Part shown: positions 1-64,000 of the stretch, one piece after another
Numbering within the stretch: position 1 is the first letter of the stretch
Layout of the letters: the number at the start of each line of letters is the position of its first letter
Virus record (IMG/VR): IMGVR_UViG_3300010885_057925
Coordinates: 107,518-171,517 of that record
Length of the DNA stretch: 64,000 nt
Direction: 5' to 3' (one strand)
DNA from: a virus
The notes under the pieces: generated by a model
Databases searched by the model: none
The model's input: only the letters and a program-made list of their open reading frames with translations
Told to the model about the DNA's origin: nothing
Translations under genes and position numbers: made by a program

Positions 1-767
1 CCCTCTCTCTTCTCTTCCTCAAAGCGAAGAGATCGATACTCTAGATCACCGAACTTGTAATCGAAAAACTCATCAATCTTTCCAGTGTACACAACTCTCT
101 TCGCCATCGAATTCCACTTCTCGCGATTGCTGAAGTAGTTTTCTCCCAGCGCGATTTCGCAACCATTCAACATATTGTTGAAGATGTTTGTGTATCCTTC
201 TTTTGGAATTCCCTGGTACGTATCGTTGAAGTAGTTATCATCGAATGTCATCCTGATGGGAAGACGTTTGATAATTGAAGCCGGCAAGTCTTTTGGATCA
301 CGCATCCACTGCTTGGTAGTGTATCCACGAATGAAAATATCGTAGATTTCAGGCCCGACTTGAGAAAGAATCCAGTCTTCTAGATTACTTGGATTCTCGC
401 GTGGAACTCGAACAGTCTCGAGCTTTCTCATAGCTTCGTCAGGAGTATTGACTCCCCATACCTGATGAAGCGTCATCAAATTAATTGGGAATGAGTACAT
501 CCTGTTTCTATGCTTGACCTTGGGTCGAAGCACAAAATTGTTGAACTCGGTGAATTGATTCATAAACTTCCAAATTCTTTCATCGGAAGTATGAAAGATG
601 TGCGGGCCGTACTTATGAACGTCGATTCCATCACGACGCTCGCTATAGCAGTTTCCACCGATGTGCTCTCTTCTGTCGATTAGAAGAACGCTCTTACCCT
701 TGCTTCGAGCTTCATGAGCAAATACACTGCCGAAAAGACCAGCACCAATAATGAGGTAGTCGTACAT
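1..767 (-). CDS. glf: UDP-galactopyranose mutase (3' end beyond window edge)
   Basis: Manual translation MYDYLIIGAGLFGSVFAHEA...HIGGNCY...HKYGPHIFHT; absent from the ORF track because it runs off the window. Confidence 0.93.
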   Translation of the reverse strand, partial: MYDYLIIGAGLFGSVFAHEARSKGKSVLLIDRREHIGGNCYSERRDGIDVHKYGPHIFHTSDERIWKFMNQFTEFNNFVLRPKVKHRNRMYSFPINLMTLHQVWGVNTPDEAMRKLETVRVPRENPSNLEDWILSQVGPEIYDIFIRGYTTKQWMRDPKDLPASIIKRLPIRMTFDDNYFNDTYQGIPKEGYTNIFNNMLNGCEIALGENYFSNREKWNSMAKRVVYTGKIDEFFDYKFGDLEYRSLRFEEEKRE

Positions 768-809
768 GGCTTATATTAAACCACGTACGACTACTTTTCA
801 ATCTTAATT

Positions 810-1694
810 CTACTTGAAGCTGTTTAGATAATCCTCAAGCTTTACCTTCGGCTCCCAACCAAGCTCATTGAAAGCTCGATTATTGTTTGCTAGAGTCTCT
901 CTTGTCTCACCGACTCGCTCAGAAACGTAGAGGCGATCTCCACCGATCATAGCTGCAAGATCATTTATCGAGTAATTTTTACCAGTTCCGATGTTGACCG
1001 GTCCGACCACCCACGGCTTTTCAGCTGCGATTAAATTGGCCTTGACAGCATCACTTATATGTGTGAAATCTCTTCGCTGATTTCCGTCACCCACAATTGT
1101 CATGGTATCTCCAGCAGCTTTCTGTCTCATGAAAAGACCCATAACAGGAGCGTACTCACCCTTTAGCGGCTCGCGTGGACCGTAAACATTGAAGTAGCGA
1201 AGAGAGATGGTCGAAAGCCCGTACAGCTTCGTGTAGAGCTCACAAACTTCCTCACCCTGCCACTTAGAGAGCGAATAAGGAGTTGCGCAACCCTTCGGAG
1301 CACTTTCGATAAACGGAGGCTTGGACGCGTGACCGTAGTAAGAAGACGAAGCTGAGTAGACAACGCGCTTCACACCCGCTAGACGACTGCAATCAAGAAC
1401 TCTCTGCGTCCCTAGCACGTTGACAGAGAAGCACTCTGATGGGTTGTTAACCGTTGGCTGGATTCTGGACCTAGCAGCGAGATGGAAAACAACGTCAACA
1501 CCATCGTACAAGTCCTGGTGAAGGTTGCGAATATCAGCGTCTATGTTTGTTGCAGCATCGTTCCAGTAGAACTGGTCATTTTGTGGCGCCGACTTATCAT
1601 CAACGCAGATGACTTCATCACCACGAGCAATCAGAGCATCAACAACATGGGAGCCGATGAACCCAGCACCGCCAGTCACAAGATAACGCATCAA
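810..1694 (-). CDS. NAD-dependent epimerase/dehydratase (UDP-glucose 4-epimerase-like)
   Basis: TGGAGFIGS Rossmann motif, YSLSK catalytic YxxxK, LRYFNVYGP. Confidence 0.9.
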   Translation of the reverse strand: MMRYLVTGGAGFIGSHVVDALIARGDEVICVDDKSAPQNDQFYWNDAATNIDADIRNLHQDLYDGVDVVFHLAARSRIQPTVNNPSECFSVNVLGTQRVLDCSRLAGVKRVVYSASSSYYGHASKPPFIESAPKGCATPYSLSKWQGEEVCELYTKLYGLSTISLRYFNVYGPREPLKGEYAPVMGLFMRQKAAGDTMTIVGDGNQRRDFTHISDAVKANLIAAEKPWVVGPVNIGTGKNYSINDLAAMIGGDRLYVSERVGETRETLANNNRAFNELGWEPKVKLEDYLNSFK

Positions 1695-2662
1695 GAGCTC
1701 CTCTTGCTGACAGCGCGACCGATCTGCTTCTCCCAGTCTCTGTCGTTCGGGCTTCGAATCTCAAGATTCTTCGACCAAGCTGCTTGCATCACAGTCGGCT
1801 TGACGTCGTAATAACGAGCAACGCTCATGAGAGCGTTGATATCCTTAGGGAAGCAATGACCGCCGAAGCCACGCACATAACGACCATCATGAGTTGGGAC
1901 AGGACCTGGAACGGACCAGTGAGACTCACCCAAACGACGATCAAACTTAGCGTACTCAACAACCTTGTCGTAATCGATGTTGAGACCATCTGCGTCAAGA
2001 GCTTCACAAATCTGTGAGATCTCATTAGCAAACGATACCTTGACTGCCAGCATACAATTGGTCACGTACTTGACCATCTCGGCAGTTGTAGAGCTCGTCT
2101 TAACGATTGTAACTTTCGGGAAAGCTCGCTGGAATACGTTCTTGACAGTGTTGATATAGGGCCGTGGGCCACCCAGAACGATGCGATTCTGCTCTCGCAT
2201 GTCATTCACAGCATTCGCTTCGGTCAGAAACTCTGGGTTGAAGACGACGTGGAGGCCTTTGTCGTTGAACTTCTTATTCCAGTTTTCTGTCGATCCGGGC
2301 GGAACAGTGGACTTCACCACAGCGACTCTCTCAGGAGAGTCAGAGGTGTAAGAAGAGTTAGCAATCTCTGCCAAAACCCCCTCAACAATCGAAGTATCTG
2401 CCGCTCCGTCCTCATACATCGGAGTTGGTACGCAAACAAAGAACACGCCAGAGAAACCAGAAGTTCCCTCACATTCTGTCACGAACTCTGCTACAGAGCC
2501 CGGGTAGATAACTTCGTCAGAGTTATTCCTTCGGAAGCCATTCATTCCACCGTTAGCCAGCTTTCCCGCCTTGTCATACACGAAGACTCTCTCGCCGCGT
2601 TCGGAAAATACCGTCGTGAGGCTGCCACCGACGAAACCTTGACCGATAACACCAATGCTCAT
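1691..2662 (-). CDS. UDP-glucose/GDP-mannose dehydrogenase family, short form lacking most of the C-terminal domain
   Basis: GQGFVG, CVPTP, KSTVPPG, NPEFL, GFGGHCFPKD motifs. Confidence 0.88.
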   Translation of the reverse strand: MSIGVIGQGFVGGSLTTVFSERGERVFVYDKAGKLANGGMNGFRRNNSDEVIYPGSVAEFVTECEGTSGFSGVFFVCVPTPMYEDGAADTSIVEGVLAEIANSSYTSDSPERVAVVKSTVPPGSTENWNKKFNDKGLHVVFNPEFLTEANAVNDMREQNRIVLGGPRPYINTVKNVFQRAFPKVTIVKTSSTTAEMVKYVTNCMLAVKVSFANEISQICEALDADGLNIDYDKVVEYAKFDRRLGESHWSVPGPVPTHDGRYVRGFGGHCFPKDINALMSVARYYDVKPTVMQAAWSKNLEIRSPNDRDWEKQIGRAVSKRSS

Positions 2663-2695
2663 TTTCTCTCCTTGATTGATTATCACATAAGAGAG

Positions 2696-3112
2696 TTACA
2701 TTTTCAAATCTAAAATTGAACTGGCTATCTTTTTCTTTAGATCGGTGAGGTTGTAGTCGTGATTTCTGCTGCAGAAATAGACGGGTTTTCCGAGTTCATC
2801 GCCTGTGAATCTCTTATTGACATAATCGGAGCCAAGTATTCTGACATCGAAACTTACTCTCGCAAGCAATCTGCGAAGATCTTCTTCAGTGTTGTAATAG
2901 ACGACTTCGTCAACATGCTTCAAGGCTCGAAGTATCTCGGCTCTTTCTTCCCAAGACTGAACTGGCTTACACTTACTTGGTCTATCGATAGTTGGGTCAT
3001 CCTGCAATGCTACGATCAGACTTTCGCAGATTGCTTTTGACTCCCGAAACATTCGAATGTATCCAGGGTGGATTAGGTCGAATGACCCAGCGATTAGTCC
3101 CGATTTATACAA
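2696..3112 (-). CDS. Cytidylyltransferase (glycerol-3-phosphate cytidylyltransferase-like)
   Basis: [10 protein letters not shown] (HxGH-like) motif, GSDY. Confidence 0.85.
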
Positions 3113-4077
3113 GACGACTCCAGCTGTCTGTAATCCTCTTCATACATAAGCCGGGCCAATTCTTTGAACGTAGTTCTTGGTGACCATCCCAATTTTTCTC
3201 TTGCTTTAGAGAAATCTCCTTCGAGCCATGGAACTTCATGAGGACGCTTAAGACGATCATCTATCAAAAGATGCTTATCGACGTCAAGGCTGGCAATCTG
3301 GAAGACCTCGTCTAAGAATTCTCTGACCGTGTGAGTCTCACCTGTCGCAATGACGTAATCATCGGGCTTGTCCTGTTGAAGCATCAACCACATCGCCTCA
3401 ACGTAGTCTTTCGCGTAACCCCAGTCGCGGAGCGCGTCAAGATTGCCGAGAGCGATCTTGTCTTGGAGACCGAGCTTGATTCGTGCAGCTGCAAGCGTGA
3501 TCTTGCGAGTGACAAATGTTTCACCACGACGAGGGCTCTCATGATTGAAAAGAATGCCTGAAGATGCGTGAATGCCGTAGCCCTCGCGGTAGTTGCGAGT
3601 GAGACCGTGAGCGAAGACCTTGGCGCAGGCGTACGGAGACGCTGGCATTAGACGTGTCTCCTCATTCTGAGGGTGCTCGGGATTATCACCGTACATCTCA
3701 GACGAAGATGCTTGATAGAACCTGCAATCAGGTTGCATGGTCCTGATGCACTCAAGAAGTCGAAGAGGTCCCATCGCTACCGAGTCCACAGTTTCCTCAG
3801 GCACTTCAAACGAGACTCTAACATGCGACTGCGCCGCGAGGTTGTAGACCTCATCAAACTTCTGGTTTGCGAAGAGACGGTAGAATGCTCCAGCATCGTT
3901 CATAGAGCCGTAAACAAGCTGAAAGTTTTTGTGAGCAAGAAGATGATCGATTCTGTCAGTTGCGAGAAGAGAGGTTCTCCGCTTCATGCCAACGACTTTG
4001 TATCCCTTTTCTAGCAAAAGCTCGATGAGGTACGACCCGTCTTGGCCTGTGCATCCAGTCACAAGAGCTGTTTTCAT
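3094..4077 (-). CDS. gmd: GDP-mannose 4,6-dehydratase
   Basis: [48 protein letters not shown]. Confidence 0.96.
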
Positions 4078-5015
4078 ATCTTAATCTTAACCCCTCGAAC
4101 GTCAGGGTATCTATCTACGAATGATTTTATTGTCTCTCTAAGGCCATCACGAAGCGGAGTGTACTCATCCGTCCAACCAAGAGATCTAAGCTTCTTGTTG
4201 GATGATGGCTTCTCATACTGACCGTCAGGCTTTGAAGAGTCAAACTTCACATGTCCCTCAAATCCGATTTCCTCTCCGATCATCAGAGAAAGATGTTCGA
4301 TAGAGACCCAATCAGGATTTCCAATGTTGACGGGCTCATCACTGTCATAGTTTTCTGCTAGCCACAGGATGATCTTTGCTGCATCTCTAGCAAAAGTGAA
4401 CTCTCGAATTGGACGTCCAGATCCCCAAACAATGACCTCATTCCTGCCTTCAAGCATCGCCTCGTGGAACTTGCGAATGAGAGCTGGTATGACATGACCA
4501 CTGTTGAGATCGTAGTTGTCATTGATGCCATAGAGATTGTTCGGAATGACTGAGATGAAGTTGCATCCGAACTGTTGACGGTAAGCTCTGCTCTGAACCT
4601 CAAGCATCCTCTTTGCGTATGCATACCCAAAATTCGAATGATGCGGTGGGCCCATGTGAAGCTGATCCTCGGTGAGCGGGTACTTCACATAAGGGGCATC
4701 TGGGTAGATGCAAGTCGAAAGCACGGAGACAAGCTTCAGGTTATTCTCTCTGCAAGCGTCCAGCACATTCATGTTCATCTTGACGTTGTCGTCAAAAAAG
4801 TCTGCGACATAGTCTGTGTTTGCCTTCACACCGCCGACCTTTGCCGCGCAGTGAATGACTGTGTCTACACGACCATCTTCAAGAGTGAGAATAGCGTGGT
4901 TTGACTCAGTCAGATCGCAATCCCTTGAATTGAGACCAATTGATCCTGTTGACAGAGCAAGAATCTCACTGCCCAAGAGCCCTGACACTCCAGTTATGAG
5001 ATTCACGGGCTCCAT
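4074..5015 (-). CDS. fcl: GDP-L-fucose synthase
   Basis: [39 protein letters not shown]; adjacent to gmd. Confidence 0.92.
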
Positions 5016-5824
5016 AGATGAAACTCATTCTTAGAAATTAGATCTGCAACCTCTTCGGAAATCGGGCAGTTTCCAGTTATCCCACGCTCAATGTAGGCCG
5101 GCTGCTTGTAGACAACCTTGGGATAATGCCCCTTCTCTGGACCTCTGATTCCAAGCTCTGCTTTTATTCCCACCATGTGTAGCTTCATCTGTTCAAGAGC
5201 CATGAGGCACAAAGGCTCAGCCAGCCTGAAATTAAACCCGACGTGGACGTGATTGTACTTTCCGTCTTGACCCTGCTCGCAGATAGATCGTATCTTCTTA
5301 GCGTCAAGTTTGGAGTTTTTTGGAGTGCAGATCATTCCACCTTCAAACGTTGAGATGTTCTTCGTCTTATAGAAAGAGAACGTTCCAACGTCCGACATCA
5401 TTCCAGCGAATCTTCCGTGGTGATCTTGCGATGCAAATCCCTGAGCAGTGTCTTCTATAACAATGAGATCGTGCTTTCTAGCTATCTCATTGATCTCATC
5501 CATCTGGCAGATTCTGCCGTAAAGATGCACTGGGATAATTGCGCGAGTCCTGGGAGTGATTGCTGCTTCAATCTTCTTCGGATCAATTAAGAGCGTTTTC
5601 GGATCTATATCAACAAATACCGGAGTTCCACCTGCGATCAAGATTGCGTTGCTTGTCGCGATGAACGTGAACGGAGTGGTGATGATCTCATCGCCAGGCT
5701 TCAAGTCAAGAGACCATGTACATGCGATCAATGCGCTTGTGCCGTTGTTGACCGCAACGCAATCCTGCAGATCAAATTCATTTCTAACGTAGTTCTCAAA
5801 AGCTTCTCTTACAAATGCAGGCAA
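5003..5824 (-). CDS. DegT/DnrJ/EryC1/StrS PLP-dependent sugar aminotransferase (compact form)
   Basis: NGTSAL, PFTFIAT, PVHLYG, EDTAQ, FSFYKTKN..TFEGG. Confidence 0.88.
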   Translation of the reverse strand: MPAFVREAFENYVRNEFDLQDCVAVNNGTSALIACTWSLDLKPGDEIITTPFTFIATSNAILIAGGTPVFVDIDPKTLLIDPKKIEAAITPRTRAIIPVHLYGRICQMDEINEIARKHDLIVIEDTAQGFASQDHHGRFAGMMSDVGTFSFYKTKNISTFEGGMICTPKNSKLDAKKIRSICEQGQDGKYNHVHVGFNFRLAEPLCLMALEQMKLHMVGIKAELGIRGPEKGHYPKVVYKQPAYIERGITGNCPISEEVADLISKNEFHLWSP

Positions 5825-5838
5825 GTTCTCTCTCTTTT

Positions 5839-6570
5839 TTAGATTTTAGAAGAACTCGCGCTATTGTACAAAAACTTTTCGTAAATCTCTCTCAACCCCT
5901 GAGGGCATTCATCGATCGACGCGTTGCCGTTCTGACACTTTCTAAAAAAATCTAACACGATGCTTGAGCTGACGTTTATGAGATCTTTGTTTCTCGAGAA
6001 CCCTATCATATTAAATCCCGACTTGTCATCTTTTATGACGGTGAAAGGAAGAACGTCAGATCTGACGCTTGTACCCATTCCTATCATAGAAAATCCGCCA
6101 ATTTTGACGTTCTGATGAACGCAACTATTCATGCCAATATTTGCGAGCTTTCCAATGTAGCAATGACCTCCGATCTGAGCTCCATTAGAGATGATGACAA
6201 AATCATCGAGAATGACGTCATGACCAACGTTTATGTGATTCATGATGTAGCAACCGTTTCCTATCTTAGTCTCTAGTCCAGTTGGCGAGTGGACGGTGCA
6301 ATATTCTCTCAACGTGTTTTGCGAACCAATGATTACTTTTCCGTCTTTGTTTCGGCGAGATCTTGCATGCTGCGGCTCTTGACCGATACAGACGCCATGA
6401 GAAATCACGTTGCCGTCTCCAATTACAACGTCATTCTCTATGATAACGTTTCTTCCGATTCTGTTGTTGGAACCGATTGTTATGTTACCTTCAATGTAGC
6501 AATTTCCCTCTATGATACAATTTTCGCCCAACACTACGTTTTTTCCCACAAACGAAGTAGGGTGCGTCAT
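5839..6570 (-). CDS. LpxA-like acyl-ACP acyltransferase (hexapeptide left-handed beta-helix)
   Basis: Hexapeptide repeats plus IGQEPQ, LREYCTVH, HINVGHD, IGGH, VHQ, DVLPF, GFNMIG, all LpxA-type signatures. Confidence 0.8.
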   Translation of the reverse strand: MTHPTSFVGKNVVLGENCIIEGNCYIEGNITIGSNNRIGRNVIIENDVVIGDGNVISHGVCIGQEPQHARSRRNKDGKVIIGSQNTLREYCTVHSPTGLETKIGNGCYIMNHINVGHDVILDDFVIISNGAQIGGHCYIGKLANIGMNSCVHQNVKIGGFSMIGMGTSVRSDVLPFTVIKDDKSGFNMIGFSRNKDLINVSSSIVLDFFRKCQNGNASIDECPQGLREIYEKFLYNSASSSKI

Positions 6571-7241
6571 ACTGTGAAACCGCCGTCAATCACGATGTCA
6601 GAGCCATTCATAAAATCAGACTTGTCAACCAAGAACTGAACAGCATCAACAACTTCATTGATCTCAGCGAGCCTCTTCATTGGAGTTCTTTCTGAAATCT
6701 TTGACTTCTGAACTTGAGACAGATCTTTTGACATTTCAGTCTCCATGTATCCGGGAGACACAACGTTCGCCCTTATCCCTCTTGATCCCATCTCGACAGC
6801 GATAGTTTTAGCAAAAGAATTTATGGATGACTTGCTCATAGAGTAAGCCGCCAATCCCTTAAAGTGCTTTTTTGCACAAATGGAAGATACAAAGATGACA
6901 TGTCCTTTCTTCTTCTGGCGAAGTCTGTGTTGCATCCACAGTTTGGTCATCATTGCAGGAGCCAAAACGTTAACTTTGTGAATTCTTAAATACGAATCGA
7001 GAGTCTCAACAATCGCTAGATTGCTGTTTGTTATGGCTGCGTTGTGTACCAGAACGTCAACATCAGAAAGCAGATCTCCCAATTTGTCTATCGAACCGAG
7101 GTCTTCTAGGTCAAATGAAACATGTTCCCATGAAAATTCAGAAGAGCTTCTAGAAAGACCAACTACTTCGTGATCGATTTTAAGACGCTCGCAGATGCTA
7201 TAGCCGAGACCCTTTGAGTCTCCAGTAATCAAAACTTTCAT
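6567..7241 (-). CDS. SDR oxidoreductase, FabG-like
   Basis: TGDSKGLG, HNAA, YSMSK, NVVSPG..ETEM, IDGG. Confidence 0.85.
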   Translation of the reverse strand: MKVLITGDSKGLGYSICERLKIDHEVVGLSRSSSEFSWEHVSFDLEDLGSIDKLGDLLSDVDVLVHNAAITNSNLAIVETLDSYLRIHKVNVLAPAMMTKLWMQHRLRQKKKGHVIFVSSICAKKHFKGLAAYSMSKSSINSFAKTIAVEMGSRGIRANVVSPGYMETEMSKDLSQVQKSKISERTPMKRLAEINEVVDAVQFLVDKSDFMNGSDIVIDGGFTV

Positions 7242-8137
7242 TATGACCTCTTTTTCTTTCCAGAATCAGACAATTTAATTTGTGTGACTTTCTCTATCAA
7301 GATTGGTCTCTGGTGCTTTGGAAAAGTATTTGCTATTATCTCTGAGAGGCGGACTTTCTCTATCGATCCCACATACTCAAGCTTGATAGAGTTTCCAATG
7401 ACTGGGGCTTTTATAGAAATACAAGCGCAATCTTCGATGCCATCAATTTCGAGAATTTTTGCCTCTACTTCTTCTAGAGACACAAGAGCGCCAGCAATGT
7501 TTAATTTTGCGTCGACTCTTCCCACGAACTTGTATCTGTCTCCATCAATCTTCCATGAATCTTTTAGAACAATTCCATTAGCTACGAGAGAACCATCTTC
7601 TAAAAAAGAAAAATTTTTGAACTTTTCCCTTGGATATCCCTCGATACCGTCTGATGAGCTACAGATATCACCAGTTTCAGTAGAAGCGTAGACGTGAGTG
7701 ATTCTAGCAGAAGAGAATAGCTTCTTACAGCAATCAAGAGAATACTGCGTCGCGTACTCTCCTCCTAAAGTTACTTGATTCACACCGTTAAATGATCTTC
7801 CAGACCTTAGAAGCTTTTGAGCCTGTGATGGAGTCATGCAAATATCGGTGCATTTCTCAACTTCGTCAAGATTTTCAAAACTTAAATGCTTTACTCTTAC
7901 ATTGCTTTTAATCGCATGAAGAATCACGCTAAGTGAAGCCCACGTTCCCAGAGAGTAAAAAAAACCTATTTGAGAGTTTGGGTGATAGTCTCTTTTCGTT
8001 TTCTTTTCGAGCTCGACAGTGACATCTTTCAGAACTGTTTTTCTTTCTCCGGTAGTTCCGGATGTCTGAATCGCAATCGATTTATTTTCTTTTATGGATC
8101 TCTCTATGCTCTCATAGTACGATTCAAAATCATTCAT
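7241..8137 (-). CDS. AMP-binding acyl-CoA/acyl-ACP ligase-like protein
   Basis: TSGTTG P-loop, YASTETG, GRVD, C-terminal SGKK of adenylate-forming enzymes. Confidence 0.8.
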   Translation of the reverse strand: MNDFESYYESIERSIKENKSIAIQTSGTTGERKTVLKDVTVELEKKTKRDYHPNSQIGFFYSLGTWASLSVILHAIKSNVRVKHLSFENLDEVEKCTDICMTPSQAQKLLRSGRSFNGVNQVTLGGEYATQYSLDCCKKLFSSARITHVYASTETGDICSSSDGIEGYPREKFKNFSFLEDGSLVANGIVLKDSWKIDGDRYKFVGRVDAKLNIAGALVSLEEVEAKILEIDGIEDCACISIKAPVIGNSIKLEYVGSIEKVRLSEIIANTFPKHQRPILIEKVTQIKLSDSGKKKRS

Positions 8138-8375
8138 TTGGCAACATCACGCCAACAAAGATATCCAGCAGATGCTGGACTGTCTTTATCTGATGCCACT
8201 GGATCGGTAAATCCAGAACGTTGATAGAGAACTTATGATCAACATCGATCACAATTTGCGCGTAATCGATGCTGTCAATTCCAACTTCATCAAAAACTGT
8301 GTCAAGCTCAACTTGAATGCTCGGATTGACTCTTCGGATTGCCTCTACAATAGAATCAAAAACTTCTTCTTTCAT
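8130..8375 (-). CDS. Acyl carrier protein
   Basis: 81 aa acidic protein with GIDSID phosphopantetheine-site motif. Confidence 0.8.
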   Translation of the reverse strand: MKEEVFDSIVEAIRRVNPSIQVELDTVFDEVGIDSIDYAQIVIDVDHKFSINVLDLPIQWHQIKTVQHLLDIFVGVMLPNE

Positions 8376-8394
8376 GAGCTTAACCTTTTCAGCA

Positions 8395-9246
8395 TTATAA
8401 ATCGTGAATGCTCGAAAGTTCAATGATGCTGTCGTTCAAATGATACTGCTTGACTCTCTCGCTTGTTGACATGAATCTTTCAGTCAAACGATCTCCACGG
8501 CGAGGAGCGATAATCTCTTTTGCTCTGTCTGGATACAGATCATTTGCAACGTCTTCCATCAGACGAAGATGACCGCTGTTTACTATGAATCGACCTGGCT
8601 CAGATCTAAGCATCGCAAAAATGATAAGTCCAGCCGACTCTTCGACCGAGATGAAGTGACGCTCGCAAGTCGGAGCAACTTTGATAGGCTCGCTCTCTAG
8701 GACTTTGTCCCAGATCTCAAATACGTTGCCCTGCGTCTCGACGACATTAAAGAATCTTGCCACGGAACCACCGCTGTTCATGGTCATTCTCTCTGCGATC
8801 AGCTTGCTAGCTCCGTAAACGATCTCTGGGTTTGCAGACTTGCAAGTAGAAGTCAGAATCATCCTACAGCCATCCGGCTTATTGTCCAGTAAGTTCTTAG
8901 TTCCGATTGTGTTGATCGAAAGTGTCATCCAAGTCTCGTGTTCTCCGACAGGAGCATGCTTCGCTCCCGCGATATTCACGATGATGGTTGGCTTGTAGTC
9001 GTTCAGAACTTGCTTCACTCTGTCAAAATCAGTTATGTCCATCTTGGTGTGATCACCCTCGATGTCAGTCGACAGAAAATTGACATTATGGCGCTTGAAC
9101 TTTTCTACCAGCACAGTGCCGATGCTGCCATTAGCTCCCGTGATCAGAACTCTCTCGTTCAAATTTTCTAATCTGTTCTCAACGCTTACGAGCTGCTGAA
9201 GCTCTTTCCTGCCCAGAACTTTCTCGAGTGAATACTTGTCCATCAT
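8395..9246 (-). CDS. Nucleotide-sugar dehydratase (CapD/PseB-like polysaccharide biosynthesis protein)
   Basis: TGANGSIG, AGAKH, YGASK, RFFNV. Confidence 0.8.
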   Translation of the reverse strand: MMDKYSLEKVLGRKELQQLVSVENRLENLNERVLITGANGSIGTVLVEKFKRHNVNFLSTDIEGDHTKMDITDFDRVKQVLNDYKPTIIVNIAGAKHAPVGEHETWMTLSINTIGTKNLLDNKPDGCRMILTSTCKSANPEIVYGASKLIAERMTMNSGGSVARFFNVVETQGNVFEIWDKVLESEPIKVAPTCERHFISVEESAGLIIFAMLRSEPGRFIVNSGHLRLMEDVANDLYPDRAKEIIAPRRGDRLTERFMSTSERVKQYHLNDSIIELSSIHDL

Positions 9247-9302
9247 TTCTAGAACTCTCCTTTAATTTTTCTATCGAAAGTTTTCGTTCAAAAACCGTGA
9301 TC

Positions 9303-9770
9303 TCAAGTTCGATCAAACGCTCTTTTCACCATGACAATATTATCATGACAGATTCCGTGAAAATTAGTTTTTTCGTACAACTTTTTCGACCAGAAAGCTG
9401 ATGTATCTGAAGGCTGGTTCACTACGCCTCCTGAGACAAAAACTTCCGGGAAAGTCCAGGGAATAGACTTGGATGTCATAGTCAACTTATCGTTCTCATG
9501 CCAGAACCAGTTTAAACCAGATTGATTCAAAAAAGAGATGCACTCTAGATTCTTTGCATGAACCCACAGCTTGCTTGACCTCTCAAGGAGAAATCTCTCA
9601 TCTATTCTATTCTCAGGAAAATCATGACCTAGCTTGAGAGATCCATCGCTTAACCAAAGATCTATCTCAACGTCGAAATCAAGAGACAGAGCTAGATCTA
9701 TTTGATCAGGAAGGTTCTCACGTTCTTTCAGCTTGCCTTCTAAATTTCCTCTGTGAGATATGAATATCAC
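9303..9770 (-). CDS. PLC-like/glycerophosphodiester phosphodiesterase-fold protein
   Basis: ISHRGN, EN, VEIDLW, GHD, WVHAKN. Confidence 0.6.
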   Translation of the reverse strand: MIFISHRGNLEGKLKERENLPDQIDLALSLDFDVEIDLWLSDGSLKLGHDFPENRIDERFLLERSSKLWVHAKNLECISFLNQSGLNWFWHENDKLTMTSKSIPWTFPEVFVSGGVVNQPSDTSAFWSKKLYEKTNFHGICHDNIVMVKRAFDRT

Positions 9771-10480
9771 TTTGCGATCCTGAGGTATCGCTGCAGATCT
9801 TCTGGGGTCCCTATCCCATGCATTTTATGAACGTAGAAAGGAATGACGCTCTTGCTGTCTCCTATCATTTCATTGTAGACGGGAGCAATGTAGAACTCGT
9901 TATTAGTTCTGATATTCTTTTCTATCATGTCTTTTGCAGATCTAACGAAATCGGATCCCTTTCTGTACCAGTAAATTCCGCAAGTAGCTACATCAGATAT
10001 TGGATTTTTTTCAGCAACCTCTGACACAAAACCGTCATCCACTTTAACAAAAGACCACTTCGGATGAACCGCGTTAAACGTAAAAACGATTCCATCGACC
10101 GACGTCATCTTTTTTACTGTCATGAAATTTTCCCTGCTAAACTCGATTATTTGATCTGAGTTTGCGATCAAGAGGTCATCGTCGTTGTTAATAAACTCTT
10201 CTGCTAGAAGCGCCGTGCAGGCTGCACCCTCTGTAAGAGAATCTACCTGAACTATTCTGCAGTTGCCGTTAGTCACTCTCTTTAAGAGAGAATGAATTCC
10301 ATCGAACTTAGCAAGATGCTCTTTTCTAACCAGAAATATGTACTCAGCGTCAAAACCTAGATTTTCAATGACAGCCTGTATCATGGGTCTACCATCTACG
10401 TCTATCAGGGGCTTCGGAAACGTGTACCCTTCAATCGAAAACCTTGAACCCTCACCCGCCATCGGAATTAGAACTTTCAT
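9767..10480 (-). CDS. Sugar-phosphate nucleotidyltransferase (GT-A fold)
   Basis: PMAGEGSRF...PKPLI, EKNPIS, GTPEDL. Confidence 0.85.
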   Translation of the reverse strand: MKVLIPMAGEGSRFSIEGYTFPKPLIDVDGRPMIQAVIENLGFDAEYIFLVRKEHLAKFDGIHSLLKRVTNGNCRIVQVDSLTEGAACTALLAEEFINNDDDLLIANSDQIIEFSRENFMTVKKMTSVDGIVFTFNAVHPKWSFVKVDDGFVSEVAEKNPISDVATCGIYWYRKGSDFVRSAKDMIEKNIRTNNEFYIAPVYNEMIGDSKSVIPFYVHKMHGIGTPEDLQRYLRIAK

Positions 10481-11105
10481 CTATAAACTCCAAGTAATTT
10501 CTAAGATTCACATCTTCGAACCCCTTAACTGCCCAGAGGTATCTGGCAAGAGATTTCTTTGCAGATTCTATTCCCTTGTCAGAATCTTCTACACAAAGCG
10601 TCTGCTCTGGATCTGAGTTGAGCTCTTTGATTGCGTAATCATAACAATCCGGGAACGGCTTGTTTCTTTTGACGTCTTCGTTGGTAACGATTCTGTCAAA
10701 ATACTCGATTTGACCAGTCGAGTTAAGCATCTTCTCTGCAGTTTGTCTGATCGAGTTGGTCACGCAAGCAATTTTTACTTTATTTTCTTTTAGAAATTGA
10801 AGAAGTTCAATTTTCTTTGGGTCAATCTCTGCGTTTCTTTCGATTATGTCGATCGTGTAATCTTGCTTCAGCTTCCAAATCATTTCTGATTTTTCTCGAT
10901 CTACTCCAAGAATCTCAAGCTTAACTTTGGTAGGGAGTCCGTTGAATTTTGATTCGTGATCCTCTCTTGATATCGTTACTCCAGCAACTTCGTAGAGAGC
11001 TTGATTCAGTGATTTGTAATGCCACTCACACGCATCGACCAAAACTCCATCAAGATCAAATAAAACGCAAGACACGTGCTTGCCGCTTTTTCCAAAATTT
11101 CTCAA
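10452..11105 (-). CDS. HAD-superfamily phosphatase
   Basis: FDLDGVL, KPFPD, VEDS. Confidence 0.9.
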   Translation of the reverse strand: MRNFGKSGKHVSCVLFDLDGVLVDACEWHYKSLNQALYEVAGVTISREDHESKFNGLPTKVKLEILGVDREKSEMIWKLKQDYTIDIIERNAEIDPKKIELLQFLKENKVKIACVTNSIRQTAEKMLNSTGQIEYFDRIVTNEDVKRNKPFPDCYDYAIKELNSDPEQTLCVEDSDKGIESAKKSLARYLWAVKGFEDVNLRNYLEFIDESSNSDGG

Positions 11106-11146
11106 ACTTACCCCTCTTTTATCGTTAGAAGATTAGACTGTCGTTG

Positions 11147-11794
11147 CTATCTCAAAGTAAACACTTTGTCCTCGACCCATGGTTTATCAAACGTTCTTCT
11201 CAAAAGAACAGTGTAGTCGAATCTACTAACTTTTGATCTGAAACTTGACATATGGTATCGTAGCATCGTCTCAGGATGACAAGGAACTCCCGCCGCTGAG
11301 TACTCGTTTATCTTATCATAAAGAGCGCAGTAGTGATTCATATTCTCATATGACGAGAAACAAAGCATGTCAAAAAGACCGCCTCTCCAGTCTCCTCCCT
11401 GAGGTATCCAGAGAGAACTCGGATCGAATTCGTTGATCTTCAGCGGACTGCAATACTTCACGTCGAACCTAGTCTTTAGGACAACATCGTAATCTCCTTC
11501 GATTATGTCAAAAGACTTTTTGATGTTCTTCCACATCGCAAACACTGCAGCGGGATCAGTCTCAGGCGGCTTATTGTAGAAGCAAGAGTCTGATATCTTG
11601 CTCACGTTCTGATCTTTTGAATCTATGATTGTCTTTTTTGGATTGAAAAGCTTCACTGCTTCAGCGACTCTCTCTTCTTCATAAGCATGAAAGAATATGT
11701 CGCAGTCGTTGTAATTTAGTATGTTGCTTTCTAGAGACGGATAGCATTCATCAAAATTTCTAACGTCCCCGCTCAGTATTATCGCAACTTTCAT
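11147..11794 (-). CDS. Putative glycan-modifying protein
   Basis: KVAIILSG, YDVVLKTRFD, HPE motifs; located in the glycan cluster. Confidence 0.55.
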   Translation of the reverse strand: MKVAIILSGDVRNFDECYPSLESNILNYNDCDIFFHAYEEERVAEAVKLFNPKKTIIDSKDQNVSKISDSCFYNKPPETDPAAVFAMWKNIKKSFDIIEGDYDVVLKTRFDVKYCSPLKINEFDPSSLWIPQGGDWRGGLFDMLCFSSYENMNHYCALYDKINEYSAAGVPCHPETMLRYHMSSFRSKVSRFDYTVLLRRTFDKPWVEDKVFTLR

Positions 11795-12615
11795 AGCTTG
11801 TTCTCGAACTTAGGCATAAGATCAAAGAAAAGCTCCATGTTTTCATTAGCTTCAAACGGTCTAATGGAGTGATATTCGCTCAGCTCTCCAGATCTAACAG
11901 CTTGCATCAACTCATCGCACACTCTGATTCTGCCGATCGATCTGTCGATTCTTCTAGAACCCCATTCGTTGTGAAAGTTAGTGACAAGTTCTATCTTAGC
12001 TCCGGGTTCATCTCTTAACTTTTTTCTAATCAAAGAGCTAGAATAAGCTTCGTCGATGCCCCAGAGACTCATACCTTCTCTAAAGTTTGGAAGATTGACT
12101 CTCCAATCGTAGATCTTATGAAGCTCATCAGACCAGTTTTCGTTGATTTCGTGAATTGACTTGAATTGAGAACCAAAACCCACGTGATGTGAGGATGGAA
12201 AATCAGCCCCAGGATGATTATATCCGTCGGAGAAACCTACAACGTATTTTCCATCTCTCAAAAACGCCTTGATCATTTTAAAGAATCTATCACCCAAAGG
12301 TATCTGATCTATTCCCGAGATCATACATCTGTCATTTTCAAATCTAGAAGCACCGTAGTACGCGCCCCAAGTGCACGTCCAATCTCTCTGCTCAATCAAT
12401 ATGTCTGGAGATCTTTCTAAAAGAAAGATTTCTCCATGGTCGTCCGATAGCTTCTTTAGTTTTCTGAGCTCGTCGAACTCTTCTTGATTACCAGAGAAAA
12501 ATAGCGTTGGGACAGTGTTAAACTTCTCATGATATACTTTCGATACAAAATTCCAGAAGCCTAAGTAATCAGAATTGTTTGTCAACGAAAAGATGACTCT
12601 ATCAACTATTCTCAT
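11791..12615 (-). CDS. Hypothetical protein, possible glycosyltransferase
   Basis: 274 aa ORF translationally coupled within the glycan cluster. Confidence 0.5.
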   Translation of the reverse strand: MRIVDRVIFSLTNNSDYLGFWNFVSKVYHEKFNTVPTLFFSGNQEEFDELRKLKKLSDDHGEIFLLERSPDILIEQRDWTCTWGAYYGASRFENDRCMISGIDQIPLGDRFFKMIKAFLRDGKYVVGFSDGYNHPGADFPSSHHVGFGSQFKSIHEINENWSDELHKIYDWRVNLPNFREGMSLWGIDEAYSSSLIRKKLRDEPGAKIELVTNFHNEWGSRRIDRSIGRIRVCDELMQAVRSGELSEYHSIRPFEANENMELFFDLMPKFENKL

Positions 12616-13297
12616 TTTTATCTCGCAAAGAATGGATTCTTCTCATCATCTCTGGATTCATATAATGAAAAGTTATCTTTTCGTCGGTTCCGAATGAATC
12701 GATATTTCCAGTGCAAAACTTTTCTGTGTGAATGAACCTGCACTCTCCTGAGTTTCTGAACCAGAATCCTATCGATATGTCGCTGTTATAAGCTGTTGGG
12801 AAATCTTTGGTATCTAGAAGGTATTTCTTGATGGCAGTAAAACACTCTCTAGTCATCACAAACCCTGCTCCTCCGCTGGGATATGTCACCGGTAAGCTGC
12901 AGTCTCTACCTCTCAAACTTTGAAGGGGCATTCCTTGCTCAAGAGCATGATTCTCAGAGTAGTCATAGAAAACGTGGCCAAGACAAGCTTTTTCATTGGG
13001 AGAAATTTTAAGCGACTTGATCTCTGCTTTTAACGAGCTAATATCAACGTAGGTGTCATCATCGCTGATCATAATGAAATCAAAGTCATCAAAATTCTCT
13101 AGAGACATCACGAAATAAGCTAACTTAAAAGGAACATACACGTAACCGGTAGGAAGAGTAGAGAAAGAAACCATATCGTTTCCTTCGCTGTCACCCACGA
13201 AGATGTATGCATCAGAATTTTTAGCGTAAGTTTCTCTAATCGCATCTTGAAGTGATCTGTTCTTATCACATGTTATGATTGCATTTAGAATCTTCAA
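12602..13297 (-). CDS. GT31/Fringe-like glycosyltransferase
   Basis: DDDTYV DxD motif, YPSGGAG, SDISIG, ITFHY. Confidence 0.75.
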   Translation of the reverse strand: MKILNAIITCDKNRSLQDAIRETYAKNSDAYIFVGDSEGNDMVSFSTLPTGYVYVPFKLAYFVMSLENFDDFDFIMISDDDTYVDISSLKAEIKSLKISPNEKACLGHVFYDYSENHALEQGMPLQSLRGRDCSLPVTYPSGGAGFVMTRECFTAIKKYLLDTKDFPTAYNSDISIGFWFRNSGECRFIHTEKFCTGNIDSFGTDEKITFHYMNPEMMRRIHSLRDKNENS

Positions 13298-14166
13298 ATT
13301 GCACGTCCTTCCGTCAAGATGTATAAGAGATGCTTAGATCTTACATCATAGCTATGATAATTTTCAGACCTTGCGCGACCAAGATGAGCTATTTTCTCTC
13401 TTTCAGCATCGTTTCTGGTGAAATGATCTATTAGAGCCATGAGCTCGTCTGCGTTATGATAGACGACAATCTCCTCATTAATCTTGAAGAGTCTTTCGAT
13501 ATTAGGCGTGTAATTTGTGAGCAGCATCGCTCCAGAACCTGTAGCCTCAAAAGTTCTGAAGTTCACGTCGTCAGCGATGTTTATGTTGAAAGCTATCTTG
13601 TAGCTTGACAGAGCTCGCACCATATCGTTTCCAATCACGAATATGTCGCGCTTCAAATTAAACTTTGACGATATCAGATTAAGCCAATTCTCTCTGTTGC
13701 CGATGAGAGAGCCGCAAAACCCAACGTCAACGTTTCTTTCAACGCTAGAGTCAGGCTTTATCAAATCAGAAGGATACCCATTCGGAAACCAGACAGCTGA
13801 GCTGACCAAACCTCTGAAGTGATCGATGTGCTGTATGTTGGACATCAAGAGAATGTCGAACTTGTGCTTGAGGCAATGAGCTTGATGATTCTGAAGAGAG
13901 CAATGAGAATCGATGCTCCAGAACAATTTCTTTCCCTTGAACTTTGAGATGTCTGGATGCCACCCAGAGTCATAATTCTCAAGGCTTAGCAGGGCATCAC
14001 AATCTCTGGATATCTCGTCGAAAGGGACGGAAAAATTATTGTAATTCAACCCCCAAACGACAGCTTCATGACCGGCTCGCTCAATTCCTCGCTTAAGGCA
14101 CAGAGCCTCTCTGAACTCTCTATTTCCTTCGTTTCTTCCGCGTTCCTGTATCAGTAAGATCTTCAT
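13294..14166 (-). CDS. CgeB-family (GT-B) glycosyltransferase
   Basis: VGFCGS, NFRTFEATGSGAMLLT, IA..GR..S..YHSY. Confidence 0.8.
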   Translation of the reverse strand: MKILLIQERGRNEGNREFREALCLKRGIERAGHEAVVWGLNYNNFSVPFDEISRDCDALLSLENYDSGWHPDISKFKGKKLFWSIDSHCSLQNHQAHCLKHKFDILLMSNIQHIDHFRGLVSSAVWFPNGYPSDLIKPDSSVERNVDVGFCGSLIGNRENWLNLISSKFNLKRDIFVIGNDMVRALSSYKIAFNINIADDVNFRTFEATGSGAMLLTNYTPNIERLFKINEEIVVYHNADELMALIDHFTRNDAEREKIAHLGRARSENYHSYDVRSKHLLYILTEGRAI

Positions 14167-14813
14167 ATGACTGCTCTCAACGCTGCTTTTTGCTCTTCAA
14201 CAGCCACATCATTTTCATCGAATGCTAGACCCACAAACTCATCGCTGACGCGTTTGGTCGGAAATTGAATCTTTTGAAAGAACTCATCATGAACAATCGA
14301 GAACTGAGCGACCTTTGGATAGATAATTTCGCGCAAGAAATTTTGATCAACTTGCCAAAAATCTCCCTTCACGTACTCACGAATTAGATCGCTCATGTTA
14401 CTGAGAAGCGGAGCTCTAGCTCCCCACATTCCTCCTAAAATCTCTGTAGCGTGGTGAGGGTGATCACGCATGATATGAAACATCGCGCTGCTTCCGAGCC
14501 ACTGCTTCACTGCAGCTACTTCACGAGCAGTTATCCTGCTATCGCAGTCTCGACTGATCATCACGTCAACGTCAGGGTCTGAGGCTGCCTCGAATCTCCA
14601 GAACATGCCCGTCCAGTCGCCGGGCTTCTTCATATCGATTACGTGTGCTCCACGATCATGAAGACCGCTGATCGTTTCAGAAGGAGTATTAGTACCTACA
14701 TAAAAGCGGGCCTGCCATCCAGGATATAGTTCACTCACAAGCTCAGCGTTCCTAAGAGCTCCGATGTTATACTTTGGGTTATCACCCCATAAAGAGTAAG
14801 AAACTACTCTCAT
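14163..14813 (-). CDS. Putative glycosyltransferase
   Basis: SYSLWG..PKY, MFWRF, RDCDSR, MRDHP, ILGGMWG, DQ.FL. Confidence 0.6.
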   Translation of the reverse strand: MRVVSYSLWGDNPKYNIGALRNAELVSELYPGWQARFYVGTNTPSETISGLHDRGAHVIDMKKPGDWTGMFWRFEAASDPDVDVMISRDCDSRITAREVAAVKQWLGSSAMFHIMRDHPHHATEILGGMWGARAPLLSNMSDLIREYVKGDFWQVDQNFLREIIYPKVAQFSIVHDEFFQKIQFPTKRVSDEFVGLAFDENDVAVEEQKAALRAVI

Positions 14814-16399
14814 CGATTCAACCCGAACATGTGCTGAGCTCTTTGAGCGAACATCATGTGATCTCTCATCACGTGCTGATTGTTGACTGCGTACGTCATG
14901 TCGATACCCTCCTTCGTATTATCAGGGTGCTCATGGCGGATGATTACATCGTCCACATATGTTTGCTTTCCAAAAGCGAAAGCCACCTGCATAAACTCGT
15001 TATCACAGTAGAACGAGACGTAATCGGGGTGGTAGAGATAGCCGAAACGATCGTAGTATCTCTTTCCTAAAACGATCAGAGTGTTGAGCTTCTGCTTCTG
15101 ATAACCATCGGAGAACCAGATGACACCATCTAGATCAGGGTAGTTCACCTTCATCTGCCGAATTATCTCGAGATCGTAACCCTCTCTTTCTGGAATCATA
15201 TCGTCAGATGCTAGCAGGCAGATATCAAAATCTCGACCAGACATGTCAGCGTTGACAGCTTGAATCTTTGTCTTACTGTTGCCGTAGCAGACCTCAACGT
15301 TTTCGTACGACTCGAATCTTTTTCTGACTTCCTCGTTGTTCATCGTAGAATCGTCAAGATCACATGATACTAAGAACTTGACATTCTTAGATCTGCTAAG
15401 ATTTCTGTAGCTCTCAAGAACTGAGAAAAATTTCTCTGGACGACCGCGGGTTGGAAACTTCACCAGAAGATTGGGCTCTAAGTTTTCACGACCCGATATG
15501 ATATCCAGAGTCCTCTGCCAGAAAACTGCTCTTCTATTGTGGAGCCACCTGAGAATGTTGAGAGGTTCGTACTCAAGCCACGTCTCTCCAACGTGCTGAA
15601 CATTCTCGTTAGATATCACCTGACATCCCAATAACTTAGACTCAGTTACCATTCTATTAGAAACATCAGCTCCGCGTGGTAGACAGACATAACCTTCAGA
15701 GTTAGACATAGCTTCTAAAACTTGATCTGGGCTCATGCTCTTGATCAAGCTGAAGATCTTGTCATTTTCCAGTAACCACTTCTTAGCGTCATCAGTTCCC
15801 TTTATCCACGAGTCGGAGTCAAGAGTCAGCCACCCAGACTTTTTTCTATTTGGAAGAGACTGGATAAGAGGAATAATCTTTTTGAAGAACTCGTCTCCAA
15901 ATACCGCTGAGAGAACAGAGCAGTTTGCATTTTTCAAGCTTGGGAATCTATCGAAGTACCTTTGCATATGCTTCTGAGAGCAAAACCAAACTTGCCGAGC
16001 ATTGAGATAGAACTGCTCAATTAGCTTGCCCCAGGGCTCAGCCTCGCAGCGGCACTCCTCACCGCCCTCTGCCAGATGTCTCTCAACCGATCTCCATCTA
16101 CAGAACTTATAGTCATGCTCAAACACGGAGTAGCTAATTTTAGATAACGAAAAAGCGCTTATAAGAGTTGGATTCAATTGAGAAAAATTACCAAAGACCC
16201 AGTGACAGTTTGGTTGACTCTCTACCATCTCTCTAGTCAGATGAGCTGAGTGAACAGTGGCGAACGGAACAGGAGCTGAGCTATGCAGAGCGTCCATTGA
16301 CAGCTCAGCCCCTCCGACCAGATCTGACAGAAAAAAATCTTGAACAAAGATGATCTTAAACTCAGGCTTCTTTTGCTCTGAAAATGGACTGTTGAACAT
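14810..16399 (-). CDS. Two-domain glycosyltransferase (GT-B-like N-terminus, GT2-like C-terminus)
   Basis: GGAEL N-terminus; PTRGRP, SDDM, YCDNE in the C-terminal domain. Confidence 0.7.
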   Translation of the reverse strand: MFNSPFSEQKKPEFKIIFVQDFFLSDLVGGAELSMDALHSSAPVPFATVHSAHLTREMVESQPNCHWVFGNFSQLNPTLISAFSLSKISYSVFEHDYKFCRWRSVERHLAEGGEECRCEAEPWGKLIEQFYLNARQVWFCSQKHMQRYFDRFPSLKNANCSVLSAVFGDEFFKKIIPLIQSLPNRKKSGWLTLDSDSWIKGTDDAKKWLLENDKIFSLIKSMSPDQVLEAMSNSEGYVCLPRGADVSNRMVTESKLLGCQVISNENVQHVGETWLEYEPLNILRWLHNRRAVFWQRTLDIISGRENLEPNLLVKFPTRGRPEKFFSVLESYRNLSRSKNVKFLVSCDLDDSTMNNEEVRKRFESYENVEVCYGNSKTKIQAVNADMSGRDFDICLLASDDMIPEREGYDLEIIRQMKVNYPDLDGVIWFSDGYQKQKLNTLIVLGKRYYDRFGYLYHPDYVSFYCDNEFMQVAFAFGKQTYVDDVIIRHEHPDNTKEGIDMTYAVNNQHVMRDHMMFAQRAQHMFGLNR

Positions 16400-16442
16400 A
16401 GTACATTATAAGACCCATGAACAAAACGAAAATGCAGATACA

Positions 16443-16472
16443 AAAATGGTCGGCCCGAAGACCGACCATTTT
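16443..16472 (-). terminator. Intrinsic terminator
   Basis: AAAATGGTCGG/CCGACCATTTT inverted repeat directly after the fibre gene. Confidence 0.75.
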
Positions 16473-16486
16473 CTCAACTCAGCTGA

Positions 16487-19054
16487 TCACTTTTCGTCGA
16501 GCTCAGGAACTCTCTCGAGGAGGAACTTGTAACGCTTTCCGTTCTTGTTGAAGCGGATAGACAGGAAGTCAGATTCCTCGATCAAGGTGTAGCTACCGCG
16601 CTCGTTTCGGAGGTGTAAGTCTCCAGTGTAGATGTTAGCCCATCTGATTGAAGGTCCGCCGAGATCGAATTGGCTGTCCGCGCCTGGAAAGAATCCTTGA
16701 CGTCCACCAGAGGCTGTAACATGCGAAATCAGCGCTCCATCAAGGTTGAACCTGTGAGCGATTGTGGCCTGGTTATTGACCGTGCTACCGCTGAGGGTGA
16801 GAGTAGTTACGCCAGTTCCTGCAGCGAGAATAACGTTCTGGTCGGCAGATCCAGAAATTGTTGTTGTATTAGTTACAGCATTGATGAGAAGCTCTGCAAC
16901 CCCATCTCTCTGGAAGACGAATCCGCCTGTTCCAACGTTCGCAGTAACCGTGCTACCGCTTACCGTCATCCCACCAGAGCCGACTGCTCCGATATTGACC
17001 TGCTGGTTGCTTGCTCCCTGGAAGTTAGCACTGTTTCCAGCCGTTGTCAGAGTAAGAACTGTCTGGGTCGCATTGTTGAACTTGATATCGTTACCGTCAG
17101 CACGGAGAACAAGGTCCGCAGCAGCTCTGAGCCTTGCATCGCTTCCATCACCCTCAACAACAAGATACGCCGGAGCTCCGGTGTCTTTGACAAACGTTGC
17201 ACCGCTAGCTCCGTGCGTCAGGGTAATACCGTTCGTACCGCTGAGAGCTAGAGCCACACCCGTGAGTGTTCCGACCTGCAGAGTGTTAGAAGCGTAGCTG
17301 ATCGTTCCTCTTCCAGTATCGTTAAACTTTAGATTGACACCCAGCGTATTCGCGCTGAGATCGATGCTTGAGCCTGTCAGGACCAGGCTGGTCGCTCCGC
17401 CTGCGGCGTCCATCGCAGCAATCTTGAACTCGGTTCCCGAGGTGCCGATAAGCTGACCGACTCTTGAACCGCTCCTCGTGAAGTTTGTAGCATTGCTGGT
17501 GTCTAGAGTGACAGTCGTACCGCTGACAACAAGAGCCTTTCCAGCAGCCGCTCCGAACTGCACATTTGTGCTTGAATCCTTGAGTTCTGCGAACTGAACG
17601 CCTGCTATCTCGAACGAAGTTCCCTTGCCCGTCGCTCCGTTGAGGGTGACGCTACCGTTGTTGGACTGGACTGTTGCTGCATCGGTAGCAAAGACCGTAA
17701 GGGCTGTTCCATTCGAAGACGTAACGTAGGCACTGGTTCCGTTGACCTCGAGCTTGCTTGCTCTGATGGGCTGCAGCGCTGAGACCGTGATAGTCACATC
17801 TTCCGGAGTTGACGTTGTTCTTGTCGCTACGAAAGCTGAGTTGGAATTTGACCAACCGAAAGCAACGTTGTTACCAGCTCCCGTGATTCCGCCAATGAAG
17901 CCTCGATCTCCTGCGCTAGTAGCGACTGAGCCTGACAGGAAGCCGAATCCGACAAGCGGATCCTCGATCACGAGGTTACTGGCCGATACGGTCATTGTCG
18001 TGCCCTGAACTTCAAGGTCACCAGCGACTACAACTTTCGAAGCAGCTCCACCGAGCGTTAACGTGGTGGTTGATGCGCCACCGACGTTGAGGGATGTTGC
18101 GGCTGTAGCGATATTACCTGCAGCTGCAGCAAAGACGATATCGTTACCAGAAACTGTGAGATCACCCGCAACCGTTGTGTCATTTCCAGCGAACGTCGTT
18201 CCCTCGACGACCACGCTGCCACCAGTTGAGGAGATCGTTAGATTACCGGTACCGCTGTGCGTGACTGTCTGAGCGTTCCCAGAGAGTGTGATATTACCCG
18301 CGATATCAGCTGTCGAGTCAACGTCGAGCGCGCCTCTGACGTTTAATGTGTTACCAGTTCCGCTCTGTCCAACGTTGACGGTCGCTGCAGTGTTTCCGAG
18401 GTTGATAGTTGTAGGAGCAGTCGCGGTGATTGTGGTACCACCAACCGTCAATGAGCCTGCAACGGTTGTCGTGTCAGAGGTGGAATCACCGAGGAAAGTG
18501 CTTCCGCTGACAATCGCGTTGCCTTGAACCGTGAGGTTTCCAAGTGCCTGAAGAGCAGAGCCGCTGATGACGCCAAGACCACTGATGCTTGCGACAGTGT
18601 TTCCGTTCGCAAGATCTTTCACAGCGAATGAACCAGAAGTTACGATCGGCCCTGAGAAGAGAGCTGTGTTAGAAGACGTGTTGCTGCCTGACACAGCGAA
18701 GAATACGTCGGAGCCCTTGGTCGAAGCGGCAGCGCCGAATCCGATCGCAATTGACGATGTGGTGAATGCTGCGGTCGCGCCTGACTCGGTGAACACACCA
18801 GCGCCACCACCACCAGTTGAAGCTGTGATCTCCCACTGACCGAGCGAGTTGTAGTTCGCAGTGATGTTCGGCCCACCAACGACAAAGTTATCTCCAGCCC
18901 CAGTCTTCTGGAGCGAGCCGGTGATGTTACTGGCATAAACGTTACGCCACTTGCTTGAAGTTGATCCAAGATCGAACGTTGCCGACCCTGGAATAAGAGA
19001 TCCAGTTACTGCGATGGTTCCAATAGAACCAGAGAGACTACCTACCAAAGCCAT
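16487..19054 (-). CDS. Virion fibre-like structural protein
   Basis: 855 aa, G/S/T/A-rich beta repeats; C-terminal RWANIYTGDLHLRNERG module. Confidence 0.75.
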   Translation of the reverse strand: MALVGSLSGSIGTIAVTGSLIPGSATFDLGSTSSKWRNVYASNITGSLQKTGAGDNFVVGGPNITANYNSLGQWEITASTGGGGAGVFTESGATAAFTTSSIAIGFGAAASTKGSDVFFAVSGSNTSSNTALFSGPIVTSGSFAVKDLANGNTVASISGLGVISGSALQALGNLTVQGNAIVSGSTFLGDSTSDTTTVAGSLTVGGTTITATAPTTINLGNTAATVNVGQSGTGNTLNVRGALDVDSTADIAGNITLSGNAQTVTHSGTGNLTISSTGGSVVVEGTTFAGNDTTVAGDLTVSGNDIVFAAAAGNIATAATSLNVGGASTTTLTLGGAASKVVVAGDLEVQGTTMTVSASNLVIEDPLVGFGFLSGSVATSAGDRGFIGGITGAGNNVAFGWSNSNSAFVATRTTSTPEDVTITVSALQPIRASKLEVNGTSAYVTSSNGTALTVFATDAATVQSNNGSVTLNGATGKGTSFEIAGVQFAELKDSSTNVQFGAAAGKALVVSGTTVTLDTSNATNFTRSGSRVGQLIGTSGTEFKIAAMDAAGGATSLVLTGSSIDLSANTLGVNLKFNDTGRGTISYASNTLQVGTLTGVALALSGTNGITLTHGASGATFVKDTGAPAYLVVEGDGSDARLRAAADLVLRADGNDIKFNNATQTVLTLTTAGNSANFQGASNQQVNIGAVGSGGMTVSGSTVTANVGTGGFVFQRDGVAELLINAVTNTTTISGSADQNVILAAGTGVTTLTLSGSTVNNQATIAHRFNLDGALISHVTASGGRQGFFPGADSQFDLGGPSIRWANIYTGDLHLRNERGSYTLIEESDFLSIRFNKNGKRYKFLLERVPELDEK

Positions 19055-19095
19055 GTTATTTCTCCAGAGTCAGCTTTAACTATTAACAACGAAAG

Positions 19096-20007
19096 TTAAT
19101 CCTCGATCAACTGCATCATCATCTTGTAATTTTTACCTGTCTTGTTGTTTACGATCCTGAGGAAATCGTTCTCCTCAATCACAGTCCAGTCACCACGCTC
19201 GTTGCGAAGGTGAAGGTCACCAGTGTAGATGTGGGCCCAGCGGATGTCTGCAGTGCCGAGAGTGTAGGTGTTGTGAGCGTCAGGAATGATCGAACCTTTC
19301 ATTCCAACGGAGCCGGTGATGTAAATCGATCCAGACATGAATATGTTGGAAGCTCCGGCAGTGTCCGTTGTTCCAATCTTAATATTCGTGGTTGATCCTG
19401 GATCTCCGCCCTGACCTATGTTAATATTCTTTGTGAGACCAGAAAGAGTCGCTCCCGTTGCGAGATTAAGACTGATAGATCCCGTTCTGCTTGCTGCAAC
19501 GTTGAGAGTGAAACCGTTCGCGTTGCTTGAATTTCCGAGAGATATTGTGGAAGCTGCTCCACCTATTGCGACGGAGCTGACGCCGGTTCCGAATATTGTT
19601 GTTGAAGATTCAGTGCTGGTGATATCGCCACCGTTAACAGCAATATCTCCTGAGATCGTTAGGCTGTTTGACCCTGTAGCAAAGACAAGACCTGATGAAG
19701 CTCCGAGAAAACCGTTGTTGTTAAACTGTATCTGAGTGTTTGAACCAGCAGGAGGAGAAGAAAACTCGATTAGATCAGAATCACCGACTCCATCACGATA
19801 CCAGTATTTTTTTGATGATCCACTTACGATTAGTCGAACTTCCATCGACTTGAATCTAAGAGCTGATGGAATACCAGAGTTTGCTGCTGCAATAGAAGAC
19901 GAGACGGTATCGAAAGAACCAGTGAAGGGTCCCGAATACGAGTCGACTGGAACCGCGTTGACAGGCTGAATTCCGTATGGTAGCTGAAGTCCGGGAGTTA
20001 CTGGCAT
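19096..20007 (-). CDS. Virion fibre-like structural protein
   Basis: G/S/T-rich, QIQFN motif, same C-terminal YTGDLHLRNERG module. Confidence 0.7.
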   Translation of the reverse strand: MPVTPGLQLPYGIQPVNAVPVDSYSGPFTGSFDTVSSSIAAANSGIPSALRFKSMEVRLIVSGSSKKYWYRDGVGDSDLIEFSSPPAGSNTQIQFNNNGFLGASSGLVFATGSNSLTISGDIAVNGGDITSTESSTTIFGTGVSSVAIGGAASTISLGNSSNANGFTLNVAASRTGSISLNLATGATLSGLTKNINIGQGGDPGSTTNIKIGTTDTAGASNIFMSGSIYITGSVGMKGSIIPDAHNTYTLGTADIRWAHIYTGDLHLRNERGDWTVIEENDFLRIVNNKTGKNYKMMMQLIED

Positions 20008-20019
20008 GCTGCTCTCTAA

Positions 20020-23000
20020 TTATGCCCTTACGATCGAGTGGCGGTGACTCGAAGCGTACGGGGAAGCGATTGTCATGGTGTAGACCTTGTACGAGACTGC
20101 AGTCCCACCACCATCATTCACGTTGAACGTGGAGAGCACGTAGCTCGACGTGATGTCGGCGTTCAGGGCGTCCAAATCGATTACGGAGGAGATGGTGTCT
20201 GATGCCGCCACTGTGGTAGGCAGCGCCATGGTGAAGTTGATCTGTGTATTTCCAGTATCCAGCACCGTAGTTCCACCAGCACTCACCAGTGTCTTTGTTC
20301 CAAGAGATCTGACATCTGCCGAAGTTGTCGGAGCTGTTGCCGACGGTCCGTAGAAAATTCCGTACTGGAATGTGATTGTTGTGCTACTTGACGTTGAGGT
20401 TTGGTAAGCATCGACAACTTGAATTCTGTATAACAACGACGTAGATGTGTTGAGAGCAGCATTGTTGTGGCTTGTAGAAGGAATTGAGATCGATGAAGGG
20501 TTACCAGTGACTGGCACTGCGCTTAATCCCGGAACGTCGGTCCATCCACCTGAGCCGTTGACTTGATACTGAACTGAGTAGCTCGAAATAGGAGCGTTGA
20601 TCCTGTTCCTGGTGATTGTACCAGAGATTGTTGAACCAACGTTTCCACGCTCGCGAAGAGAATTTGTCTCGTTTGTGAATCCACCACCAGTTGTGGTAGC
20701 TACGGTGAGAGACATTGTCGGAGCTGAGTACGCTTGCGGAGTGAGGTTAGCTGATCCCGTAGTAACAGCACCCGCGCTATCCGTTATGATATACTGGTAG
20801 TTGAGGACGGTCGTAAAGAATGAACCGACCGTGAACGTATGGTCGTAGTACAGCGGATTTGTTGTTGCGCTCGAAAGAGTTGTCCACGGACCAGTTGAGC
20901 CGCTTCTGAACTGAAGGTCTGCTGTCGCGACCGTGGCCCCCAGCGTGTTGATCGTGTAACTTCCAGTGACAGAAGTCGTTATCGATCCCGAGATTCCGAA
21001 CGTAGAGGTGATTGGATTGGTGGGGGTGAGATTGACCGTCGGATTGATAGGCTCTGCAATAGCAAGGAGTATGACCTCGGCCGGCGTTTTACCAGTTGCT
21101 GGAATCGTAGCTCCCGTGGCGTACCTTCCGAAAGTCCTGCCTCCCGTTAGAGAGACAGTGAGATCGCTTGGGAAGACGTATGAATTGACAGTAACGCGAC
21201 CATTTGCTGAGCCAGAAGTGATCGATATACTTCCGGTTTGAGCCATATCGCTTGACGAGCTAGCGATAAGGTACGGAGTCCCATCGGCTAGATTTGTAAG
21301 AGATCCGCTGAGACCACCGGTAGCTTTTATCGTGACGCCGGTCAGAGTATCAGTGTTTTTATTGTAAGTTAGCCCGCTGTCACCACCGAAAGTTGATCCG
21401 CCATCGTTGAATTGAACATAGGTGTCAGATCCACCGGGAGTGCCTCCTCCGCCAGAAGACGTAAGCTCCCACTGCCCAGAAGAGTTGTAGTTGACAGTTA
21501 CACCACTGCCCGTGATGAAGTCTAGGTTTCCGACCGTCTTTCTTAGAGACCCCGTTATGCTTTGGGCAATAAGAGATCCAGTTACCTGAACGTTCGACCC
21601 GCTCAGTCTTGTGACTGAATCACTTGATAGTGTGAGGCTCTTGCCGGAAGCTGCGCTGAGAGATGCAATGTCACCTGATCCGCTGCTAAACGCTGCGAAC
21701 GTGGCACCATGACGTTGAAAATTAATCTGAGCAGCGCCATGGTTAATGTTAACTGTCGAGCCGCTGAGCTGCGTTGATGAAGTTCCACCGAAGCTGATGT
21801 TACCAGTAGTTCCAGCAACTACAACGTCAGTAGATCCGTTATAAGCGACGTCAAGAAACTCAGTAGTGTTTCTCTTGAAAGTTGTGGTTCCGTTGTTGGA
21901 CCCTATTGTTACTTTGGAGCCAGAAACGATGAGAGGCCACGCAGCTCCGGACGGAAGCTTTGCTCTCAATGCTGGATTCGCAGAATCTGACACATCGATA
22001 ACAACTCTTTCGACGGTGTTCGAACCGAACCACGTCTGACCATCATAAGCATCAAAATGAACGTTCGAGCCCGAAACGTAGATACCCGGGTAGAACTGCT
22101 CTATTGATCTTATCTGGGCTGAGTAACCCCCACTTTTTGAAAACTCAATGTAACTCGAGCCGTCTTCTTTGAATGTCACGGGTGCTAAAGCACTTGAATC
22201 AAGCACCACGGAGGTGCCACTCATAGTCAGCGTGGTTCCGTTAGAAGAAGTAACTACTGCCGTTGAGCCGTTAACTTGAAAAGAGGAAGCCCTGACCGGT
22301 TGGAGACCGCTGACAACGACAGAAGTCGCGCCGGCTGTCGATGTTGTCTTTGTCGCGACAAATGAACCGCTGTTGTTTGACCAAGCAAAAGCAACGTTAT
22401 TTCCAGCACCTGTGATCCCGCCGATGAAACCACGATCTCCAGCTGAACCTGCGACTGAGCCGGTCGTAAACCCAAGACCGATGAGCGGATCTTCAATTGT
22501 GATATTCGAAACGTCAACTGTGACAGCTGTTCCCAGAACTTCAAAATCACCGGGAATAACAACTTTGCCCGTGCTTGAACCAAGATTTAGGGTTGTAGCT
22601 GAAGCGGCGAGGTTAAACGTTGAGGCTGTGGTGGTGATGTCTCCACCGTTGACAGCAACATCTCCTGTGAACGCAGCGTTAGATCCAGTTACATTGCCAA
22701 CAATGAACTGTGAACCAGATACTACAATATCGCCACCGAAAACTGACTTTCTCGCAGACGCTCCCGTGACCCCTGACGTTCCGCTTACAAAGAAAAACAC
22801 GTCAGCGCCGGCGCTTTGAGCTGCGTAGCTCGATCCCAACGCTCCGGCGATTGCTACTGATGCGGTCGAGTTAAGTCGAGGAGAGGGAGAAAGTTCATTC
22901 CAGTTGCTTGCTCCACCGCCGCCGCCTCCACCAGCTGAGTAAGCGGTGCCAGCAGAGTCGTAGATTGTTCCTGAAACAACGACATCACCCTTGAAAGTGA

Positions 23001-23211
23001 CGACGCCCCTTGAGAGTGAATTTTTAGAACCAGCTGTTCCTGAAATGAAAAGCCAAGTGTCGGAACCAGTCGTGAAGTGAGAGGCTGTGAATCCGCCTGA
23101 ATCATCTGTCACCGACCCCATACCGTAGATCAGGAGCGGAGAGGCAGCAGAGCTTCCAGAGTTTATGATCTGGTTAACTCTTAGCTGCCTTGTTCTAAAG
23201 TCTACCGACAT
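20020..23211 (-). CDS. Long virion fibre-like structural protein
   Basis: 1063 aa, S/G/T-rich; shares blocks with 16487..19054; PGGSDTYVQFNDG motif. Confidence 0.75.
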   Translation of the reverse strand: MSVDFRTRQLRVNQIINSGSSAASPLLIYGMGSVTDDSGGFTASHFTTGSDTWLFISGTAGSKNSLSRGVVTFKGDVVVSGTIYDSAGTAYSAGGGGGGGASNWNELSPSPRLNSTASVAIAGALGSSYAAQSAGADVFFFVSGTSGVTGASARKSVFGGDIVVSGSQFIVGNVTGSNAAFTGDVAVNGGDITTTASTFNLAASATTLNLGSSTGKVVIPGDFEVLGTAVTVDVSNITIEDPLIGLGFTTGSVAGSAGDRGFIGGITGAGNNVAFAWSNNSGSFVATKTTSTAGATSVVVSGLQPVRASSFQVNGSTAVVTSSNGTTLTMSGTSVVLDSSALAPVTFKEDGSSYIEFSKSGGYSAQIRSIEQFYPGIYVSGSNVHFDAYDGQTWFGSNTVERVVIDVSDSANPALRAKLPSGAAWPLIVSGSKVTIGSNNGTTTFKRNTTEFLDVAYNGSTDVVVAGTTGNISFGGTSSTQLSGSTVNINHGAAQINFQRHGATFAAFSSGSGDIASLSAASGKSLTLSSDSVTRLSGSNVQVTGSLIAQSITGSLRKTVGNLDFITGSGVTVNYNSSGQWELTSSGGGGTPGGSDTYVQFNDGGSTFGGDSGLTYNKNTDTLTGVTIKATGGLSGSLTNLADGTPYLIASSSSDMAQTGSISITSGSANGRVTVNSYVFPSDLTVSLTGGRTFGRYATGATIPATGKTPAEVILLAIAEPINPTVNLTPTNPITSTFGISGSITTSVTGSYTINTLGATVATADLQFRSGSTGPWTTLSSATTNPLYYDHTFTVGSFFTTVLNYQYIITDSAGAVTTGSANLTPQAYSAPTMSLTVATTTGGGFTNETNSLRERGNVGSTISGTITRNRINAPISSYSVQYQVNGSGGWTDVPGLSAVPVTGNPSSISIPSTSHNNAALNTSTSLLYRIQVVDAYQTSTSSSTTITFQYGIFYGPSATAPTTSADVRSLGTKTLVSAGGTTVLDTGNTQINFTMALPTTVAASDTISSVIDLDALNADITSSYVLSTFNVNDGGGTAVSYKVYTMTIASPYASSHRHSIVRA

Positions 23212-23537
23212 TACGCTGTGACCTCAATCGCGTGAATATGAACACTGTCAGAGTTTGGAACAGAGGCTTTTATGATAAGCTGTGAGACACTGACGGAAAC
23301 TATGAACACGTTAAAATTCGCAATTGAACCGATGGGAGTGAGTGTCACTTTCGGAGCGCTTGAGAATGTTTTCGTGAAATTGTAAGTTATCTGATCAGAA
23401 CCGCCGAATGACGCAGTCGCTGCCTCTATAGTTGCTGACAAGGTTGGCTCCGATGTCGAAGTGAACAGTAGTCTGGGTTCGCGACGCAGGAATGGGTACG
23501 TCTTTTTATATCGCTGTAGATCGATCTTTGTCGGCAC
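23211..23537 (-). CDS. Small fibre-associated beta-sandwich protein
   Basis: FTKTFSSAPKVTLT pattern; first gene of the fibre operon, with SD GGAGG. Confidence 0.5.
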   Translation of the reverse strand: MPTKIDLQRYKKTYPFLRREPRLLFTSTSEPTLSATIEAATASFGGSDQITYNFTKTFSSAPKVTLTPIGSIANFNVFIVSVSVSQLIIKASVPNSDSVHIHAIEVTA

Positions 23538-23566
23538 GAGACGCCTCCACCCCTAAGTATTAAGAG

Positions 23567-24892
23567 CTAGAGCATCTGGCCTGCAAGAGTAGCAAGCTCT
23601 GAGCGCTCTCCGCGCTCCAAGGTTACATGACAAGTCAGATCGGAAGTCTTTAACTTCTCAACAGCGATGGTGAGACCGTTAGAGTAGCTATCAATGTAGG
23701 GAGTGTCGATCTGATCGATGTCTCCAAGCAGAACAATCTTGCTATTCTTACCAGTTCTCGTGATTATGGTCTTGAGCTCATGAATAGTGGTGTTCTGTGC
23801 TTCGTCAACTATGATGAAAGCCTCGCTGAATGTTCTGCCTCTGATAAAAGCTAGCGGAGCAACGTCGATGTCTCCGCGAGTCCTCATCATCTCAAAATAA
23901 GTCGATTCACCGAAAGCCTGTCTAAAGTTGTCAACAATGGGAGAGAGCCAGGGCGCCATCTTGTCGTTGATATCTCCAGGCAAGAATCCAAGTTCCTTAC
24001 CGACTGGTTCAATCGAGCGAGTGATGATGATTCTCTTGTAATTTTTTTCACTAAATCCCTGCATAGCAGCCGCTAGAGTGAGAAAAGTCTTACCACTTCC
24101 GGCTAGACCAGACAGAGATACAAGAGGAATCTCAGGGTCAAGCAACGCATGAAGCGCAAACTTCTGCTCTTTGCTTCTAGCACTCACACTGTTACACTTG
24201 TAGTTGAGGGGCTTAAGCTTCCCGCTCTTGTGAATCGCTAGAAAAGACTTCTTGGGATCTAGGTCTGATGTCCCATACACGAATTGGTTTGGCTGAAGCT
24301 CTGGCATCCAATCAGAAACTTCAAGTTCTTTTTGAGAATAGAAAGTGTCAACGTCACGATCAGAAAACTCAATCGCTTCCTGACCCGAGAACATCTGACC
24401 GCCTTCCTTCACGCTCTTGACATGATCGCGGTAATAATCCTCCGCTACCAGTCCCAGAGCGTCGCACTTGACTCGAAGGTTGATGTCCTTCGTCACGACC
24501 TTCACTGTGGCCCCTGGGTGACCTGTCTTGAGGCCCAGAGCCACAGCGATGAGTTGGTTATCGCCCTTCTTAAAATCGAGCCCTGAGGGAAGCTGGATGC
24601 CCAACGGACTCAACTCGTTTTCTATACGAACCGTCTGTTCGTTCCCAACATCAACGCCGTTGTGCAGATTACCGGTTGACCTTAATTGATCCAAGTATCG
24701 ATTGACGTACCTAGCTGACGACCCAAGAAGATCTTGACGCTCTTTAAACCTGTCCAGCTCTTCTAGAACGACAAGAGGGAGAACAACGTCATTACCAGGA
24801 AACGAGTGAATGCTCTGCATGTCATGTAAAAGAACCGATGTGTCTATTACAAGAATCTTTCTATTTCCGCGTTTGTCTTGACGAGGCTGCAA
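23567..24892 (-). CDS. phoH: PhoH-family protein with N-terminal PIN domain
   Basis: DTSVLLHD PIN motif; GLAGSGKT, LGFLPG, RGRT, DEAQN, GDIDQID. Confidence 0.93.
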   Translation of the reverse strand: MQPRQDKRGNRKILVIDTSVLLHDMQSIHSFPGNDVVLPLVVLEELDRFKERQDLLGSSARYVNRYLDQLRSTGNLHNGVDVGNEQTVRIENELSPLGIQLPSGLDFKKGDNQLIAVALGLKTGHPGATVKVVTKDINLRVKCDALGLVAEDYYRDHVKSVKEGGQMFSGQEAIEFSDRDVDTFYSQKELEVSDWMPELQPNQFVYGTSDLDPKKSFLAIHKSGKLKPLNYKCNSVSARSKEQKFALHALLDPEIPLVSLSGLAGSGKTFLTLAAAMQGFSEKNYKRIIITRSIEPVGKELGFLPGDINDKMAPWLSPIVDNFRQAFGESTYFEMMRTRGDIDVAPLAFIRGRTFSEAFIIVDEAQNTTIHELKTIITRTGKNSKIVLLGDIDQIDTPYIDSYSNGLTIAVEKLKTSDLTCHVTLERGERSELATLAGQML

Positions 24893-24944
24893 AATGTCTC
24901 CTTTAGAGTAAAGATATCAACTAAGAGAAGAGAGTAATCTGAAT

Positions 24945-25205
24945 ATGCCGCAACAAGCAAACGAAAATGTAGCTATCAATACGACATGTTTTTCTGAGCA
25001 CGAAAAGCGAGGATTAACATGTGAAAAGAAATCCTGCCGCCTCTGGATGACGGCAGGAGAGTATTTAAATTGCGCGGCTGTAGCTGCGAACAAAAACGAT
25101 GAAGGAATGACTCTCCAACAGATCGGTGATATATTCGGCGTCACTAGGATGAGAATATGCCAATTAGAGAAATCATCTCTTCAAAAAGCTCAATCGTCAG
25201 TTTGA
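24945..25205 (+). CDS. Small sigma-70 region-4-like HTH protein
   Basis: MTLQQIGDIFGVTRMRICQLEKSSLQK; Cys-rich N-terminus. Confidence 0.75.
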   Translation: MPQQANENVAINTTCFSEHEKRGLTCEKKSCRLWMTAGEYLNCAAVAANKNDEGMTLQQIGDIFGVTRMRICQLEKSSLQKAQSSV

Positions 25206-25206
25206 G

Positions 25207-25560
25207 TTACCGAGCTTTGGTGGCTGCAGTAAGAGCGTTGACAATCTCAGTCTTTGTGCTGACAGATGTAACTGAAAGATTCATAGACTGAGCAACTGCT
25301 AGAAGCTGAGTTTTCGACCAGGACACGTCCCAATTTGGGAAATTGACCTCGACAGTTTCCTCGACCGCCTGCTCTTCCTGGGCGTCTACCTCATCAGCTT
25401 CAACGGTTGCAGGCTCAACTACAACTACCGGTGCTTCAACAACCTGAGCGTCGTTCTGATTCTGCAACTCGGAAACTGGAGCTTCTACGGCTACAGTCTC
25501 GATATCAGAGGCGTCGGAATGATGCTTACGATTAACAAGATTGTATAGGCTGGCAGGCAT
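25207..25560 (-). CDS. Acidic hypothetical protein with C-terminal HeH/Rho-N-like helix pair
   Basis: TKTQLLAVA-like segment SKTQLLAVAQSMNL...TKTEIVNAL. Confidence 0.5.
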   Translation of the reverse strand: MPASLYNLVNRKHHSDASDIETVAVEAPVSELQNQNDAQVVEAPVVVVEPATVEADEVDAQEEQAVEETVEVNFPNWDVSWSKTQLLAVAQSMNLSVTSVSTKTEIVNALTAATKAR

Positions 25561-25561
25561 A

Positions 25562-25774
25562 TTAAGCCTCGCCGTCAGACGTCTTGCGCTGCTTCTCGAT
25601 ATCGACCATCAGCTTCGTAAGAGTTGCGGACTCTTTCTTGAGAAGCCTGAGACCCCTGCGTGCTCTCACACCCGCCGAGACGTTCCCGCGCGCGTTCTTC
25701 TGAACGTCAAGCTCCGTTGACTCGACAAGAGCTTTGATCCTATTCCAGCACTCGTTAATTGCATCGTTAGACAT
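25562..25774 (-). CDS. Histone H1-like (Hc1-type) small DNA-binding protein
   Basis: GNVSAGVRARRGL motif. Confidence 0.7.
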   Translation of the reverse strand: MSNDAINECWNRIKALVESTELDVQKNARGNVSAGVRARRGLRLLKKESATLTKLMVDIEKQRKTSDGEA

Positions 25775-25785
25775 TTTCTACTCCA

Positions 25786-26025
25786 TTAACCTGTTATGAT
25801 GTTACTAGTTGGAAGTTGCGCTTCATCAAGCGCTTCTTTTGCGGCGTTAGAGATACGAACCAATGCAGCACGATCCTCTAACTCAAGTGACAAAAGACTT
25901 ATGATTTGAAGCATCTGCTTTTGTTTAACGCCAAACTTAAGTATCTCATCGACAATTTGTCTGCTCTTGAGTGACTCAGCAGCCCAAATCTCTGTTTCAG
26001 TTTGTCCGAATTTCTTAGCTTCCAT
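25786..26025 (-). CDS. Hypothetical protein
   Basis: 79 aa ORF in a tightly packed operon. Confidence 0.6.
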   Translation of the reverse strand: MEAKKFGQTETEIWAAESLKSRQIVDEILKFGVKQKQMLQIISLLSLELEDRAALVRISNAAKEALDEAQLPTSNIITG

Positions 26026-26477
26026 TAGAATGCCTCAATTTTAAACCTTTCTTCACCAAGAAAAATAAGTCTTTTTCCATGAAGATCGCCGTCATCGTCC
26101 TCTTCTCTTGTCAAGATAATCCAAGAATCCCACGCTTTACTCAGATAGATCCATTCAGCATGTTCCCAGGTCGAGATGTCGCTTTGGTAAGAGTCTAAAA
26201 CTTCTGAAAGAGATTTCGGGAGAGACAATCTGATGTCAGATATGCTAGGAAGAGTCTTTGACTCTTCCTTTGTCGTAAGCTCAGATCTGCAGACATCTAC
26301 TACTTTGTGAATGATCCCACAGTTATTGCATTGCGCAAATTTCGGCTGAACAGTGTCAGACTCTTCTTCTAAAATTGAAAACACTGCGAATTTATGAAAA
26401 ACGGGATCACGACTCTCTTTGAATTGCGGAAGTATGCAATGACATTGAATCAGATGTTTTATTCCGCTTAGTGGCAT
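26025..26477 (-). CDS. Hypothetical protein with Cys/His cluster
   Basis: CHC and CNNCG..H motifs. Confidence 0.65.
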   Translation of the reverse strand: MPLSGIKHLIQCHCILPQFKESRDPVFHKFAVFSILEEESDTVQPKFAQCNNCGIIHKVVDVCRSELTTKEESKTLPSISDIRLSLPKSLSEVLDSYQSDISTWEHAEWIYLSKAWDSWIILTREEDDDGDLHGKRLIFLGEERFKIEAF

Positions 26478-26762
26478 CTATCGTCCGAACAGACTCGTCT
26501 TCTTCACTGTCGCGTCAACTTCAATAGTTCCATGATTGCGATTAGCATTTACATGCTTGTTCGCGACAGACACGTATTGGTTAACACCGTTGTACGCCAC
26601 ACCCTCTACAGTCATCGAAGCAACCGCAATGACTCTTCTGATCTGATCATCAGTCAGCTTTAGCTCGCTTCTAAGAACTGAAGTTAACGCAACTGCAAGA
26701 TTGTCATTGATTGCGCCGACAACGTCGTTCGTAACTCTTCCCATGTCACTTTCTAAGCTCAA
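26478..26762 (-). CDS. Hypothetical protein
   Basis: ORF with strong SD AAGGAGG. Confidence 0.6.
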   Translation of the reverse strand: MSLESDMGRVTNDVVGAINDNLAVALTSVLRSELKLTDDQIRRVIAVASMTVEGVAYNGVNQYVSVANKHVNANRNHGTIEVDATVKKTSLFGR

Positions 26763-26809
26763 AATAACCTCCTTTTGAGATTTTCATTTTTACCATCAAA
26801 AAGTAAAAA

Positions 26810-27253
26810 TCAACGTGTGAATTTATCAGCTATTGTCGTAGACGCCCAGGCGTCAGGTTTGATAGTAGGCTCGTATCCCATTCCGCTGATGTATGATTTC
26901 GCTGCTTTGGCGAGTCTAGCAGATCTACTGTCAGGATCAGATGCAATGTCAGCGTGAATATTAACGTGGATATTCGGTCGTTGAGATTTGATTAGCTCTG
27001 CAGTCATAACAGATTCGTAAACTTCATGCATCAGTCTATCTTCTAAAGATTTGAAAGAAGAGCGGTTAAATTTATTCTTCTTGTAGAAGAACTTTCCCCC
27101 TCGACCCTCCCAATAAACGCAGATAGCTGTGGCCAGTTGCCACTGTCCAGCCACAAGCTGTGAATCTGTTCCAACAAAAACTTTTGATTCAACACTTATT
27201 TCGGAAATAACGTCATCTATGCTGTGATGTTTGCCGTCTGGGCTTATCCACAT
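26810..27253 (-). CDS. Ribonuclease H-like YkuK-family protein
   Basis: VGTDSQ, GGKFF, E...S, IHADI, IKPDAWAST.IAD. Confidence 0.85.
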   Translation of the reverse strand: MWISPDGKHHSIDDVISEISVESKVFVGTDSQLVAGQWQLATAICVYWEGRGGKFFYKKNKFNRSSFKSLEDRLMHEVYESVMTAELIKSQRPNIHVNIHADIASDPDSRSARLAKAAKSYISGMGYEPTIKPDAWASTTIADKFTR

Positions 27254-28476
27254 AGTTTATCCTCTGTTAAGATAGCGCCGTTTTTAGATAGCACCTGCAA
27301 GAATGAATCACTAGCTTTTTTTCCAGCCTCAATAGATGAAAACGGATACACACCGTTGTGAAAGTTGCAAACTCCACTTTTCAAAGAAGCGACGCTGTAC
27401 CTAATGCAATAGTCGATTCTGTCTCTTGACGTTCCGGCAAACGACTTGTTGTCTTTTCCTACTCTGATTGTAAGAGCGCCGGCTCCTAGAGAAGAAATTC
27501 TTTTTCTTAAGATTTCTTCCTCAGCAGAAGATGAGCTCTTTATTCTCTCAGAAAGATAAGAAACAACCTTGGACATATTGTTTTTCAAGCTTTCAAGTTC
27601 AACAAAGTTGACAAATGCTGTTGCTTTTTCAATCTTTGGACACTGCGACAAGTCTACGCTTGAAATCAGCTCTCCCTTTAAAGATGAAACAACATCTGTC
27701 CCAAATCCAGTAGCAAGATCTACCAAAGCGTTGCAGCCAACTTCGTCGTACGGTACCTCAATAGGAATAACCTGAGCTGTGTTTCTTTGAAAATTAACTG
27801 CAGATGTTGTGACAACGTCGTTAGAGAATCCACGAGCAAAAATAAGATACGGAGTCAAATTTTCATTTGAATCTTGAAAAATTTTGTGACACTCAGAAAC
27901 GCTCTCTATGATTCCGTCTATAAAAACTAGCTTGGGATAATTAACCGAGGCTTTACTCGACTTGAGAGATGAAAAAAAGTCAATTGAAGGGTGCCATGAG
28001 CACTGCTGAGAACCAAAAACAATCTCAGTTTTTGTTGAGTCAGATTTGTCAAGAACGATTTTTCCGTCTCGGCCTGCTCGCTTGAGACTCTCTATTACAA
28101 CTTTTGCCGATTTCTCGTCAGAAGCAGATGACATAGATTTTTCAAGCTCTAATAAAGAAAACCTTCTGTTTTTAATAGATTCTATGAAAGAGTTCTTGTC
28201 TTTTAAGCTTAAAAATTTAAGCATGACAAACGAACCACCCGCAGACGTAGACTCGGCGTCCACCATACACCTCAGAAGCATATTCTTAAGAGGCCCAGTA
28301 CTTAAAACTTGCGATGCAATTCTAAGGCAGTCCGACTTCGAAGCAACGTAAGAAGAGTCATTCAGGTTAACAAACAACTTACCATTCTCAAGATCGCTGA
28401 CTAGCGTCGAGATTTCAGAAAAAAGCTGCGCGGCTTCACGTCGCGCAGCTTCTGATGTTTTAAGAGTTACCTTCAC
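27244..28476 (-). CDS. Divergent GroEL/Cpn60-like protein
   Basis: Apical-domain features (LIFARGFSNDV, DLA..G, RISSL...IRVG); canonical GDGTTT motif absent. Confidence 0.7.
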   Translation of the reverse strand: MKVTLKTSEAARREAAQLFSEISTLVSDLENGKLFVNLNDSSYVASKSDCLRIASQVLSTGPLKNMLLRCMVDAESTSAGGSFVMLKFLSLKDKNSFIESIKNRRFSLLELEKSMSSASDEKSAKVVIESLKRAGRDGKIVLDKSDSTKTEIVFGSQQCSWHPSIDFFSSLKSSKASVNYPKLVFIDGIIESVSECHKIFQDSNENLTPYLIFARGFSNDVVTTSAVNFQRNTAQVIPIEVPYDEVGCNALVDLATGFGTDVVSSLKGELISSVDLSQCPKIEKATAFVNFVELESLKNNMSKVVSYLSERIKSSSSAEEEILRKRISSLGAGALTIRVGKDNKSFAGTSRDRIDYCIRYSVASLKSGVCNFHNGVYPFSSIEAGKKASDSFLQVLSKNGAILTEDKLCG

Positions 28477-28511
28477 GTTGAATTTTTGTTATTTCTAACG
28501 AGAAGATAAAC

Positions 28512-28766
28512 TCAATTCTCAACAACTTCTTTCTTAATCCAATAAAGGCTGACGCCAGAATCAACCGGAGACCCGAGCACTTTAGAATTCTCTATGAGAA
28601 CCGCCTGTAATGACTCTACTTTTCCACCGCCAAGATACGGAATAGGATCTAGCTCCGTCCCTTTAGCGACCATGTATCCAGTAGCGTCGAAGTCAGGATA
28701 TAAAAATCCTTTTGCTCCAATCACAGATGGTTTCACGAGCGTAGAAATTCTAGACTTGGATTTCAA
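28512..28766 (-). CDS. Hypothetical protein
   Basis: TTG start overlapping the TGA at 28763-28765. Confidence 0.55.
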   Translation of the reverse strand: MKSKSRISTLVKPSVIGAKGFLYPDFDATGYMVAKGTELDPIPYLGGGKVESLQAVLIENSKVLGSPVDSGVSLYWIKKEVVEN

Positions 28767-28825
28767 GAGTCTCTCCAGAGATTATTAGAGGCAAACGTGA
28801 TGATTTCCTCTGATGAATCTGGGGT

Positions 28826-30688
28826 TTAACCGTATTCTTTGACCATTGTTTCGACCATGTCTGAGTACTTCTTCTGCTGCTCATTGTCACGGCTCTTAGA
28901 TTTAGTGACAATACGCGCCATGTCCTTGACTGAAGCGATGAGATAACCCTCAATAGCTTCCTTGAGTGGCTCGTAAGACTTGTAGTCAACTTTCTGGCCG
29001 CGACGCATCTTGGCAAACATGAAAGCTGTCACATCAGCCCTGAAACCGTCACGCGCAGAGCCTGTGATTCCGATCTGCTCTTCGATAGACTGCAGGAACC
29101 TCTCGTCTGGGGCGCGATCTTCTGAGGTAACACGATCCTTCAACTTCTGCTTTGTCGTGTAAGCCTCAGCGTTGTCCATGTAGTTATCGAACAGTGACTG
29201 CGCTTGCTCTGAGTACGCCGTGACGAATGCCTTGGCAATCTCACCTTCGAGGATCTTGAGGTACTCCTCACGGATTGTCTTCTGGAGGATCTCGAGGTAG
29301 ACTTTCTTCTTGTCTTCGTCAACAATCTGCTCTTTCACTTGCTTGATAAGAGCTTCAACAACTCGCATGGGCGTGATGAAGCTCTTATCAGAATCGGTTA
29401 GAGCTGAGTCGATCGCCTTGGTAATGAAACGAGTCGAGATGCCGTCCATCCCCTCATGACGTGCTTCCTCACGAAGGTCCTTAATGTCAACTTTCTTAGT
29501 ACGACCCTTCTCAACAACTTCTTGACCGTCGTAGATCTTCATCTTGGTAAGAAGGTCACACTTTTGAGACTGACGAAGGCGGCTCATGACAGAGAACATT
29601 GCTGCAACCTTGATGGTGTGGGGAGCAATGTGGGCCCTGAAGTCAGAGCGACGAAGCATCTTGTCATAGATCTTCATCTCCTGGGTGAGCTCAAGGACGT
29701 AAGGGACCTCAATCTTCACAACACGGTCAAGGATAGCCTCGTTGGTGTGCTCTGACTTGAAACGATTCCACTCGGACTCATTGCAGTGCGAGATGATAAC
29801 ACCATCGAAGTAGAGCATTGAGTTCTTGCCAGGCGTCGGGACCTGCTTCTCCTGTGTCGCTGTGAGGATCGTGTGTAGGAACTCGATCTCGTTCTTAAAG
29901 ATCTCAACAAATTCCACCACGCCACGATTACCGACGTTAAAGGCACCGTTGAGATTGAGGACACGAGGGTCATCCTCGGAGAACTTGTCGAGCTTCGAGA
30001 TATCTTCAGAGCCAACGAGGGCGGAGACATCCTGAGAGTTTGCGTCCATCGGAGGAACAACGGCGATACCACGCCGGGCACGCTGAGAGAAGGAGGAGCG
30101 AACAACCGGGAATTTCTCATATTCACCGTTGAAGTCATTCATCAGCCTGAATCGACAGACTGGGCAAAGATCGCCCTCGATATGAACCCCTAGAACTTCC
30201 TCAAACTGACCACGCAGAGACCTCGGCAGGAGGTGCAAAGGCTCCTCCCTGACCGGACACCCATCTAAATGATAGATGGGCTCTGCGGCCTTCTCAAGTG
30301 CCTTCTTGACACCGTCTGCGAGAGCACTCTTTCCAGATCCGACTGGTCCCATGAGAAGGAGAACCTGACGGCTCTCCTCTCCCTTCAAAGACGCAGACTT
30401 CAGGAATCGCATGAGCTTAGCGATAACTCTTTCGTGACCGTAGAAGTCATCTTTAAAGTAGTTGTAGGTACGAAGCTTATCACTGTCGAAAAGCTTTCTG
30501 CAACGCGGGTCGTTGTCTTCGAGTGATTCAACACCGTATGATTCGATAGCGTCGACAAGACGACGAGCTGCAAGCTTGGTGACCGCCGGGTTTGTCTCAA
30601 CCAACTTCAGGTAATCGATAAACGTACCAGTCCAAGATTCTTTTGCCGACTCTTTACGCTGGTTCTTGATAATCTTAAGGAAATCCAT
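28826..30688 (-). CDS. prkA: PrkA/YeaG AAA+ ATPase (serine kinase family); in-frame TAA, natural end probably 28763
   Basis: GPVGSGKS Walker A, CPVREEPL, NRGVVEFVE, GISTRF. Confidence 0.93.
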   Translation of the reverse strand: MDFLKIIKNQRKESAKESWTGTFIDYLKLVETNPAVTKLAARRLVDAIESYGVESLEDNDPRCRKLFDSDKLRTYNYFKDDFYGHERVIAKLMRFLKSASLKGEESRQVLLLMGPVGSGKSALADGVKKALEKAAEPIYHLDGCPVREEPLHLLPRSLRGQFEEVLGVHIEGDLCPVCRFRLMNDFNGEYEKFPVVRSSFSQRARRGIAVVPPMDANSQDVSALVGSEDISKLDKFSEDDPRVLNLNGAFNVGNRGVVEFVEIFKNEIEFLHTILTATQEKQVPTPGKNSMLYFDGVIISHCNESEWNRFKSEHTNEAILDRVVKIEVPYVLELTQEMKIYDKMLRRSDFRAHIAPHTIKVAAMFSVMSRLRQSQKCDLLTKMKIYDGQEVVEKGRTKKVDIKDLREEARHEGMDGISTRFITKAIDSALTDSDKSFITPMRVVEALIKQVKEQIVDEDKKKVYLEILQKTIREEYLKILEGEIAKAFVTAYSEQAQSLFDNYMDNAEAYTTKQKLKDRVTSEDRAPDERFLQSIEEQIGITGSARDGFRADVTAFMFAKMRRGQKVDYKSYEPLKEAIEGYLIASVKDMARIVTKSKSRDNEQQKKYSDMVETMVKEYG

Positions 30689-30709
30689 CAGAAACTCTCC
30701 TGTATTAAA

Positions 30710-32023
30710 TTATGAGACTTCAAAGGGTTCGTCTTCGAGAATTGTGAACAATTGCACAGGACCCTTCCACAGTTCTTTTATTTTCTTGACGCAATTGTCA
30801 GCGTAATCAAGTTCAAGGTCACGTCCATCATGCTCATGACGTAGAATGAGCGTGTCTTTTTTGACTTCATCAACGTAGATCACGGGTATTGAATTACCTC
30901 CGACACCGTTAATCAGAGTTCTCTTTACATTATCCCAACCGTCTTCGTCAGATATATCTCTGATTGTCCAGTCAGGATTTTTTCCTTTTTCGGGAGCGTA
31001 TGTGAAAAGATTAAGCTCTTCGCCAAGCTCACGATCAAGATACTGCCATAGGAAATTTTCATCAGAGCATGCTTCTCTTGCGATAAAGCACTCATCAATT
31101 CCCTTCTCTCTCTCTATCTTCTTGAAGACCTCAAACCCAAGGTGGTACGGGTTGATGCGACCGGGCCATGGTCTAAGAACAAGGTTGTGACTCTTAAGGA
31201 AGGGAATATGCATCGAGTCTGGAAGCTGGAGGTCATGAACTATCCTGTAGTGCCAGAATGATGCCCACCCCTCGTTCATCACTTTCGTCTTGATTTGAGG
31301 CCAGAAGTACTTCGCTTCATCTCTAATGACAGAGATGATATCGCGCTCCCAAGGCTCTAGATCTCTACAATTCTCAGCTATGAAGCCCAGAACATCGTAT
31401 TCTATCTGCAAAGGTCTCTTGTCAGGATTCAGATTCGCGTACTTTTTAGGATCTTTCTTCTTGAGATCTAGAATTTCATTTCTAATTTCAAAGTCATCAC
31501 GCTTGAATCTAGGCTTTCTATCAACCTGATACTGAAGAACGTGACAAGCGTCTATGACTCTTTCAACGTTTTCTACTCCGATAGAAGGGTCTTCAACGTA
31601 TGACTGGAATCGCTTCTTGGCGTTTCTCAATCTCTGTATGATGTGATCGGGGTCAGTGTCTTTGAAAGTTATATTGTTCTTAAAGAAATCGCTGTGTCCA
31701 ACACAGTGAGCCATGATGAGAACCTGCAGGTACAGCTGATTCTCCTGCATTAGATAAGCAATCGATGGGTTTGAGTTGATGATCAGCTCGTACGGGAGCC
31801 CCTCAGCTCCAGCGTTATACATGAAATGAGTTCTCTCGAACGTCTTTCCGTACGACCAGTGACCGTAATGGCTCGGCATGCCGTGATAAGACATGTGTCC
31901 GATCATCTCTCGATAATCGCATGTCTCATACGAGATTGGGTACCAATCGAGACCGTGACCGCGAGCGATCTCGCAGATCTTTTCGTCCCACTGCTCTAGA
32001 TCTTTGACGCTCCAATCGCTCAT
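30710..32023 (-). CDS. spoVR: SpoVR/YcgB family protein
   Basis: HWSYGK, YELIINSNP, AHCVGHSDFFKNN, TKVMNEGWASFWH, NPYHLG. Confidence 0.93.
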   Translation of the reverse strand: MSDWSVKDLEQWDEKICEIARGHGLDWYPISYETCDYREMIGHMSYHGMPSHYGHWSYGKTFERTHFMYNAGAEGLPYELIINSNPSIAYLMQENQLYLQVLIMAHCVGHSDFFKNNITFKDTDPDHIIQRLRNAKKRFQSYVEDPSIGVENVERVIDACHVLQYQVDRKPRFKRDDFEIRNEILDLKKKDPKKYANLNPDKRPLQIEYDVLGFIAENCRDLEPWERDIISVIRDEAKYFWPQIKTKVMNEGWASFWHYRIVHDLQLPDSMHIPFLKSHNLVLRPWPGRINPYHLGFEVFKKIEREKGIDECFIAREACSDENFLWQYLDRELGEELNLFTYAPEKGKNPDWTIRDISDEDGWDNVKRTLINGVGGNSIPVIYVDEVKKDTLILRHEHDGRDLELDYADNCVKKIKELWKGPVQLFTILEDEPFEVS

Positions 32024-33207
32024 GTCTTACCTCCAAATAGCCTGTTGAATGTTGGCCAGATGTCCTGCGCCGACTTGAGCATAGCGACTCTGAATTTCTT
32101 TCCATCATCAATTTTAGAAACTGAGTTCCAAAATGACATAGAGCGATCAGCTTCCCACGCCATACGCTCAGAATCAGGACAAACTTCGCAGTAGCATGTC
32201 ATTTGAGAAATATCAGATAGCTCTCTGAACGCGTCGATCGCAGCGCTGTTGTCCTCCGACCAGTTGTCTCCGTCTGTGCAATGGAACGCGTAGATATTCC
32301 ACGACGAAGGGTGGAAGCGCTTGTTGATGATTTCAAGAGCTAACTTCGGAGCTGAAGAAATATGAGTTCCGCCAGAAGCTCCGCGCTTGAAGAATGAATC
32401 CTCGTCAGTTTCAAAAGCTTCCGTTGTATGACCGATGAAGATTATTTGAATCGATTCGTACTTGTGACGAAGGAACTGGTACAAAAGGAAAAAGAAAGAT
32501 CTAGCGATGAACTTGATGTTAGTCGTCATCGATCCCGAGACGTCCATCATGAAGAATATGACGGCGCTCGTTGCCTCTTTCGGCTTTTCTTTGATGTGAT
32601 GAAAAGAAAGATCATCATCGTGAAATGGAAATACTTCCTCTCCCGTAATCGGATCAATCTCAATATCACCCGATCTCTTCGCTGCTGCCTTACGCTTTAG
32701 ACGATTGATCGTCGATTCACGTTTGTCTAAGCGTGGCATGATTCCATGAGGACGATTACCATGTCTCTTTGTTTTGAACTCTTTGATCTCACGAAGCTTC
32801 TTTTTCTCAAGCTCCGGAAGACCCAAAGAGTCGAACAAGTATGACGCTAGCTCGTCAAGGCTAATCTCAACTTCGTAGAATTCTTCGCCCTTGTCTTTTC
32901 CGGCTTTATTTCCCTGACCCTGCTCTTGTTTTTGTCCTTTTTTCACGACCTGGCCATTCTGAATGTCAGTTCCAGGCGCTGATCCCGCCTGTTTGTTATC
33001 AGCGTTAGGCCCATAGACAAACTGCCATTCTTTGATTCCGCGGACCGGAATCTTTACTTTCTTCTTTCCGTCCTGCCCGATGATTGACTCTTCCGCGACA
33101 ATGTTATGTACACCCTCACGAATTGCCTTTTCAATCTTCTGCTTATGACGAGAACGGTCAGACGCCGAACGATCTGCTGAAGCTTCGTGTTGTTTGAAAG
33201 TAGACAT
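32020..33207 (-). CDS. yeaH: YeaH/YhbH (DUF444) vWA-domain protein
   Basis: DRSRH N-terminus, MDVSGSM MIDAS motif, SGGT, WNIYAFHCTDGDNW. Confidence 0.92.
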   Translation of the reverse strand: MSTFKQHEASADRSASDRSRHKQKIEKAIREGVHNIVAEESIIGQDGKKKVKIPVRGIKEWQFVYGPNADNKQAGSAPGTDIQNGQVVKKGQKQEQGQGNKAGKDKGEEFYEVEISLDELASYLFDSLGLPELEKKKLREIKEFKTKRHGNRPHGIMPRLDKRESTINRLKRKAAAKRSGDIEIDPITGEEVFPFHDDDLSFHHIKEKPKEATSAVIFFMMDVSGSMTTNIKFIARSFFFLLYQFLRHKYESIQIIFIGHTTEAFETDEDSFFKRGASGGTHISSAPKLALEIINKRFHPSSWNIYAFHCTDGDNWSEDNSAAIDAFRELSDISQMTCYCEVCPDSERMAWEADRSMSFWNSVSKIDDGKKFRVAMLKSAQDIWPTFNRLFGGKT

Positions 33208-33213
33208 CTGTTA

Positions 33214-33639
33214 CTAACTAGCACCTTCGACGCGGTCTTGCGCCCACTGAATAGCAGGTACGAGATACGGATAACAGCGTTGTTTCATGACGTCCCAAGT
33301 GAGCCAGTGAAAACCATCGTGTTCATATCGATTTGTTTCTGGATTGGGAAGTATAACAGGATCCTGGTCGGTAGAAGCCAGAAAGACTATCACATCTTTA
33401 TGAGATCTTTCGAGAATCTTCGGAGCCTGGCCCCATTTCATGTCAGACGTAGCCACAGAGATTCCAGCTTCCTCTTTGCATTCTCTGAAAGCTCCGTCCA
33501 GGTCACTCTCACCAGGTTCAACATGACCCTTCGGTATGTCTATTTTCCCGTAGACTCTAAGCCCAAGAACTCTCCAACCATCCGCTTCTTTACGAACTAT
33601 GATAAACCCGGCCGATCTTTCTTTCTTTTTCTTAGACAT
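33214..33639 (-). CDS. Nudix hydrolase (Ap4A hydrolase-like)
   Basis: PKGHVEPGESDLDGAFRECKEEAGI Nudix box. Confidence 0.9.
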   Translation of the reverse strand: MSKKKKERSAGFIIVRKEADGWRVLGLRVYGKIDIPKGHVEPGESDLDGAFRECKEEAGISVATSDMKWGQAPKILERSHKDVIVFLASTDQDPVILPNPETNRYEHDGFHWLTWDVMKQRCYPYLVPAIQWAQDRVEGAS

Positions 33640-33673
33640 ACGACTACTCTCTTTCTGTAATCGTAACTAAAAA

Positions 33674-34018
33674 TCAGCGGGAGTAATCGTCGGAAATTCT
33701 CACAACATCATCTAATTCTGGGGTTGAGACCTCGACGAGAATCACGTCATTTCCAGCGGCAGAGAACCTGTGAATGGTCTTGGGGGTGACATGATATACC
33801 TCTCCTGGGTCGAGATACATTTCAACTAAATCAGTCCCTGTTCCAAGCTCAAGAAGCAATCTACCGCTAAGAACTCTGATTGTCTCTTCTTTAATTTCGT
33901 GGTACTGCCTCGAAAGCCTGTGACCTTCAGTAATATACAGGTACTTACCCACGTATTTCGGGGTCTCTGCCCAGATCTCTTCTTTGCCCCAAGGCTTTTG
34001 AACTGTTCTCATGTTCAA
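33674..34018 (-). CDS. Cupin protein (mannose-6-phosphate isomerase C-terminal-like)
   Basis: KPWG, LSRQYH..KEET, IHRF, EVSTPELDDVVR..DDY. Confidence 0.85.
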   Translation of the reverse strand: MNMRTVQKPWGKEEIWAETPKYVGKYLYITEGHRLSRQYHEIKEETIRVLSGRLLLELGTGTDLVEMYLDPGEVYHVTPKTIHRFSAAGNDVILVEVSTPELDDVVRISDDYSR

Positions 34019-34034
34019 ATTTTAAACTTCTGGG

Positions 34035-34517
34035 TCAACGATAAATCTCGTCTCTACCTTTTTTAGAAGCGTACAGGCTCAACATTGATCCGCCGAAAAT
34101 GTTTGCGTCAAATTCGATCGGATTGAGATGATGCGGGGGCATTTTTCTTGGAATTAAGTCAACTTCGTGTTGCTTTAGATGAAAAGCTTCATGAGCAATT
34201 GATCTAAGAATGTCGGCCAGAGATCTTGAGGCGCAGTATATCCTGATATTTTTCTGAGGATACGAGCAAATCGCTGTCGTCATGATTTTGGATTTTTTAC
34301 GATCCAAAGCAAGATAACAGCGATATGTTTCATTTAGCTGCAAGACTTTCGCGCACTGGTCTAGAAAGTCTTTGACTATTTTAATATCTCTCCGATTCAT
34401 TTCACAGTCTCTGCTGATCATGAGCTTAAAAGAGCTTGAATCTAACTCTGACATTTCTTCATTGTCAAAGAGAGTCAGATTTTTCAAAACGTCATTAAGC
34501 AGCTCGGAGGATTTCAT
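34035..34517 (-). CDS. Hypothetical protein with HExxH (zincin-like) motif
   Basis: LRSIAHEAFHLKQ...IEFDAN. Confidence 0.6.
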   Translation of the reverse strand: MKSSELLNDVLKNLTLFDNEEMSELDSSSFKLMISRDCEMNRRDIKIVKDFLDQCAKVLQLNETYRCYLALDRKKSKIMTTAICSYPQKNIRIYCASRSLADILRSIAHEAFHLKQHEVDLIPRKMPPHHLNPIEFDANIFGGSMLSLYASKKGRDEIYR

Positions 34518-34520
34518 CTT

Positions 34521-35006
34521 TCACTTCTTTATTGCTTTAACTAGGTCGGACGAAGACTGAATCTTTCCTCCTCCAACACCAAAAATCACCTGAGTTCCCA
34601 TAGATTCGCAAAGATCAAATTCGGGAACATTGCCGGCAGCATCTCGATCGCCGCCCTTCGTAAACGCGAACGGCTTTAGAATTTTTAACGCTTCTGTCAC
34701 AGTCTGGCTTCCATCATCCCAAGGAACTACGTAATCGACCCCACGGACGCCAGCTATGATCTCCATTCTCTCAATTTCAGGCATGAAAGCGTATCCCTTC
34801 TTGCGAAGCAAAAACCCGTCACCGTTCACAATCACGGCGAGACGGGTCTTTCCTCCGACTTTCTGGGTAAGATCGGCAGATTCAATTAAGCAACGAAGGT
34901 GTCCAACGTGCATCGGGTCAAAACCACCAGATGTGACAATCAAACGCTCGTTGTAGATGTCTGCATGAGCTCTAAGATCTTCAACTGATTCAAAAATTTC
35001 TGCCAT
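34521..35006 (-). CDS. Cytidylyltransferase-like protein
   Basis: SGGFDPMHVGH, KGGDR, KIQSSS. Confidence 0.85.
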   Translation of the reverse strand: MAEIFESVEDLRAHADIYNERLIVTSGGFDPMHVGHLRCLIESADLTQKVGGKTRLAVIVNGDGFLLRKKGYAFMPEIERMEIIAGVRGVDYVVPWDDGSQTVTEALKILKPFAFTKGGDRDAAGNVPEFDLCESMGTQVIFGVGGGKIQSSSDLVKAIKK

Positions 35007-35014
35007 TTTAACTC

Positions 35015-36652
35015 CTACGTCTTGTGAATCGAATCGCGGAACGACTCTGGGAACATGTCCCGCTGCTGTCCGTAAAATCTATCCCAGTCGGAGTCCAAGA
35101 TATAGGAAACGGCATGATCGTCTGCAGAGCGAATAGAGCGCCCGAGTGACTGGATGATGGTCTTTGCCGTCTGAAGTGGGTACCACCAGCTCCACTTACG
35201 CATCCGCTTTTGAACCAGCTTGTCACCGAGATAAGGATACGGAACCTTACAGATGATCTGGAATCGGCTGAGGTTGCCCTTGAGGTCAACTCCCTCTGTC
35301 ATTGACGGAGTCACTAGAACAGTGGGCTCTTTGCTGCTGATGTGCTGATTGAGAACGTCCTCGCGATCCTCAGATTTATGAGTGAGAAGTCTCTTGCTTC
35401 TGATGTTCTTCATAATGTAACTCGAGACCTTGTACGAGTGACAGTGAATGATCCCCTTCTCGTTTGGGTGCGCCGCGAGAATTTGACGAACAGCTTCCGC
35501 AAGCTTAGGAAGAGTGTTGTCAATTTCGGCGGCGCTCATCTTACCGATGGAGCTCACAAGAACTGGTCTATTTTCAACAGGGAACGGAGAGGGCAAACTG
35601 ATGAATGCTGCATCACCAAGCGGGATTCCGAGGCTCTCACAAAACGCTCTCTGGTTGAGAATAGTCGCCGAGAGCATCAAAACTTTTTGACCAAACCTGA
35701 AAAGAGATTGTTCAGAATAAGGAGAGATGTCGATCGGCTTGAACTCGATCCTTCGAGTCTTCTTGTCCTCAGCCTCTGCGACGTTTAGCACCCAATTGTC
35801 TTCATCGAAAAGATCGATGAATCGATTTACCTTGCACATGTGCTTGTCAAGCATTTCAATCTGACGAGAGAGAGCATCAAACTCTTTCACTTTTTCGCGT
35901 AGACCGGCATGCTGCTCGAACATCGACTCAATATGTTTCAAGTGAGACGTGAGCTTCACAACGTAGACGTTCTTGATCCAGTCAAATGCTGCTCTCTCGC
36001 TGTTGAGAGTTTTGGGCATCTGAAGGTTAAGAACAGTCTGCGCAAACTTTTCAGAAACTGATACTTCGATGAACTTGCTGAGTTCAGAGTCAGAGTTGTG
36101 AGCTTCATCGATGACAAGAACATCTCGAGGTAGGAGCTTACCGGCGTATGTCGTTTCAGCCATGAAGTAGGAGAAGTTAGTAATGGATTCCGGAGACTCC
36201 ATGAACTTTCCCTTTGCTTCCTTGTAGTTGCAGCTGAAAGAGCACGTGCGGAAGAATTTGGAAGTCTTATCCTGCTCCAGCTTCAATAGTCGTTGAGATT
36301 CACCGCAAGATTGCTTCTTGTGATACTTACACTGGTAATTTGAGCTCGACTTGATCGACGTCATCGGACCCTTACACCCGCCGAAGTCGTCAAGGTACTG
36401 CTCCTGCAGAATCTTCTGCGTTGTGAGAAAATAAGAGCCTCGCTTGTAATCTTCGGTAGGGCTAAGCCAGCTCGATAGAGCTCGTGAAATGCAAACTCCG
36501 ATTGCCGACTTTCCAACTCCAGTTCCAGCCTCGATGATAACAAATCTCTTTCCACTCTCAAACTCATTGAGAGCAAACTCGATCGCTTCGCGTTGTTGAT
36601 CTCGAATTTGACCGAACGGAAAATGACTTTCGTACTTGATCATTGGGCTCAC
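35015..36652 (-). CDS. DinG/XPD-like SF2 helicase
   Basis: AGTGVGKS, DEAH, LSAT, EGVD, KVPYP, QSLGRSIRS..D. Confidence 0.9.
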   Translation of the reverse strand: MSPMIKYESHFPFGQIRDQQREAIEFALNEFESGKRFVIIEAGTGVGKSAIGVCISRALSSWLSPTEDYKRGSYFLTTQKILQEQYLDDFGGCKGPMTSIKSSSNYQCKYHKKQSCGESQRLLKLEQDKTSKFFRTCSFSCNYKEAKGKFMESPESITNFSYFMAETTYAGKLLPRDVLVIDEAHNSDSELSKFIEVSVSEKFAQTVLNLQMPKTLNSERAAFDWIKNVYVVKLTSHLKHIESMFEQHAGLREKVKEFDALSRQIEMLDKHMCKVNRFIDLFDEDNWVLNVAEAEDKKTRRIEFKPIDISPYSEQSLFRFGQKVLMLSATILNQRAFCESLGIPLGDAAFISLPSPFPVENRPVLVSSIGKMSAAEIDNTLPKLAEAVRQILAAHPNEKGIIHCHSYKVSSYIMKNIRSKRLLTHKSEDREDVLNQHISSKEPTVLVTPSMTEGVDLKGNLSRFQIICKVPYPYLGDKLVQKRMRKWSWWYPLQTAKTIIQSLGRSIRSADDHAVSYILDSDWDRFYGQQRDMFPESFRDSIHKT

Positions 36653-36745
36653 TTTTAGTTTGAAGTTTGAGTTAAACTACCTTCTACATTTTAAGCTTCA
36701 CGCTCAAGAAGAATAGATATAAATGGAATAATAATAACATAGAGA

Positions 36746-37432
36746 ATGGAGGGCGCGATGAAGATACTAGCTGTATTACTGATGATGGTCGGATGCAATG
36801 AAGCGAGGCTCATCCCAAATCAGCAAAGCTTTGTCTACATACGAACTCAGTCGATTGAGGATGAAAAAGACTGCGAAGGTGAGGATTGCTCTCTTAAGAT
36901 CATAACGAGCAGCGGATCCGGATCAGTGATTCGTCATCACAATCATAACACCTACGTCCTCACTGCTGGTCATGTATGTGAGACCCCAGACCCGAGCGTA
37001 ACGATCGCAATAGCCGTCGATAGCGCTGGAAACGCTCACGACATCGAAAGGTCAAGATACTCTAAAGATCCGGACCTGTGCATCATGAAGTCTCTCGGTC
37101 TGTGGGGGATTCCATTGAAATTTTCAAACTCTTCAACGGGACTAAAGTACGGAGACAAAGTCGTCTCTATGTCAGCACCGAACGGGATATTCTCAAAGAA
37201 TATGGTCCCGTTATTCAGCGGAATGTACTCTGGTAACCTGCAAAATGGAGATAACGTGTACACACTCCCAGCGATGGCTGGAGCCAGCGGGTCGGCTGTA
37301 CTGAATGATAAGCTTGAGATCATTTCGGTGATTCATTCTGCAGCGAAGGGATTTCAGCACATCGCTATCGGAACAAGCCCCCAACGCCTCGATCAATTTA
37401 TGAATAGCACAAGAGATTTCATCGAAGAATAG
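36746..37432 (+). CDS. Trypsin-like serine protease (lipoprotein)
   Basis: Lipobox-like VGC; LTAGHVC, DLC, GASGS catalytic triad motifs. Confidence 0.85.
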   Translation: MEGAMKILAVLLMMVGCNEARLIPNQQSFVYIRTQSIEDEKDCEGEDCSLKIITSSGSGSVIRHHNHNTYVLTAGHVCETPDPSVTIAIAVDSAGNAHDIERSRYSKDPDLCIMKSLGLWGIPLKFSNSSTGLKYGDKVVSMSAPNGIFSKNMVPLFSGMYSGNLQNGDNVYTLPAMAGASGSAVLNDKLEIISVIHSAAKGFQHIAIGTSPQRLDQFMNSTRDFIEE

Positions 37433-37438
37433 ATTCGA

Positions 37439-37726
37439 TTACTGTTGAGACTCGTCGTTCGCTAAAAGAGAACGATACGCTCTTTCAGCACGATCTCTAG
37501 CCCAGAAAGATGCATCACTCTCTGTCTTGAAACGTCTGCTAGGAGTGCTGAGGTCATCTCTGTCTTTCACTGTTACACTCGCGAAATAACAATCATTGAC
37601 CGGGTCGGCAGTGACAACAACATGAACTCCCGGAAAGTCGCGCCAGTTCATGGTGTCAGGTCTGGGAGATTTTAGATCTCTACCGATCTCTTCTCTAATT
37701 AGATTTCTCAGCAACGAGATCGTCAT
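37439..37726 (-). CDS. Hypothetical protein with LRxIIREE-type leader
   Basis: MTISLLRNLIREEIG. Confidence 0.65.
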   Translation of the reverse strand: MTISLLRNLIREEIGRDLKSPRPDTMNWRDFPGVHVVVTADPVNDCYFASVTVKDRDDLSTPSRRFKTESDASFWARDRAERAYRSLLANDESQQ

Positions 37727-37840
37727 AGCGATCTCTCAATCTCTTTGATATCTTTTATGCTGGACAGTATAATCCGCGCCGCTTCCGGATCGGTCTTGGC
37801 GAGCTTCCTGACTATCAATTCTAGATCTTTTATTGCTCTT

Positions 37841-38101
37841 CTAGAGAGATATCTCGATCGTGCTGACTGGTTCTCGGATTGCAATCAAATCTCCAGATTG
37901 ATTTCTTCTTATAACTATCAAGCTCTCATGAGTCATCGGGCACTTTTCGAATTGAAGATCGAGCTCACCATCTAACGGAACTTTGTAGATGAAATCTTCA
38001 TTTTCGTAGTTTAGAACTGGATCGTAAAAATCCACGTCAGACGTGAGCAGAAGAGTCGTGAAGAGAGCGATAAACATAACTAAAAATCTCCGTGAACGCA
38101 A
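37841..38101 (-). CDS. Hypothetical secreted/membrane protein
   Basis: Hydrophobic N-terminus. Confidence 0.45.
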   Translation of the reverse strand: MRSRRFLVMFIALFTTLLLTSDVDFYDPVLNYENEDFIYKVPLDGELDLQFEKCPMTHESLIVIRRNQSGDLIAIREPVSTIEISL

Positions 38102-38107
38102 ATAAAT

Positions 38108-38142
38108 ATCGCAGCTTAGAGTCTAAATCTCTAAGCTGCGAT
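38108..38142. terminator. Inverted-repeat hairpin (putative terminator)
   Basis: ATCGCAGCTTAGAG/CTCTAAGCTGCGAT. Confidence 0.6.
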
Positions 38143-38168
38143 TAAATTTACATGCTACGTGTCATCTC

Positions 38169-38705
38169 TTAAGAATTTTTTTTCATAATTTCTTTCATGA
38201 TTTTAACACGTTGCTTCGCTTTACGAAGCTTGTCTTTCGGTCGCTCGATCTCGGTGCAAAAAGCGATAGTGTGTTCAGCTGCTGACGCTTCCCGCTTCTC
38301 AAGAGACATTATCTTCTTACTCTTCTTTAAAGCGCCTATGATTCTGTCTATCGACTTCTTAGTATCTTTCATTTCGTGAGGCTTCATTTTTTTTCCAAGG
38401 CCTCGTGGGTTGATTTGAAAAATGCCAAGCTCTCCCGCGGATCCGACAGCGTCGGGATTTAATTTGCTTTCAGCGTAAGCATTAACAATAGCACCCATAA
38501 TCAAGTTGTCAGAAAATCCATGAGACCGTAGCTTACGCTCGATTCCACGAGCGATATCAACCTGATCATCGTTCAAAACTAGATTGTTCGCGACTGTGAA
38601 CTCGTAGGGTTCGGGTTCGGCTCTCGAAATTTCACTTGGGTATAGGGCGATTGCGCTAATTGAAATAAAGCACAACCCATGTGCCAAGTGCGAGAGATGA
38701 TGCAT
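38169..38705 (-). CDS. Lysozyme-like/phage tail lysozyme-type muramidase (start uncertain)
   Basis: NAYAESKLNPDAVG...GIFQ...ERP. Confidence 0.7.
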   Translation of the reverse strand: MHHLSHLAHGLCFISISAIALYPSEISRAEPEPYEFTVANNLVLNDDQVDIARGIERKLRSHGFSDNLIMGAIVNAYAESKLNPDAVGSAGELGIFQINPRGLGKKMKPHEMKDTKKSIDRIIGALKKSKKIMSLEKREASAAEHTIAFCTEIERPKDKLRKAKQRVKIMKEIMKKNS

Positions 38706-38952
38706 TAACGATTGCAAGCTCAAGTCTTTCTCCTTTTGACTTTGCGTCCAGGTAAAAAAACATGTTGAACGCATTGATGAGTGGCAGAACAAATCCGAGT
38801 GAGACCGCAATCAAGACTTCTTCGTGGGCTAGTGCTATTGAGAATCTCGTTGCAAAGACGTTTGTGCACATCGAAAGTGCAAACGCAGCTAGGAGACGAA
38901 CGATCCTCTGCTTTAGTATGCTCCGTGGGTCTTTTTCCATGCGATGTCTCAC
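38656..38952 (-). CDS. Small multi-pass membrane protein
   Basis: Three hydrophobic segments. Confidence 0.55.
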   Translation of the reverse strand: MRHRMEKDPRSILKQRIVRLLAAFALSMCTNVFATRFSIALAHEEVLIAVSLGFVLPLINAFNMFFYLDAKSKGERLELAIVNASSLALGTWVVLYFN

Positions 38953-39269
38953 TCGTCGTTGTCTGCCAATTCGTAATTATGCTTCTTGCTGACTAGCTCC
39001 CAAGCACGCTGACGTACTTCCATCATTACGTGACCTCTCTTTGATCTATTCGACAGACGGTCAATCCTCTTTTTGCTGAGAATACCCCTAAGAATCTTTC
39101 GAAACTTCCTGCGACACCGAAGAGATTCATCTTTTGTCATCGATGCTAGAGCTTCATCGATGCTTCTCGGTCTCTCATCACGAAAGGCGCTAGCGATCGT
39201 AGGGTGAATAACCCCAAGATCAAGGGCGATCATATCACTGAAAATATCGATCTGCTTGTAAGCGCTCAT
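38949..39269 (-). CDS. Hypothetical basic protein
   Basis: SD AGGAG, 106 aa. Confidence 0.6.
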   Translation of the reverse strand: MSAYKQIDIFSDMIALDLGVIHPTIASAFRDERPRSIDEALASMTKDESLRCRRKFRKILRGILSKKRIDRLSNRSKRGHVMMEVRQRAWELVSKKHNYELADNDE

Positions 39270-39281
39270 GTTGTCTCCTAG

Positions 39282-39321
39282 AAAAAATGCCGGAGCATCA
39301 ATAGGTTGATAGCTCCGGCAT
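39282..39321 (-). terminator. Intrinsic terminator closing the tRNA Lys-Gln-Glu transcript
   Basis: TGCCGGAGC/GCTCCGGCA stem followed by a U-run on the minus strand. Confidence 0.8.
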
Positions 39322-39330
39322 TGAGTTTAC

Positions 39331-39533
39331 TGACCACTAGCATCGTGTGGAATTTCAACTGGACACAAGCTTATCTGATCGCTGAAATCGATCGATGCGA
39401 TACTCCATTTTTAGAACCGGAGAGGACGCGGTCCCAACGCTGGACATCTCAGACCCTACGTTGAATAATGATATTCCTCTCGGACGCAAGACAACAAAGG
39501 AAGTGCGTCTACGCTATCACTAGAATGATAGCA
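39331..39533 (-). ncRNA. Candidate structured non-coding RNA
   Basis: About 200 nt with no ORF in the track, four helical domains, between tRNA-Glu and the terminator. Confidence 0.4.
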
Positions 39534-39535
39534 TC

Positions 39536-39610
39536 TGGTGATCCCACTGGGAGTTGAACCCAGCTTACGAGATTGAAAGTCTCGAGTCCTAACCGATAGA
39601 CGATGGGATC
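39536..39610 (-). tRNA. tRNA-Glu(TTC)
   Basis: Cloverleaf; anticodon arm CGAGA-CTTTCAA-TCTCG; CCA encoded. Confidence 0.93.
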
Positions 39611-39614
39611 AATG

Positions 39615-39688
39615 TGGTTGGGGCGTAAGGATTCGAACCTTCATTCGCGGGGTCAAAGCCCGCTGTCCTACCGTTGAACGACGCCCCA
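39615..39688 (-). tRNA. tRNA-Gln(TTG)
   Basis: GCGGG-CTTTGAC-CCCGC; CCA encoded. Confidence 0.93.
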
Positions 39689-39730
39689 TCATGGGTCCGT
39701 TTTTGCGGAACGGTTTCCTGAAACCTCAGG

Positions 39731-39806
39731 TGGTGGGCCCTGTGGGGGACGATCCCACAACCTTGTGATTAAAAGTCACTTGCTCTGCCAGTTGAGCTAA
39801 AGGCCC
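39731..39806 (-). tRNA. tRNA-Lys(TTT)
   Basis: GTGA-CTTTTAA-TCAC; atypical T-loop ATCGTCC; CCA encoded. Confidence 0.9.
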
Positions 39807-39850
39807 GCTTGATTTTGTTTGCGCGGTTTGTTTCCGCTCCTCACATATTG

Positions 39851-39879
39851 ATAATAACATGAGTGCGGTAGCTTTGCAC
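39851..39879 (-). promoter_or_regulatory. Sigma70-like promoter GTGCAA-N17-TATTAT
   Basis: One of six copies of this geometry; upstream of tRNA-Lys. Confidence 0.7.
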
Positions 39880-39882
39880 GAT

Positions 39883-40479
39883 TTATTTCGGCTTAACGCC
39901 ACTTTTTAGCACAATCTCACAGATGTGTTCGAGACGCTCGATATGCTCAAAAGCTGACCACGGGTCCCCCGCGACGGCACAAACTCCGTGATTTGCCTGC
40001 CCTACGACGTCGTGCTGGATCGAGCCGTCACCAGATACCCCCAGGTGGGCCCCAGTTGCGTCACCCAATTCACGTGATGTTGCCGGCAGGCAAGGTACAT
40101 TAGGCCCAACACGGGTGTACCGGTTCACTTCTGGAAACTGTCTGGCAATCTCCTGCAGGTCCCAACCCGCGTACATGGCTGCAACTATATGCGTCGCGTG
40201 AACATGCACAACGGCTCGGGTCTTTGAAGCACTCTTTTGGACTAACCAGTGCATGTGAAGCTCGCCAGAGGCGCTCTGCCCGCCGGGAACGATGACACCA
40301 TCATCCGTGAGCTTACATTTCACGATATGCTCTGGGTGAATGATCGTCTTTCTCCAGCCAGAGGGCGTGATGTAGAGAGTCTTTGAATTTGTTCTACGAA
40401 GTGAGATGTTACCGTCTCGGGTGGTGATCCACCCACGCTCGTGGCACTCACGCATGATATCGCCAATTGCTGTCAGCAT
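39883..40479 (-). CDS. Class II aldolase/adducin family protein
   Basis: DGNIS, ITPSG, SGELHMH, VVHVH, NHG. Confidence 0.88.
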   Translation of the reverse strand: MLTAIGDIMRECHERGWITTRDGNISLRRTNSKTLYITPSGWRKTIIHPEHIVKCKLTDDGVIVPGGQSASGELHMHWLVQKSASKTRAVVHVHATHIVAAMYAGWDLQEIARQFPEVNRYTRVGPNVPCLPATSRELGDATGAHLGVSGDGSIQHDVVGQANHGVCAVAGDPWSAFEHIERLEHICEIVLKSGVKPK

Positions 40480-40480
40480 G

Positions 40481-40858
40481 TCAATCCTTTAGAAGTTCTT
40501 GATGCTTGGTTCCACCGTCATACGTGACTGCGAACCCTAGTTTAACAAGTTCATCGTTGCAGCACAGACCGTCTTTAGTGTGTATCTTTCCGAGCCATCG
40601 ACCGTACTTGTCCAGACCACCAGACTCAAGGTAGACGTCCTGGTCAAGGATTTTTGATCTAAGCCAATCACGAGCAGCGAGACCCCTTTCCTTCAGCTGC
40701 TTGTCTTTGCTCTTAAGCTCAGCGGTATCGATTCCTGCTAGTCTAACCTTAAGACCCTTGAGAGTCATAGAAAACCCAAGATCAATGTCGACGGTGATCG
40801 TGTCACCATCGTACACTTTCTTGACGTTAGCGCGGTAGAAAAAGCAACGTGAGTCCAT
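40481..40858 (-). CDS. Thermonuclease (SNase-like)
   Basis: VYDGDT, VRLAGIDTAE, DKYGR. Confidence 0.9.
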   Translation of the reverse strand: MDSRCFFYRANVKKVYDGDTITVDIDLGFSMTLKGLKVRLAGIDTAELKSKDKQLKERGLAARDWLRSKILDQDVYLESGGLDKYGRWLGKIHTKDGLCCNDELVKLGFAVTYDGGTKHQELLKD

Positions 40859-40885
40859 GAGCTTTAAGTATTTCAAAAACAGAAA

Positions 40886-40905
40886 CGGCAGCCCGAAGGC
40901 TGCCG
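40886..40905 (-). terminator. Intrinsic terminator
   Basis: CGGCAGCC-TTCG-GGCTGCCG followed by a T-rich run. Confidence 0.75.
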
Positions 40906-40925
40906 CTTGCTGCTATTTTAGAAGA

Positions 40926-41033
40926 TTACTTCGCTGCAGTGTCAGCAGAAGTATCAGCGGAGCTGTCATTCTTGTCGCCGGTGCAACCACCGAGGAAGAT
41001 AGAGCTAAGAGCCGCGAGAATCATGAACTTCAT
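40926..41033 (-). CDS. 35-aa Asp/Thr-rich mini-lipoprotein (below the ORF-track cutoff)
   Basis: SD AAGGAG; MKFMILAALSSIFLGGCTGDKNDSSADTSADTAAK with lipobox LGGC. Confidence 0.75.
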   Translation of the reverse strand: MKFMILAALSSIFLGGCTGDKNDSSADTSADTAAK

Positions 41034-41086
41034 TACTTTCTCCTTGAGAGATTTTAATTATATGATACTTGGAAATCTTGTAACAA

Positions 41087-41162
41087 TGGTGCCCCGAGCG
41101 GGATTCGAACCCGCCCTACAGAGATTTTAAGTCTCCTGACTCTGCCGCTGGTCTATCGGGGC
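41087..41162 (-). tRNA. tRNA-Leu(TAA), short variable arm
   Basis: GGAGA-CTTAAAA-TCTCT; CCA encoded. Confidence 0.88.
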
Positions 41163-41215
41163 TAGTGAATGAAATATAGCGATGAGTTGATCTATTTACA
41201 AGAATATTTAGCGTC

Positions 41216-42250
41216 ATGGGCACTGACCTTAGAAAATTAATACGCCTAATGCTGGAGTCGGATGAGACAGTTCCGACCTCGAGAGATTTCGTTTCTTATG
41301 ATCCGTTCTCTCATAGGCAGGCAACGATAGAGAGCGTTGCGAAAGACGTCGCAGAAGAGCTCGAACTTTCTAACTTGAGATACCTTTCAAGATCGAAACG
41401 GCTTTACGGAGCTTACACGTTCGCAGCGATCGATGAAAGAAACGAGAACGTGGTGCTGAAAATTCAGCCCGTGAATGAGATCGAAGGTTACAAACGCGCG
41501 CAGCAGATGATCTCTCGTCTTCCCAATCATGTGTCACGCCATATGCCAGTCATCTATAAGATAAGGACCTTAGACGAGCTTGGCGTTCCTCTTCCAAGTG
41601 ACGATTTTGGAAACTCTGAGAATCTCGGAATAATCGTCATGGAGCGTCTCGAGCAACTTCCCGGCAACATGTTCGATCTAATCACCGAACCAGCGACAAG
41701 CTCGATGCAATCTCTGAGATCTCTTATCAGCGATCATCAAGCTTTCGGAGATATGGTCGACAATGTGATCGAAAAGAATGAGAGGACGATTTCGTCCGTT
41801 ATTTCAAAATCTGATCGCAAAGTTGATAAGCTGCAAGAGCTCGAGAGATTGAGAAAGATGTTGAAATCGATTGCGTTCAGTCCTGAATCGGTTGTTGGCG
41901 ACGAAAGCACGATGATAAGCGTAACAGACGGACTGAACGACACAGTTCAAGAGAAAGTAAGACTTTGGTGCCGCGCGCTAGGAATTACAAAACCGGGTGC
42001 CATACAGACATTGACGAAAATGCTGATGAGCACAGTGTCAACGGTTCTGGGTAGACGAGCAGTACCCAAAGAGCCCACTCGCACCAGCCCGGGAGCTCTC
42101 GGTCGTGTGAAGGGAATTCGAGAGTTGGTGAGAGCTCTAGAGGATCTTAAAAGATTGAATATCAATCCATCCGACGTTCATGGAAACAACATCATGCTAC
42201 GTCCAGAAACTGGTGAGCTTGTCCTGGCTGACCTAGGTCACTTCAAGTAA
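41216..42250 (+). CDS. Protein kinase-like protein with N-terminal leader
   Basis: VVLKI (catalytic Lys), IVMERL, SDVHGNNIM, ADLG; leader MGTDLRKLIRLMLES. Confidence 0.75.
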   Translation: MGTDLRKLIRLMLESDETVPTSRDFVSYDPFSHRQATIESVAKDVAEELELSNLRYLSRSKRLYGAYTFAAIDERNENVVLKIQPVNEIEGYKRAQQMISRLPNHVSRHMPVIYKIRTLDELGVPLPSDDFGNSENLGIIVMERLEQLPGNMFDLITEPATSSMQSLRSLISDHQAFGDMVDNVIEKNERTISSVISKSDRKVDKLQELERLRKMLKSIAFSPESVVGDESTMISVTDGLNDTVQEKVRLWCRALGITKPGAIQTLTKMLMSTVSTVLGRRAVPKEPTRTSPGALGRVKGIRELVRALEDLKRLNINPSDVHGNNIMLRPETGELVLADLGHFK

Positions 42251-42471
42251 TCGATCTCGTCAAGTATTTCTTCGATCATTTCTCGAAGCTTCATCTGCTT
42301 GAAGTATTTCGCTATCTTTCGACGGACGTCTGGCTCGACCATGAGCCCTGGCTGGTCGAGCATGTCGGGCTCACTTCCATATGTCGGGTCATGAGGGGCT
42401 CTTGTTTTTGCTCGAGGCTCTGATAGTTTGTGTTTACCAGCGGGTGGATCGCCAGAAGTTCGCCAGCTCAT
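42238..42471 (-). CDS. Hypothetical protein with C-terminal leader-like motif
   Basis: Ends KLREMIEEILDEIDYLK; ATATTTA motif 5 nt upstream of ATG. Confidence 0.6.
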   Translation of the reverse strand: MSWRTSGDPPAGKHKLSEPRAKTRAPHDPTYGSEPDMLDQPGLMVEPDVRRKIAKYFKQMKLREMIEEILDEIDYLK

Positions 42472-42475
42472 GTGT

Positions 42476-42628
42476 CTAAATATCCTTCCGAAATTTCCAG
42501 ATAAGCCACGCGCTGAGAATCAGAAACGCTGCTGTGCCCCACCTGAATACCTCGCGACCGACAGGGTCGATAAGAGTCCACATTAGAATGGAGAAAGCTC
42601 CGTCAAGAATCCACGAAATTACCTGCAT
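42476..42628 (-). CDS. 50-aa membrane peptide (not in the ORF track)
   Basis: MQVISWILDGAFSILMWTLIDPVGREVFRWGTAAFLILSAWLIWKFRKDI fills the intergenic gap. Confidence 0.55.
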   Translation of the reverse strand: MQVISWILDGAFSILMWTLIDPVGREVFRWGTAAFLILSAWLIWKFRKDI

Positions 42629-43800
42629 GATCCGACCAAGCTGGTGGTCATCCCGCTGGGGACTTCAACTTCGACAAACGGCTCGTAGCAACCCTCAGAG
42701 TTAATGTTACGTGTGTCTGTCCAAATCAGACGAGAGGATAGATAGACGTTGACCGTAACGTCATTGGTTCCGCTGTAGACCGATCCCGGATAGTCGTGTA
42801 CATAGACTGTGTATGATCCACGTGCTGGAGAATCGATGTTGATGTTTTCAGGTCCTGTCCCCGGAATATCATCAAGGTCGAGGATAGGGTCGTCAACAGT
42901 GCTCGCGCCACCCCAGTTGAGACCGCCCCACGTGCAGTTCGCAAAGTAGCAGTCGGAGCTGGTTGTCAGGATACCACCGTTGTCAAGGAGGTGAAGATCC
43001 ATGTCATCCCCGGAATGGGCCCAGAACATCTCAACCCAGAGACCGTCGCCTGCTGTAGCGTTGAGAGTTGCGTAGCATGGCTCGGAAACCAATCCGTCGT
43101 CGTCTGTGACAATAAGCTCGCCGATGTACTCACCTGCGATGTCAGGGACGAAGCCACGTCGGTTCGCAGTTCCGCCGGGCATTGTCGAAGTTGCACCAGC
43201 TGGTGTGGAGTAGAGCGACCATGAGTAATCAGTGATAGAGCCGTCCGGATCGTAGGACGAATTACCGATCCAGTCAGCCGATTCATGGATTGCGAGCACC
43301 TCACCGGGATCAACGGAGCACACAGCTACGGGCTGCGACAAAGGTGGATCCGTATCAGCTGAATCGCCGGTGTCTACAACGATCTCAGCACCTGCTAGCA
43401 GAGGCACACTAAGATAAGGGTTGCTAGGATCATTAGAAAGAATTTGAAGTTCACCTGTTGTCTCGCTTCCGTCAGAGGTGTAGGTTACTGTGATTTCTGC
43501 AAAAGAGTTAGGTTCGAAAGATCCAATGATCGGCTCAAGAAGAGTGAACGTCTCACGGCCACTACCGATCTGCATCGCGGTGATGTTGAGCGTAGCATCT
43601 CCCAAAGATGAAAGAGTTGCAATCTGCGCCGATCTTTCTCCCGACGCGACAATACCAAAATCGATCGGAGACGGATCAACTTGGATTCGAGGAGTTCCCT
43701 CGGCGGGAGGATCCTTGATCGAGTGAATCTCGGTATCCATGCACCCACTCTCGAGCGGCAGTAGAAGAGTAAAAAGTAATAAGTACGGGACTCTGTTCAT
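42619..43800 (-). CDS. Lipoprotein with Ig-like (choice-of-anchor D/PKD-like) and YfaP-like domains
   Basis: Signal peptide ending SGC; IDFG..., SNDP, SYDPDGSITDYSW, DMDLHL, GPENI. Confidence 0.7.
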   Translation of the reverse strand: MNRVPYLLLFTLLLPLESGCMDTEIHSIKDPPAEGTPRIQVDPSPIDFGIVASGERSAQIATLSSLGDATLNITAMQIGSGRETFTLLEPIIGSFEPNSFAEITVTYTSDGSETTGELQILSNDPSNPYLSVPLLAGAEIVVDTGDSADTDPPLSQPVAVCSVDPGEVLAIHESADWIGNSSYDPDGSITDYSWSLYSTPAGATSTMPGGTANRRGFVPDIAGEYIGELIVTDDDGLVSEPCYATLNATAGDGLWVEMFWAHSGDDMDLHLLDNGGILTTSSDCYFANCTWGGLNWGGASTVDDPILDLDDIPGTGPENINIDSPARGSYTVYVHDYPGSVYSGTNDVTVNVYLSSRLIWTDTRNINSEGCYEPFVEVEVPSGMTTSLVGSCR

Positions 43801-43829
43801 TGTCGCTCCATTCCTAACTATAGGAGGAG

Positions 43830-44402
43830 TTAGGGGCGATTTAATGTCTCCGAAGGATCAACGATAATAATATCATCGAACCCTTCCTCGCGTGTCGGCA
43901 TCTCGAATCGTGCCAGTGTATCCTCGATGATCTTTCTGCTCAGATGCTTGTCATCCAGCTCCGCAGCTCGTTTTTCGACAGACTGCTGGACAAGTTCCTC
44001 CATCCCACGGTAGTCAAAGAACACTGCGATCTTTTCGTAATCGTCCTCACGACCCTGGATCGCTGCGAGAGCTCGACGTCTTGCTTTGGATCCCATGTTT
44101 GTCATATCAACAACGATGTCCTTACTGGAGGCGGAAGCCCCCTTGATATTGTCCTTGTGAAGCCTCTCTATCTCCTTACGATGAGCACCCGCTCTTGGAC
44201 CAGCGATCTCATCGTATTTTAGTCCAAGAGGTTTCCTGACGATGTCGACCACTTTGTCGTAGCTGATGATGTAAGGGTCGGAAACATTCTGCTCAACCCA
44301 ATAGGATTTTCCGACTCCCTGCGGCCCAACAAGCACATAGATCTTGGGACGAGAGAGACTCTCGCGGATAATCTGGCGTAGAAGAGAGATAGACAAGCTC
44401 AT
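43830..44402 (-). CDS. P-loop kinase (polynucleotide kinase/AAA_33-like) with N-terminal leader
   Basis: VGPQGVGKS, VVDMTN, EMPTREEGFD; leader MSLSISLLRQIIRESL. Confidence 0.8.
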   Translation of the reverse strand: MSLSISLLRQIIRESLSRPKIYVLVGPQGVGKSYWVEQNVSDPYIISYDKVVDIVRKPLGLKYDEIAGPRAGAHRKEIERLHKDNIKGASASSKDIVVDMTNMGSKARRRALAAIQGREDDYEKIAVFFDYRGMEELVQQSVEKRAAELDDKHLSRKIIEDTLARFEMPTREEGFDDIIIVDPSETLNRP

Positions 44403-44419
44403 GCCCAATACATATGTTG

Positions 44420-44455
44420 AATCCCAGAGAGGATTCAATCTTCCTCTCTGGGATT
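44420..44455. terminator. Inverted-repeat terminator
   Basis: AATCCCAGAGAGGA/TCCTCTCTGGGATT. Confidence 0.7.
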
Positions 44456-44467
44456 GTTTACGCAGAC

Positions 44468-46357
44468 TCAGCTTTTGGCCGTGTAATCACTGCAGAACTT
44501 CCGCTCTAGTGCTGGAAGCTCCAAGTCGCCCAGCTGCGGGAGACTCTCGGCCCTCGCCATCACGGCATTTGCAGCCTCGGTTGCCTCGAGGTCAGCATTG
44601 TTCCAAACTTCAGAGAAGAGGCGATCCACCACTGCTCGACGCGACTTGAAGAAGTGCTCCATGACCGTCATGTTATGCGTGAAATTCGCGTCCTTCCGAT
44701 CCTTCTCGGTCTGGAGACGAGAGGCCACCAGGGCCATCACAGCGAGCTCAGCGCCGATGTCCACAAGTCGTGCAAGGATGAGCTGCCTCATCTCAAGCTT
44801 TGGTCCCCGGAGCAGCATCTGGTGGAAGAGAGTGAGAGCCAGTCGACGAGTGTTGCTCTCTGCCCAGCGAAGCTGTCGGGCGATCTGATCGTCAAACTTG
44901 AAGAACTTGTCAAAAATAGAGCCCACAAAGTTCTTCAAGTACCACTTCGGGTAGATGAGAGAGCACTTTCCGACCGTCTTCACCTTGTCCCACAGGGTAG
45001 CGCCCTTCTTGAAGAGTCCGCCGGCATTCCGGAGGTGACCGTCTAGAGCCTCACGAGCGATGAAGAGATGCATGACGTCGGTGGTTCCCTCAACGATCCG
45101 ATTGATCCGAGTGTCACGGAGCACGCGCTCCATCGGGAATCCGACCTCACCACGGTCCGCCACCGACTTCTCGGTCTCGAAGCCGCGTCCACCGCGGAGC
45201 TGGAACGCGGTGTCAGCGACTTCCCAAGAACGCTCAGAGTTCCACATCTTGGCGGTTGCAGCCTCCATTCGAATGTCGACACTGTGACGGTCGCTGAGAG
45301 CTGCACCGTAGAGAGCCAGGGTCTCCATGGCGTAGGTCTGGCCTGCGATCTCAGCCAGCTTCTGCGCACCGGCCTCGTGATTGCCGACGGCCTTACCCCA
45401 CTGGACGCGGCTCTTGGCCCACGAAGCGGAGAAGTCAAGGACATCTTTAGAGACAAATGCCGCCACCGCGGGAATTCCGAGTCGACCGTCATTGAGAGTG
45501 GTGAGCGCAAGCTTGAGACCCTTTCCCTCACCGAGGATGACGTTCTCAGCAGGAACCTTCACATTCCGGAATCTGATGAGACCGTTCTCGATTGCTCGAA
45601 TTCCGAGGAAACGACAGCGATGGACAACCTCGAGACCTTCCGATCGACCCTCCACCACGAATGCGGTGATTCCCTTTCGACCGTCCTCCGAGGTTGTCCG
45701 AGCCATGACGACGTAGAGATCAGCCAGAGTTCCGTTGGTGCACCAGAGCTTCTCACCATTGATGACCCAGGAGCCATCGGCCTGCTTCACGGCCTCGGTG
45801 ACCATGCTCGCCGGGTCGGAGCCTGCACCGGGCTCGGTGAGAGCGAAAGCTGAGAGCTCACCCTTTGCGATACGCGGAAGCCACTTCTTCTTCTGCTCTT
45901 CGGTACCAAAAAGCTTCAGGGGTTGGGGGACACCGATCGACTGGTGAGCCGAGAGAGTGGCAGCAGTAGATCCGCAGTACTTCGCAACCGCTCCGAGGAT
46001 CCGGACGTAGTTGGTCTGGGAGAGACCGAGACCGCCGTACTCCTTGGGAATCTTGATACCGAAGAGACCGAGCTCAGCGATACCCTTCCAAACGTGAGGC
46101 GGGATCTCCTGGTTCTTGTCGATAGCGTCACCATCGAGGTTGCCCTTTGCCCAAGACTCGAATCTCGCGATTAGCTCATCTCCTGCCTCACGATCGACCA
46201 CGCTCTGCTCAGGAAACGGGTAAGAGAGTTCGACATCCAGGTCGCCCATGAACATCGACCCCATAAAAGACTTGGACTTCCAGTCCAGCTCCCGGCTCTC
46301 CTCGGCGACCTGGATGGACTTTGCTTCTTCAGACGTACGATTCTTATTCTCGATCAT
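44468..46357 (-). CDS. Acyl-CoA dehydrogenase (long, VLCAD/ACAD9-like)
   Basis: FALTEPGAGSD, NGEKLWCTNG, GGRG, RIVEGT. Confidence 0.93.
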   Translation of the reverse strand: MIENKNRTSEEAKSIQVAEESRELDWKSKSFMGSMFMGDLDVELSYPFPEQSVVDREAGDELIARFESWAKGNLDGDAIDKNQEIPPHVWKGIAELGLFGIKIPKEYGGLGLSQTNYVRILGAVAKYCGSTAATLSAHQSIGVPQPLKLFGTEEQKKKWLPRIAKGELSAFALTEPGAGSDPASMVTEAVKQADGSWVINGEKLWCTNGTLADLYVVMARTTSEDGRKGITAFVVEGRSEGLEVVHRCRFLGIRAIENGLIRFRNVKVPAENVILGEGKGLKLALTTLNDGRLGIPAVAAFVSKDVLDFSASWAKSRVQWGKAVGNHEAGAQKLAEIAGQTYAMETLALYGAALSDRHSVDIRMEAATAKMWNSERSWEVADTAFQLRGGRGFETEKSVADRGEVGFPMERVLRDTRINRIVEGTTDVMHLFIAREALDGHLRNAGGLFKKGATLWDKVKTVGKCSLIYPKWYLKNFVGSIFDKFFKFDDQIARQLRWAESNTRRLALTLFHQMLLRGPKLEMRQLILARLVDIGAELAVMALVASRLQTEKDRKDANFTHNMTVMEHFFKSRRAVVDRLFSEVWNNADLEATEAANAVMARAESLPQLGDLELPALERKFCSDYTAKS

Positions 46358-46417
46358 CTTTTCTCCTTTCGTGAAGTATAAAGCGAAATGAATGACTGTT
46401 CAACTTAAGTTGCAGAC

Positions 46418-46455
46418 AAAAGAAAAGCGGCTTTTGGAAATGCCTCCAGAGCCGC
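46418..46455 (-). terminator. Intrinsic terminator
   Basis: GCGGC...GCCGC stem followed by TTTTCTTTT on the minus strand. Confidence 0.6.
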
Positions 46456-46529
46456 GAACTGTGCCAACCTACGATTTGGACGGGATTGCTATCAGGATAC
46501 CCGTGCTTTCGATCCCTGATCAGGGGATT

Positions 46530-47519
46530 TCAGAAGTTCTTCGGATTTCCCTTGGTCGAACCGAGGAACAACACGATATCGTTCACTTGCTCCGGTGTGA
46601 GCGCCTTCCCAAGCTGGTGCTTGCCCATCATGTAGACCGCCGCTCCCAAGCTCTCGGAGGATGCATCATGAAAGTACGGAGCAGTTTCAGTCGAGTTACG
46701 AAGCGAAGGAACCTTGAACACCATTCGATCGCTCTCCTGACCAGTCACTGCGAAGCGCCCCTGGTCGGCCTGGTTCGGCCACGGCTCCACAACTCCGAGC
46801 TTCATGAATGAGCCGCCACCGAGAAGCGTACCATTATGGCAGGCTGCGCAACCAGCTTCCATGAAGGTGTTGAGACCGCGCTTCTGATTATCATCAAGCG
46901 CAGAATCGTCGCCCTTCAAAAAATCATCCCACCTGGAATGGGCGACCAGAGTTCGCTCGTAAGCTCCGATCGCGACTCCGACATTCTCGAAGCTGAGCGG
47001 ATCCTTGACACCGGGGAAAGCCTGGGAGAACGCAACAACGTAGGTCGGATCATTCTTTAGGACCTCCACGACAGTCTCAGCGTCCGGCATCGCCATCTCA
47101 CCTGCCGCGAGGATGGGACCAAGCGCCTGCTCCTCCACCGTCTTCGCTCGGCCATCCCAGAACTGGGCAACCTGACCTGCAGCGTTGAAGACAGTCGGAG
47201 AGTTACGACTTACAGGGACCATCTTGTGTCCGGGCGAGAAGCTGTGCTCATCCGCCCCATCCTTCGCCACGTTATGACAGGTAGAGCATGACATGTTGGC
47301 GTCAGCAGAGAGCTGGGTCTCGAAGAAGAGTCGACGTCCGAGCGCGATACGCTCTGCGGATGGCTCATTACCTGCGACAAAGAAATTTTCCAGGAGAGGC
47401 TGGAAAGCCCCAAGCTTCGTGCGATCGACCGTCACCGCGTCTGTGGTCTGTGGGTTGACGATCTCCTTGACCGGCTGATCGTTGTTGCATGCGATGAGAA
47501 AGGAGAGTAGGGCGATCAT
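46530..47519 (-). CDS. Di-haem cytochrome c peroxidase (CCP/MauG family), lipoprotein
   Basis: Two CxxCH motifs (CSTCH, CAACH), RNSPTVFN, QFWDGRA, FKVPSLRN, PYFHD. Confidence 0.93.
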   Translation of the reverse strand: MIALLSFLIACNNDQPVKEIVNPQTTDAVTVDRTKLGAFQPLLENFFVAGNEPSAERIALGRRLFFETQLSADANMSCSTCHNVAKDGADEHSFSPGHKMVPVSRNSPTVFNAAGQVAQFWDGRAKTVEEQALGPILAAGEMAMPDAETVVEVLKNDPTYVVAFSQAFPGVKDPLSFENVGVAIGAYERTLVAHSRWDDFLKGDDSALDDNQKRGLNTFMEAGCAACHNGTLLGGGSFMKLGVVEPWPNQADQGRFAVTGQESDRMVFKVPSLRNSTETAPYFHDASSESLGAAVYMMGKHQLGKALTPEQVNDIVLFLGSTKGNPKNF

Positions 47520-47552
47520 TTCGTGTCCTCTTTTGCTGTTGTTGATTGGCTT

Positions 47553-47586
47553 AAAAAGCCGGCATCTAAATTAATAGATGCCGGCT
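47553..47586 (-). terminator. Intrinsic terminator after tRNA-Thr
   Basis: AGCCGGCATCTA/TAGATGCCGGCT plus U-run. Confidence 0.8.
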
Positions 47587-47589
47587 CCG

Positions 47590-47663
47590 TGGTGCCCCCT
47601 GTCGGAATCGAACCAACAAAGCCTGATTACAAAACAGGTATTTTGCCATTAAATTAAGGGGGC
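47590..47663 (-). tRNA. tRNA-Thr(TGT)
   Basis: CCTGT-TTTGTAA-TCAGG (U31-U39 mismatch); CCA encoded. Confidence 0.88.
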
Positions 47664-47667
47664 AAGA

Positions 47668-47759
47668 TGGCGGCGGGTGAGGGACTCGAACCCCCGGACC
47701 CCTTTCGAGGCTCATCCGCTTTCAAGGCGGCGCCGTTATGACCACTTCGGTAACCCGCC
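47668..47759 (-). tRNA. tRNA-Ser(TGA)
   Basis: CCGC-CTTGAAA-GCGG, long variable arm; CCA encoded. Confidence 0.92.
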
Positions 47760-48446
47760 AGTTTCTAGATTGATTATATCAGATTCGCGTAAGATTACAA
47801 GTTTATGTGGAAAGTTTTTCCATTTTGATTTGTCACGCTCAGTGACGTATCCCTTAACTTCAATAAACATGTTATTGATTTTGAAGTCTGGAATATAGTA
47901 ATGAAATTCTCCGTGATGTTCATAAAGAAATTTATCTTTATTTCGTTCCCATTGAATGTTCATCGAATCCATGCAGCTAGCAAACCTAAACTCAAGTGTT
48001 GAGTCAAGATACACTTTACCTGCGATGGGAGAATCATACCATCCTCCCTTTCCAACCCCAGAACCTCTGCGATACCCACCAGCTTGTGGGTTCTTTTTCA
48101 TTTTCTCTGATATTTTACGACGTCTCTCATTTTCAATTTCTGAAGAATTCGCTTTCCACTTTCTTCCCTTGAGAGATTCGGACAATTTTGCTTTTGTTTC
48201 TTCGCTTGATTTTTTTCCTTTATTCCACCCGCCTCTTCCACGTCCCGTAAACGTAGCTCTCTTGTGAGCCCCTGCTCCCATTCCGTCACATATTTCTACG
48301 TGACGCTCTCTTTGAGAATGAATGTGATGTCCGCATTTTGGACATGCCCAACGAGGCGGTGGGGTCGTTCCATCACAAGATTTTCTGTGATTTCCGTGAC
48401 CAGCATTATTGACAAACTCACGATTACATTTACCGCATGTTACCAT
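47736..48446 (-). CDS. Putative homing endonuclease: Zn fingers + NUMOD3 + PD-(D/E)XK nuclease
   Basis: CGKC and CPKC; GKKSSEETKAKLSESLKG; YIPDF...IEVKG. Confidence 0.8.
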   Translation of the reverse strand: MVTCGKCNREFVNNAGHGNHRKSCDGTTPPPRWACPKCGHHIHSQRERHVEICDGMGAGAHKRATFTGRGRGGWNKGKKSSEETKAKLSESLKGRKWKANSSEIENERRRKISEKMKKNPQAGGYRRGSGVGKGGWYDSPIAGKVYLDSTLEFRFASCMDSMNIQWERNKDKFLYEHHGEFHYYIPDFKINNMFIEVKGYVTERDKSKWKNFPHKLVILRESDIINLETGGLPKWS

Positions 48447-48501
48447 GCTAGCTAAGTATGCGCCCAGCGGTTAATCGCGCTTGTCTTATTTATCTTAAAA
48501 T

Positions 48502-48588
48502 TGGTACCGGAAGCGGGACTCGAACCCGCACGTTCTCTATGAACGGAAGATTTTGAGTCTTCTGCGTCTACCGTTCCGCCATTCCGGT
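48502..48588 (-). tRNA. tRNA-Leu(CAA)
   Basis: GAAGA-CTCAAAA-TCTTC, long variable arm; CCA encoded. Confidence 0.93.
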
Positions 48589-48595
48589 AATTGTA

Positions 48596-48949
48596 TCAGA
48601 GCTTCATGGTCTCCCAATCACCGTCCCAGTTTGTGTATCGGACTGCTTTCACGCCCTTGATTCTCAGGAAGTTCTGGCAGTGAACGCACGGTTTTGCCAT
48701 TGTGAGTGTTCCATCTTTGAAGCACCTCATAACGTGAATACGCTCTGGAATATCCTGAAGCTTAAGAATCAGGTCAACTTCGGCGTGGATACCGTAGTGT
48801 GTATCGGGACTGTTGGCGTAGCGCTTGCGAAACTTTGCAGTCTTACGCCGCTCAGAATTAACTCCGATGGTGCCTTTCTTGTTGACGTAGGCAGCAACGT
48901 GGAAGATCTCGTTGTTGTTAAGCGCCCTGTTCTTCGCTTCGTAGTACAC
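48596..48949 (-). CDS. Zn-dependent cytidine/CMP deaminase-like protein (start uncertain; track ORF over-extends into tRNA-Gln)
   Basis: HAEVD...KPCVHCQ (HxE/PCxxC). Confidence 0.8.
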   Translation of the reverse strand: MYYEAKNRALNNNEIFHVAAYVNKKGTIGVNSERRKTAKFRKRYANSPDTHYGIHAEVDLILKLQDIPERIHVMRCFKDGTLTMAKPCVHCQNFLRIKGVKAVRYTNWDGDWETMKL

Positions 48950-48982
48950 TAGACATAACGTCCATACCCTCCATACATCATG

Positions 48983-49011
48983 ATAATACCACATCACGGG
49001 TGGGTTTGCAC
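48983..49011 (-). promoter_or_regulatory. Sigma70-like promoter GTGCAA-N17-TATTAT
   Basis: Repeated motif with extended -10 TG. Confidence 0.7.
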
Positions 49012-49023
49012 AATTCAAGTGGG

Positions 49024-49099
49024 TGGTTGGGGAGGAAGGACTCGAACCTTCAACATACGGAGTCAGAGTCCGTTGTTCTACCAATTGAACTACTCCCCA
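49024..49099 (-). tRNA. tRNA-Gln(CTG)
   Basis: ACGGA-CTCTGAC-TCCGT; CCA encoded. Confidence 0.93.
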
Positions 49100-49188
49100 G
49101 CGGAGCACGTGCTCTCCGTGCGGTCACACCACTGGCTATGATCACTTGCCCCGCAGGTGGCGCGGATTCCATTGCGTGGAAGAAAGTA

Positions 49189-49275
49189 CGGAGACGGAGA
49201 GATTCGAACTCTCGGTTCCCTTTCGGAAACACACGCTTTCCAAGCGTGCACCATCGGCCACTCGGTCACGTCTCC
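49189..49275 (-). tRNA. tRNA-Ser(GGA), no encoded CCA
   Basis: CACGC-TTGGAAA-GCGTG, long variable arm. Confidence 0.92.
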
Positions 49276-49288
49276 CTTTACTTTTTAA

Positions 49289-49364
49289 TGGTGGAGGATA
49301 TCGGGTTCGAACCGATGACCCTCGGCTTGCAAAGCCGATGCTCTCCCAACTGAGCTAATCCCCC
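49289..49364 (-). tRNA. tRNA-Ala(TGC)
   Basis: TCGGC-TTTGCAA-GCCGA; G3-U70; CCA encoded. Confidence 0.95.
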
Positions 49365-49502
49365 GTTGTGATCTTAAATATGCAACTCTATCTTCTTCGA
49401 TTAGCGAATCGAAAAATATTGTGAATGACTCTGATAATTTGATAAACCAGCGTGATCAGCCTCATGTACTTATGTTAATCTACCGCTAGCAATTTTGCAT
49501 GA

Positions 49503-51704
49503 TTATTTCAATTTTAGTAGCTTGATCAGCAGCGCCTCGTAGAGTGATGACTGCTCAACGCTCCTGTCATCGATGCTCGTGAGGTAGGCTGACATCTCTG
49601 ACTGAAATTCTGAGACGGCAGCGCTTAGCTTCATGATCTGCGATTTTGCGAACTCGTACTTGATCCGCTTGGACTCGCGCGTACGAGTCTCGTTAGAAGC
49701 ATCCGACCTCTTAATTTCTCCAAGCTTATCATACAGCTCGCTCAACCCGACCTCAGAAGCATTAGAGATCGCTTTTTTGTATTTCCTGTTGATCGCTTCC
49801 ATCTGCTGACGCTGCTCAGCTGGCACCGATGTCAACCATCCAGGAACGAAATCACTCTGAAAGAACGAGTCGAAATCGACGTCTAGATATCCATCGTTCT
49901 GCCTGAACACCTCAGGACTGTCACCGACCAAGTCCCTGTAGAGACCGATCTTTGACATCGCTCCGGACACGATATCTTGCAGCTGTTCGGAAAGATCTTC
50001 GACACCGCCGAGCTTTGCTTTTAGATCTTTGACGCGTGGCCGGTTTAGGTTCTTCTTGTCAAGGACCTTCAGCCGTTCAGCCCCAGCGCTCTCCCTCTCC
50101 TTCCTCTTTTCGACCGCGTATCTGAGACGTAGGACGTCGATCAGCCGCTTCTCACCGTGCTCAGGGTCTAGTATCGTGTAATCGCTGCCGAGCTCCTTTA
50201 TCACAGGCACGACGAGCTGTGTGAAGCGTTCAAGCGGCACCGAGCTGTGAAGGAACGCTGAACCCGATAGCATCACGAGAAATTTTGCTGCCTCGATGTC
50301 CTGCGACACGATGCTGCCCTTCACGCTGGCGAAGAATGATTCGCAGAGCTTGATCGCAAACTTTGCTGCGATCGGATCCGGACCTGTGACGTAGAGCCTC
50401 CCGAGGAATCTCTCCATCCAGCTGAACTTACCACCTGAACTATTAACGAGAGCATCGATGATGGATTCATTGCCAGCGAGATCGTAGGTGACAGCGATCT
50501 TGTACGGAAGGACAGCGTCAATTTTACCGGAGCTGCTCACGAACCAGGACACAATCTCGGAGATATCATCACGCAACCCGAGCTTATCAATCGTACCCCT
50601 CAGTTTGCTTCCGAATATCCTGTGGTTACGACCGGCAATCTCTATGAGATCGAACGCCGTAGTCCTTTTATCCGGCGTCGTCTTGAATTTGCGGATCTTG
50701 ATCCTGATGTCATCGACGGTGTCATTGATCTTGCTCTCAAGCTGTTGCTTGCTGTAAGTTGAATAGTTGGGTTGCTTCTGAAAGGCATTGTTGAACTGGC
50801 GCATCTCATCTATGATGGATGTGTCCATGACAGCGATCTGCTGGGGTTCATTACTGTGGACAAGACCCTCGCCCGCATCGTCAACAAGCGCTTTGATTCC
50901 GACCATGATGAGGAGCCTTCTCCAAACAGAGATATCAGAGCTCTTCACTCGCGAGTCTGTGTCCGCTGCAGTGTCGAAATCTGCAGCAACTTTCATGCTT
51001 GAGAGCGCCCGTGAGAGCGTCCAGATGATCTGCAGTCTTCCGAGGTTAGATATCGAGCTTGAGTTCTTCGGTGACGTGTCATTGACACCGAAGACTTTAT
51101 TGTGCCGTCCGGCCTGAACCAGCATCGACATGAATGATCTTTCTGGATTAACGTCCTTGCTGTTCTGCTTGAACCACCCAAGAAGCTTGTCGATGGCTGC
51201 CCTGTAGGTGGCGTCGTCCATTCCTGTCGATGTCTGGAACACGCCTGACATATCGTTGAAGCTGAAGAAGTTGATGTAAGGAGCTTCGGCAACGAACGGA
51301 AGCTGGTAAGTTACCTCGGCGTACGGGCTCAGTTGGTCCGCAATCTCAGGCATCTCGAGTCCCATCTGCATGTAGCGCCCTCTCGTGAGATGCATGATCA
51401 TCTCCGGAGTGACAGGATACGCGTACAGGGCGAGCGGAGTATCGAACGGCGACGCTGGATTGATCCCGACCTTCTGGATCGAGGTCATGGTGAAGCCGTA
51501 CCTCACCCGATCGCCGGCGCTCCTGCGAGCGAGATCGAGTCCGAACTGTGCGATCTGCTTCTCGGTGTCCTGCCGTCCTGATTTCGTGACGGGAGCGTCA
51601 GGTTCATCAGCAGCGCTGAGAGCAGCTCGCGTGGAAGCGCGGCGGGCACGGGACGACTCCTCGAGCTCTTGATGCACGATCTGCCTGATAAGTCTTCGAT
51701 TCAT
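49503..51704 (-). CDS. Large hypothetical protein with N-terminal leader
   Basis: MNRRLIRQIVHQELEES; KVGINP...TPLALYAYP and D.GEGLVHSNEPQQ segments. Confidence 0.75.
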   Translation of the reverse strand: MNRRLIRQIVHQELEESSRARRASTRAALSAADEPDAPVTKSGRQDTEKQIAQFGLDLARRSAGDRVRYGFTMTSIQKVGINPASPFDTPLALYAYPVTPEMIMHLTRGRYMQMGLEMPEIADQLSPYAEVTYQLPFVAEAPYINFFSFNDMSGVFQTSTGMDDATYRAAIDKLLGWFKQNSKDVNPERSFMSMLVQAGRHNKVFGVNDTSPKNSSSISNLGRLQIIWTLSRALSSMKVAADFDTAADTDSRVKSSDISVWRRLLIMVGIKALVDDAGEGLVHSNEPQQIAVMDTSIIDEMRQFNNAFQKQPNYSTYSKQQLESKINDTVDDIRIKIRKFKTTPDKRTTAFDLIEIAGRNHRIFGSKLRGTIDKLGLRDDISEIVSWFVSSSGKIDAVLPYKIAVTYDLAGNESIIDALVNSSGGKFSWMERFLGRLYVTGPDPIAAKFAIKLCESFFASVKGSIVSQDIEAAKFLVMLSGSAFLHSSVPLERFTQLVVPVIKELGSDYTILDPEHGEKRLIDVLRLRYAVEKRKERESAGAERLKVLDKKNLNRPRVKDLKAKLGGVEDLSEQLQDIVSGAMSKIGLYRDLVGDSPEVFRQNDGYLDVDFDSFFQSDFVPGWLTSVPAEQRQQMEAINRKYKKAISNASEVGLSELYDKLGEIKRSDASNETRTRESKRIKYEFAKSQIMKLSAAVSEFQSEMSAYLTSIDDRSVEQSSLYEALLIKLLKLK

Positions 51705-51721
51705 GATGGTAATTATACGAG

Positions 51722-51753
51722 AAAACGCCGTTAGGCGATTACCTAACGGCGTT
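51722..51753 (-). terminator. Intrinsic terminator after tRNA-Lys(CTT)
   Basis: AACGCCGTTAGG/CCTAACGGCGTT. Confidence 0.8.
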
Positions 51754-51766
51754 CTTGTCTATCATC

Positions 51767-51842
51767 TGGTGGACCGGGTGGGGGACGATCCCACGACCTG
51801 CGGATTAAGAGTCCGACGCTCTACCAGCTGAGCTACCGGTCC
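51767..51842 (-). tRNA. tRNA-Lys(CTT)
   Basis: CGGA-CTCTTAA-TCCG; T-loop ATCGTCC; CCA encoded. Confidence 0.9.
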
Positions 51843-51846
51843 AAGA

Positions 51847-51922
51847 TGGTGGCACTAACTTGATTCGAACAAGTGACCGAGCGTGTATGAAACGCTTGCT
51901 CTACCGACTGAGCTATAGTGCC
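51847..51922 (-). tRNA. tRNA-CAT (elongator Met, or Ile2)
   Basis: AGCGT-TTCATAC-ACGCT; paired G1-C72, so not an initiator; CCA encoded. Confidence 0.88.
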
Positions 51923-51926
51923 GAAA

Positions 51927-52003
51927 TGGTAGGCTCGGTCGGAGTCGAACCGACGACCTCCTCCGTATCAGAGAGGCGCTCTAACCAACTGAGCTACGAG
52001 CCT
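51927..52003 (-). tRNA. tRNA-Ile(GAT)
   Basis: CCTCT-CTGATAC-GGAGG; CCA encoded. Confidence 0.93.
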
Positions 52004-52016
52004 GTGCATTTATATA

Positions 52017-52092
52017 TGGTGGCTTCGGGCGGGATTGAACCGCCGACACACGGATTTTCAATCCGTTGCTCTACCAGCTGAGCTACAAAGCC
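52017..52092 (-). tRNA. tRNA-Phe(GAA)
   Basis: ACGGA-TTGAAAA-TCCGT; CCA encoded. Confidence 0.95.
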
Positions 52093-52113
52093 GAAGTTCT
52101 TCTCAAGTAACTA

Positions 52114-52437
52114 TCAACCGGCTGAAGTGTCACCACTTCCGGTGTCGCCAGAAGTACCAGTGTCGGTTGCGCCCGTGTCGGTACCGGTATCCACGGGAGT
52201 CGAGGTATCAGCACCGGTGTCAGACCCCGTATCCGTGCCAGTGTCCACAGGGAGAGAAGTGTCCGCGGTATCGCCGCCACTCGTATCGGCAGTGTCCGCA
52301 GGGTCGGTGCCGCCGGTATCAGCAGCCGTGTCCTGGGTCGAGGTGTCACCAGGGCACTCGGTGACCTTGTCATCCTTATCGTCGTCACCGCATGCTGCAA
52401 GAAAGAGGAGCGGAAGGGCGAGAAGTACGTTACGCAT
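52114..52437 (-). CDS. Asp/Thr/Gly (DTG)-repeat lipoprotein
   Basis: MRNVLLALPLLFLAAC lipobox followed by DTG/DTS/DTA repeats. Confidence 0.8.
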   Translation of the reverse strand: MRNVLLALPLLFLAACGDDDKDDKVTECPGDTSTQDTAADTGGTDPADTADTSGGDTADTSLPVDTGTDTGSDTGADTSTPVDTGTDTGATDTGTSGDTGSGDTSAG

Positions 52438-52481
52438 TGATTTTCCTTTGTTGAAATGCCCCGTGTGGGCGTTGTTGGGAA

Positions 52482-52557
52482 TGGCGGGGCGTGAGGGAAT
52501 CGAACCCCCACAAGGCAGGGTAGAAACCTGCTGCACTATCCGTTATGCTAACGCCCC
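52482..52557 (-). tRNA. tRNA-Arg(TCT) copy 1
   Basis: GCAGG-TTTCTAC-CCTGC; CCA encoded. Confidence 0.88.
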
Positions 52558-52610
52558 AAGATTCTCTGTCTTTCCAGAGTGTCAGATTGATTGTCTCACA
52601 ATCATTGAAA

Positions 52611-52686
52611 TGGTTGGGGTGGTGGGGATTGAACCCACGACCTCGGCTTTATAAGAACCGCACTCTGACCACTGAGTTACACCCCA
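52611..52686 (-). tRNA. tRNA-Ile(TAT)
   Basis: CGGTT-CTTATAA-AGCCG; CCA encoded. Confidence 0.88.
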
Positions 52687-52755
52687 GTAAGATTCCAGGT
52701 GTCATTTTTCGAGTGACTTATGTTCGTCAAGCCGCGGCCTAACTAAATTTTAAAG

Positions 52756-52832
52756 TGGCGACCGATGAGAGACTCGAACTCCCAACCTAGAGGGTAGAAA
52801 CCTCTTGCTCTATCCGATTGAGCTAACCGGCC
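52756..52832 (-). tRNA. tRNA-Arg(TCT) copy 2
   Basis: AGAGG-TTTCTAC-CCTCT; CCA encoded. Confidence 0.9.
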
Positions 52833-52842
52833 TTACATTTAT

Positions 52843-52871
52843 ACTATACACTGGTTGTCAGGAGTTTGCAC
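52843..52871 (-). promoter_or_regulatory. Sigma70-like promoter GTGCAA-N17-TATAGT
   Basis: Directly upstream of the seven-tRNA run. Confidence 0.7.
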
Positions 52872-53178
52872 GATTCCTGATTTTTTCCACCAGCTCTTTT
52901 ACCGCGCTCTCACTGTTTCCAACGACTCGATCGATTTCGATGCTGTCGTGGTATCCAATCACGGTAGGAAGCGACATCACGTCGGCTTCGGTTGCGTAGT
53001 CTCGCGCTTCATCAATATCAACGTAAGCGAAGATCATGTCAGAATTGTCAAGAGATATCTTTTCAATCTTGGGCTTCAGATGCTTACATGGCATGCACCA
53101 AGAAGCTCCGATCTGGACAACAACGAGCTTGTTGCTATCGATGAGATCTCGAATGTCGTCTTCGTTGCGAGTGATCAT
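52858..53178 (-). CDS. Thioredoxin
   Basis: ASWCMPCK, VMSLPT. Confidence 0.9.
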   Translation of the reverse strand: MITRNEDDIRDLIDSNKLVVVQIGASWCMPCKHLKPKIEKISLDNSDMIFAYVDIDEARDYATEADVMSLPTVIGYHDSIEIDRVVGNSESAVKELVEKIRNRANS

Positions 53179-53218
53179 GTGCGTTGTTCCTTAGAATGCT
53201 CTATTCTAGAACGTGAAA

Positions 53219-53869
53219 TCACTCTTTGAAATCATCTCTCAAACATTCTAGATACAAACTTTTGTCGTTGTTCCATCTCGTACCATCCCACCATTCAAAC
53301 CCGCTGAAATTGGATTTGTAAGCTGCAGCTGACCCGTATCCTTCATAGACGTACAGGTGGCTTACACCTCTATCTTTTGAAGTCTGGCAAGCTCGAGTCC
53401 AGCAAGCTTTGCCCGGCGAAGTTTTAGTTCCTGATTTCTCAAATGCGCAGATTGGATAGAGCGCCGATGATCCGAAATGTACGGTCGTGTACCAACAGTT
53501 TCCGAGCTCTGAGAGACCTTTCTCTAGTTTGAGAGTTCCACAGCTGTTGAAGGTATCATGCGGGTAATTGATTATTCCACGCTCCCGCCGATAAGAACTC
53601 AGCATCTCAAGATCACTGTCTTCCAGCTTAGAAATTTCCTTCCACACATAGTGAGCGGTCGAATCAACCTCCGAGTTGCTGGCTGACCATTTCGAGAGAT
53701 CGATCCTGACAGACCTCGACATGTACCAGTCTAGGGTGATAGGATCAAAAAGCCACCCACCGGCTAGCAGCTCATCAGGAGTCTCACCATCAGGAGCGCA
53801 AGAGACCGTCAGCAAGCACTCCCAATTCTTTGTATCAACACCTGATGTGGTGTCAAACCTTATCTTCAT
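53219..53869 (-). CDS. Putative aminoacyl-tRNA-protein transferase (ATE/Bpt-like, GNAT fold)
   Basis: ELLAGGW, SRSVRIDL, SPGK, GVSHLYVYEGY...YKSNF.GFEWWDG resemble ATE N- and C-terminal motifs. Confidence 0.55.
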   Translation of the reverse strand: MKIRFDTTSGVDTKNWECLLTVSCAPDGETPDELLAGGWLFDPITLDWYMSRSVRIDLSKWSASNSEVDSTAHYVWKEISKLEDSDLEMLSSYRRERGIINYPHDTFNSCGTLKLEKGLSELGNCWYTTVHFGSSALYPICAFEKSGTKTSPGKACWTRACQTSKDRGVSHLYVYEGYGSAAAYKSNFSGFEWWDGTRWNNDKSLYLECLRDDFKE

Positions 53870-54569
53870 CTGGCACCAGCGGAGAGTCCGAAGCGTTGTA
53901 CATCTCACTTCTATCCTCGTTACTCTCACCCTTCTCGAGGTCGGTGTGATCGTATTCCATGATGTCGGTATCAGGAGTGACCCATCGCCAGTTGCGCTCA
54001 GCAGACCACTGCGTGGAGCTGTACTTGCGGTGGATCACCAGCTGATCGGGCTTCGTGCAGAAGGACGGATCATGAACGGTGAGGCGATTGTTGGGCTGGA
54101 TGGCGAAGTTGCCGTTGTCCATCCTGATGAAGTGACCGCACTTGTGGTGGGACGGGTACTCCGATAGACCGAGATTCGGCATCGTCTCATCCTCATGAGC
54201 CCAGTCCAGCGTGAACATGTAGGTGCCGCGATACTTCTCCCGGCGACGACTGATAAACTGGATCTTCTTGTTCTTCAGCATCGCGAACTGCGTCACTGAC
54301 ACATGGTAGGAGAACGAATCCCAGAGCACGAGCTCATCGAGCTCCTGGTCAGGTGCGTCATCCTTCCAGCAGAAAGCGTGGATAGGCATGCGCCACCACA
54401 TGCCACCGTCCTCCATCATGAAGTGGAAGCACGGTGCGTTGCCGGGTATCGATGACATGCCGAAGACCATGCACGGGAGCTTGACCCCGTGGCTGTCCTC
54501 ACCGTTGCGCAGGAACTCTGCGCGGATGTAAGCTTCAAACGGTGGAACGCTGATGTTTAGGAAAGACAT
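53853..54569 (-). CDS. Hypothetical phage protein
   Basis: 238 aa; WRMPIHAF, LWDSFSY, YMFTLDW, HKCGH, QPNNR. Confidence 0.7.
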   Translation of the reverse strand: MSFLNISVPPFEAYIRAEFLRNGEDSHGVKLPCMVFGMSSIPGNAPCFHFMMEDGGMWWRMPIHAFCWKDDAPDQELDELVLWDSFSYHVSVTQFAMLKNKKIQFISRRREKYRGTYMFTLDWAHEDETMPNLGLSEYPSHHKCGHFIRMDNGNFAIQPNNRLTVHDPSFCTKPDQLVIHRKYSSTQWSAERNWRWVTPDTDIMEYDHTDLEKGESNEDRSEMYNASDSPLVPDEDKV

Positions 54570-54587
54570 ACATGTCCTGTTTTGAAA

Positions 54588-54662
54588 TGGCGCCCGAGGC
54601 TGGGAATGATCCAGCGACCTAGCGGTTAACAGCCGCTTGCTCTACCACTGAGCTACTCGGGC
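54588..54662 (-). tRNA. tRNA-Asn(GTT)
   Basis: AGCGG-CTGTTAA-CCGCT; T-loop ATCATTC; CCA encoded. Confidence 0.9.
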
Positions 54663-55381
54663 AGAGTTGTATTATCCTGAATCGGGTAGAGTTGTTTAGC
54701 TTCTTTGCGCTGCCTGTGCCACTCTTTCATTCTTTGCGAATGGGCTTCTTTCTCTTCAAGAGTCATCGGCTTGCGATGCGCTCTTGCCTCTTTCATTCTT
54801 TGACGCTTGATTTCCAAGCGCTCAGCAGCATCTGCATTTTCAAGTTGACGTTGATGAGCTAAACGAACGCTCTCAGCAATTTTAGCCCTCTGCTCAGGAG
54901 TCTTCTTTTTACCCCTCAAAGCTGCGGCCATTCTATCACCAAAAGCCTGCTTCTCAGCATCAGGTTTGGAAGCCCATGCTTTCTTGCATGCCTCACTGAT
55001 GTCTGGTCTTTCCTTTCCTTTGAGGTGCTCAGAAAGAACCTTCTTAGTTTCGTCAGAGTGAGATTTTCCCTTGAACTTTGAGATACCAGATGCGTTGATC
55101 CAATCGAAGCCACCCGTGCCTCCTCTTCGAAGATTGTAGGTGTCGTCTCTTGCAAGAAACTCTTCGTTGATTACTTCTGACTCTCTTTGGAACATCGTTT
55201 CGACATCAGGAAAGAACTCAAGAATTGTCTTTTCAAAGTTCTCTACGCCTTGCTTCTCGATAGCCTGTAGGATGATCTTACCTGATCCCATGTAGCCATC
55301 TTCAAGATTGTCTGTCTTGTGAACTCCGACGTAGATTTTCCCGTTCAACTTGTTCTTCACTTCGTAGAGATAGTAGTGCAT
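54653..55381 (-). CDS. GIY-YIG homing endonuclease (Seg-like) with NUMOD3 repeats
   Basis: YLYEVKNKLNGKIYVGVHKT...YMGSG...YNLRRGG; GKSHSDETK. Confidence 0.9.
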   Translation of the reverse strand: MHYYLYEVKNKLNGKIYVGVHKTDNLEDGYMGSGKIILQAIEKQGVENFEKTILEFFPDVETMFQRESEVINEEFLARDDTYNLRRGGTGGFDWINASGISKFKGKSHSDETKKVLSEHLKGKERPDISEACKKAWASKPDAEKQAFGDRMAAALRGKKKTPEQRAKIAESVRLAHQRQLENADAAERLEIKRQRMKEARAHRKPMTLEEKEAHSQRMKEWHRQRKEAKQLYPIQDNTTLPE

Positions 55382-55433
55382 CTTTGCTCCCACTAATAAC
55401 TATGCACAATGTGTAGACTAGTTCTCAACTTAT

Positions 55434-55508
55434 TGGAGCAGATGTCGGGATTTGAACCCGATTCTCCAGCTTGGAAGGCTGGGGCAACAACCCATATACC
55501 ACATCTGC
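55434..55508 (-). tRNA. tRNA-Gly(TCC)
   Basis: CCAGC-CTTCCAA-GCTGG; U73; CCA encoded. Confidence 0.9.
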
Positions 55509-55649
55509 ATTGAAAGAATGAACATGGAGACCCGGAGCCCGTACAGCGTCATCAGTCCCGGTTCAGCTGTGCTCCCCATTTGCATGGGATACTGTACACC
55601 CGCTGTCCACGTTCTATTTAATCTTATTCTAGTATTTCTTCGTGTTTAA

Positions 55650-55725
55650 TGGCCGGACCACCCCGACTCGAACGGGGAACCGGGCTTTAGGAGAGCCCTG
55701 CGATATCCTGTTTCACCATGGTCCG
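55650..55725 (-). tRNA. tRNA-Arg(CCT)
   Basis: GGGCT-CTCCTAA-AGCCC; CCA encoded. Confidence 0.88.
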
Positions 55726-55759
55726 ATTTGGTGCCGCCGTTTCCGCCAGCCACACTCAT

Positions 55760-55788
55760 ATACTACCACAATCTTCTGGCATTTGCAT
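55760..55788 (-). promoter_or_regulatory. Sigma70-like promoter ATGCAA-N17-TAGTAT
   Basis: Variant of the repeated motif, upstream of tRNA-Arg(CCT). Confidence 0.65.
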
Positions 55789-55862
55789 GCTTACTGCAAA
55801 TTTTCTAGCTGGGGCTCGGCGGGGGCTCATGACGTGAATACTTAGAGTGAAAGAGGTGCTCT

Positions 55863-56237
55863 ATGCCAGTCAACGTCAAGAGAATAATCCGTGAAGAGCT
55901 CGCCCGCATTCTCGAGGGTGACGTCGTCCACGTCAAGTTCGGTGGTGCACAGAAGACGAAGGAGCGCGAGAAGTCAAATTACCAGAGAGCTCTCGGAAAG
56001 GTAGTCTCAATGCTGGAAGAGATCATCAACGGCGAGGGCGCTGACATGGAGGACGATCAGATCGTCGAGCTCACGAAGCTCCTTGACCATGTGACCGGTA
56101 TGCAGGACGACGCGGCGGGCGAACCAGACGAGGAGGACGAAATGCCCTTTGGCGGACGTGCCTCGGGCCGCGAGCGCGATGAGCTATCTAATTTCAAGAA
56201 GTACATGAGTGACCGTGATCGCGATCGCGATTACTAA
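55863..56237 (+). CDS. Hypothetical acidic protein with N-terminal leader
   Basis: MPVNVKRIIREELARILEG; ATACTTA at 55838 and SD GAGG. Confidence 0.75.
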   Translation: MPVNVKRIIREELARILEGDVVHVKFGGAQKTKEREKSNYQRALGKVVSMLEEIINGEGADMEDDQIVELTKLLDHVTGMQDDAAGEPDEEDEMPFGGRASGRERDELSNFKKYMSDRDRDRDY

Positions 56238-56251
56238 TCAGGGACTCGATC

Positions 56252-56959
56252 ATGCCATCCGCGAAAGAATTCATACGAGCGTTCGAGCGAGCCACGGAAA
56301 CTTCATCGAAGTACGATGAATTTCGCAGCATGCTGCAATCTCTCGACGGATCGTTGGGTCAAGATTCACGGTCAGCCTCGATCAAGCTCAACACCAACAA
56401 AAAGGGATCCGACAGCAGGGTCGTTGAAGACGCTGTTCGTGAGAAATTTAAAGATAACCTAGGGAGAAGCAGGTACCCGGACGCTTTATTCGGCGCGATA
56501 CCAGTTGAAGTAAAGCATACTACCTCTGGGTTCGGAAAGCTGCCGACTGATTCATACGGTCTGACGAGAACTGACAAAAAATGGTACTTATTCGTCAAGG
56601 GTTCTGTCGACAGGGTGGAGAATGAAAACTTCACAGCGTGGTTGATGAGATCCGACTCGCTGTATCAGGAAATGACGCTGCTGCTTCGTGGCACGAGCCA
56701 GGGATCTTTATTTCCACACCAGGATCTCAATTCGATCGATCCAATGTCTGACGACGCGCTGGTGAATATCGAGAAGGAAATAAAAGATATCGCGAGCTCT
56801 CTGTCTACCTCCATCCTCAGGAAAGCGAGAGGAGAGGCCGAAAAGAGCGAGTCTGAGACCATGAGTCTCAGTAAGAGAGTGGGCATCAACAGGATCAGAT
56901 TCGACGTTAAGTTCGAGTCTAAGCTGCGTAAGATAATCTCTGATATAATCAACGATTAG
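56252..56959 (+). CDS. Putative PD-(D/E)XK nuclease with C-terminal leader-like motif
   Basis: E...YPD...VEVK; ends FESKLRKIISDIIND. Confidence 0.6.
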   Translation: MPSAKEFIRAFERATETSSKYDEFRSMLQSLDGSLGQDSRSASIKLNTNKKGSDSRVVEDAVREKFKDNLGRSRYPDALFGAIPVEVKHTTSGFGKLPTDSYGLTRTDKKWYLFVKGSVDRVENENFTAWLMRSDSLYQEMTLLLRGTSQGSLFPHQDLNSIDPMSDDALVNIEKEIKDIASSLSTSILRKARGEAEKSESETMSLSKRVGINRIRFDVKFESKLRKIISDIIND

Positions 56960-58619
56960 TCTTGAGAGCGTCGTTTTCTTCTTCGTCCGGCTCCGCGAGC
57001 GCGAATTCTGGATTTCCCATAGCTGCAAGACGGTCTATGATCTTCCTGTACAGTTCACTGCTCTCCGGAATGTTCGAGAGCGGCGCTGCGACGGGCAACC
57101 TTGATTTTCTGCGACCTGTGTAGTTCTTTTCGTGAGTGTGCTCGCGACCTTCCTGTGCCCTGATCATAAGCAGGGGCGCACCGTAGATCGCAAGAGGCGG
57201 ATTGCTCTGGCTCCTGATACGGTCAAACACCCTTCGCATTTCGCGAAGCGTGATACCTGATTCCATGTTATCATCCGCTATGATAGCTATGTGCAAGAAG
57301 GACGGGAGCGTCTCCACGTCAGCCTCGATAAAATCAGCGACGTGGCGCCGGTTTTGAGAAGGAACTACGCTGATCGAAAAATCAGACTTGTTCGCAGCAA
57401 GCATCCGCTTCCGCCAGTCTGGAATATCTCCTCGACGTTCATCCTCAAAATCTTTTATCAGATCGCCAACGGTCAAGCGACTCGGAACCGCCTGCTTCCC
57501 CCAGGCGTCCCACCTCTTTTTTATGAACGGGCTCAAGTTTGCGAGTTGCTGCTTCTGGACCTTCGAGAGATCGATTTCACCTGCGATGCCCTCCGCACCA
57601 GGGTTTGTTTCCTTAGCGAGGTCTCCGATCTGCTTAGCGAATTGCCTCGAGATGGTTTGATCAGCTTGAATTCCAGGATCCTGTGATACAGGGATTTTTC
57701 TGAACGATCTGTTGACGTCCACATCGGTCGACGTGAGGTAACCGTCAGGAAGCTGAAAATCTTTTATCGATTTCTCGAATCTTCTGATCTTCATGACGAT
57801 GTTCCTAACGAATTTCTGCGTAACCTCCGGGAATGAGTCTGGGTTTGCCTGAACTCTCTCGTACATCTTTCCGAATTTCTCTTTAGCGAGTCCAACGGCT
57901 TCCTCGTACTTTTTCTTTGCGAACTTTTCAAAGAAATAATCGTATGTCCCAAGTCTGTCGACGCCTTTGTTAAAAATGTCGATCGACTTTTTGATTTCTT
58001 CGGCGCATTCCTTGTAGGCGTTTTTGGAAAAATCTGACTTAGCTGTTTTTTTCTTGACCGAGACCCGTGACCCGATGTAGCGTGCCAAGCTGCTCCGAAG
58101 ACCTTCAACGTAATCGTTGACATGATTGGACGATGATGGGGTCACATAGATCGAGATTCTGGCTTCCTTCACTTCCTCTGGGAGATCTCCTCTCTGAACG
58201 CGTTCGTCAAGGTCGTCGACAATCGAACGGGCGATTATGCGGGTTCCGTCAGAGATATACTGCTGCATATCTTTTTCGGGTATCGTGTAGACAGTGTCAC
58301 GCTTACCCTTCAGGGCTTCAAGCACATCTTCGAGGTGGGAAGGGTAGGCCTTACTGTTACGTGCAGGCGCATTTTGCTGGAACGCGAACGCGGAACGGAT
58401 GGCGAAAACGTCTCCCGGAGACTTCTCCTGGAACTCCTTGAACTTATCGTCGGACGTGTAAGCTTCTCCGCTCTCACTCTTTCTCACAAAATGAATGTCG
58501 TTGAGATCCCAGGAGAGCGGAATCTGGTCACCAGGTTTAACGCCTGAGAGGTCGCCAACTTTGAAACCTTCGTTGACGAGGTAAGATCTGACGATATTTC
58601 TAAGAGTTCTTTCGTTCAT
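56949..58619 (-). CDS. Large protein with type I phosphoribosyltransferase-like motif and N-terminal leader
   Basis: IIADDNMESGITL PRPP-loop-like motif; MNERTLRNIVRSYLVNEG. Confidence 0.65.
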   Translation of the reverse strand: MNERTLRNIVRSYLVNEGFKVGDLSGVKPGDQIPLSWDLNDIHFVRKSESGEAYTSDDKFKEFQEKSPGDVFAIRSAFAFQQNAPARNSKAYPSHLEDVLEALKGKRDTVYTIPEKDMQQYISDGTRIIARSIVDDLDERVQRGDLPEEVKEARISIYVTPSSSNHVNDYVEGLRSSLARYIGSRVSVKKKTAKSDFSKNAYKECAEEIKKSIDIFNKGVDRLGTYDYFFEKFAKKKYEEAVGLAKEKFGKMYERVQANPDSFPEVTQKFVRNIVMKIRRFEKSIKDFQLPDGYLTSTDVDVNRSFRKIPVSQDPGIQADQTISRQFAKQIGDLAKETNPGAEGIAGEIDLSKVQKQQLANLSPFIKKRWDAWGKQAVPSRLTVGDLIKDFEDERRGDIPDWRKRMLAANKSDFSISVVPSQNRRHVADFIEADVETLPSFLHIAIIADDNMESGITLREMRRVFDRIRSQSNPPLAIYGAPLLMIRAQEGREHTHEKNYTGRRKSRLPVAAPLSNIPESSELYRKIIDRLAAMGNPEFALAEPDEEENDALKTNR

Positions 58620-58639
58620 CACACGATTAATTATTCGAA

Positions 58640-59455
58640 TCAATCGTCTTTAGCGTCTTTGCCAAGCTCGTTAAGGGCCCAATCGACCTCGTAGGTGAAA
58701 GATCCACCGTAGCGACGCTCCTGAATGATCTCCTTCCATTTTCCGATGAAGAAGATCAGCTCCTCCTTTCGCACCAGACCACGCTCTCGCAGCTTCTTAA
58801 CGCTGCTTTGAACGCCCAGAAGATGTTGCGTTGTCCACTTTCCTTCTCCGAAGTTGTTTCCTGCGTAAGCCAACCACCCAGTCAGGGATTCGTAAGAGTC
58901 GTCGGTGAGCCCCTCAAGGCCACGATGCTTCAAATACTTCAGAATGCGGCTTCCGAGAAAGGGAGTGTTGTTACGACCGACACGAAGCAGCCTCCTGCTC
59001 TCGATCTCGAACCAGTCTTGCGGGATGACAACATGCTGATGGTTGATCGCGACCCGACAGTTGACGATATCGAAGCTTGAGAGCGTCTCCTCGATCGTGG
59101 GCTGGATAAGCTCAGGATCATCGACAAATTGTACCTTCACTGTCTGATTCAGCTCCTTCGCGAAGCCGGCTTGGCTGCGACGGGCGTGCTTTGGAATCAG
59201 AGAAGCCGCATCTTCAGAGCTGTTGAAGAAGATGTCGATATCTCCTTGAGGCACGTAATCAGTCTCTTTGTATCCAGGGTGGAAGTACTGCTCCACAGGT
59301 CGATTGAGCATGAGATGTCGCGCGAAACCGCCACAGATCCAGCCACGATTGGCGAGCGCCTCGTCGACAACCGCAACTTTCTCGAGCGTGCGCCTGAGCT
59401 CGACATGCGCCCGGGAAGTAAGGGCGGACTCGAGTGGGATGAAATTGTAGCTCAT
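58640..59455 (-). CDS. Nucleotidyltransferase (poly(A) polymerase/CCA-adding head-like)
   Basis: ICGGFAR...GDIDIFF...VQFV...FDIVNC. Confidence 0.75.
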   Translation of the reverse strand: MSYNFIPLESALTSRAHVELRRTLEKVAVVDEALANRGWICGGFARHLMLNRPVEQYFHPGYKETDYVPQGDIDIFFNSSEDAASLIPKHARRSQAGFAKELNQTVKVQFVDDPELIQPTIEETLSSFDIVNCRVAINHQHVVIPQDWFEIESRRLLRVGRNNTPFLGSRILKYLKHRGLEGLTDDSYESLTGWLAYAGNNFGEGKWTTQHLLGVQSSVKKLRERGLVRKEELIFFIGKWKEIIQERRYGGSFTYEVDWALNELGKDAKDD

Positions 59456-59457
59456 GA

Positions 59458-59535
59458 TCACTCCCGACCACGAAGGATGGTTACGATGAGACCCACAACG
59501 GCGGCGATGAGGGCGAAGATCCAGAAGTTCCGCAT
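59458..59535 (-). CDS. 25-aa single-pass membrane peptide
   Basis: Promoter plus SD AAGGAGG; MRNFWIFALIAAVVGLIVTILRGRE. Confidence 0.65.
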   Translation of the reverse strand: MRNFWIFALIAAVVGLIVTILRGRE

Positions 59536-59555
59536 GATTGCCTCCTTATGATACT

Positions 59556-59584
59556 AGTATACCACGGACGGCGCGCCGTTGCAC
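59556..59584 (-). promoter_or_regulatory. Sigma70-like promoter GTGCAA-N17-TATACT
   Basis: Repeated motif with extended -10 TG. Confidence 0.72.
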
Positions 59585-59586
59585 GC

Positions 59587-60312
59587 TTACTTGGGGGCGC
59601 GAACCAGAAGCGTTTTTACCCGAACGTTTGCGACCCCTGTTTTTGCCAGAACTTTGATCACGACGTCGCCCTGGTCGTTGAACAAAGGCTCTTCCATGAT
59701 CGTGGCTGGGGCTCCGTTTCGATTCCAGCGAAGCGAGCCGATCGGATGCTTACCGCCCTCAAACTCGGCGATAGGACCCTTGAAGTTCTCCCGCGTGAAT
59801 TCCCAATCGTCAGGAGAGATCTTGCTTTCCGCGCGCCAGCGCCTGAAAATACCATCGAGCCGCGCGGAGATCACAGGTCTGGCTGACCAGTAGCTGTATG
59901 ATGAGAATCGCTTGCGCGCTGCAAGTCCCGCCAGCAGATGTCGAGACCTTTCACCCAGCTCAAGATCGGGCAGCGCATCGTTCACCTGCTTCCGGAGACG
60001 CTCGAGCTCAGACTGCGTGTGCTCGGTGAGCTTCCATCCTGCTTTTACTTTGTTGAGGACGCTCATGAGAGCGTTGACGGTATCTGGTCGACCAGAACGA
60101 GCTACGAGATTCTCAATCTCTGAGACAAGCGGAGCTACGGACTGGGGGCTACCTTTCGAGACAAGGTCATTGAGCCACCCCACGCCACCGCCCCGAGGCA
60201 TCTGATTCGTTTGAACAACACTGCGGAGAAAACGACCAGAGCTTGTCTCACCCAACCCGCACTGATCGTAGCGATCAGCCAGCTCTCGGACTTGATCCAT
60301 CGTGATTTCCAT
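59587..60312 (-). CDS. Hypothetical protein
   Basis: Own promoter and SD AAGGAG. Confidence 0.7.
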   Translation of the reverse strand: MEITMDQVRELADRYDQCGLGETSSGRFLRSVVQTNQMPRGGGVGWLNDLVSKGSPQSVAPLVSEIENLVARSGRPDTVNALMSVLNKVKAGWKLTEHTQSELERLRKQVNDALPDLELGERSRHLLAGLAARKRFSSYSYWSARPVISARLDGIFRRWRAESKISPDDWEFTRENFKGPIAEFEGGKHPIGSLRWNRNGAPATIMEEPLFNDQGDVVIKVLAKTGVANVRVKTLLVRAPK

Positions 60313-60331
60313 GCTGTCTCCTTATACAGCC

Positions 60332-60360
60332 ATATTACCATAGCTGCACGTGGGTTGCAC
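60332..60360 (-). promoter_or_regulatory. Sigma70-like promoter GTGCAA-N17-TAATAT
   Basis: Repeated motif with extended -10 TG. Confidence 0.72.
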
Positions 60361-60365
60361 GATTT

Positions 60366-60602
60366 CTAGCTTAGGTGCATCCTTATGTCTGAGATCCTGG
60401 AGCGCGAGGCGTCCGTCGGCGTCCCGGCTGCGTCGGTCTCTAGGACAGCAAGTGCCCACAGCTTGCCATGATTCGGTCGAATCTTCATGATGTCGGACCT
60501 AATTCGCATCAGAAGCTCCTCATCCTCATGCGGTATGGAGGCCGAAATTGTCGAGTAGTATGACGTGCTGGTGATGGTGAAAAGGCAGTAGACTGGATTC
60601 AT
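60366..60602 (-). CDS. Hypothetical protein
   Basis: ATGA overlap with the upstream gene. Confidence 0.5.
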   Translation of the reverse strand: MNPVYCLFTITSTSYYSTISASIPHEDEELLMRIRSDIMKIRPNHGKLWALAVLETDAAGTPTDASRSRISDIRMHLS

Positions 60603-61354
60603 CCGGTGATATTAATCACGCGCTGCCGCGATTTTAGTGATTCTGAAATTTCAATGAAATTTTCTTCCTCTTCCTCTTCCTGCATGCTTGGAACATGCGA
60701 GATGTAGGTTCCCTGCGCTGACATCTCGTATTTCGATCCGGGCGATCCCTGAAAATGATCCTTGACGTCGCTTTCACGGACGATTGTGACTCTTCTCTCT
60801 GCTAATCCCGAGCTTTTTGCGATCTTTCCGATCTGCTTCCAGACTTGTACCGGGTTCTTCTCAACGTCTAAGTTCGGATTATCGATCTTCGCCTTCTCCT
60901 CGGCGGCGCGGTCGATCCCGCTCATGTCAGGGACGCTCTGAACCGTTCGAAGGTTCGGGTTGTCCTTCATCATCTTGTTGAGGTCATTACCAGATGCGGG
61001 GTCAGATGCTGCGATGTTGAGGATGGCGGCGGCAGCTTTTGCACGCTCCTTCGGATCTTTGGCTCCCTTCGTGCTGGGGTCGGTCCCGAATCCCTTGAGG
61101 TAAGTTTTTTTATCCTCAGGAGAGAGCTTGGAGATCTCTTTCCTCGCGTTGAAGACGCTGCTGCTTGTCTTCGAAGCAGCATCCTTCGCGTGCCTGTTTG
61201 CCAGCTCAACGCTCTTCGCGCGGGTCGCACTTTTCACGTCGGCTGGCATGCTGGTAGGATTTCCGGCGCCTGCTTCACCACCGAGGACGCCCTCGTTCAT
61301 CATCGAAAGCTCCTCACGTATGATTTTTCTAAGAGCTGATTCATCAAGCGACAT
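60599..61354 (-). CDS. Hypothetical protein with N-terminal leader
   Basis: MSLDESALRKIIREELSMMNEG. Confidence 0.75.
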   Translation of the reverse strand: MSLDESALRKIIREELSMMNEGVLGGEAGAGNPTSMPADVKSATRAKSVELANRHAKDAASKTSSSVFNARKEISKLSPEDKKTYLKGFGTDPSTKGAKDPKERAKAAAAILNIAASDPASGNDLNKMMKDNPNLRTVQSVPDMSGIDRAAEEKAKIDNPNLDVEKNPVQVWKQIGKIAKSSGLAERRVTIVRESDVKDHFQGSPGSKYEMSAQGTYISHVPSMQEEEEEENFIEISESLKSRQRVINITG

Positions 61355-61398
61355 CGGGTTCTCCACTCGGCTAACCTAAGTATGCCTGATGAGTCAGT

Positions 61399-61995
61399 TT
61401 AAACGGAGAAGTAAGCGCCTCGGGTGTGTGCAACTCTATCGAGGTATTCTTCGCTGATTTCGGTCAGCGAGAATCTCATGTCTAGGGCGTCGAGAAGCGA
61501 GACGCGCCTCATCATGACCGGGCTACGAAATTTTCCAATCTCAACTTTTGAACCGCCACGGGCTTCTTCAGCGAAGATCCTGACGTGTGCTTGGACTTTC
61601 TCGGCTAGCCTAGGATCGAAATCGTTGATCGGACCCTCTTCGGAAATCTTGGCGATGCTCACCTGCATCTGTCCGTTTCGGTACCCGAAGTCGTGGAGGC
61701 TCATCCCCTCGTAGCCGACGTCCTTCACTGGAAATGGAACATGCCATGTGTTGCTCGCGCGGTTGCCCTCACGAAGCACATTCTTCCAGATCCACTCGGC
61801 CGTGCCTGGGCGATCTGGGTTCATGATGACGCTTGCCACGTCGGATTGACCACCGATGCGGAGGAGCTCGACGACCATTCGACCGTTGAGATCCTTGAGC
61901 TCAATCTTAGATTTAAGAGGAGGTTCCGATACCTCACGGAGACGTCGAAGCTCCTCACGGATGATCTGCCTCAGCTGTCTCTCATTGATCTTCAT
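61399..61995 (-). CDS. Hypothetical protein with N-terminal leader
   Basis: MKINERQLRQIIREELRRLREV; SD GGAG. Confidence 0.75.
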   Translation of the reverse strand: MKINERQLRQIIREELRRLREVSEPPLKSKIELKDLNGRMVVELLRIGGQSDVASVIMNPDRPGTAEWIWKNVLREGNRASNTWHVPFPVKDVGYEGMSLHDFGYRNGQMQVSIAKISEEGPINDFDPRLAEKVQAHVRIFAEEARGGSKVEIGKFRSPVMMRRVSLLDALDMRFSLTEISEEYLDRVAHTRGAYFSV

Positions 61996-62070
61996 GAAAC
62001 TACTCTCCAACGGATGATAAATATACGTCCTGTCTTTAAAATCAGCCAAAACGCTGGAACATGAGAAGCC

Positions 62071-62880
62071 TCAACGACGCCTTGGAAGTCCCAGTGAGTC
62101 CCGGACCTCGTCGTCGGACATCCTCTGCGGCTTCCTGGGAGGTGGCGGGGCAGCCACACCACCAACGCGTCGTATGGCGCCAGGTGATGGTGCACGTGGG
62201 GGTTCGGGAGCGGCGGGTGGTGGGGGTGGATTGCGCTCAGCCCGAGCCGCTCGACGCTCCTCACGCTCAGCCGCCCGCTCATCCTTCTCGCGTTGGGCCC
62301 CGATACCATCACGATGACGCTTCAGAGCGTAGTTTGCGGCTGACCAAGGATCCCTCATATTGGGACCGCCCAGGTGCACCATGAACGCGAACCCAACGTT
62401 ATGAAGCCACCGTGGGGGACTGTCCTTTGTGGCAGGGAACATGATATCGACAAGAGGTATCGTGTCTCCGGGTCGCACGCCGGGCACCCCCAGGGCAGAC
62501 GGATCCTTGTGGTGGACGGACGCGATAGTTCCCGGGTTCGTGTACGCCTCATCGTAGCCGTGCAGCGTCGGAATGATAACGTGATCGCCCTTGTTGAAGT
62601 AGATGTCGTTCTTGCCGAATATGGACTTGACATCGCCCGTCTTGCTCTCGAAATCCCGCTTCCACGGCCGCGTCATGTCGCCGTCGTTGTACCAGCTGTT
62701 GAAAGCGGGTGAGCTACCGATGAAAGGGTTACTCTCGAAAGGGATGTGACGCTTGTTGGGTGTCCACTCGACGTCCTCCTTCGTCCTCACGCTGTAGCCG
62801 TGCCTGTTCCTGATAGCCTCATCGAGCTGCTCGAGCTCCTCACGGATGATCTGCCTCAGCTGCCCCTCGTTGATCCTCAT
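62071..62880 (-). CDS. Hypothetical protein with N-terminal leader and Pro-rich tail
   Basis: MRINEGQLRQIIREELEQLDEA; SD GGAG. Confidence 0.75.
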   Translation of the reverse strand: MRINEGQLRQIIREELEQLDEAIRNRHGYSVRTKEDVEWTPNKRHIPFESNPFIGSSPAFNSWYNDGDMTRPWKRDFESKTGDVKSIFGKNDIYFNKGDHVIIPTLHGYDEAYTNPGTIASVHHKDPSALGVPGVRPGDTIPLVDIMFPATKDSPPRWLHNVGFAFMVHLGGPNMRDPWSAANYALKRHRDGIGAQREKDERAAEREERRAARAERNPPPPPAAPEPPRAPSPGAIRRVGGVAAPPPPRKPQRMSDDEVRDSLGLPRRR

Positions 62881-62979
62881 GAAAACCGCTCCAACGGATC
62901 CTAAATATAGTGCCCCGGGGGGAACTTGGGAAGTCTCCGGCCCGGGGCACTTTTTCACGCAGCGTGTGCCAGCGTGGAA

Positions 62980-63288
62980 TCAGCGGTTCATGATGTAGTC
63001 GCCCATCATCATGTTGACAGCGTAGAGCTCGCCCTTGCCGTCCTCCTGCGGGAACTCCTCCATACCGGAGTCCATCGTCGCGCCGAGGAGACGGTCGGTG
63101 CAGGACACCCACTCCTCCCACAGGCCGTCGACCTCGCTATCGCCGCTGTCGAGCATGGGCTCATCGCCCTGACTGCCACCGCCGTACCAGCCGCGGGCCT
63201 CACGCAGGGGCTTACGTGCGCCCCTCACCATCCTTGCCGCTTCCTGACGCACGATCCGGCGCAGGTCACCCTCTGTCAGTCTTGCCAT
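62980..63288 (-). CDS. Hypothetical protein with N-terminal leader
   Basis: MARLTEGDLRRIVRQEAARM...LREA. Confidence 0.72.
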   Translation of the reverse strand: MARLTEGDLRRIVRQEAARMVRGARKPLREARGWYGGGSQGDEPMLDSGDSEVDGLWEEWVSCTDRLLGATMDSGMEEFPQEDGKGELYAVNMMMGDYIMNR

Positions 63289-63356
63289 GATAAAATCTCC
63301 CTCGACGTAACGTCGAAATTAAGTATATCGGTCAGGTCAAAAACCTCCTGGTGCGA

Positions 63357-63824
63357 CTAATCCCCACCCGGACCCGGGAAGTTCGACCAGTCCTTGCGAC
63401 CCGTTGAGATGCCCTGCAGGATCTTCTGCCTGTACTTCTCACGGACATCATCGTCATCATCGTCATCATCGTTGTCGGGCGCGGACTTGGTGGGCGCTGC
63501 CTTGGCCACGGTGGCCTGTGGTGCCGCGGGCTTCGCGGCGATCCCGAGCTCCCTGTGGAACATCTCCTTGTTCCTCATGATCGACGAGGAGACGAGAGAC
63601 ATCAGCGCGTTATCGTTTCCGGCGTTCGCCAGAATCAGCCGGAGCGTGACGAGCTCGGGACCGTTGAGTCCCAACGATTCCAGCTTGCCCATGAGGCGTC
63701 TGATGACCACAACAACCGAATCGGGATCGTCCGGCAGGCCGCTCTGTGTGTCGAAACCCTCGCGGAGCGTCCGTCGTGCCTCCTCCCGGACGATCTTTCT
63801 CAACTGTGATTCTGTGATTCTCAT
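63357..63824 (-). CDS. Hypothetical protein with N-terminal leader
   Basis: MRITESQLRKIVREEARRTLREG. Confidence 0.75.
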   Translation of the reverse strand: MRITESQLRKIVREEARRTLREGFDTQSGLPDDPDSVVVVIRRLMGKLESLGLNGPELVTLRLILANAGNDNALMSLVSSSIMRNKEMFHRELGIAAKPAAPQATVAKAAPTKSAPDNDDDDDDDDVREKYRQKILQGISTGRKDWSNFPGPGGD

Positions 63825-63847
63825 GTTAAATCCTCTCCAGCGATCCT

Positions 63848-63854
63848 TAAATAT
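63848..63854 (-). promoter_or_regulatory. ATANTTA putative late-promoter motif (representative copy)
   Basis: About 20 copies just upstream of genes across the window (see findings). Confidence 0.6.
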
Positions 63855-64000
63855 ACGTAACGCGCGAAATTATGAAGCGGGGGATGGGCTTCCGGCCCGG
63901 AGCACTTTTGGCTGCTCTGTGCGCCAGCAGGGATCCGACCCCTCAGTTAACGCCAACGATGATGAGCTTGCCCCGCATGTTCCGGCGGAAAGCATTCGCC

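What the first reader, a model, noticed from the sequence alone, without database searches (positions are those of the whole stretch)
37439..63824. Shared LRxIIREE...LxE leader on at least 11 unrelated proteins: candidate capsid-targeting / injected-cargo system
Seen: N-termini MTISLLRNLIREEI (37726), MGTDLRKLIRLMLES (41216), MSLSISLLRQIIRESL (44402), MNRRLIRQIVHQELEES (51704), MPVNVKRIIREELARILEG (55863), MNERTLRNIVRSYLVNEG (58619), MSLDESALRKIIREELSMMNEG (61354), MKINERQLRQIIREELRRLREV (61995), MRINEGQLRQIIREELEQLDEA (62880), MARLTEGDLRRIVRQEAA (63288) and MRITESQLRKIVREEARRTLREG (63824). Beyond ~20 residues the proteins show no similarity I can see: a kinase-like fold, a P-loop kinase, a PRTase-like protein and several unknowns. 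Most leaders end in hydrophobic-x-E followed by a small residue. Known: T4 internal proteins share a short N-terminal capsid-targeting sequence that the gp21 prohead protease removes after (I/L)-x-E, and IPI* is an injected anti-restriction factor. Inference: this amphipathic helix is a portable packaging tag that loads a variable set of enzymes into the head for delivery at infection.
Basis: partly seen in the sequence, partly recalled or inferred. Interest (0 to 1): 0.9.

Follow-up and report, generated by a model that had tools for sequence, protein, structure and literature searches.

The report
Head-loading leader tag on phage proteins
At least twelve unrelated proteins of this uncultured freshwater T4-like phage begin with the same ~20-residue helix carrying the cutting motif of the phage's head protease. 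It is most likely an address tag that loads them into the capsid, a much enlarged version of a trick known from phage T4, though no protein data exist yet.

Summary
All 11 N-termini are at the stated coordinates. A 12th lies at genome position 6888 (outside the window), and four divergent copies exist, two of them in the head-gene module.

The leader (core LRxIIREE, Met usually 7 residues before the Leu) is always N-terminal. It is conserved as protein with varied codons, and the bodies behind it are unrelated.

The genome is a fragment (about 51% complete) of a T4-like myovirus with a gp20 portal, gp23 capsid protein and S77 (gp21-type) prohead protease. The leader contains two L/I-x-E protease motifs, at Glu14 and Glu21/22, and resembles the predicted capsid-protein maturation site.

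Across the clade, two small proteins encoded next to the protease carry the same kind of leader.

- The leader heads 8-36 genes in four of five checked near-complete relatives.
- It matches 8,848 protein clusters in public data.
- Apart from a few likely mis-binned MAG contigs, it was not found in bacterial genomes.
- All 10 long leader-bearing contigs tested encode an S77 protease.

Best reading (about 0.55): a capsid-targeting propeptide cut off by the head protease, as for T4 internal proteins but with a different sequence and far more cargo. Packaging, cleavage, timing and injection are untested.

This scan has noted analogous tags in other uncultured T4-like phages. I found no paper describing this one.

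The parts
37439..37726 (-). Leader-bearing gene, 95 aa. Leader codons are about 37661-37726. Body unknown.
   Evidence: Translation. Leader profile 27.3 bits at the N-terminus. No Pfam or PHROG hit.
41216..42250 (+). Leader-bearing gene, 344 aa, with a protein-kinase-like/APH-like body. The leader variant ends in M-L-E|S. An ATATTTA motif lies at 41204-41210.
   Evidence: 52 orthologues keep the leader. AF2 mean pLDDT 86.9: leader helix at residues 3-14, linker 16-23 with pLDDT below 50. Top Foldseek hits are kinases and aminoglycoside phosphotransferases. Motif checked.
43830..44402 (-). Leader-bearing gene, 190 aa, with a P-loop kinase body (AAA_33, polynucleotide-kinase-like). The P-loop strand begins directly after the leader.
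   Evidence: Pfam PF13671 E 1e-11. PHROG matches to ATPase and polynucleotide kinase families.
49503..51704 (-). Leader-bearing gene, 733 aa, the largest cargo. Function unknown. An ATAATTA motif lies at 51710-51716.
   Evidence: 48 homologues keep an N-terminal leader ending L-E-E|S-S. No Pfam, PHROG or PDB hit. The AF2 model is poor.
55863..56237 (+). Leader-bearing gene, 124 aa. The leader ends I-L-E|G. An ATACTTA motif lies at 55838-55844.
56949..58619 (-). Leader-bearing gene, 556 aa. The leader ends V-N-E|G. An ATAATTA motif lies at 58628-58634.
   Evidence: No family or PDB hit.
60599..61354 (-). Leader-bearing gene, 251 aa, with hxE at Glu14 and Glu21. An ATACTTA motif lies at 61377-61383.
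61399..61995 (-). Leader-bearing gene, 198 aa, with a canonical leader (hxE at Glu14 and Glu21). An ATATTTA motif lies at 62018-62024.
   Evidence: (32.4 bits with the independent profile). Orthologues are 80-83% identical.
62071..62880 (-). Leader-bearing gene, 269 aa. Its leader shares 29 identical nucleotides and a similar promoter/RBS stretch with the previous gene. An ATATTTA motif lies at 62902-62908.
62980..63288 (-). Leader-bearing gene, 102 aa. The first hxE after the core is at Glu30. An ATACTTA motif lies at 63320-63326.
63357..63824 (-). Leader-bearing gene, 155 aa, with hxE at Glu14 and Glu22. An ATATTTA motif lies at 63848-63854. The contig ends 176 bases further on.
   Evidence: (31.3 bits).

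Best explanation
The leader is a portable capsid-targeting propeptide.

Its typical form is a 14-22-residue N-terminal amphipathic helix: Met, then K/R-I-T/N-E-x-Q, then the core L-R-x-I-I/V-R/K-E-E-L. A second hydrophobic-x-Glu usually follows, then G, S, A or D.

Proposed mechanism:
1. Late in infection, leader-tagged proteins co-assemble into the scaffolding core of the prohead. The core also contains the scaffold protein and two small core proteins encoded beside the protease, which carry the same kind of leader.
2. Once the shell is complete, the S77 (gp21-type) prohead protease cuts after Glu14 and/or Glu21-22.
3. The freed bodies stay in the head with the DNA and probably enter the next host cell. 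They include a kinase-like protein, a P-loop kinase and several proteins of unknown function.

Shown here:
- the tag exists, is strictly N-terminal and is selected as a peptide;
- it sits on unrelated bodies and contains L/I-x-E at fixed positions;
- it occurs on head-module proteins;
- it co-occurs with S77 and is restricted to phage-derived sequence.

Inferred: binding to the core, cleavage, retention in the virion, and delivery.
For: 1. The genome has a T4-type head module. It encodes Portal_T4 (E 1e-78), Peptidase_S77 (E 2.5e-25) and Gp23 (E 2e-75). The protease is 33% identical to T4 gp21 and keeps the HP and SSRG blocks.

2. In 171 leader proteins from other contigs, hydrophobic-x-Glu occurs in 97% at residues 11-15. 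It occurs in 65% at residues 16-24 (peaks at Glu21/22). Later windows of equal size show 11-17%. Glu14 is present in 94% although the search pattern did not require it. T4 gp21 cuts after L/I-x-E (PMC9026906).

3. The capsid protein has a conserved h-L-R/K-E|S/A site at residue 61, just before the region that aligns with mature T4 gp23. This site resembles the leader core.

4. A ~150-aa and a ~100-aa protein encoded just after the protease begin with leader-like helices ending I-L-x-E-G. This holds in most of the 23 relatives found through the capsid protein and in 8 of 10 contigs found through the leader alone.

5. All 10 long contigs found by the leader pattern encode S77. Four of five relatives at least 96% complete carry 8-36 leader genes.

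6. In 596 Gb of bacterial and archaeal genomes the pattern hits only 23 stretches. The two multi-copy assemblies checked are MAGs that also encode S77. The two isolate hits match the roughly 2 expected by chance.

7. In the AF2 model of the kinase-like cargo, the leader is a separate helix joined by a low-confidence linker. Orthologues keep the leader at 41-67% overall identity.

8. The promoter-like motif ATANTTA lies within 45 nt upstream of a start in 32 of its 51 occurrences. For 12 control motifs the figure was 0-9. It precedes 10 of 12 leader genes as well as the tail tube, both sheath genes, the scaffold and g052.

9. Single ORFs with 2-4 in-frame leader copies exist in public data, as expected if the leader is a processing site.
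Against: - There are no virion proteomics, cleavage data or expression timing for any member of this clade, and no close cultured relative (best capsid-protein identity to an isolate is 48%).
- The leader has no sequence similarity to the T4 tag. In this genome the T4-like motif (Y-Q-E-A-I-A-D-A) is found only on the scaffold protein.
- L/I-x-E is a short motif and Glu-rich helices are common, so its presence alone is weak evidence.
- ATANTTA also precedes a DnaB-type helicase gene, and no late sigma factor was found, so 'late' is not established.
- Several bodies are acidic (pI 4-5), unlike the basic T4 internal proteins.
- Leader genes lie in tRNA-rich accessory regions far from the head genes. 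In many phages such regions are early.
Confidence: 0.55

Rival explanations
1. The helix is a shared docking or oligomerisation tag for something other than the capsid. It could bring many phage effectors to one host or phage hub (for example ribosome, polymerase, membrane or another phage assembly), and it is not removed.
For: - It is a charged amphipathic helix on a flexible linker.
- The genes lie in accessory, tRNA-rich regions.
- Similar helices occur at the C-terminus of g017 and of the head-module protein g050, which suggests helix-helix pairing.
- Timing is unresolved.
Against: - It would not explain why the tag carries L/I-x-E at two fixed positions.
- It would not explain why proteins encoded between protease and scaffold have it.
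- It would not explain why every long leader-bearing contig tested has S77.
Confidence: 0.2
2. The leader is a recognition sequence for another enzyme, such as a modifying maturase (as in RiPP-like systems), a different protease, or a degradation tag that times protein turnover.
For:
- One conserved leader on many bodies is the pattern seen when one enzyme serves many substrates.
Against: - This genome fragment has no radical-SAM gene.
- None of the flanking genes scanned has an assignable maturase or modifying-enzyme domain; several have no family hit.
- The only conserved enzyme found with the tag is the S77 head protease.
- The fragment is only about 51% complete, so a partner could lie elsewhere.
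Confidence: 0.08
3. The promoter-RBS-leader unit is a recombination or expression cassette that moves new genes into expressed slots. On this view the peptide has little function of its own.
For: Arrays of many tagged genes exist.
Against: - Most copies differ at synonymous sites yet keep the residues.
- Orthologues at 41-67% identity keep the leader.
- 39% of internal copies in fused ORFs have lost the Met yet keep the motif.

A cassette role can coexist with a targeting role.
Confidence: 0.07
4. The genes are diverged paralogues of one family whose N-terminus evolves slowest.
For: The genes are clustered, and there are local DNA-level duplicates.
Against: - The bodies have different folds and lengths: kinase-like, P-loop kinase, and 95 to 733 aa.
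- In relatives the same leader heads YkuD, DnaJ, HAD, tRNA-ligase-CPD and HEAT/LRV domains.
Confidence: 0.03

Closest known systems
Capsid targeting sequence (CTS) of phage T4 internal proteins IPII/IPIII (and IPI), removed by the gp21 prohead protease (Mullaney and Black 1996, as reviewed in PMC9026906, PMC9958956, PMC3012670)
   Same: - A short N-terminal tag shared by otherwise unrelated, variable proteins.
- It ends in L/I-x-E.
- The phage has a gp21-type S77 protease and a T4-type portal, scaffold and capsid protein.
- The genes lie around the tRNA cluster with homing-endonuclease genes, as ipI-III do in T4.
   Different: - The sequence is unrelated: M-K-T-Y-Q-E-F-I-A-E in T4 (read) against the LRxIIREE core here.
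- The tag is longer (14-22 against 10 residues) and has two candidate cut sites.
- There are 12-16 tagged genes in half a genome and up to 36 per relative, against 3-4 in T4.
- Bodies reach 733 aa and include enzymes, and many are acidic.
- Function is untested here.
N-terminal propeptides of T4 gp24 and Alt (Alt is a packaged, injected ADP-ribosyltransferase processed at both ends)
   Same: - The 10-residue gp24 propeptide read from the T4 record (M-A-K-I-N-E-L-L-R-E|S) looks like a shortened version of the leader here (M-K-I-N-E-x-Q-L-R-x-I-I-R-E).
- Alt shows that large enzymes can be loaded this way and that C-terminal propeptides exist (PMC9026906). That parallels the leader-like C-termini of g017 and g050.
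   Different: - There is no homology between the 733-aa cargo and Alt (BLASTP E 0.15).
- No ART-PolyVal domain was found in the genome.
Propeptides of head and ejection proteins in phiKZ-like giant phages (phiKZ, 201phi2-1, SPN3US), cut by gp21-related proteases (PMC5694885, PMC9026906)
   Same: Many different proteins are loaded into the head and cut after Glu by a diverged gp21 homologue. Multiple cut sites occur per propeptide.
   Different: Those propeptides are mostly over 100 residues and not a single shared tag. Their motif is S/A-x-E, and those phages lack a T4-type scaffold.
Cargo-loading peptides of encapsulins and the packaging signals of phage P1 Dar proteins (my own knowledge, not tested here)
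   Same: A short terminal peptide directs unrelated cargo into an HK97-fold shell.
   Different: Encapsulin tags are C-terminal and not cleaved. P1 Dar loading is hierarchical and uses different sequences.
Promoter-early stem-loop (PeSL) cassettes that shuffle small genes in T4-type hyperplastic regions (Arbiol, Comeau and Krisch 2010; my own knowledge)
   Same: Repeated regulatory units lie in front of variable small genes in accessory regions.
   Different: Here the repeat extends into the coding sequence and is conserved as a peptide.

Membership tests
T4-type capsid-targeting propeptide (CTS) system | Short N-terminal peptide shared by otherwise unrelated proteins | tested here: met
   12 of 12 copies are N-terminal and there is no strong internal match. 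The bodies are unrelated.
T4-type capsid-targeting propeptide (CTS) system | Tag ends in the gp21 cleavage motif L/I-x-E | tested here: met
   hxE is at residues 11-15 in 97% and at 16-24 in 65% of 171 leaders, against an 11-17% background. All 16 copies in this genome have at least one within 32 residues.
T4-type capsid-targeting propeptide (CTS) system | Phage encodes an S77 gp21-type prohead protease within a T4-type head module | tested here: met
   PF03420, PF07230 and PF07068 hits. 33% identity to T4 gp21. 10 of 10 leader-bearing long contigs have S77.
T4-type capsid-targeting propeptide (CTS) system | Sequence similarity to the T4 CTS | tested here: not met
   The leader core differs from the T4 tag read. 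The only T4-like motif in the genome is at the scaffold N-terminus.
T4-type capsid-targeting propeptide (CTS) system | Tag is necessary and sufficient for encapsidation | not testable with these tools
   This needs leader-reporter fusions in an infected host or a prohead assembly system.
T4-type capsid-targeting propeptide (CTS) system | Tag is removed by the prohead protease in mature virions | not testable with these tools
   There is no cultured close relative or proteome.
T4-type capsid-targeting propeptide (CTS) system | Made when proheads assemble (late expression) | tested here: inconclusive
   ATANTTA is shared with tail tube, sheath and scaffold genes, but it also precedes a DnaB helicase gene. 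No RNA data were available.
phiKZ/SPN3US-type head-protein propeptides | Long (often >100 aa) propeptides cut at S/A-x-E | tested here: not met
   The leader is 14-22 residues and P3 is Ile, Leu, Val or Met.
RiPP-like leader served by a radical-SAM maturase | A radical-SAM/SPASM enzyme encoded with the tagged genes | tested here: not met
   There is no PF04055 match in the 171.5-kb record, while all 14 control genomes match. The record is about 51% complete.
Sec/Tat/lipoprotein signal peptides | Hydrophobic core of 10 or more residues, or a twin-arginine motif plus such a core | tested here: not met
   Read directly from the translations. The leader is charged and amphipathic with Arg/Lys and Glu throughout and has no hydrophobic stretch.
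Single paralogous protein family | Detectable similarity beyond the shared N-terminus | tested here: not met
   Best BLASTP E is 0.056 between bodies. Domains and folds are distinct.

The most novel reading that the evidence does not exclude
One address tag defines a clade-wide set of thousands of protein families that are loaded into the head of uncultured T4-like phages and delivered with the DNA. Single ORFs with 2-4 in-frame tags would be true polyproteins that the prohead protease cuts into separate effectors inside the capsid. This would make the phage head a polyprotein-processing and delivery compartment on a scale not known for tailed phages.
Probability: 0.3. Interest if true: 0.8.

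Novelty: new variant of a known kind. Interest (0 to 1): 0.6.

Why it matters
If the tag works as proposed, sequence alone would reveal which proteins these abundant, uncultured freshwater and marine phages carry into the cell. That set includes kinases, RNA-repair-type enzymes, a cell-wall transpeptidase domain and hundreds of unknowns, all of them candidates for first-minute host takeover and counter-defence. It would show that the T4 internal-protein device is a general, expandable cargo system rather than a peculiarity of T-even phages. It would also supply a second, longer targeting tag for loading foreign proteins into phage heads. The hypothesis can be tested directly with one protease, one reporter fusion and one virion proteome.

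Tried and rejected
- **Complex prediction.** No result.
- **tblastn of a 26-aa leader against GenBank phages.** No match; the query is too short.
- **Word-indexed protein search restricted to residues 1-40.** Found only two orthologues.
- **First DNA pattern.** It had too few specified bases.
- **The 733-aa cargo.** The Atlas lead to ART-PolyVal scored 0.83, which is below the tool's 0.9 threshold. It was not borne out: BLASTP against T4 Alt gave E 0.15 and PF18760 is absent from the genome. The AF2 model is too poor for a fold search (mean pLDDT 69.7, pTM 0.40).
- **phmmer against PDB for three large cargos.** No hits.
- **Pfam and PHROGs.** Nine of the 11 canonical cargos scanned have no Pfam match at E <= 0.001 and no PHROG match at E <= 0.01. 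The 155-aa one was scanned only within alignment A2.
- **Late sigma factor.** tblastn with the phage RM378 sigma factor found nothing.
- **Cultured relatives.** Flavobacterium phage immuto, Microcystis phage Mel-JY01, Rhodothermus phage RM378 and cyanophage S-SSM4 have 0-1 weak leader matches, so no published proteome can be used.
- **Literature.** A full-text search for six leader strings found no paper.

Full report
**Observation.** The resulting ORFs are 95-733 aa. The window is the last 64 kb of a 171,517-bp virus record that CheckV rates about 51% complete.

A regular-expression scan and a profile scan of all six frames of the whole record add a 12th canonical copy at genome 6888(-). Four divergent copies appear in my ORF list: g017, g029, g052 and g053.

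Nothing else in the six-frame translation scores above 11 bits with the profile of the 12. A profile built only from other phages' leaders recovers 8 of the 12 at E <= 0.015. All 8 are at the N-terminus, and no internal site in a real gene scores above 8 bits.

The bodies after residue 25 are unrelated by BLASTP (best E 0.056). The conserved Leu and Arg positions use many synonymous codons, including both AGR and CGN. Only the last three genes share long identical nucleotide runs.

**What the genome is.** The record encodes a T4-type head module at 57-68 kb:
- large terminase;
- Portal_T4 (E 1e-78);
- a Peptidase_S77 prohead protease (E 2.5e-25; PHROG 'head maturation protease' E 3e-51);
- a long acidic coiled-coil protein in the scaffold position;
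- a Gp23-family major capsid protein (E 2e-75).

The protease is 33% identical to T4 gp21 and keeps the HP and SSRG blocks. Tail tube and two tail sheath genes follow.

The nearest cultured phages are distant. The capsid protein is 48% identical to Flavobacterium phage immuto and 32% identical to Rhodothermus phage RM378. More than 598 IMG/VR contigs share 63-79% capsid-protein identity. DNA of the window occurs in freshwater metagenomes from several studies.

**The tag in the head module.** Just after the protease gene, most of the 23 relatives found through the capsid protein encode two small proteins. So do 8 of 10 contigs found through the leader alone. One is ~150 aa and begins with a leader-like helix ending I-L-x-E-G. 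The other is ~100 aa with a K-L-T-P-x-L-L-K/R-K/R-h-V-L-E-E start. In this genome they are g053 and g052. These are the positions held by core proteins gp67 and gp68 in T4.

The capsid protein has a conserved h-L-R/K-E|S/A site at residue 61. It lies a few residues before the stretch that aligns with mature T4 gp23. T4 gp23 loses 65 residues at L-T-E|A (PMC9958956; sequence read). The predicted capsid cut site therefore resembles the leader core I-I-R-E.

**Anatomy of the tag.** Hits were often 3-9 per few kb.

In the 80 loci examined I found 198 distinct N-terminal leader ORFs (median 101 aa). The Met lies exactly 7 residues before the Leu in 183 of them. Positions the pattern did not fix are also conserved: K/R at +5, and Glu at +6 (residue 14) in 94%.

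Hydrophobic-x-Glu occurs in 97% at residues 11-15 and in 65% at residues 16-24, with peaks at Glu21/22. Later windows show 11-17%. T4 gp21 cuts after L/I-x-E, and T4 tags are 10-20 residues (PMC9026906, PMC5694885).

Read from the T4 record, the IPII/IPIII tag ends I-A-E|A, the gp24 propeptide ends L-R-E|S and Alt's ends F-D-E|D. The gp24 propeptide looks like a shortened form of the present leader.

**Distribution.**
- The profile finds 19, 14 and 6 copies in three large relatives and 15 in the 484-kb uncultured phage LR756508. It finds 0-1 in immuto, Mel-JY01, RM378 and cyanophage S-SSM4.
- Four of five relatives at least 96% complete carry 8-36 copies, clustered far from the head genes.
- All 10 long contigs found by the leader alone encode S77.
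- An exhaustive HMMER search of 1.84 billion representatives gives 8,848 clusters at E <= 0.001.
- In 596 Gb of bacterial and archaeal genomes the pattern hits only 23 stretches, nearly all in MAGs. The two multi-copy assemblies checked also encode S77. The two isolate genomes with single hits do not, which matches the roughly 2 chance hits expected.

The tag is therefore confined to phage-derived sequence, and every long tagged contig tested encodes S77.

**Cargo.**
- The 344-aa protein has a kinase-like fold. AF2 gives mean pLDDT 86.9, and the top Foldseek hits are protein kinases and aminoglycoside phosphotransferases.
- In that model the leader is a separate helix (residues 3-14) joined by a linker with pLDDT below 50 (residues 16-23).
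- Its 52 homologues keep the leader at 41-67% identity.
- The 190-aa protein is an AAA_33 / polynucleotide-kinase-like P-loop kinase whose first strand starts right after the leader.
- The other bodies have no family match.
- Among 68 tagged proteins from this and related phages, Pfam finds AAA_33, YkuD, DnaJ, HAD_SAK_1, tRNA-ligase CPD, LRV/HEAT and EF-hand domains, each in one or two members.

**Timing.** A promoter-like heptamer, ATANTTA, lies within 45 nt upstream of a same-strand start in 32 of its 51 occurrences. For twelve control heptamers the figure was 0-9.

It precedes 10 of 12 leader genes, g017, g029 and g052. It also precedes the tail tube gene, both sheath genes, the scaffold gene and endonuclease genes. 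It also precedes a DnaB-type helicase gene. No late sigma factor was found and no RNA data exist. Co-regulation with virion genes is suggested, not shown.

**Fused ORFs.** All of the top 150 HMMER hits contain 2-4 leader copies in one ORF, and 144 of them also start with one. One example translates without stops under table 11 from its contig. Its internal copy is preceded in frame by GGAGG and ATG. Of the internal copies, 61% keep the Met and 39% do not. Such fusions are easy to tolerate if the leader is a processing site, but internal initiation is an alternative.

**Mechanism and rivals.** The best-supported reading (about 0.55) is a capsid-targeting propeptide that brings cargo into the scaffolding core and is cut off by the S77 protease.

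The main rival (0.2) is a docking or oligomerisation helix for another target. It leaves three things unexplained: the fixed hxE positions, the head-module copies, and the presence of S77 in every tagged contig tested.

A maturase- or degradation-tag reading (0.08) lacks a partner enzyme. No radical-SAM gene is present, and no maturase-type domain could be assigned to the flanking genes scanned. A pure expression or recombination cassette (0.07) is contradicted by peptide-level conservation. A single diverged paralogue family (0.03) is contradicted by the different folds.

**Comparison and novelty.** It works like the T4 CTS and meets the context criteria: N-terminal position, L/I-x-E, an S77 protease, and a T4-type head module. 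It is not a sequence relative of the T4 tag. In this clade the T4-like motif sits only on the scaffold N-terminus.

This suggests that such tags are copies of core-protein N-termini. T4's tag resembles the N-terminus of its scaffold gp22. Here the tag resembles the N-terminus of the core protein next to the protease (inference).

The scale also goes well beyond T4: 12-16 genes in half a genome, up to 36 per relative and thousands of families overall. I found no paper describing this leader. PMC9026906 already suggests that the CTS may be a general way for T4-like phages to load varied proteins.

Earlier notes of this scan report analogous tags in other uncultured T4-like phages. Those notes are unchecked AI notes and are not counted as evidence here.

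Verdict: a real feature, a new variant of a known kind, with the function inferred rather than shown.

Noticed in passing
public proteins P0055-P0204; locus L271:95-1270: Single ORFs carry 2-4 in-frame copies of the leader, with a median of 130 residues between copies. One was checked in DNA: it is free of stops under table 11, and the internal copy is preceded in frame by GGAGG and ATG. Of 171 internal copies, 61% keep the Met. These may be polyproteins or fused genes with internal starts.
   Followed up: partly
whole genome; window examples 41204-41210(+), 62018-62024(-): The heptamer ATANTTA behaves as a promoter-like element: 32 of its 51 occurrences lie within 45 nt upstream of a start. 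In several genes it ends only 5-8 nt before the ATG (for example at 41216, 51704 and 58619), which would give leaderless mRNAs if it is a -10 element.
   Followed up: partly
genome 58961-60679(-) (L004:1961-3679): The scaffold-position protein begins with a motif (L-Y-Q-E-A-I-A-D-A) very close to the T4 capsid-targeting tag and to the T4 gp22 N-terminus. This is its only occurrence in the genome. The family also has a conserved mid-protein M-L-R-R-E-L-x-R-L-R stretch that resembles the leader.
   Followed up: partly
genome 14216-16159(-) and 60708-61307(-): g017 (647 aa) has a leader-like N-terminus and ends with a leader-like helix. The head-module protein g050 also ends with an R-L-R-R-L-I-R helix, which is conserved in the closer relatives. 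This recalls the C-terminal propeptide of T4 Alt.
   Followed up: partly
window 39536-55725: Twenty tRNA genes are interleaved with the leader genes, an endonuclease-type gene (47736-48446) and a GIY-YIG-like gene (by its N-terminal motif, not scanned; 54653-55393). This is the same loose arrangement as ipII/ipIII, the tRNA cluster, segB and ipI in T4.
   Followed up: partly
window 36746-47519: Host-like accessory genes lie among the leader genes:
- acyl-CoA dehydrogenase (44468-46357);
- a di-haem cytochrome c peroxidase, probably a lipoprotein (46530-47519);
- class II aldolase (39883-40479);
- SNase-like nuclease (40481-40876);
- lysozyme/SLT protein (38169-38810);
- a trypsin-like protein, probably a lipoprotein (36746-37432).
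   Followed up: no
genome 44393-50527(-): Two adjacent tail sheath paralogues of 1000 and 1032 aa, each with its own ATANTTA motif.
   Followed up: no
Genome-contig loci L292, L287: MAGs labelled Methylococcaceae TMED69 (a 306-kb contig with at least 15 leader matches) and Halobacteriovorax SP2999 hold leader arrays, and their assemblies encode an S77 protease. These are probably phage contigs binned into bacterial genomes.
   Followed up: partly
window 64000 (contig end): The record ends inside the leader-gene cluster and is rated about 51% complete, so the true number of tagged genes in this phage is probably larger.
   Followed up: no

Follow-up and report, generated by a model that had tools for sequence, protein, structure and literature searches.

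A repeated 5′ module, consisting of an ATAnTTA promoter box, a ribosome site and about 21 leader codons, heads each of the five genes of a tandem array in an uncultured freshwater T4-like phage. We consider it probable that this module is the 5′ expression-and-targeting unit of a fast-changing array of internal-protein-like genes, and that it also serves as a recombination site at which cassettes and leaders are exchanged. Its nearest known counterparts are the Ip/CTS genes of T4, which offer a direct precedent, and the PeSL cassettes.

The phage and its relatives

The 64-kb window, i.e., the whole stretch of DNA analysed, is the terminal part of a 171.5-kb IMG/VR viral contig (about 51% complete according to CheckV) of which nearly all genes are carried by the minus strand. 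The contig matches PF03420 (Peptidase_S77, gp21-type prohead protease) with 89 bits, and PHROG matches were found for a head maturation protease, a portal and a major head protein. The gp21-family protease, portal and major head protein together identify a T4-like phage; the metagenome runs containing its contig are from freshwater and lakes. Scans of viral collections with cargo A, cargo B and alignments A2 and A3 returned a single related contig, and the metagenome scan returned one 5.2-kb contig. The relatives whose DNA was compared are two loci in total: L002, a 151.7-kb IMG/VR contig with flanks 75-88% identical in nucleotides to the window, and L106, a 5.2-kb metagenome contig. Strain-level variation was followed over 57000-64000 in Logan contigs, which are assembled contigs rather than reads, and stretches left uncovered in the contigs of runs X2-X4 are uninformative.

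The stretch flagged by an earlier sequence-only reading forms the 5′ part of an array on the minus strand in which five genes, x1, x2, A, B and C, stand in tandem. Its features, and those of other leader genes, are listed below in window coordinates.

63943-64000, minus: 3′ end of a partial further array gene (...GKLIIVGVN, stop), truncated by the contig end
63880-63915, minus: degenerate copy of the GC-rich hairpin of gene A (repeat D5)
63835-63855, minus: gene x1 module, TATATTTA box at 63848-63855, GGAG at 63835-63838
63357-63824, minus: gene x1, 155 aa, leader at roughly 63759-63824 (MRITESQLRKIVREEARRTLRE, followed by G)
63296-63343, minus: gene x2 module, TATACTTA box at 63320-63327, small hairpin at 63300-63318, GGGAG
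62980-63288, minus: gene x2, 102 aa, leader MARLTEGDLRRIVRQEAARMV
62909-62951, minus: strong GC-rich stem-loop abutting the gene A box, putative x2 terminator or PeSL-like element (terminator scan and folding)
62889-62909, minus: gene A module, TATATTTA box at 62902-62909, GGAG at 62889-62892 (family D3)
62071-62880, minus: gene A, 269 aa, leader at 62818-62880 ending at an invariant L-x-E (E21)
62834-62862, minus: exact 29-nt repeat in the gene A leader
62005-62025, minus: gene B module, TATATTTA box at 62018-62025, GGAG at 62005-62008 (family D3)
61399-61995, minus: gene B, 198 aa, mosaic
61949-61977, minus: exact 29-nt repeat in the gene B leader
61361-61383, minus: gene C module, ATACTTA box at 61377-61383, GGAG at 61361-61364
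60599-61354, minus: gene C, 251 aa, leader MSLDESALRKIIREELSMMNE, followed by G
56949-58619, minus: 556-aa protein with a leader-like N-terminus (MNERTLRNIVRSYLVNE, followed by G) and an ATAATTA box upstream (weak HMM score)
55863-56237, plus: leader-bearing gene, 124 aa (leader HMM), with an L002 orthologue 91% identical
43830-44402, minus: leader directly fused to a complete P-loop kinase domain, AAA_33 (leader HMM)
37439-37726, minus: leader-bearing gene, 95 aa (leader HMM)

The truncated gene at 63943-64000 agrees with the end of L002 gene R_7 at 10 of its 18 C-terminal residues, a weak match. A strong stem-loop precedes gene A only, where the 78-nt stretch containing it folds at -39.7 kcal/mol (z -5.65), and it is degenerate or missing before the other array genes; the copy at 63880-63915, which is 92% identical to L106 2303-2340, folds no better than shuffled sequences (z 0.35). 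The leader genes adjoin a tRNA cluster with homing endonucleases.

The repeated module at the DNA level

The sequence-only reading had reported a 27-mer repeated at 61951 and 62836, and had seen a promoter, RBS and leader duplicated as DNA around it. The 27-mer is real and lies within the exact 29-nt repeat shared by genes A and B (61949-61977 and 62834-62862); since chance would not be expected to produce such a repeat in 64 kb of sequence, it reflects homology. A repeat finder delineated a 68-nt family, D1, at 61932-61999, 62817-62884 (82%) and 63761-63828 (62%), and a second family, D3, made of the RBS and TAAATATA, at 61998-62028, 62882-62912 and 63828-63858, while a fourth leader copy lies at 61307-61333. 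All module copies are the 5′ ends of minus-strand ORFs, with ATGs at 61995, 62880, 63824, 63288 and 61354, and the 68-nt repeat spans the first 21 or so codons of genes A and B, with the RBS and the ATAnTTA box just upstream. Read on the coding strand, the module runs from the ATAnTTA box through 8-20 nt to GGAG, the ATG and about 21 leader codons; box and GGAG precede 5/5 array genes, TATATTTA being the box version of x1, A and B. The similarity thus continues through start codon, RBS and promoter box as had been claimed, with looser copies heading three more array genes.

The DNA identity between the A and B leaders goes beyond what the peptide requires, given that 13/15 synonymous codon choices are identical while 6.2 are expected from genome codon usage (P ~2e-4). 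Their 29-nt exact run is also an outlier, because among 190 leader pairs in three related genomes the longest exact run has a median of 9 nt and a 95th percentile of 18 nt. Most leader pairs are 56-83% identical in DNA with exact runs of 5-16 nt, and those of other phages behave likewise. Both repeat copies are covered without mismatch, and with unique flanks, by contigs of the independent run X2 (records 14 and 16), and the A-B junction is spanned by a 10.9-kb contig of run X3, so the repeat is not an assembly artefact.

The ATAnTTA box

The ATAnTTA word occurs 46 times on the coding strand versus 5 times on the opposite strand, and 23 of the 46 coding-strand occurrences fall within the intergenic 4.8% of the genome (p 1e-18). 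AT-rich control words showed no intergenic enrichment in the same genome test. Copies of the box are found ahead of head- and tail-module ORFs as well as ahead of the leader genes, a distribution that points to a late type, and we tentatively propose on these grounds that it behaves like a late-type promoter of this phage. Matches to a sigma-70-like promoter are weak (9/12), namely TTCCCA-17-TATATT before A and TTGGCT-18-TATATT before B.

The leader peptide

The leader follows the pattern M-R-I-T/N-E-x-x-L-R-x-I-I/V-R-E-E...L-x-E over about 21 residues. A leader HMM gave 8 strong N-terminal matches on the contig, the kinase fusion at 43830-44402 among them, in addition to weaker ones, two of which are small ORFs directly after the protease gene. 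Tandem genes with the same leader were also found in viral contigs L004, L014, L063 and L087, and a leader-only search of a large protein collection returned dozens of proteins with a near-identical 23-residue start and unrelated bodies. Grouped by cargo, the 95 leader proteins collected from the studied loci and from public metagenomes form 47 clusters. A scan of viral contigs with 17-mers returned 102 stretches, of which about 8 were true N-terminal leaders and most were unrelated K/Q-I-I-R-E-E proteins. A full-text literature search on the core motif of the leader in phages found no paper describing it.

Three positions of the leader recurrently carry an [L/I]-x-E motif among the 95 proteins: residue 5 (81%), residue 14 (94%) and residues 21-22 (65%). 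The L-x-E at the border between leader and cargo has its Glu invariant in 23 homologues of gene A. T4 gp21 cuts Alt at ITE-6 and LTE-619 (PMC5694885), and all internal head proteins of T4 reach the core via the CTS, which gp21 removes (PMC5694885, PMC9026906). Owing to these conserved sites, to the cutting of gp21 at ITE and LTE and to the role of the CTS in T4, the leader is most likely a capsid-targeting propeptide, an assignment made by sequence pattern and by analogy. Comparison with the T4 CTS, MKTYQEFIAE (ipI/II/III, AF158101), revealed no resemblance beyond the starting Met and the x-E end. AlphaFold models the leader as a helix at low confidence (pLDDT 49-64).

It is rather unlikely, in our estimation, that the leader serves some other function, e.g., as a helix for oligomerisation or membrane association, as a tag affecting stability or as an enhancer of translation. 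Its lack of sequence similarity to the T4 CTS, its length, about twice that of the latter, and a helix predicted with low confidence only would fit such roles. They are countered by the gp21-type protease that the same phage encodes, by the positional conservation of the motif at which T4 gp21 cuts Alt (PMC5694885), with one site invariant at the leader/cargo border, and by the leader-like N-termini of the small ORFs adjoining the protease gene. Synonymous sites vary freely across the leader family, which argues against a role at the RNA level.

Cargo bodies

The downstream coding parts had been called unrelated, and we could detect no relationship among them either. The five array proteins exhibit no BLASTP similarity beyond residue ~22, and hhalign probabilities between leader-trimmed cargo families were at most 2.7% in 28 family pairs, the profiles being shallow. 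Neither Pfam nor PHROGs yielded a match for any of the five array genes, and the small ORFs that adjoin the protease gene likewise had none. The body of gene A is a beta-rich domain (AlphaFold model, mean pLDDT 78) for which a Foldseek search of the PDB returned nothing at E 0.001 or better, the best hits being SH3/KOW-like barrels at a TM score of ~0.18. The leader was present on 50/50 cargo A homologues found and on 6/6 cargo B homologues examined, no leaderless homologue of either cargo being found among these 50 + 6. The x1 cargo was not found in the L002 contig, nor the cargo of L002 gene 7 elsewhere on the study contig; in both searches, leaders alone matched. The fusion of the leader to a complete AAA_33 kinase domain, the sole such case, argues from sequence for the addition of a leader to a pre-existing gene.

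Could the array genes nonetheless be full-length paralogues produced by plain tandem duplication, with bodies diverged past recognition and a conserved 5′ end? Their tandem, co-oriented arrangement and broadly similar small size would agree with it, as would the common C-terminal domain of L002 genes 1 and 4 (66% over 73 residues). We judge this origin very unlikely given the bodies without detectable similarity, the abrupt loss of A/B identity at codon 15-16 described below, and the attachment of one leader to an entire kinase domain that belongs to a cellular family.

Variable arrays and recombination at the module

The sequence-only reading had named two outcomes as contrary to its model, cargos that are paralogues and an array invariant among relatives; instead, no paralogy could be detected among the cargos, and the array takes three layouts. 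Its order is x1-x2-A-B-C in the window, 1-2-3-4-A-6-7-B-C in L002 and 2′-3′-4′-5′-A-C in L106. Only A, B and C are orthologous across arrays, every other cargo being unique, and gene C is kept at the 3′ edge in all three.

The same leader DNA is found on different cargos in other genomes, as predicted. L002 gene 3 (R_3) and L106 gene 4′ (M_4), whose cargos are unrelated, have leaders 85% identical in DNA over 61 nt with a 27-nt exact run, and L002 genes 2 and 4 (R_2 and R_4) do not differ at any of the 52 nt that extend from the RBS to codon 12. In L106, the combination of stem-loop, TATATTTA, GGAG and leader which heads A in the window and in L002 heads another cargo, 5′ (M_5), and gene A follows 5′ without a promoter. 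Likewise, the L002 orthologue of B lacks a box or separate RBS module and comes directly after gene 7. Consequently, the claim of a portable promoter, RBS and leader holds for the existence of a common 5′ unit, but the promoter is missing from these two orthologues.

Gene B is a mosaic, its leader being 91% identical to that of neighbouring gene A and 62% identical to that of its own orthologue. Nucleotides 1-45 match A at 41/45 positions and the L002 orthologue at 28/45, whereas nucleotides 46-345 match A at 98/300 and the orthologue at 256/300 (Fisher p 1e-6 against nt 1-45). The identity between A and B thus falls from 91% to about 33%, near chance, within a few bases at codon 15-16. Among close relatives, leaders change faster than bodies: P0001 and P0051 are 94% identical to A and to B, respectively, yet the leaders of both are clearly different. 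In P0031 and P0034 a second leader stands ahead of the remnant of an old one, and P0055 has a leader inside a fusion protein.

Strain-level contigs show changes at the same places. The 10.9-kb contig of run X3 is ~97.5% identical to the window across C, B and A, with six compensating indels confined to 61964-62010, which is the leader and RBS of gene B; it diverges from the window inside the stem-loop at 62949-62954, a piece of which reappears 1.1 kb beyond. In run X4, one contig (joint 63343>63304, record 27) contains 1420 extra nt between x1 and x2, with the 40-nt x2-module segment 63304-63343 at either end. Another X4 joint, 62820>63881, with a 35-nt side and a depth of 3, was too weak and was set aside. 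Breakpoints were expected at the leader end and do occur there, but they are found in the hairpin and promoter part too.

We also looked for general homogenisation of leaders within a genome, and rejected it: identity between non-orthologous leaders is 0.626 within and 0.610 between genomes (p 0.30). Since in the orthologues of A and C, too, leader and body have diverged at similar rates, exchange appears to be episodic rather than continuous. On the whole, the comparison of arrays supports recombination at the module.

Proposed explanation

We propose that the module comprises three parts: a GC-rich stem-loop that would terminate the upstream transcript, the ATAnTTA box with its GGAG ribosome site, and ~21 codons for a predicted amphipathic helix in which [L/I]-x-E occurs two or three times. 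The leader would most likely act like the T4 CTS, taking the protein into the prohead core, and would then be cut off by the gp21-type protease of the phage. Because neighbouring modules are alike in DNA, the homologous recombination of the phage may use them as crossover and gene-conversion sites, so that whole units of module and cargo would be inserted, deleted or replaced and leaders would be swapped between genes; the 29-nt identity of A and B may be the trace of one recent event of this kind. Both the recombination enzymology and the foreign start of the cargos are parts of the scheme that we infer.

Two further explanations have to be weighed against this proposal. The module could be kept only by functional selection, its DNA identity being a by-product without a part in gene turnover. 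The modest DNA identity and short exact runs of most leader pairs, in other phages too, and the failure to find general concerted evolution agree with selection alone, but the A and B leaders are identical at synonymous sites far above expectation, the B leader is nearer to neighbouring A than to the orthologous leader in L002, copies of a 40-nt module repeat stand on either side of a 1.4-kb insert, homology breaks inside a hairpin, and cargos without any relationship carry the same leader DNA in different genomes, all of which makes it unlikely. That the repeat or the gene order stems from a chimeric contig joined at repeated sequence is barely credible. Logan contigs of X1, the run from which the window probably derives, do break near modules, e.g., at 61942 and 63288; nevertheless, X2 contigs run error-free across each repeat copy into unique flanks, the X3 contig has C-B-A in the same order, and homologous modules exist in L002 and L106.

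Recombination and gene conversion between 5′ modules, shuffling cassettes and leaders, therefore best describe the array, and the model of the sequence-only reading was correct in outline. Its notion that the module is grafted onto foreign ORFs has indirect support from the kinase fusion, and cassette exchange or leader conversion fits at least as well; since every homologue found already bears the leader, a foreign origin of cargos A and B would be conjecture. A bolder scenario, to which we give a small chance, is that the module, instead of being passive homology, acts in aquatic T4-like phages as the site at which cassettes are exchanged in the manner of integrons. Single units of leader and cargo would be excised as circles, resembling PeSL mini-circles, and reinserted at any module of a co-infecting phage, and distantly related phages that keep the leader would draw on a shared pool of head-packaged, injected effectors.

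Relation to known systems

The Ip genes of T-even phages have the N-terminal leader alone in common and form a polymorphic hotspot (PMC12373910, PMC3012670). The work on Ip and CTS by Mullaney and Black (1996) and Repoila et al. (1994) is referred to via PMC9026906, PMC3012670 and PMC12373910, and the CTS has been proposed to be an evolutionary device for loading varied proteins (PMC9026906). As in T4, the phage described here encodes a gp21-type protease together with unrelated small proteins that have nothing but an N-terminal propeptide in common; this propeptide has [L/I]-x-E, here a predicted site, at its end; and the loci are polymorphic between relatives and adjoin a region of tRNAs and homing endonucleases. 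The likeness extends to DNA, given that RBS, ATG and CTS of T4 ipII and ipIII are alike while the bodies are unrelated: the two genes (AF158101) are 100% identical over the 30-nt CTS, 70% over the 40 nt upstream, which contain an inverted repeat and the RBS, and 29% downstream. What is new with respect to T4 is a leader that is unrelated in sequence, about twice as long (~21 versus 10 residues) and multi-site, with two or three candidate cut sites; a far larger scale, at least 8-11 genes being marked in half a genome and 47 cargo clusters occurring in a small sample; and a recombining homology that runs into the coding region. Moreover, some cargos here are enzymes, and packaging and cleavage are predictions in the present system.

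PeSL cassettes, which combine a stem-loop and a promoter, mark the limits of indels and of replacements among T4-type phages (Arbiol et al. 2010, PMC2839356; Comeau et al. 2014, PMC4122927). They resemble the module in placing stem-loop, promoter and Shine-Dalgarno sequence upstream of ORFans in hyperplastic regions, and in bounding insertions, deletions and replacements between close relatives. They differ in that the homology here continues into the coding region, i.e., the leader, with breakpoints also at the leader end, and in that a single ATAnTTA box, also found ahead of structural genes, takes the place of a clear sigma-70 -35/-10 pair. The ejection-protein propeptides of the giant phages phiKZ and SPN3US (PMC5694885) are likewise N-terminal with several x-E motifs, theirs being borne by head-packaged proteins, and paralogues there begin with identical residues. 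However, their protease belongs to the S80 branch with the cleavage motif A/S-x-E, and no tandem array of unrelated genes behind one leader is reported for them.

Should the leader prove to be a tag for capsid loading, sequence would suffice to list the proteins that many uncultured aquatic phages package and probably inject. In that case the array would constitute a rapidly evolving stock of candidate anti-defence effectors, like Ip1-3 in T4, whose turnover would rely on a conserved 5′ module doubling as a recombination site, thereby extending the PeSL idea into the coding region. This provides a testable model of how new functions may be attached to a virion-delivery signal in phages, and the leader would offer a natural tag of ~21 residues with which the packaging of proteins could be attempted in T4-like phages other than enteric ones.

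Cargo and array order

The end of the contig interrupts one further member of the leader-gene array:

63943-64000, gene truncated by the contig end, ending ...RRNMRGKLIIVGVN*

This ending is similar to the terminus of gene 7 (...RSNIRGKLVATAVN*) in L002, a related IMG/VR locus in which gene 7 lies between A and B. The cargo at this end of the window may therefore be that of gene 7, placed elsewhere in the array.

Gene A and all its homologues carry a strongly conserved C-terminal motif (62071-62250 in gene A), I-R-R-V-G-G-V-A-A-P-P-P...K-P...M-S-D-D-E-V-R...L-G-L-x-R-R, preceded by a long helix and a Pro-rich linker. A 402-aa metagenome protein, P0055, encodes within one ORF a C-like domain, an internal leader copy and a B-like domain, and may be a polyprotein intended for cleavage at the internal leader.

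In distant phages, an additional conserved element, CCGGG-AAAATT...GAC, is found about 55-65 nt upstream of the leader-gene ATG, on two viral contigs:

L004, about 430-450 and 1625-1645
L014, about 8350-8365

Leader-like ORFs and genomic neighbourhood

Elsewhere on the contig, beyond the window, the genes for the prohead protease and the major head protein flank small ORFs with leader-like ends (MALTRSDLKDIVKE..., MSKVVNLTPALLRRIILEE..., plus SRLRRLIRAIHDEQE at a C-terminus), at G000:C1:60708-62731. The products of these ORFs may belong to the prohead core or scaffold and have the targeting helix in common.

At 28826-33207 the phage has a trio of genes, PrkA - DUF444 (YeaH-like) - SpoVR, that match Pfam families over their full length (E 1e-105 to 1e-142). 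Two genes, uncommon as phage auxiliary genes, adjoin the leader-tagged P-loop kinase:

within 44468-47519, acyl-CoA dehydrogenase with three ACAD domains
within 44468-47519, di-haem cytochrome c peroxidase (CCP_MauG)

Leader-bearing genes and 20 tRNA genes are interspersed across 39536-55725, with the following also among the tRNA genes:

47736-48446, ORF with NUMOD3
54653-55393, GIY-YIG endonuclease

T4 shows this same arrangement, with its ip genes, tRNAs and segB as neighbours.
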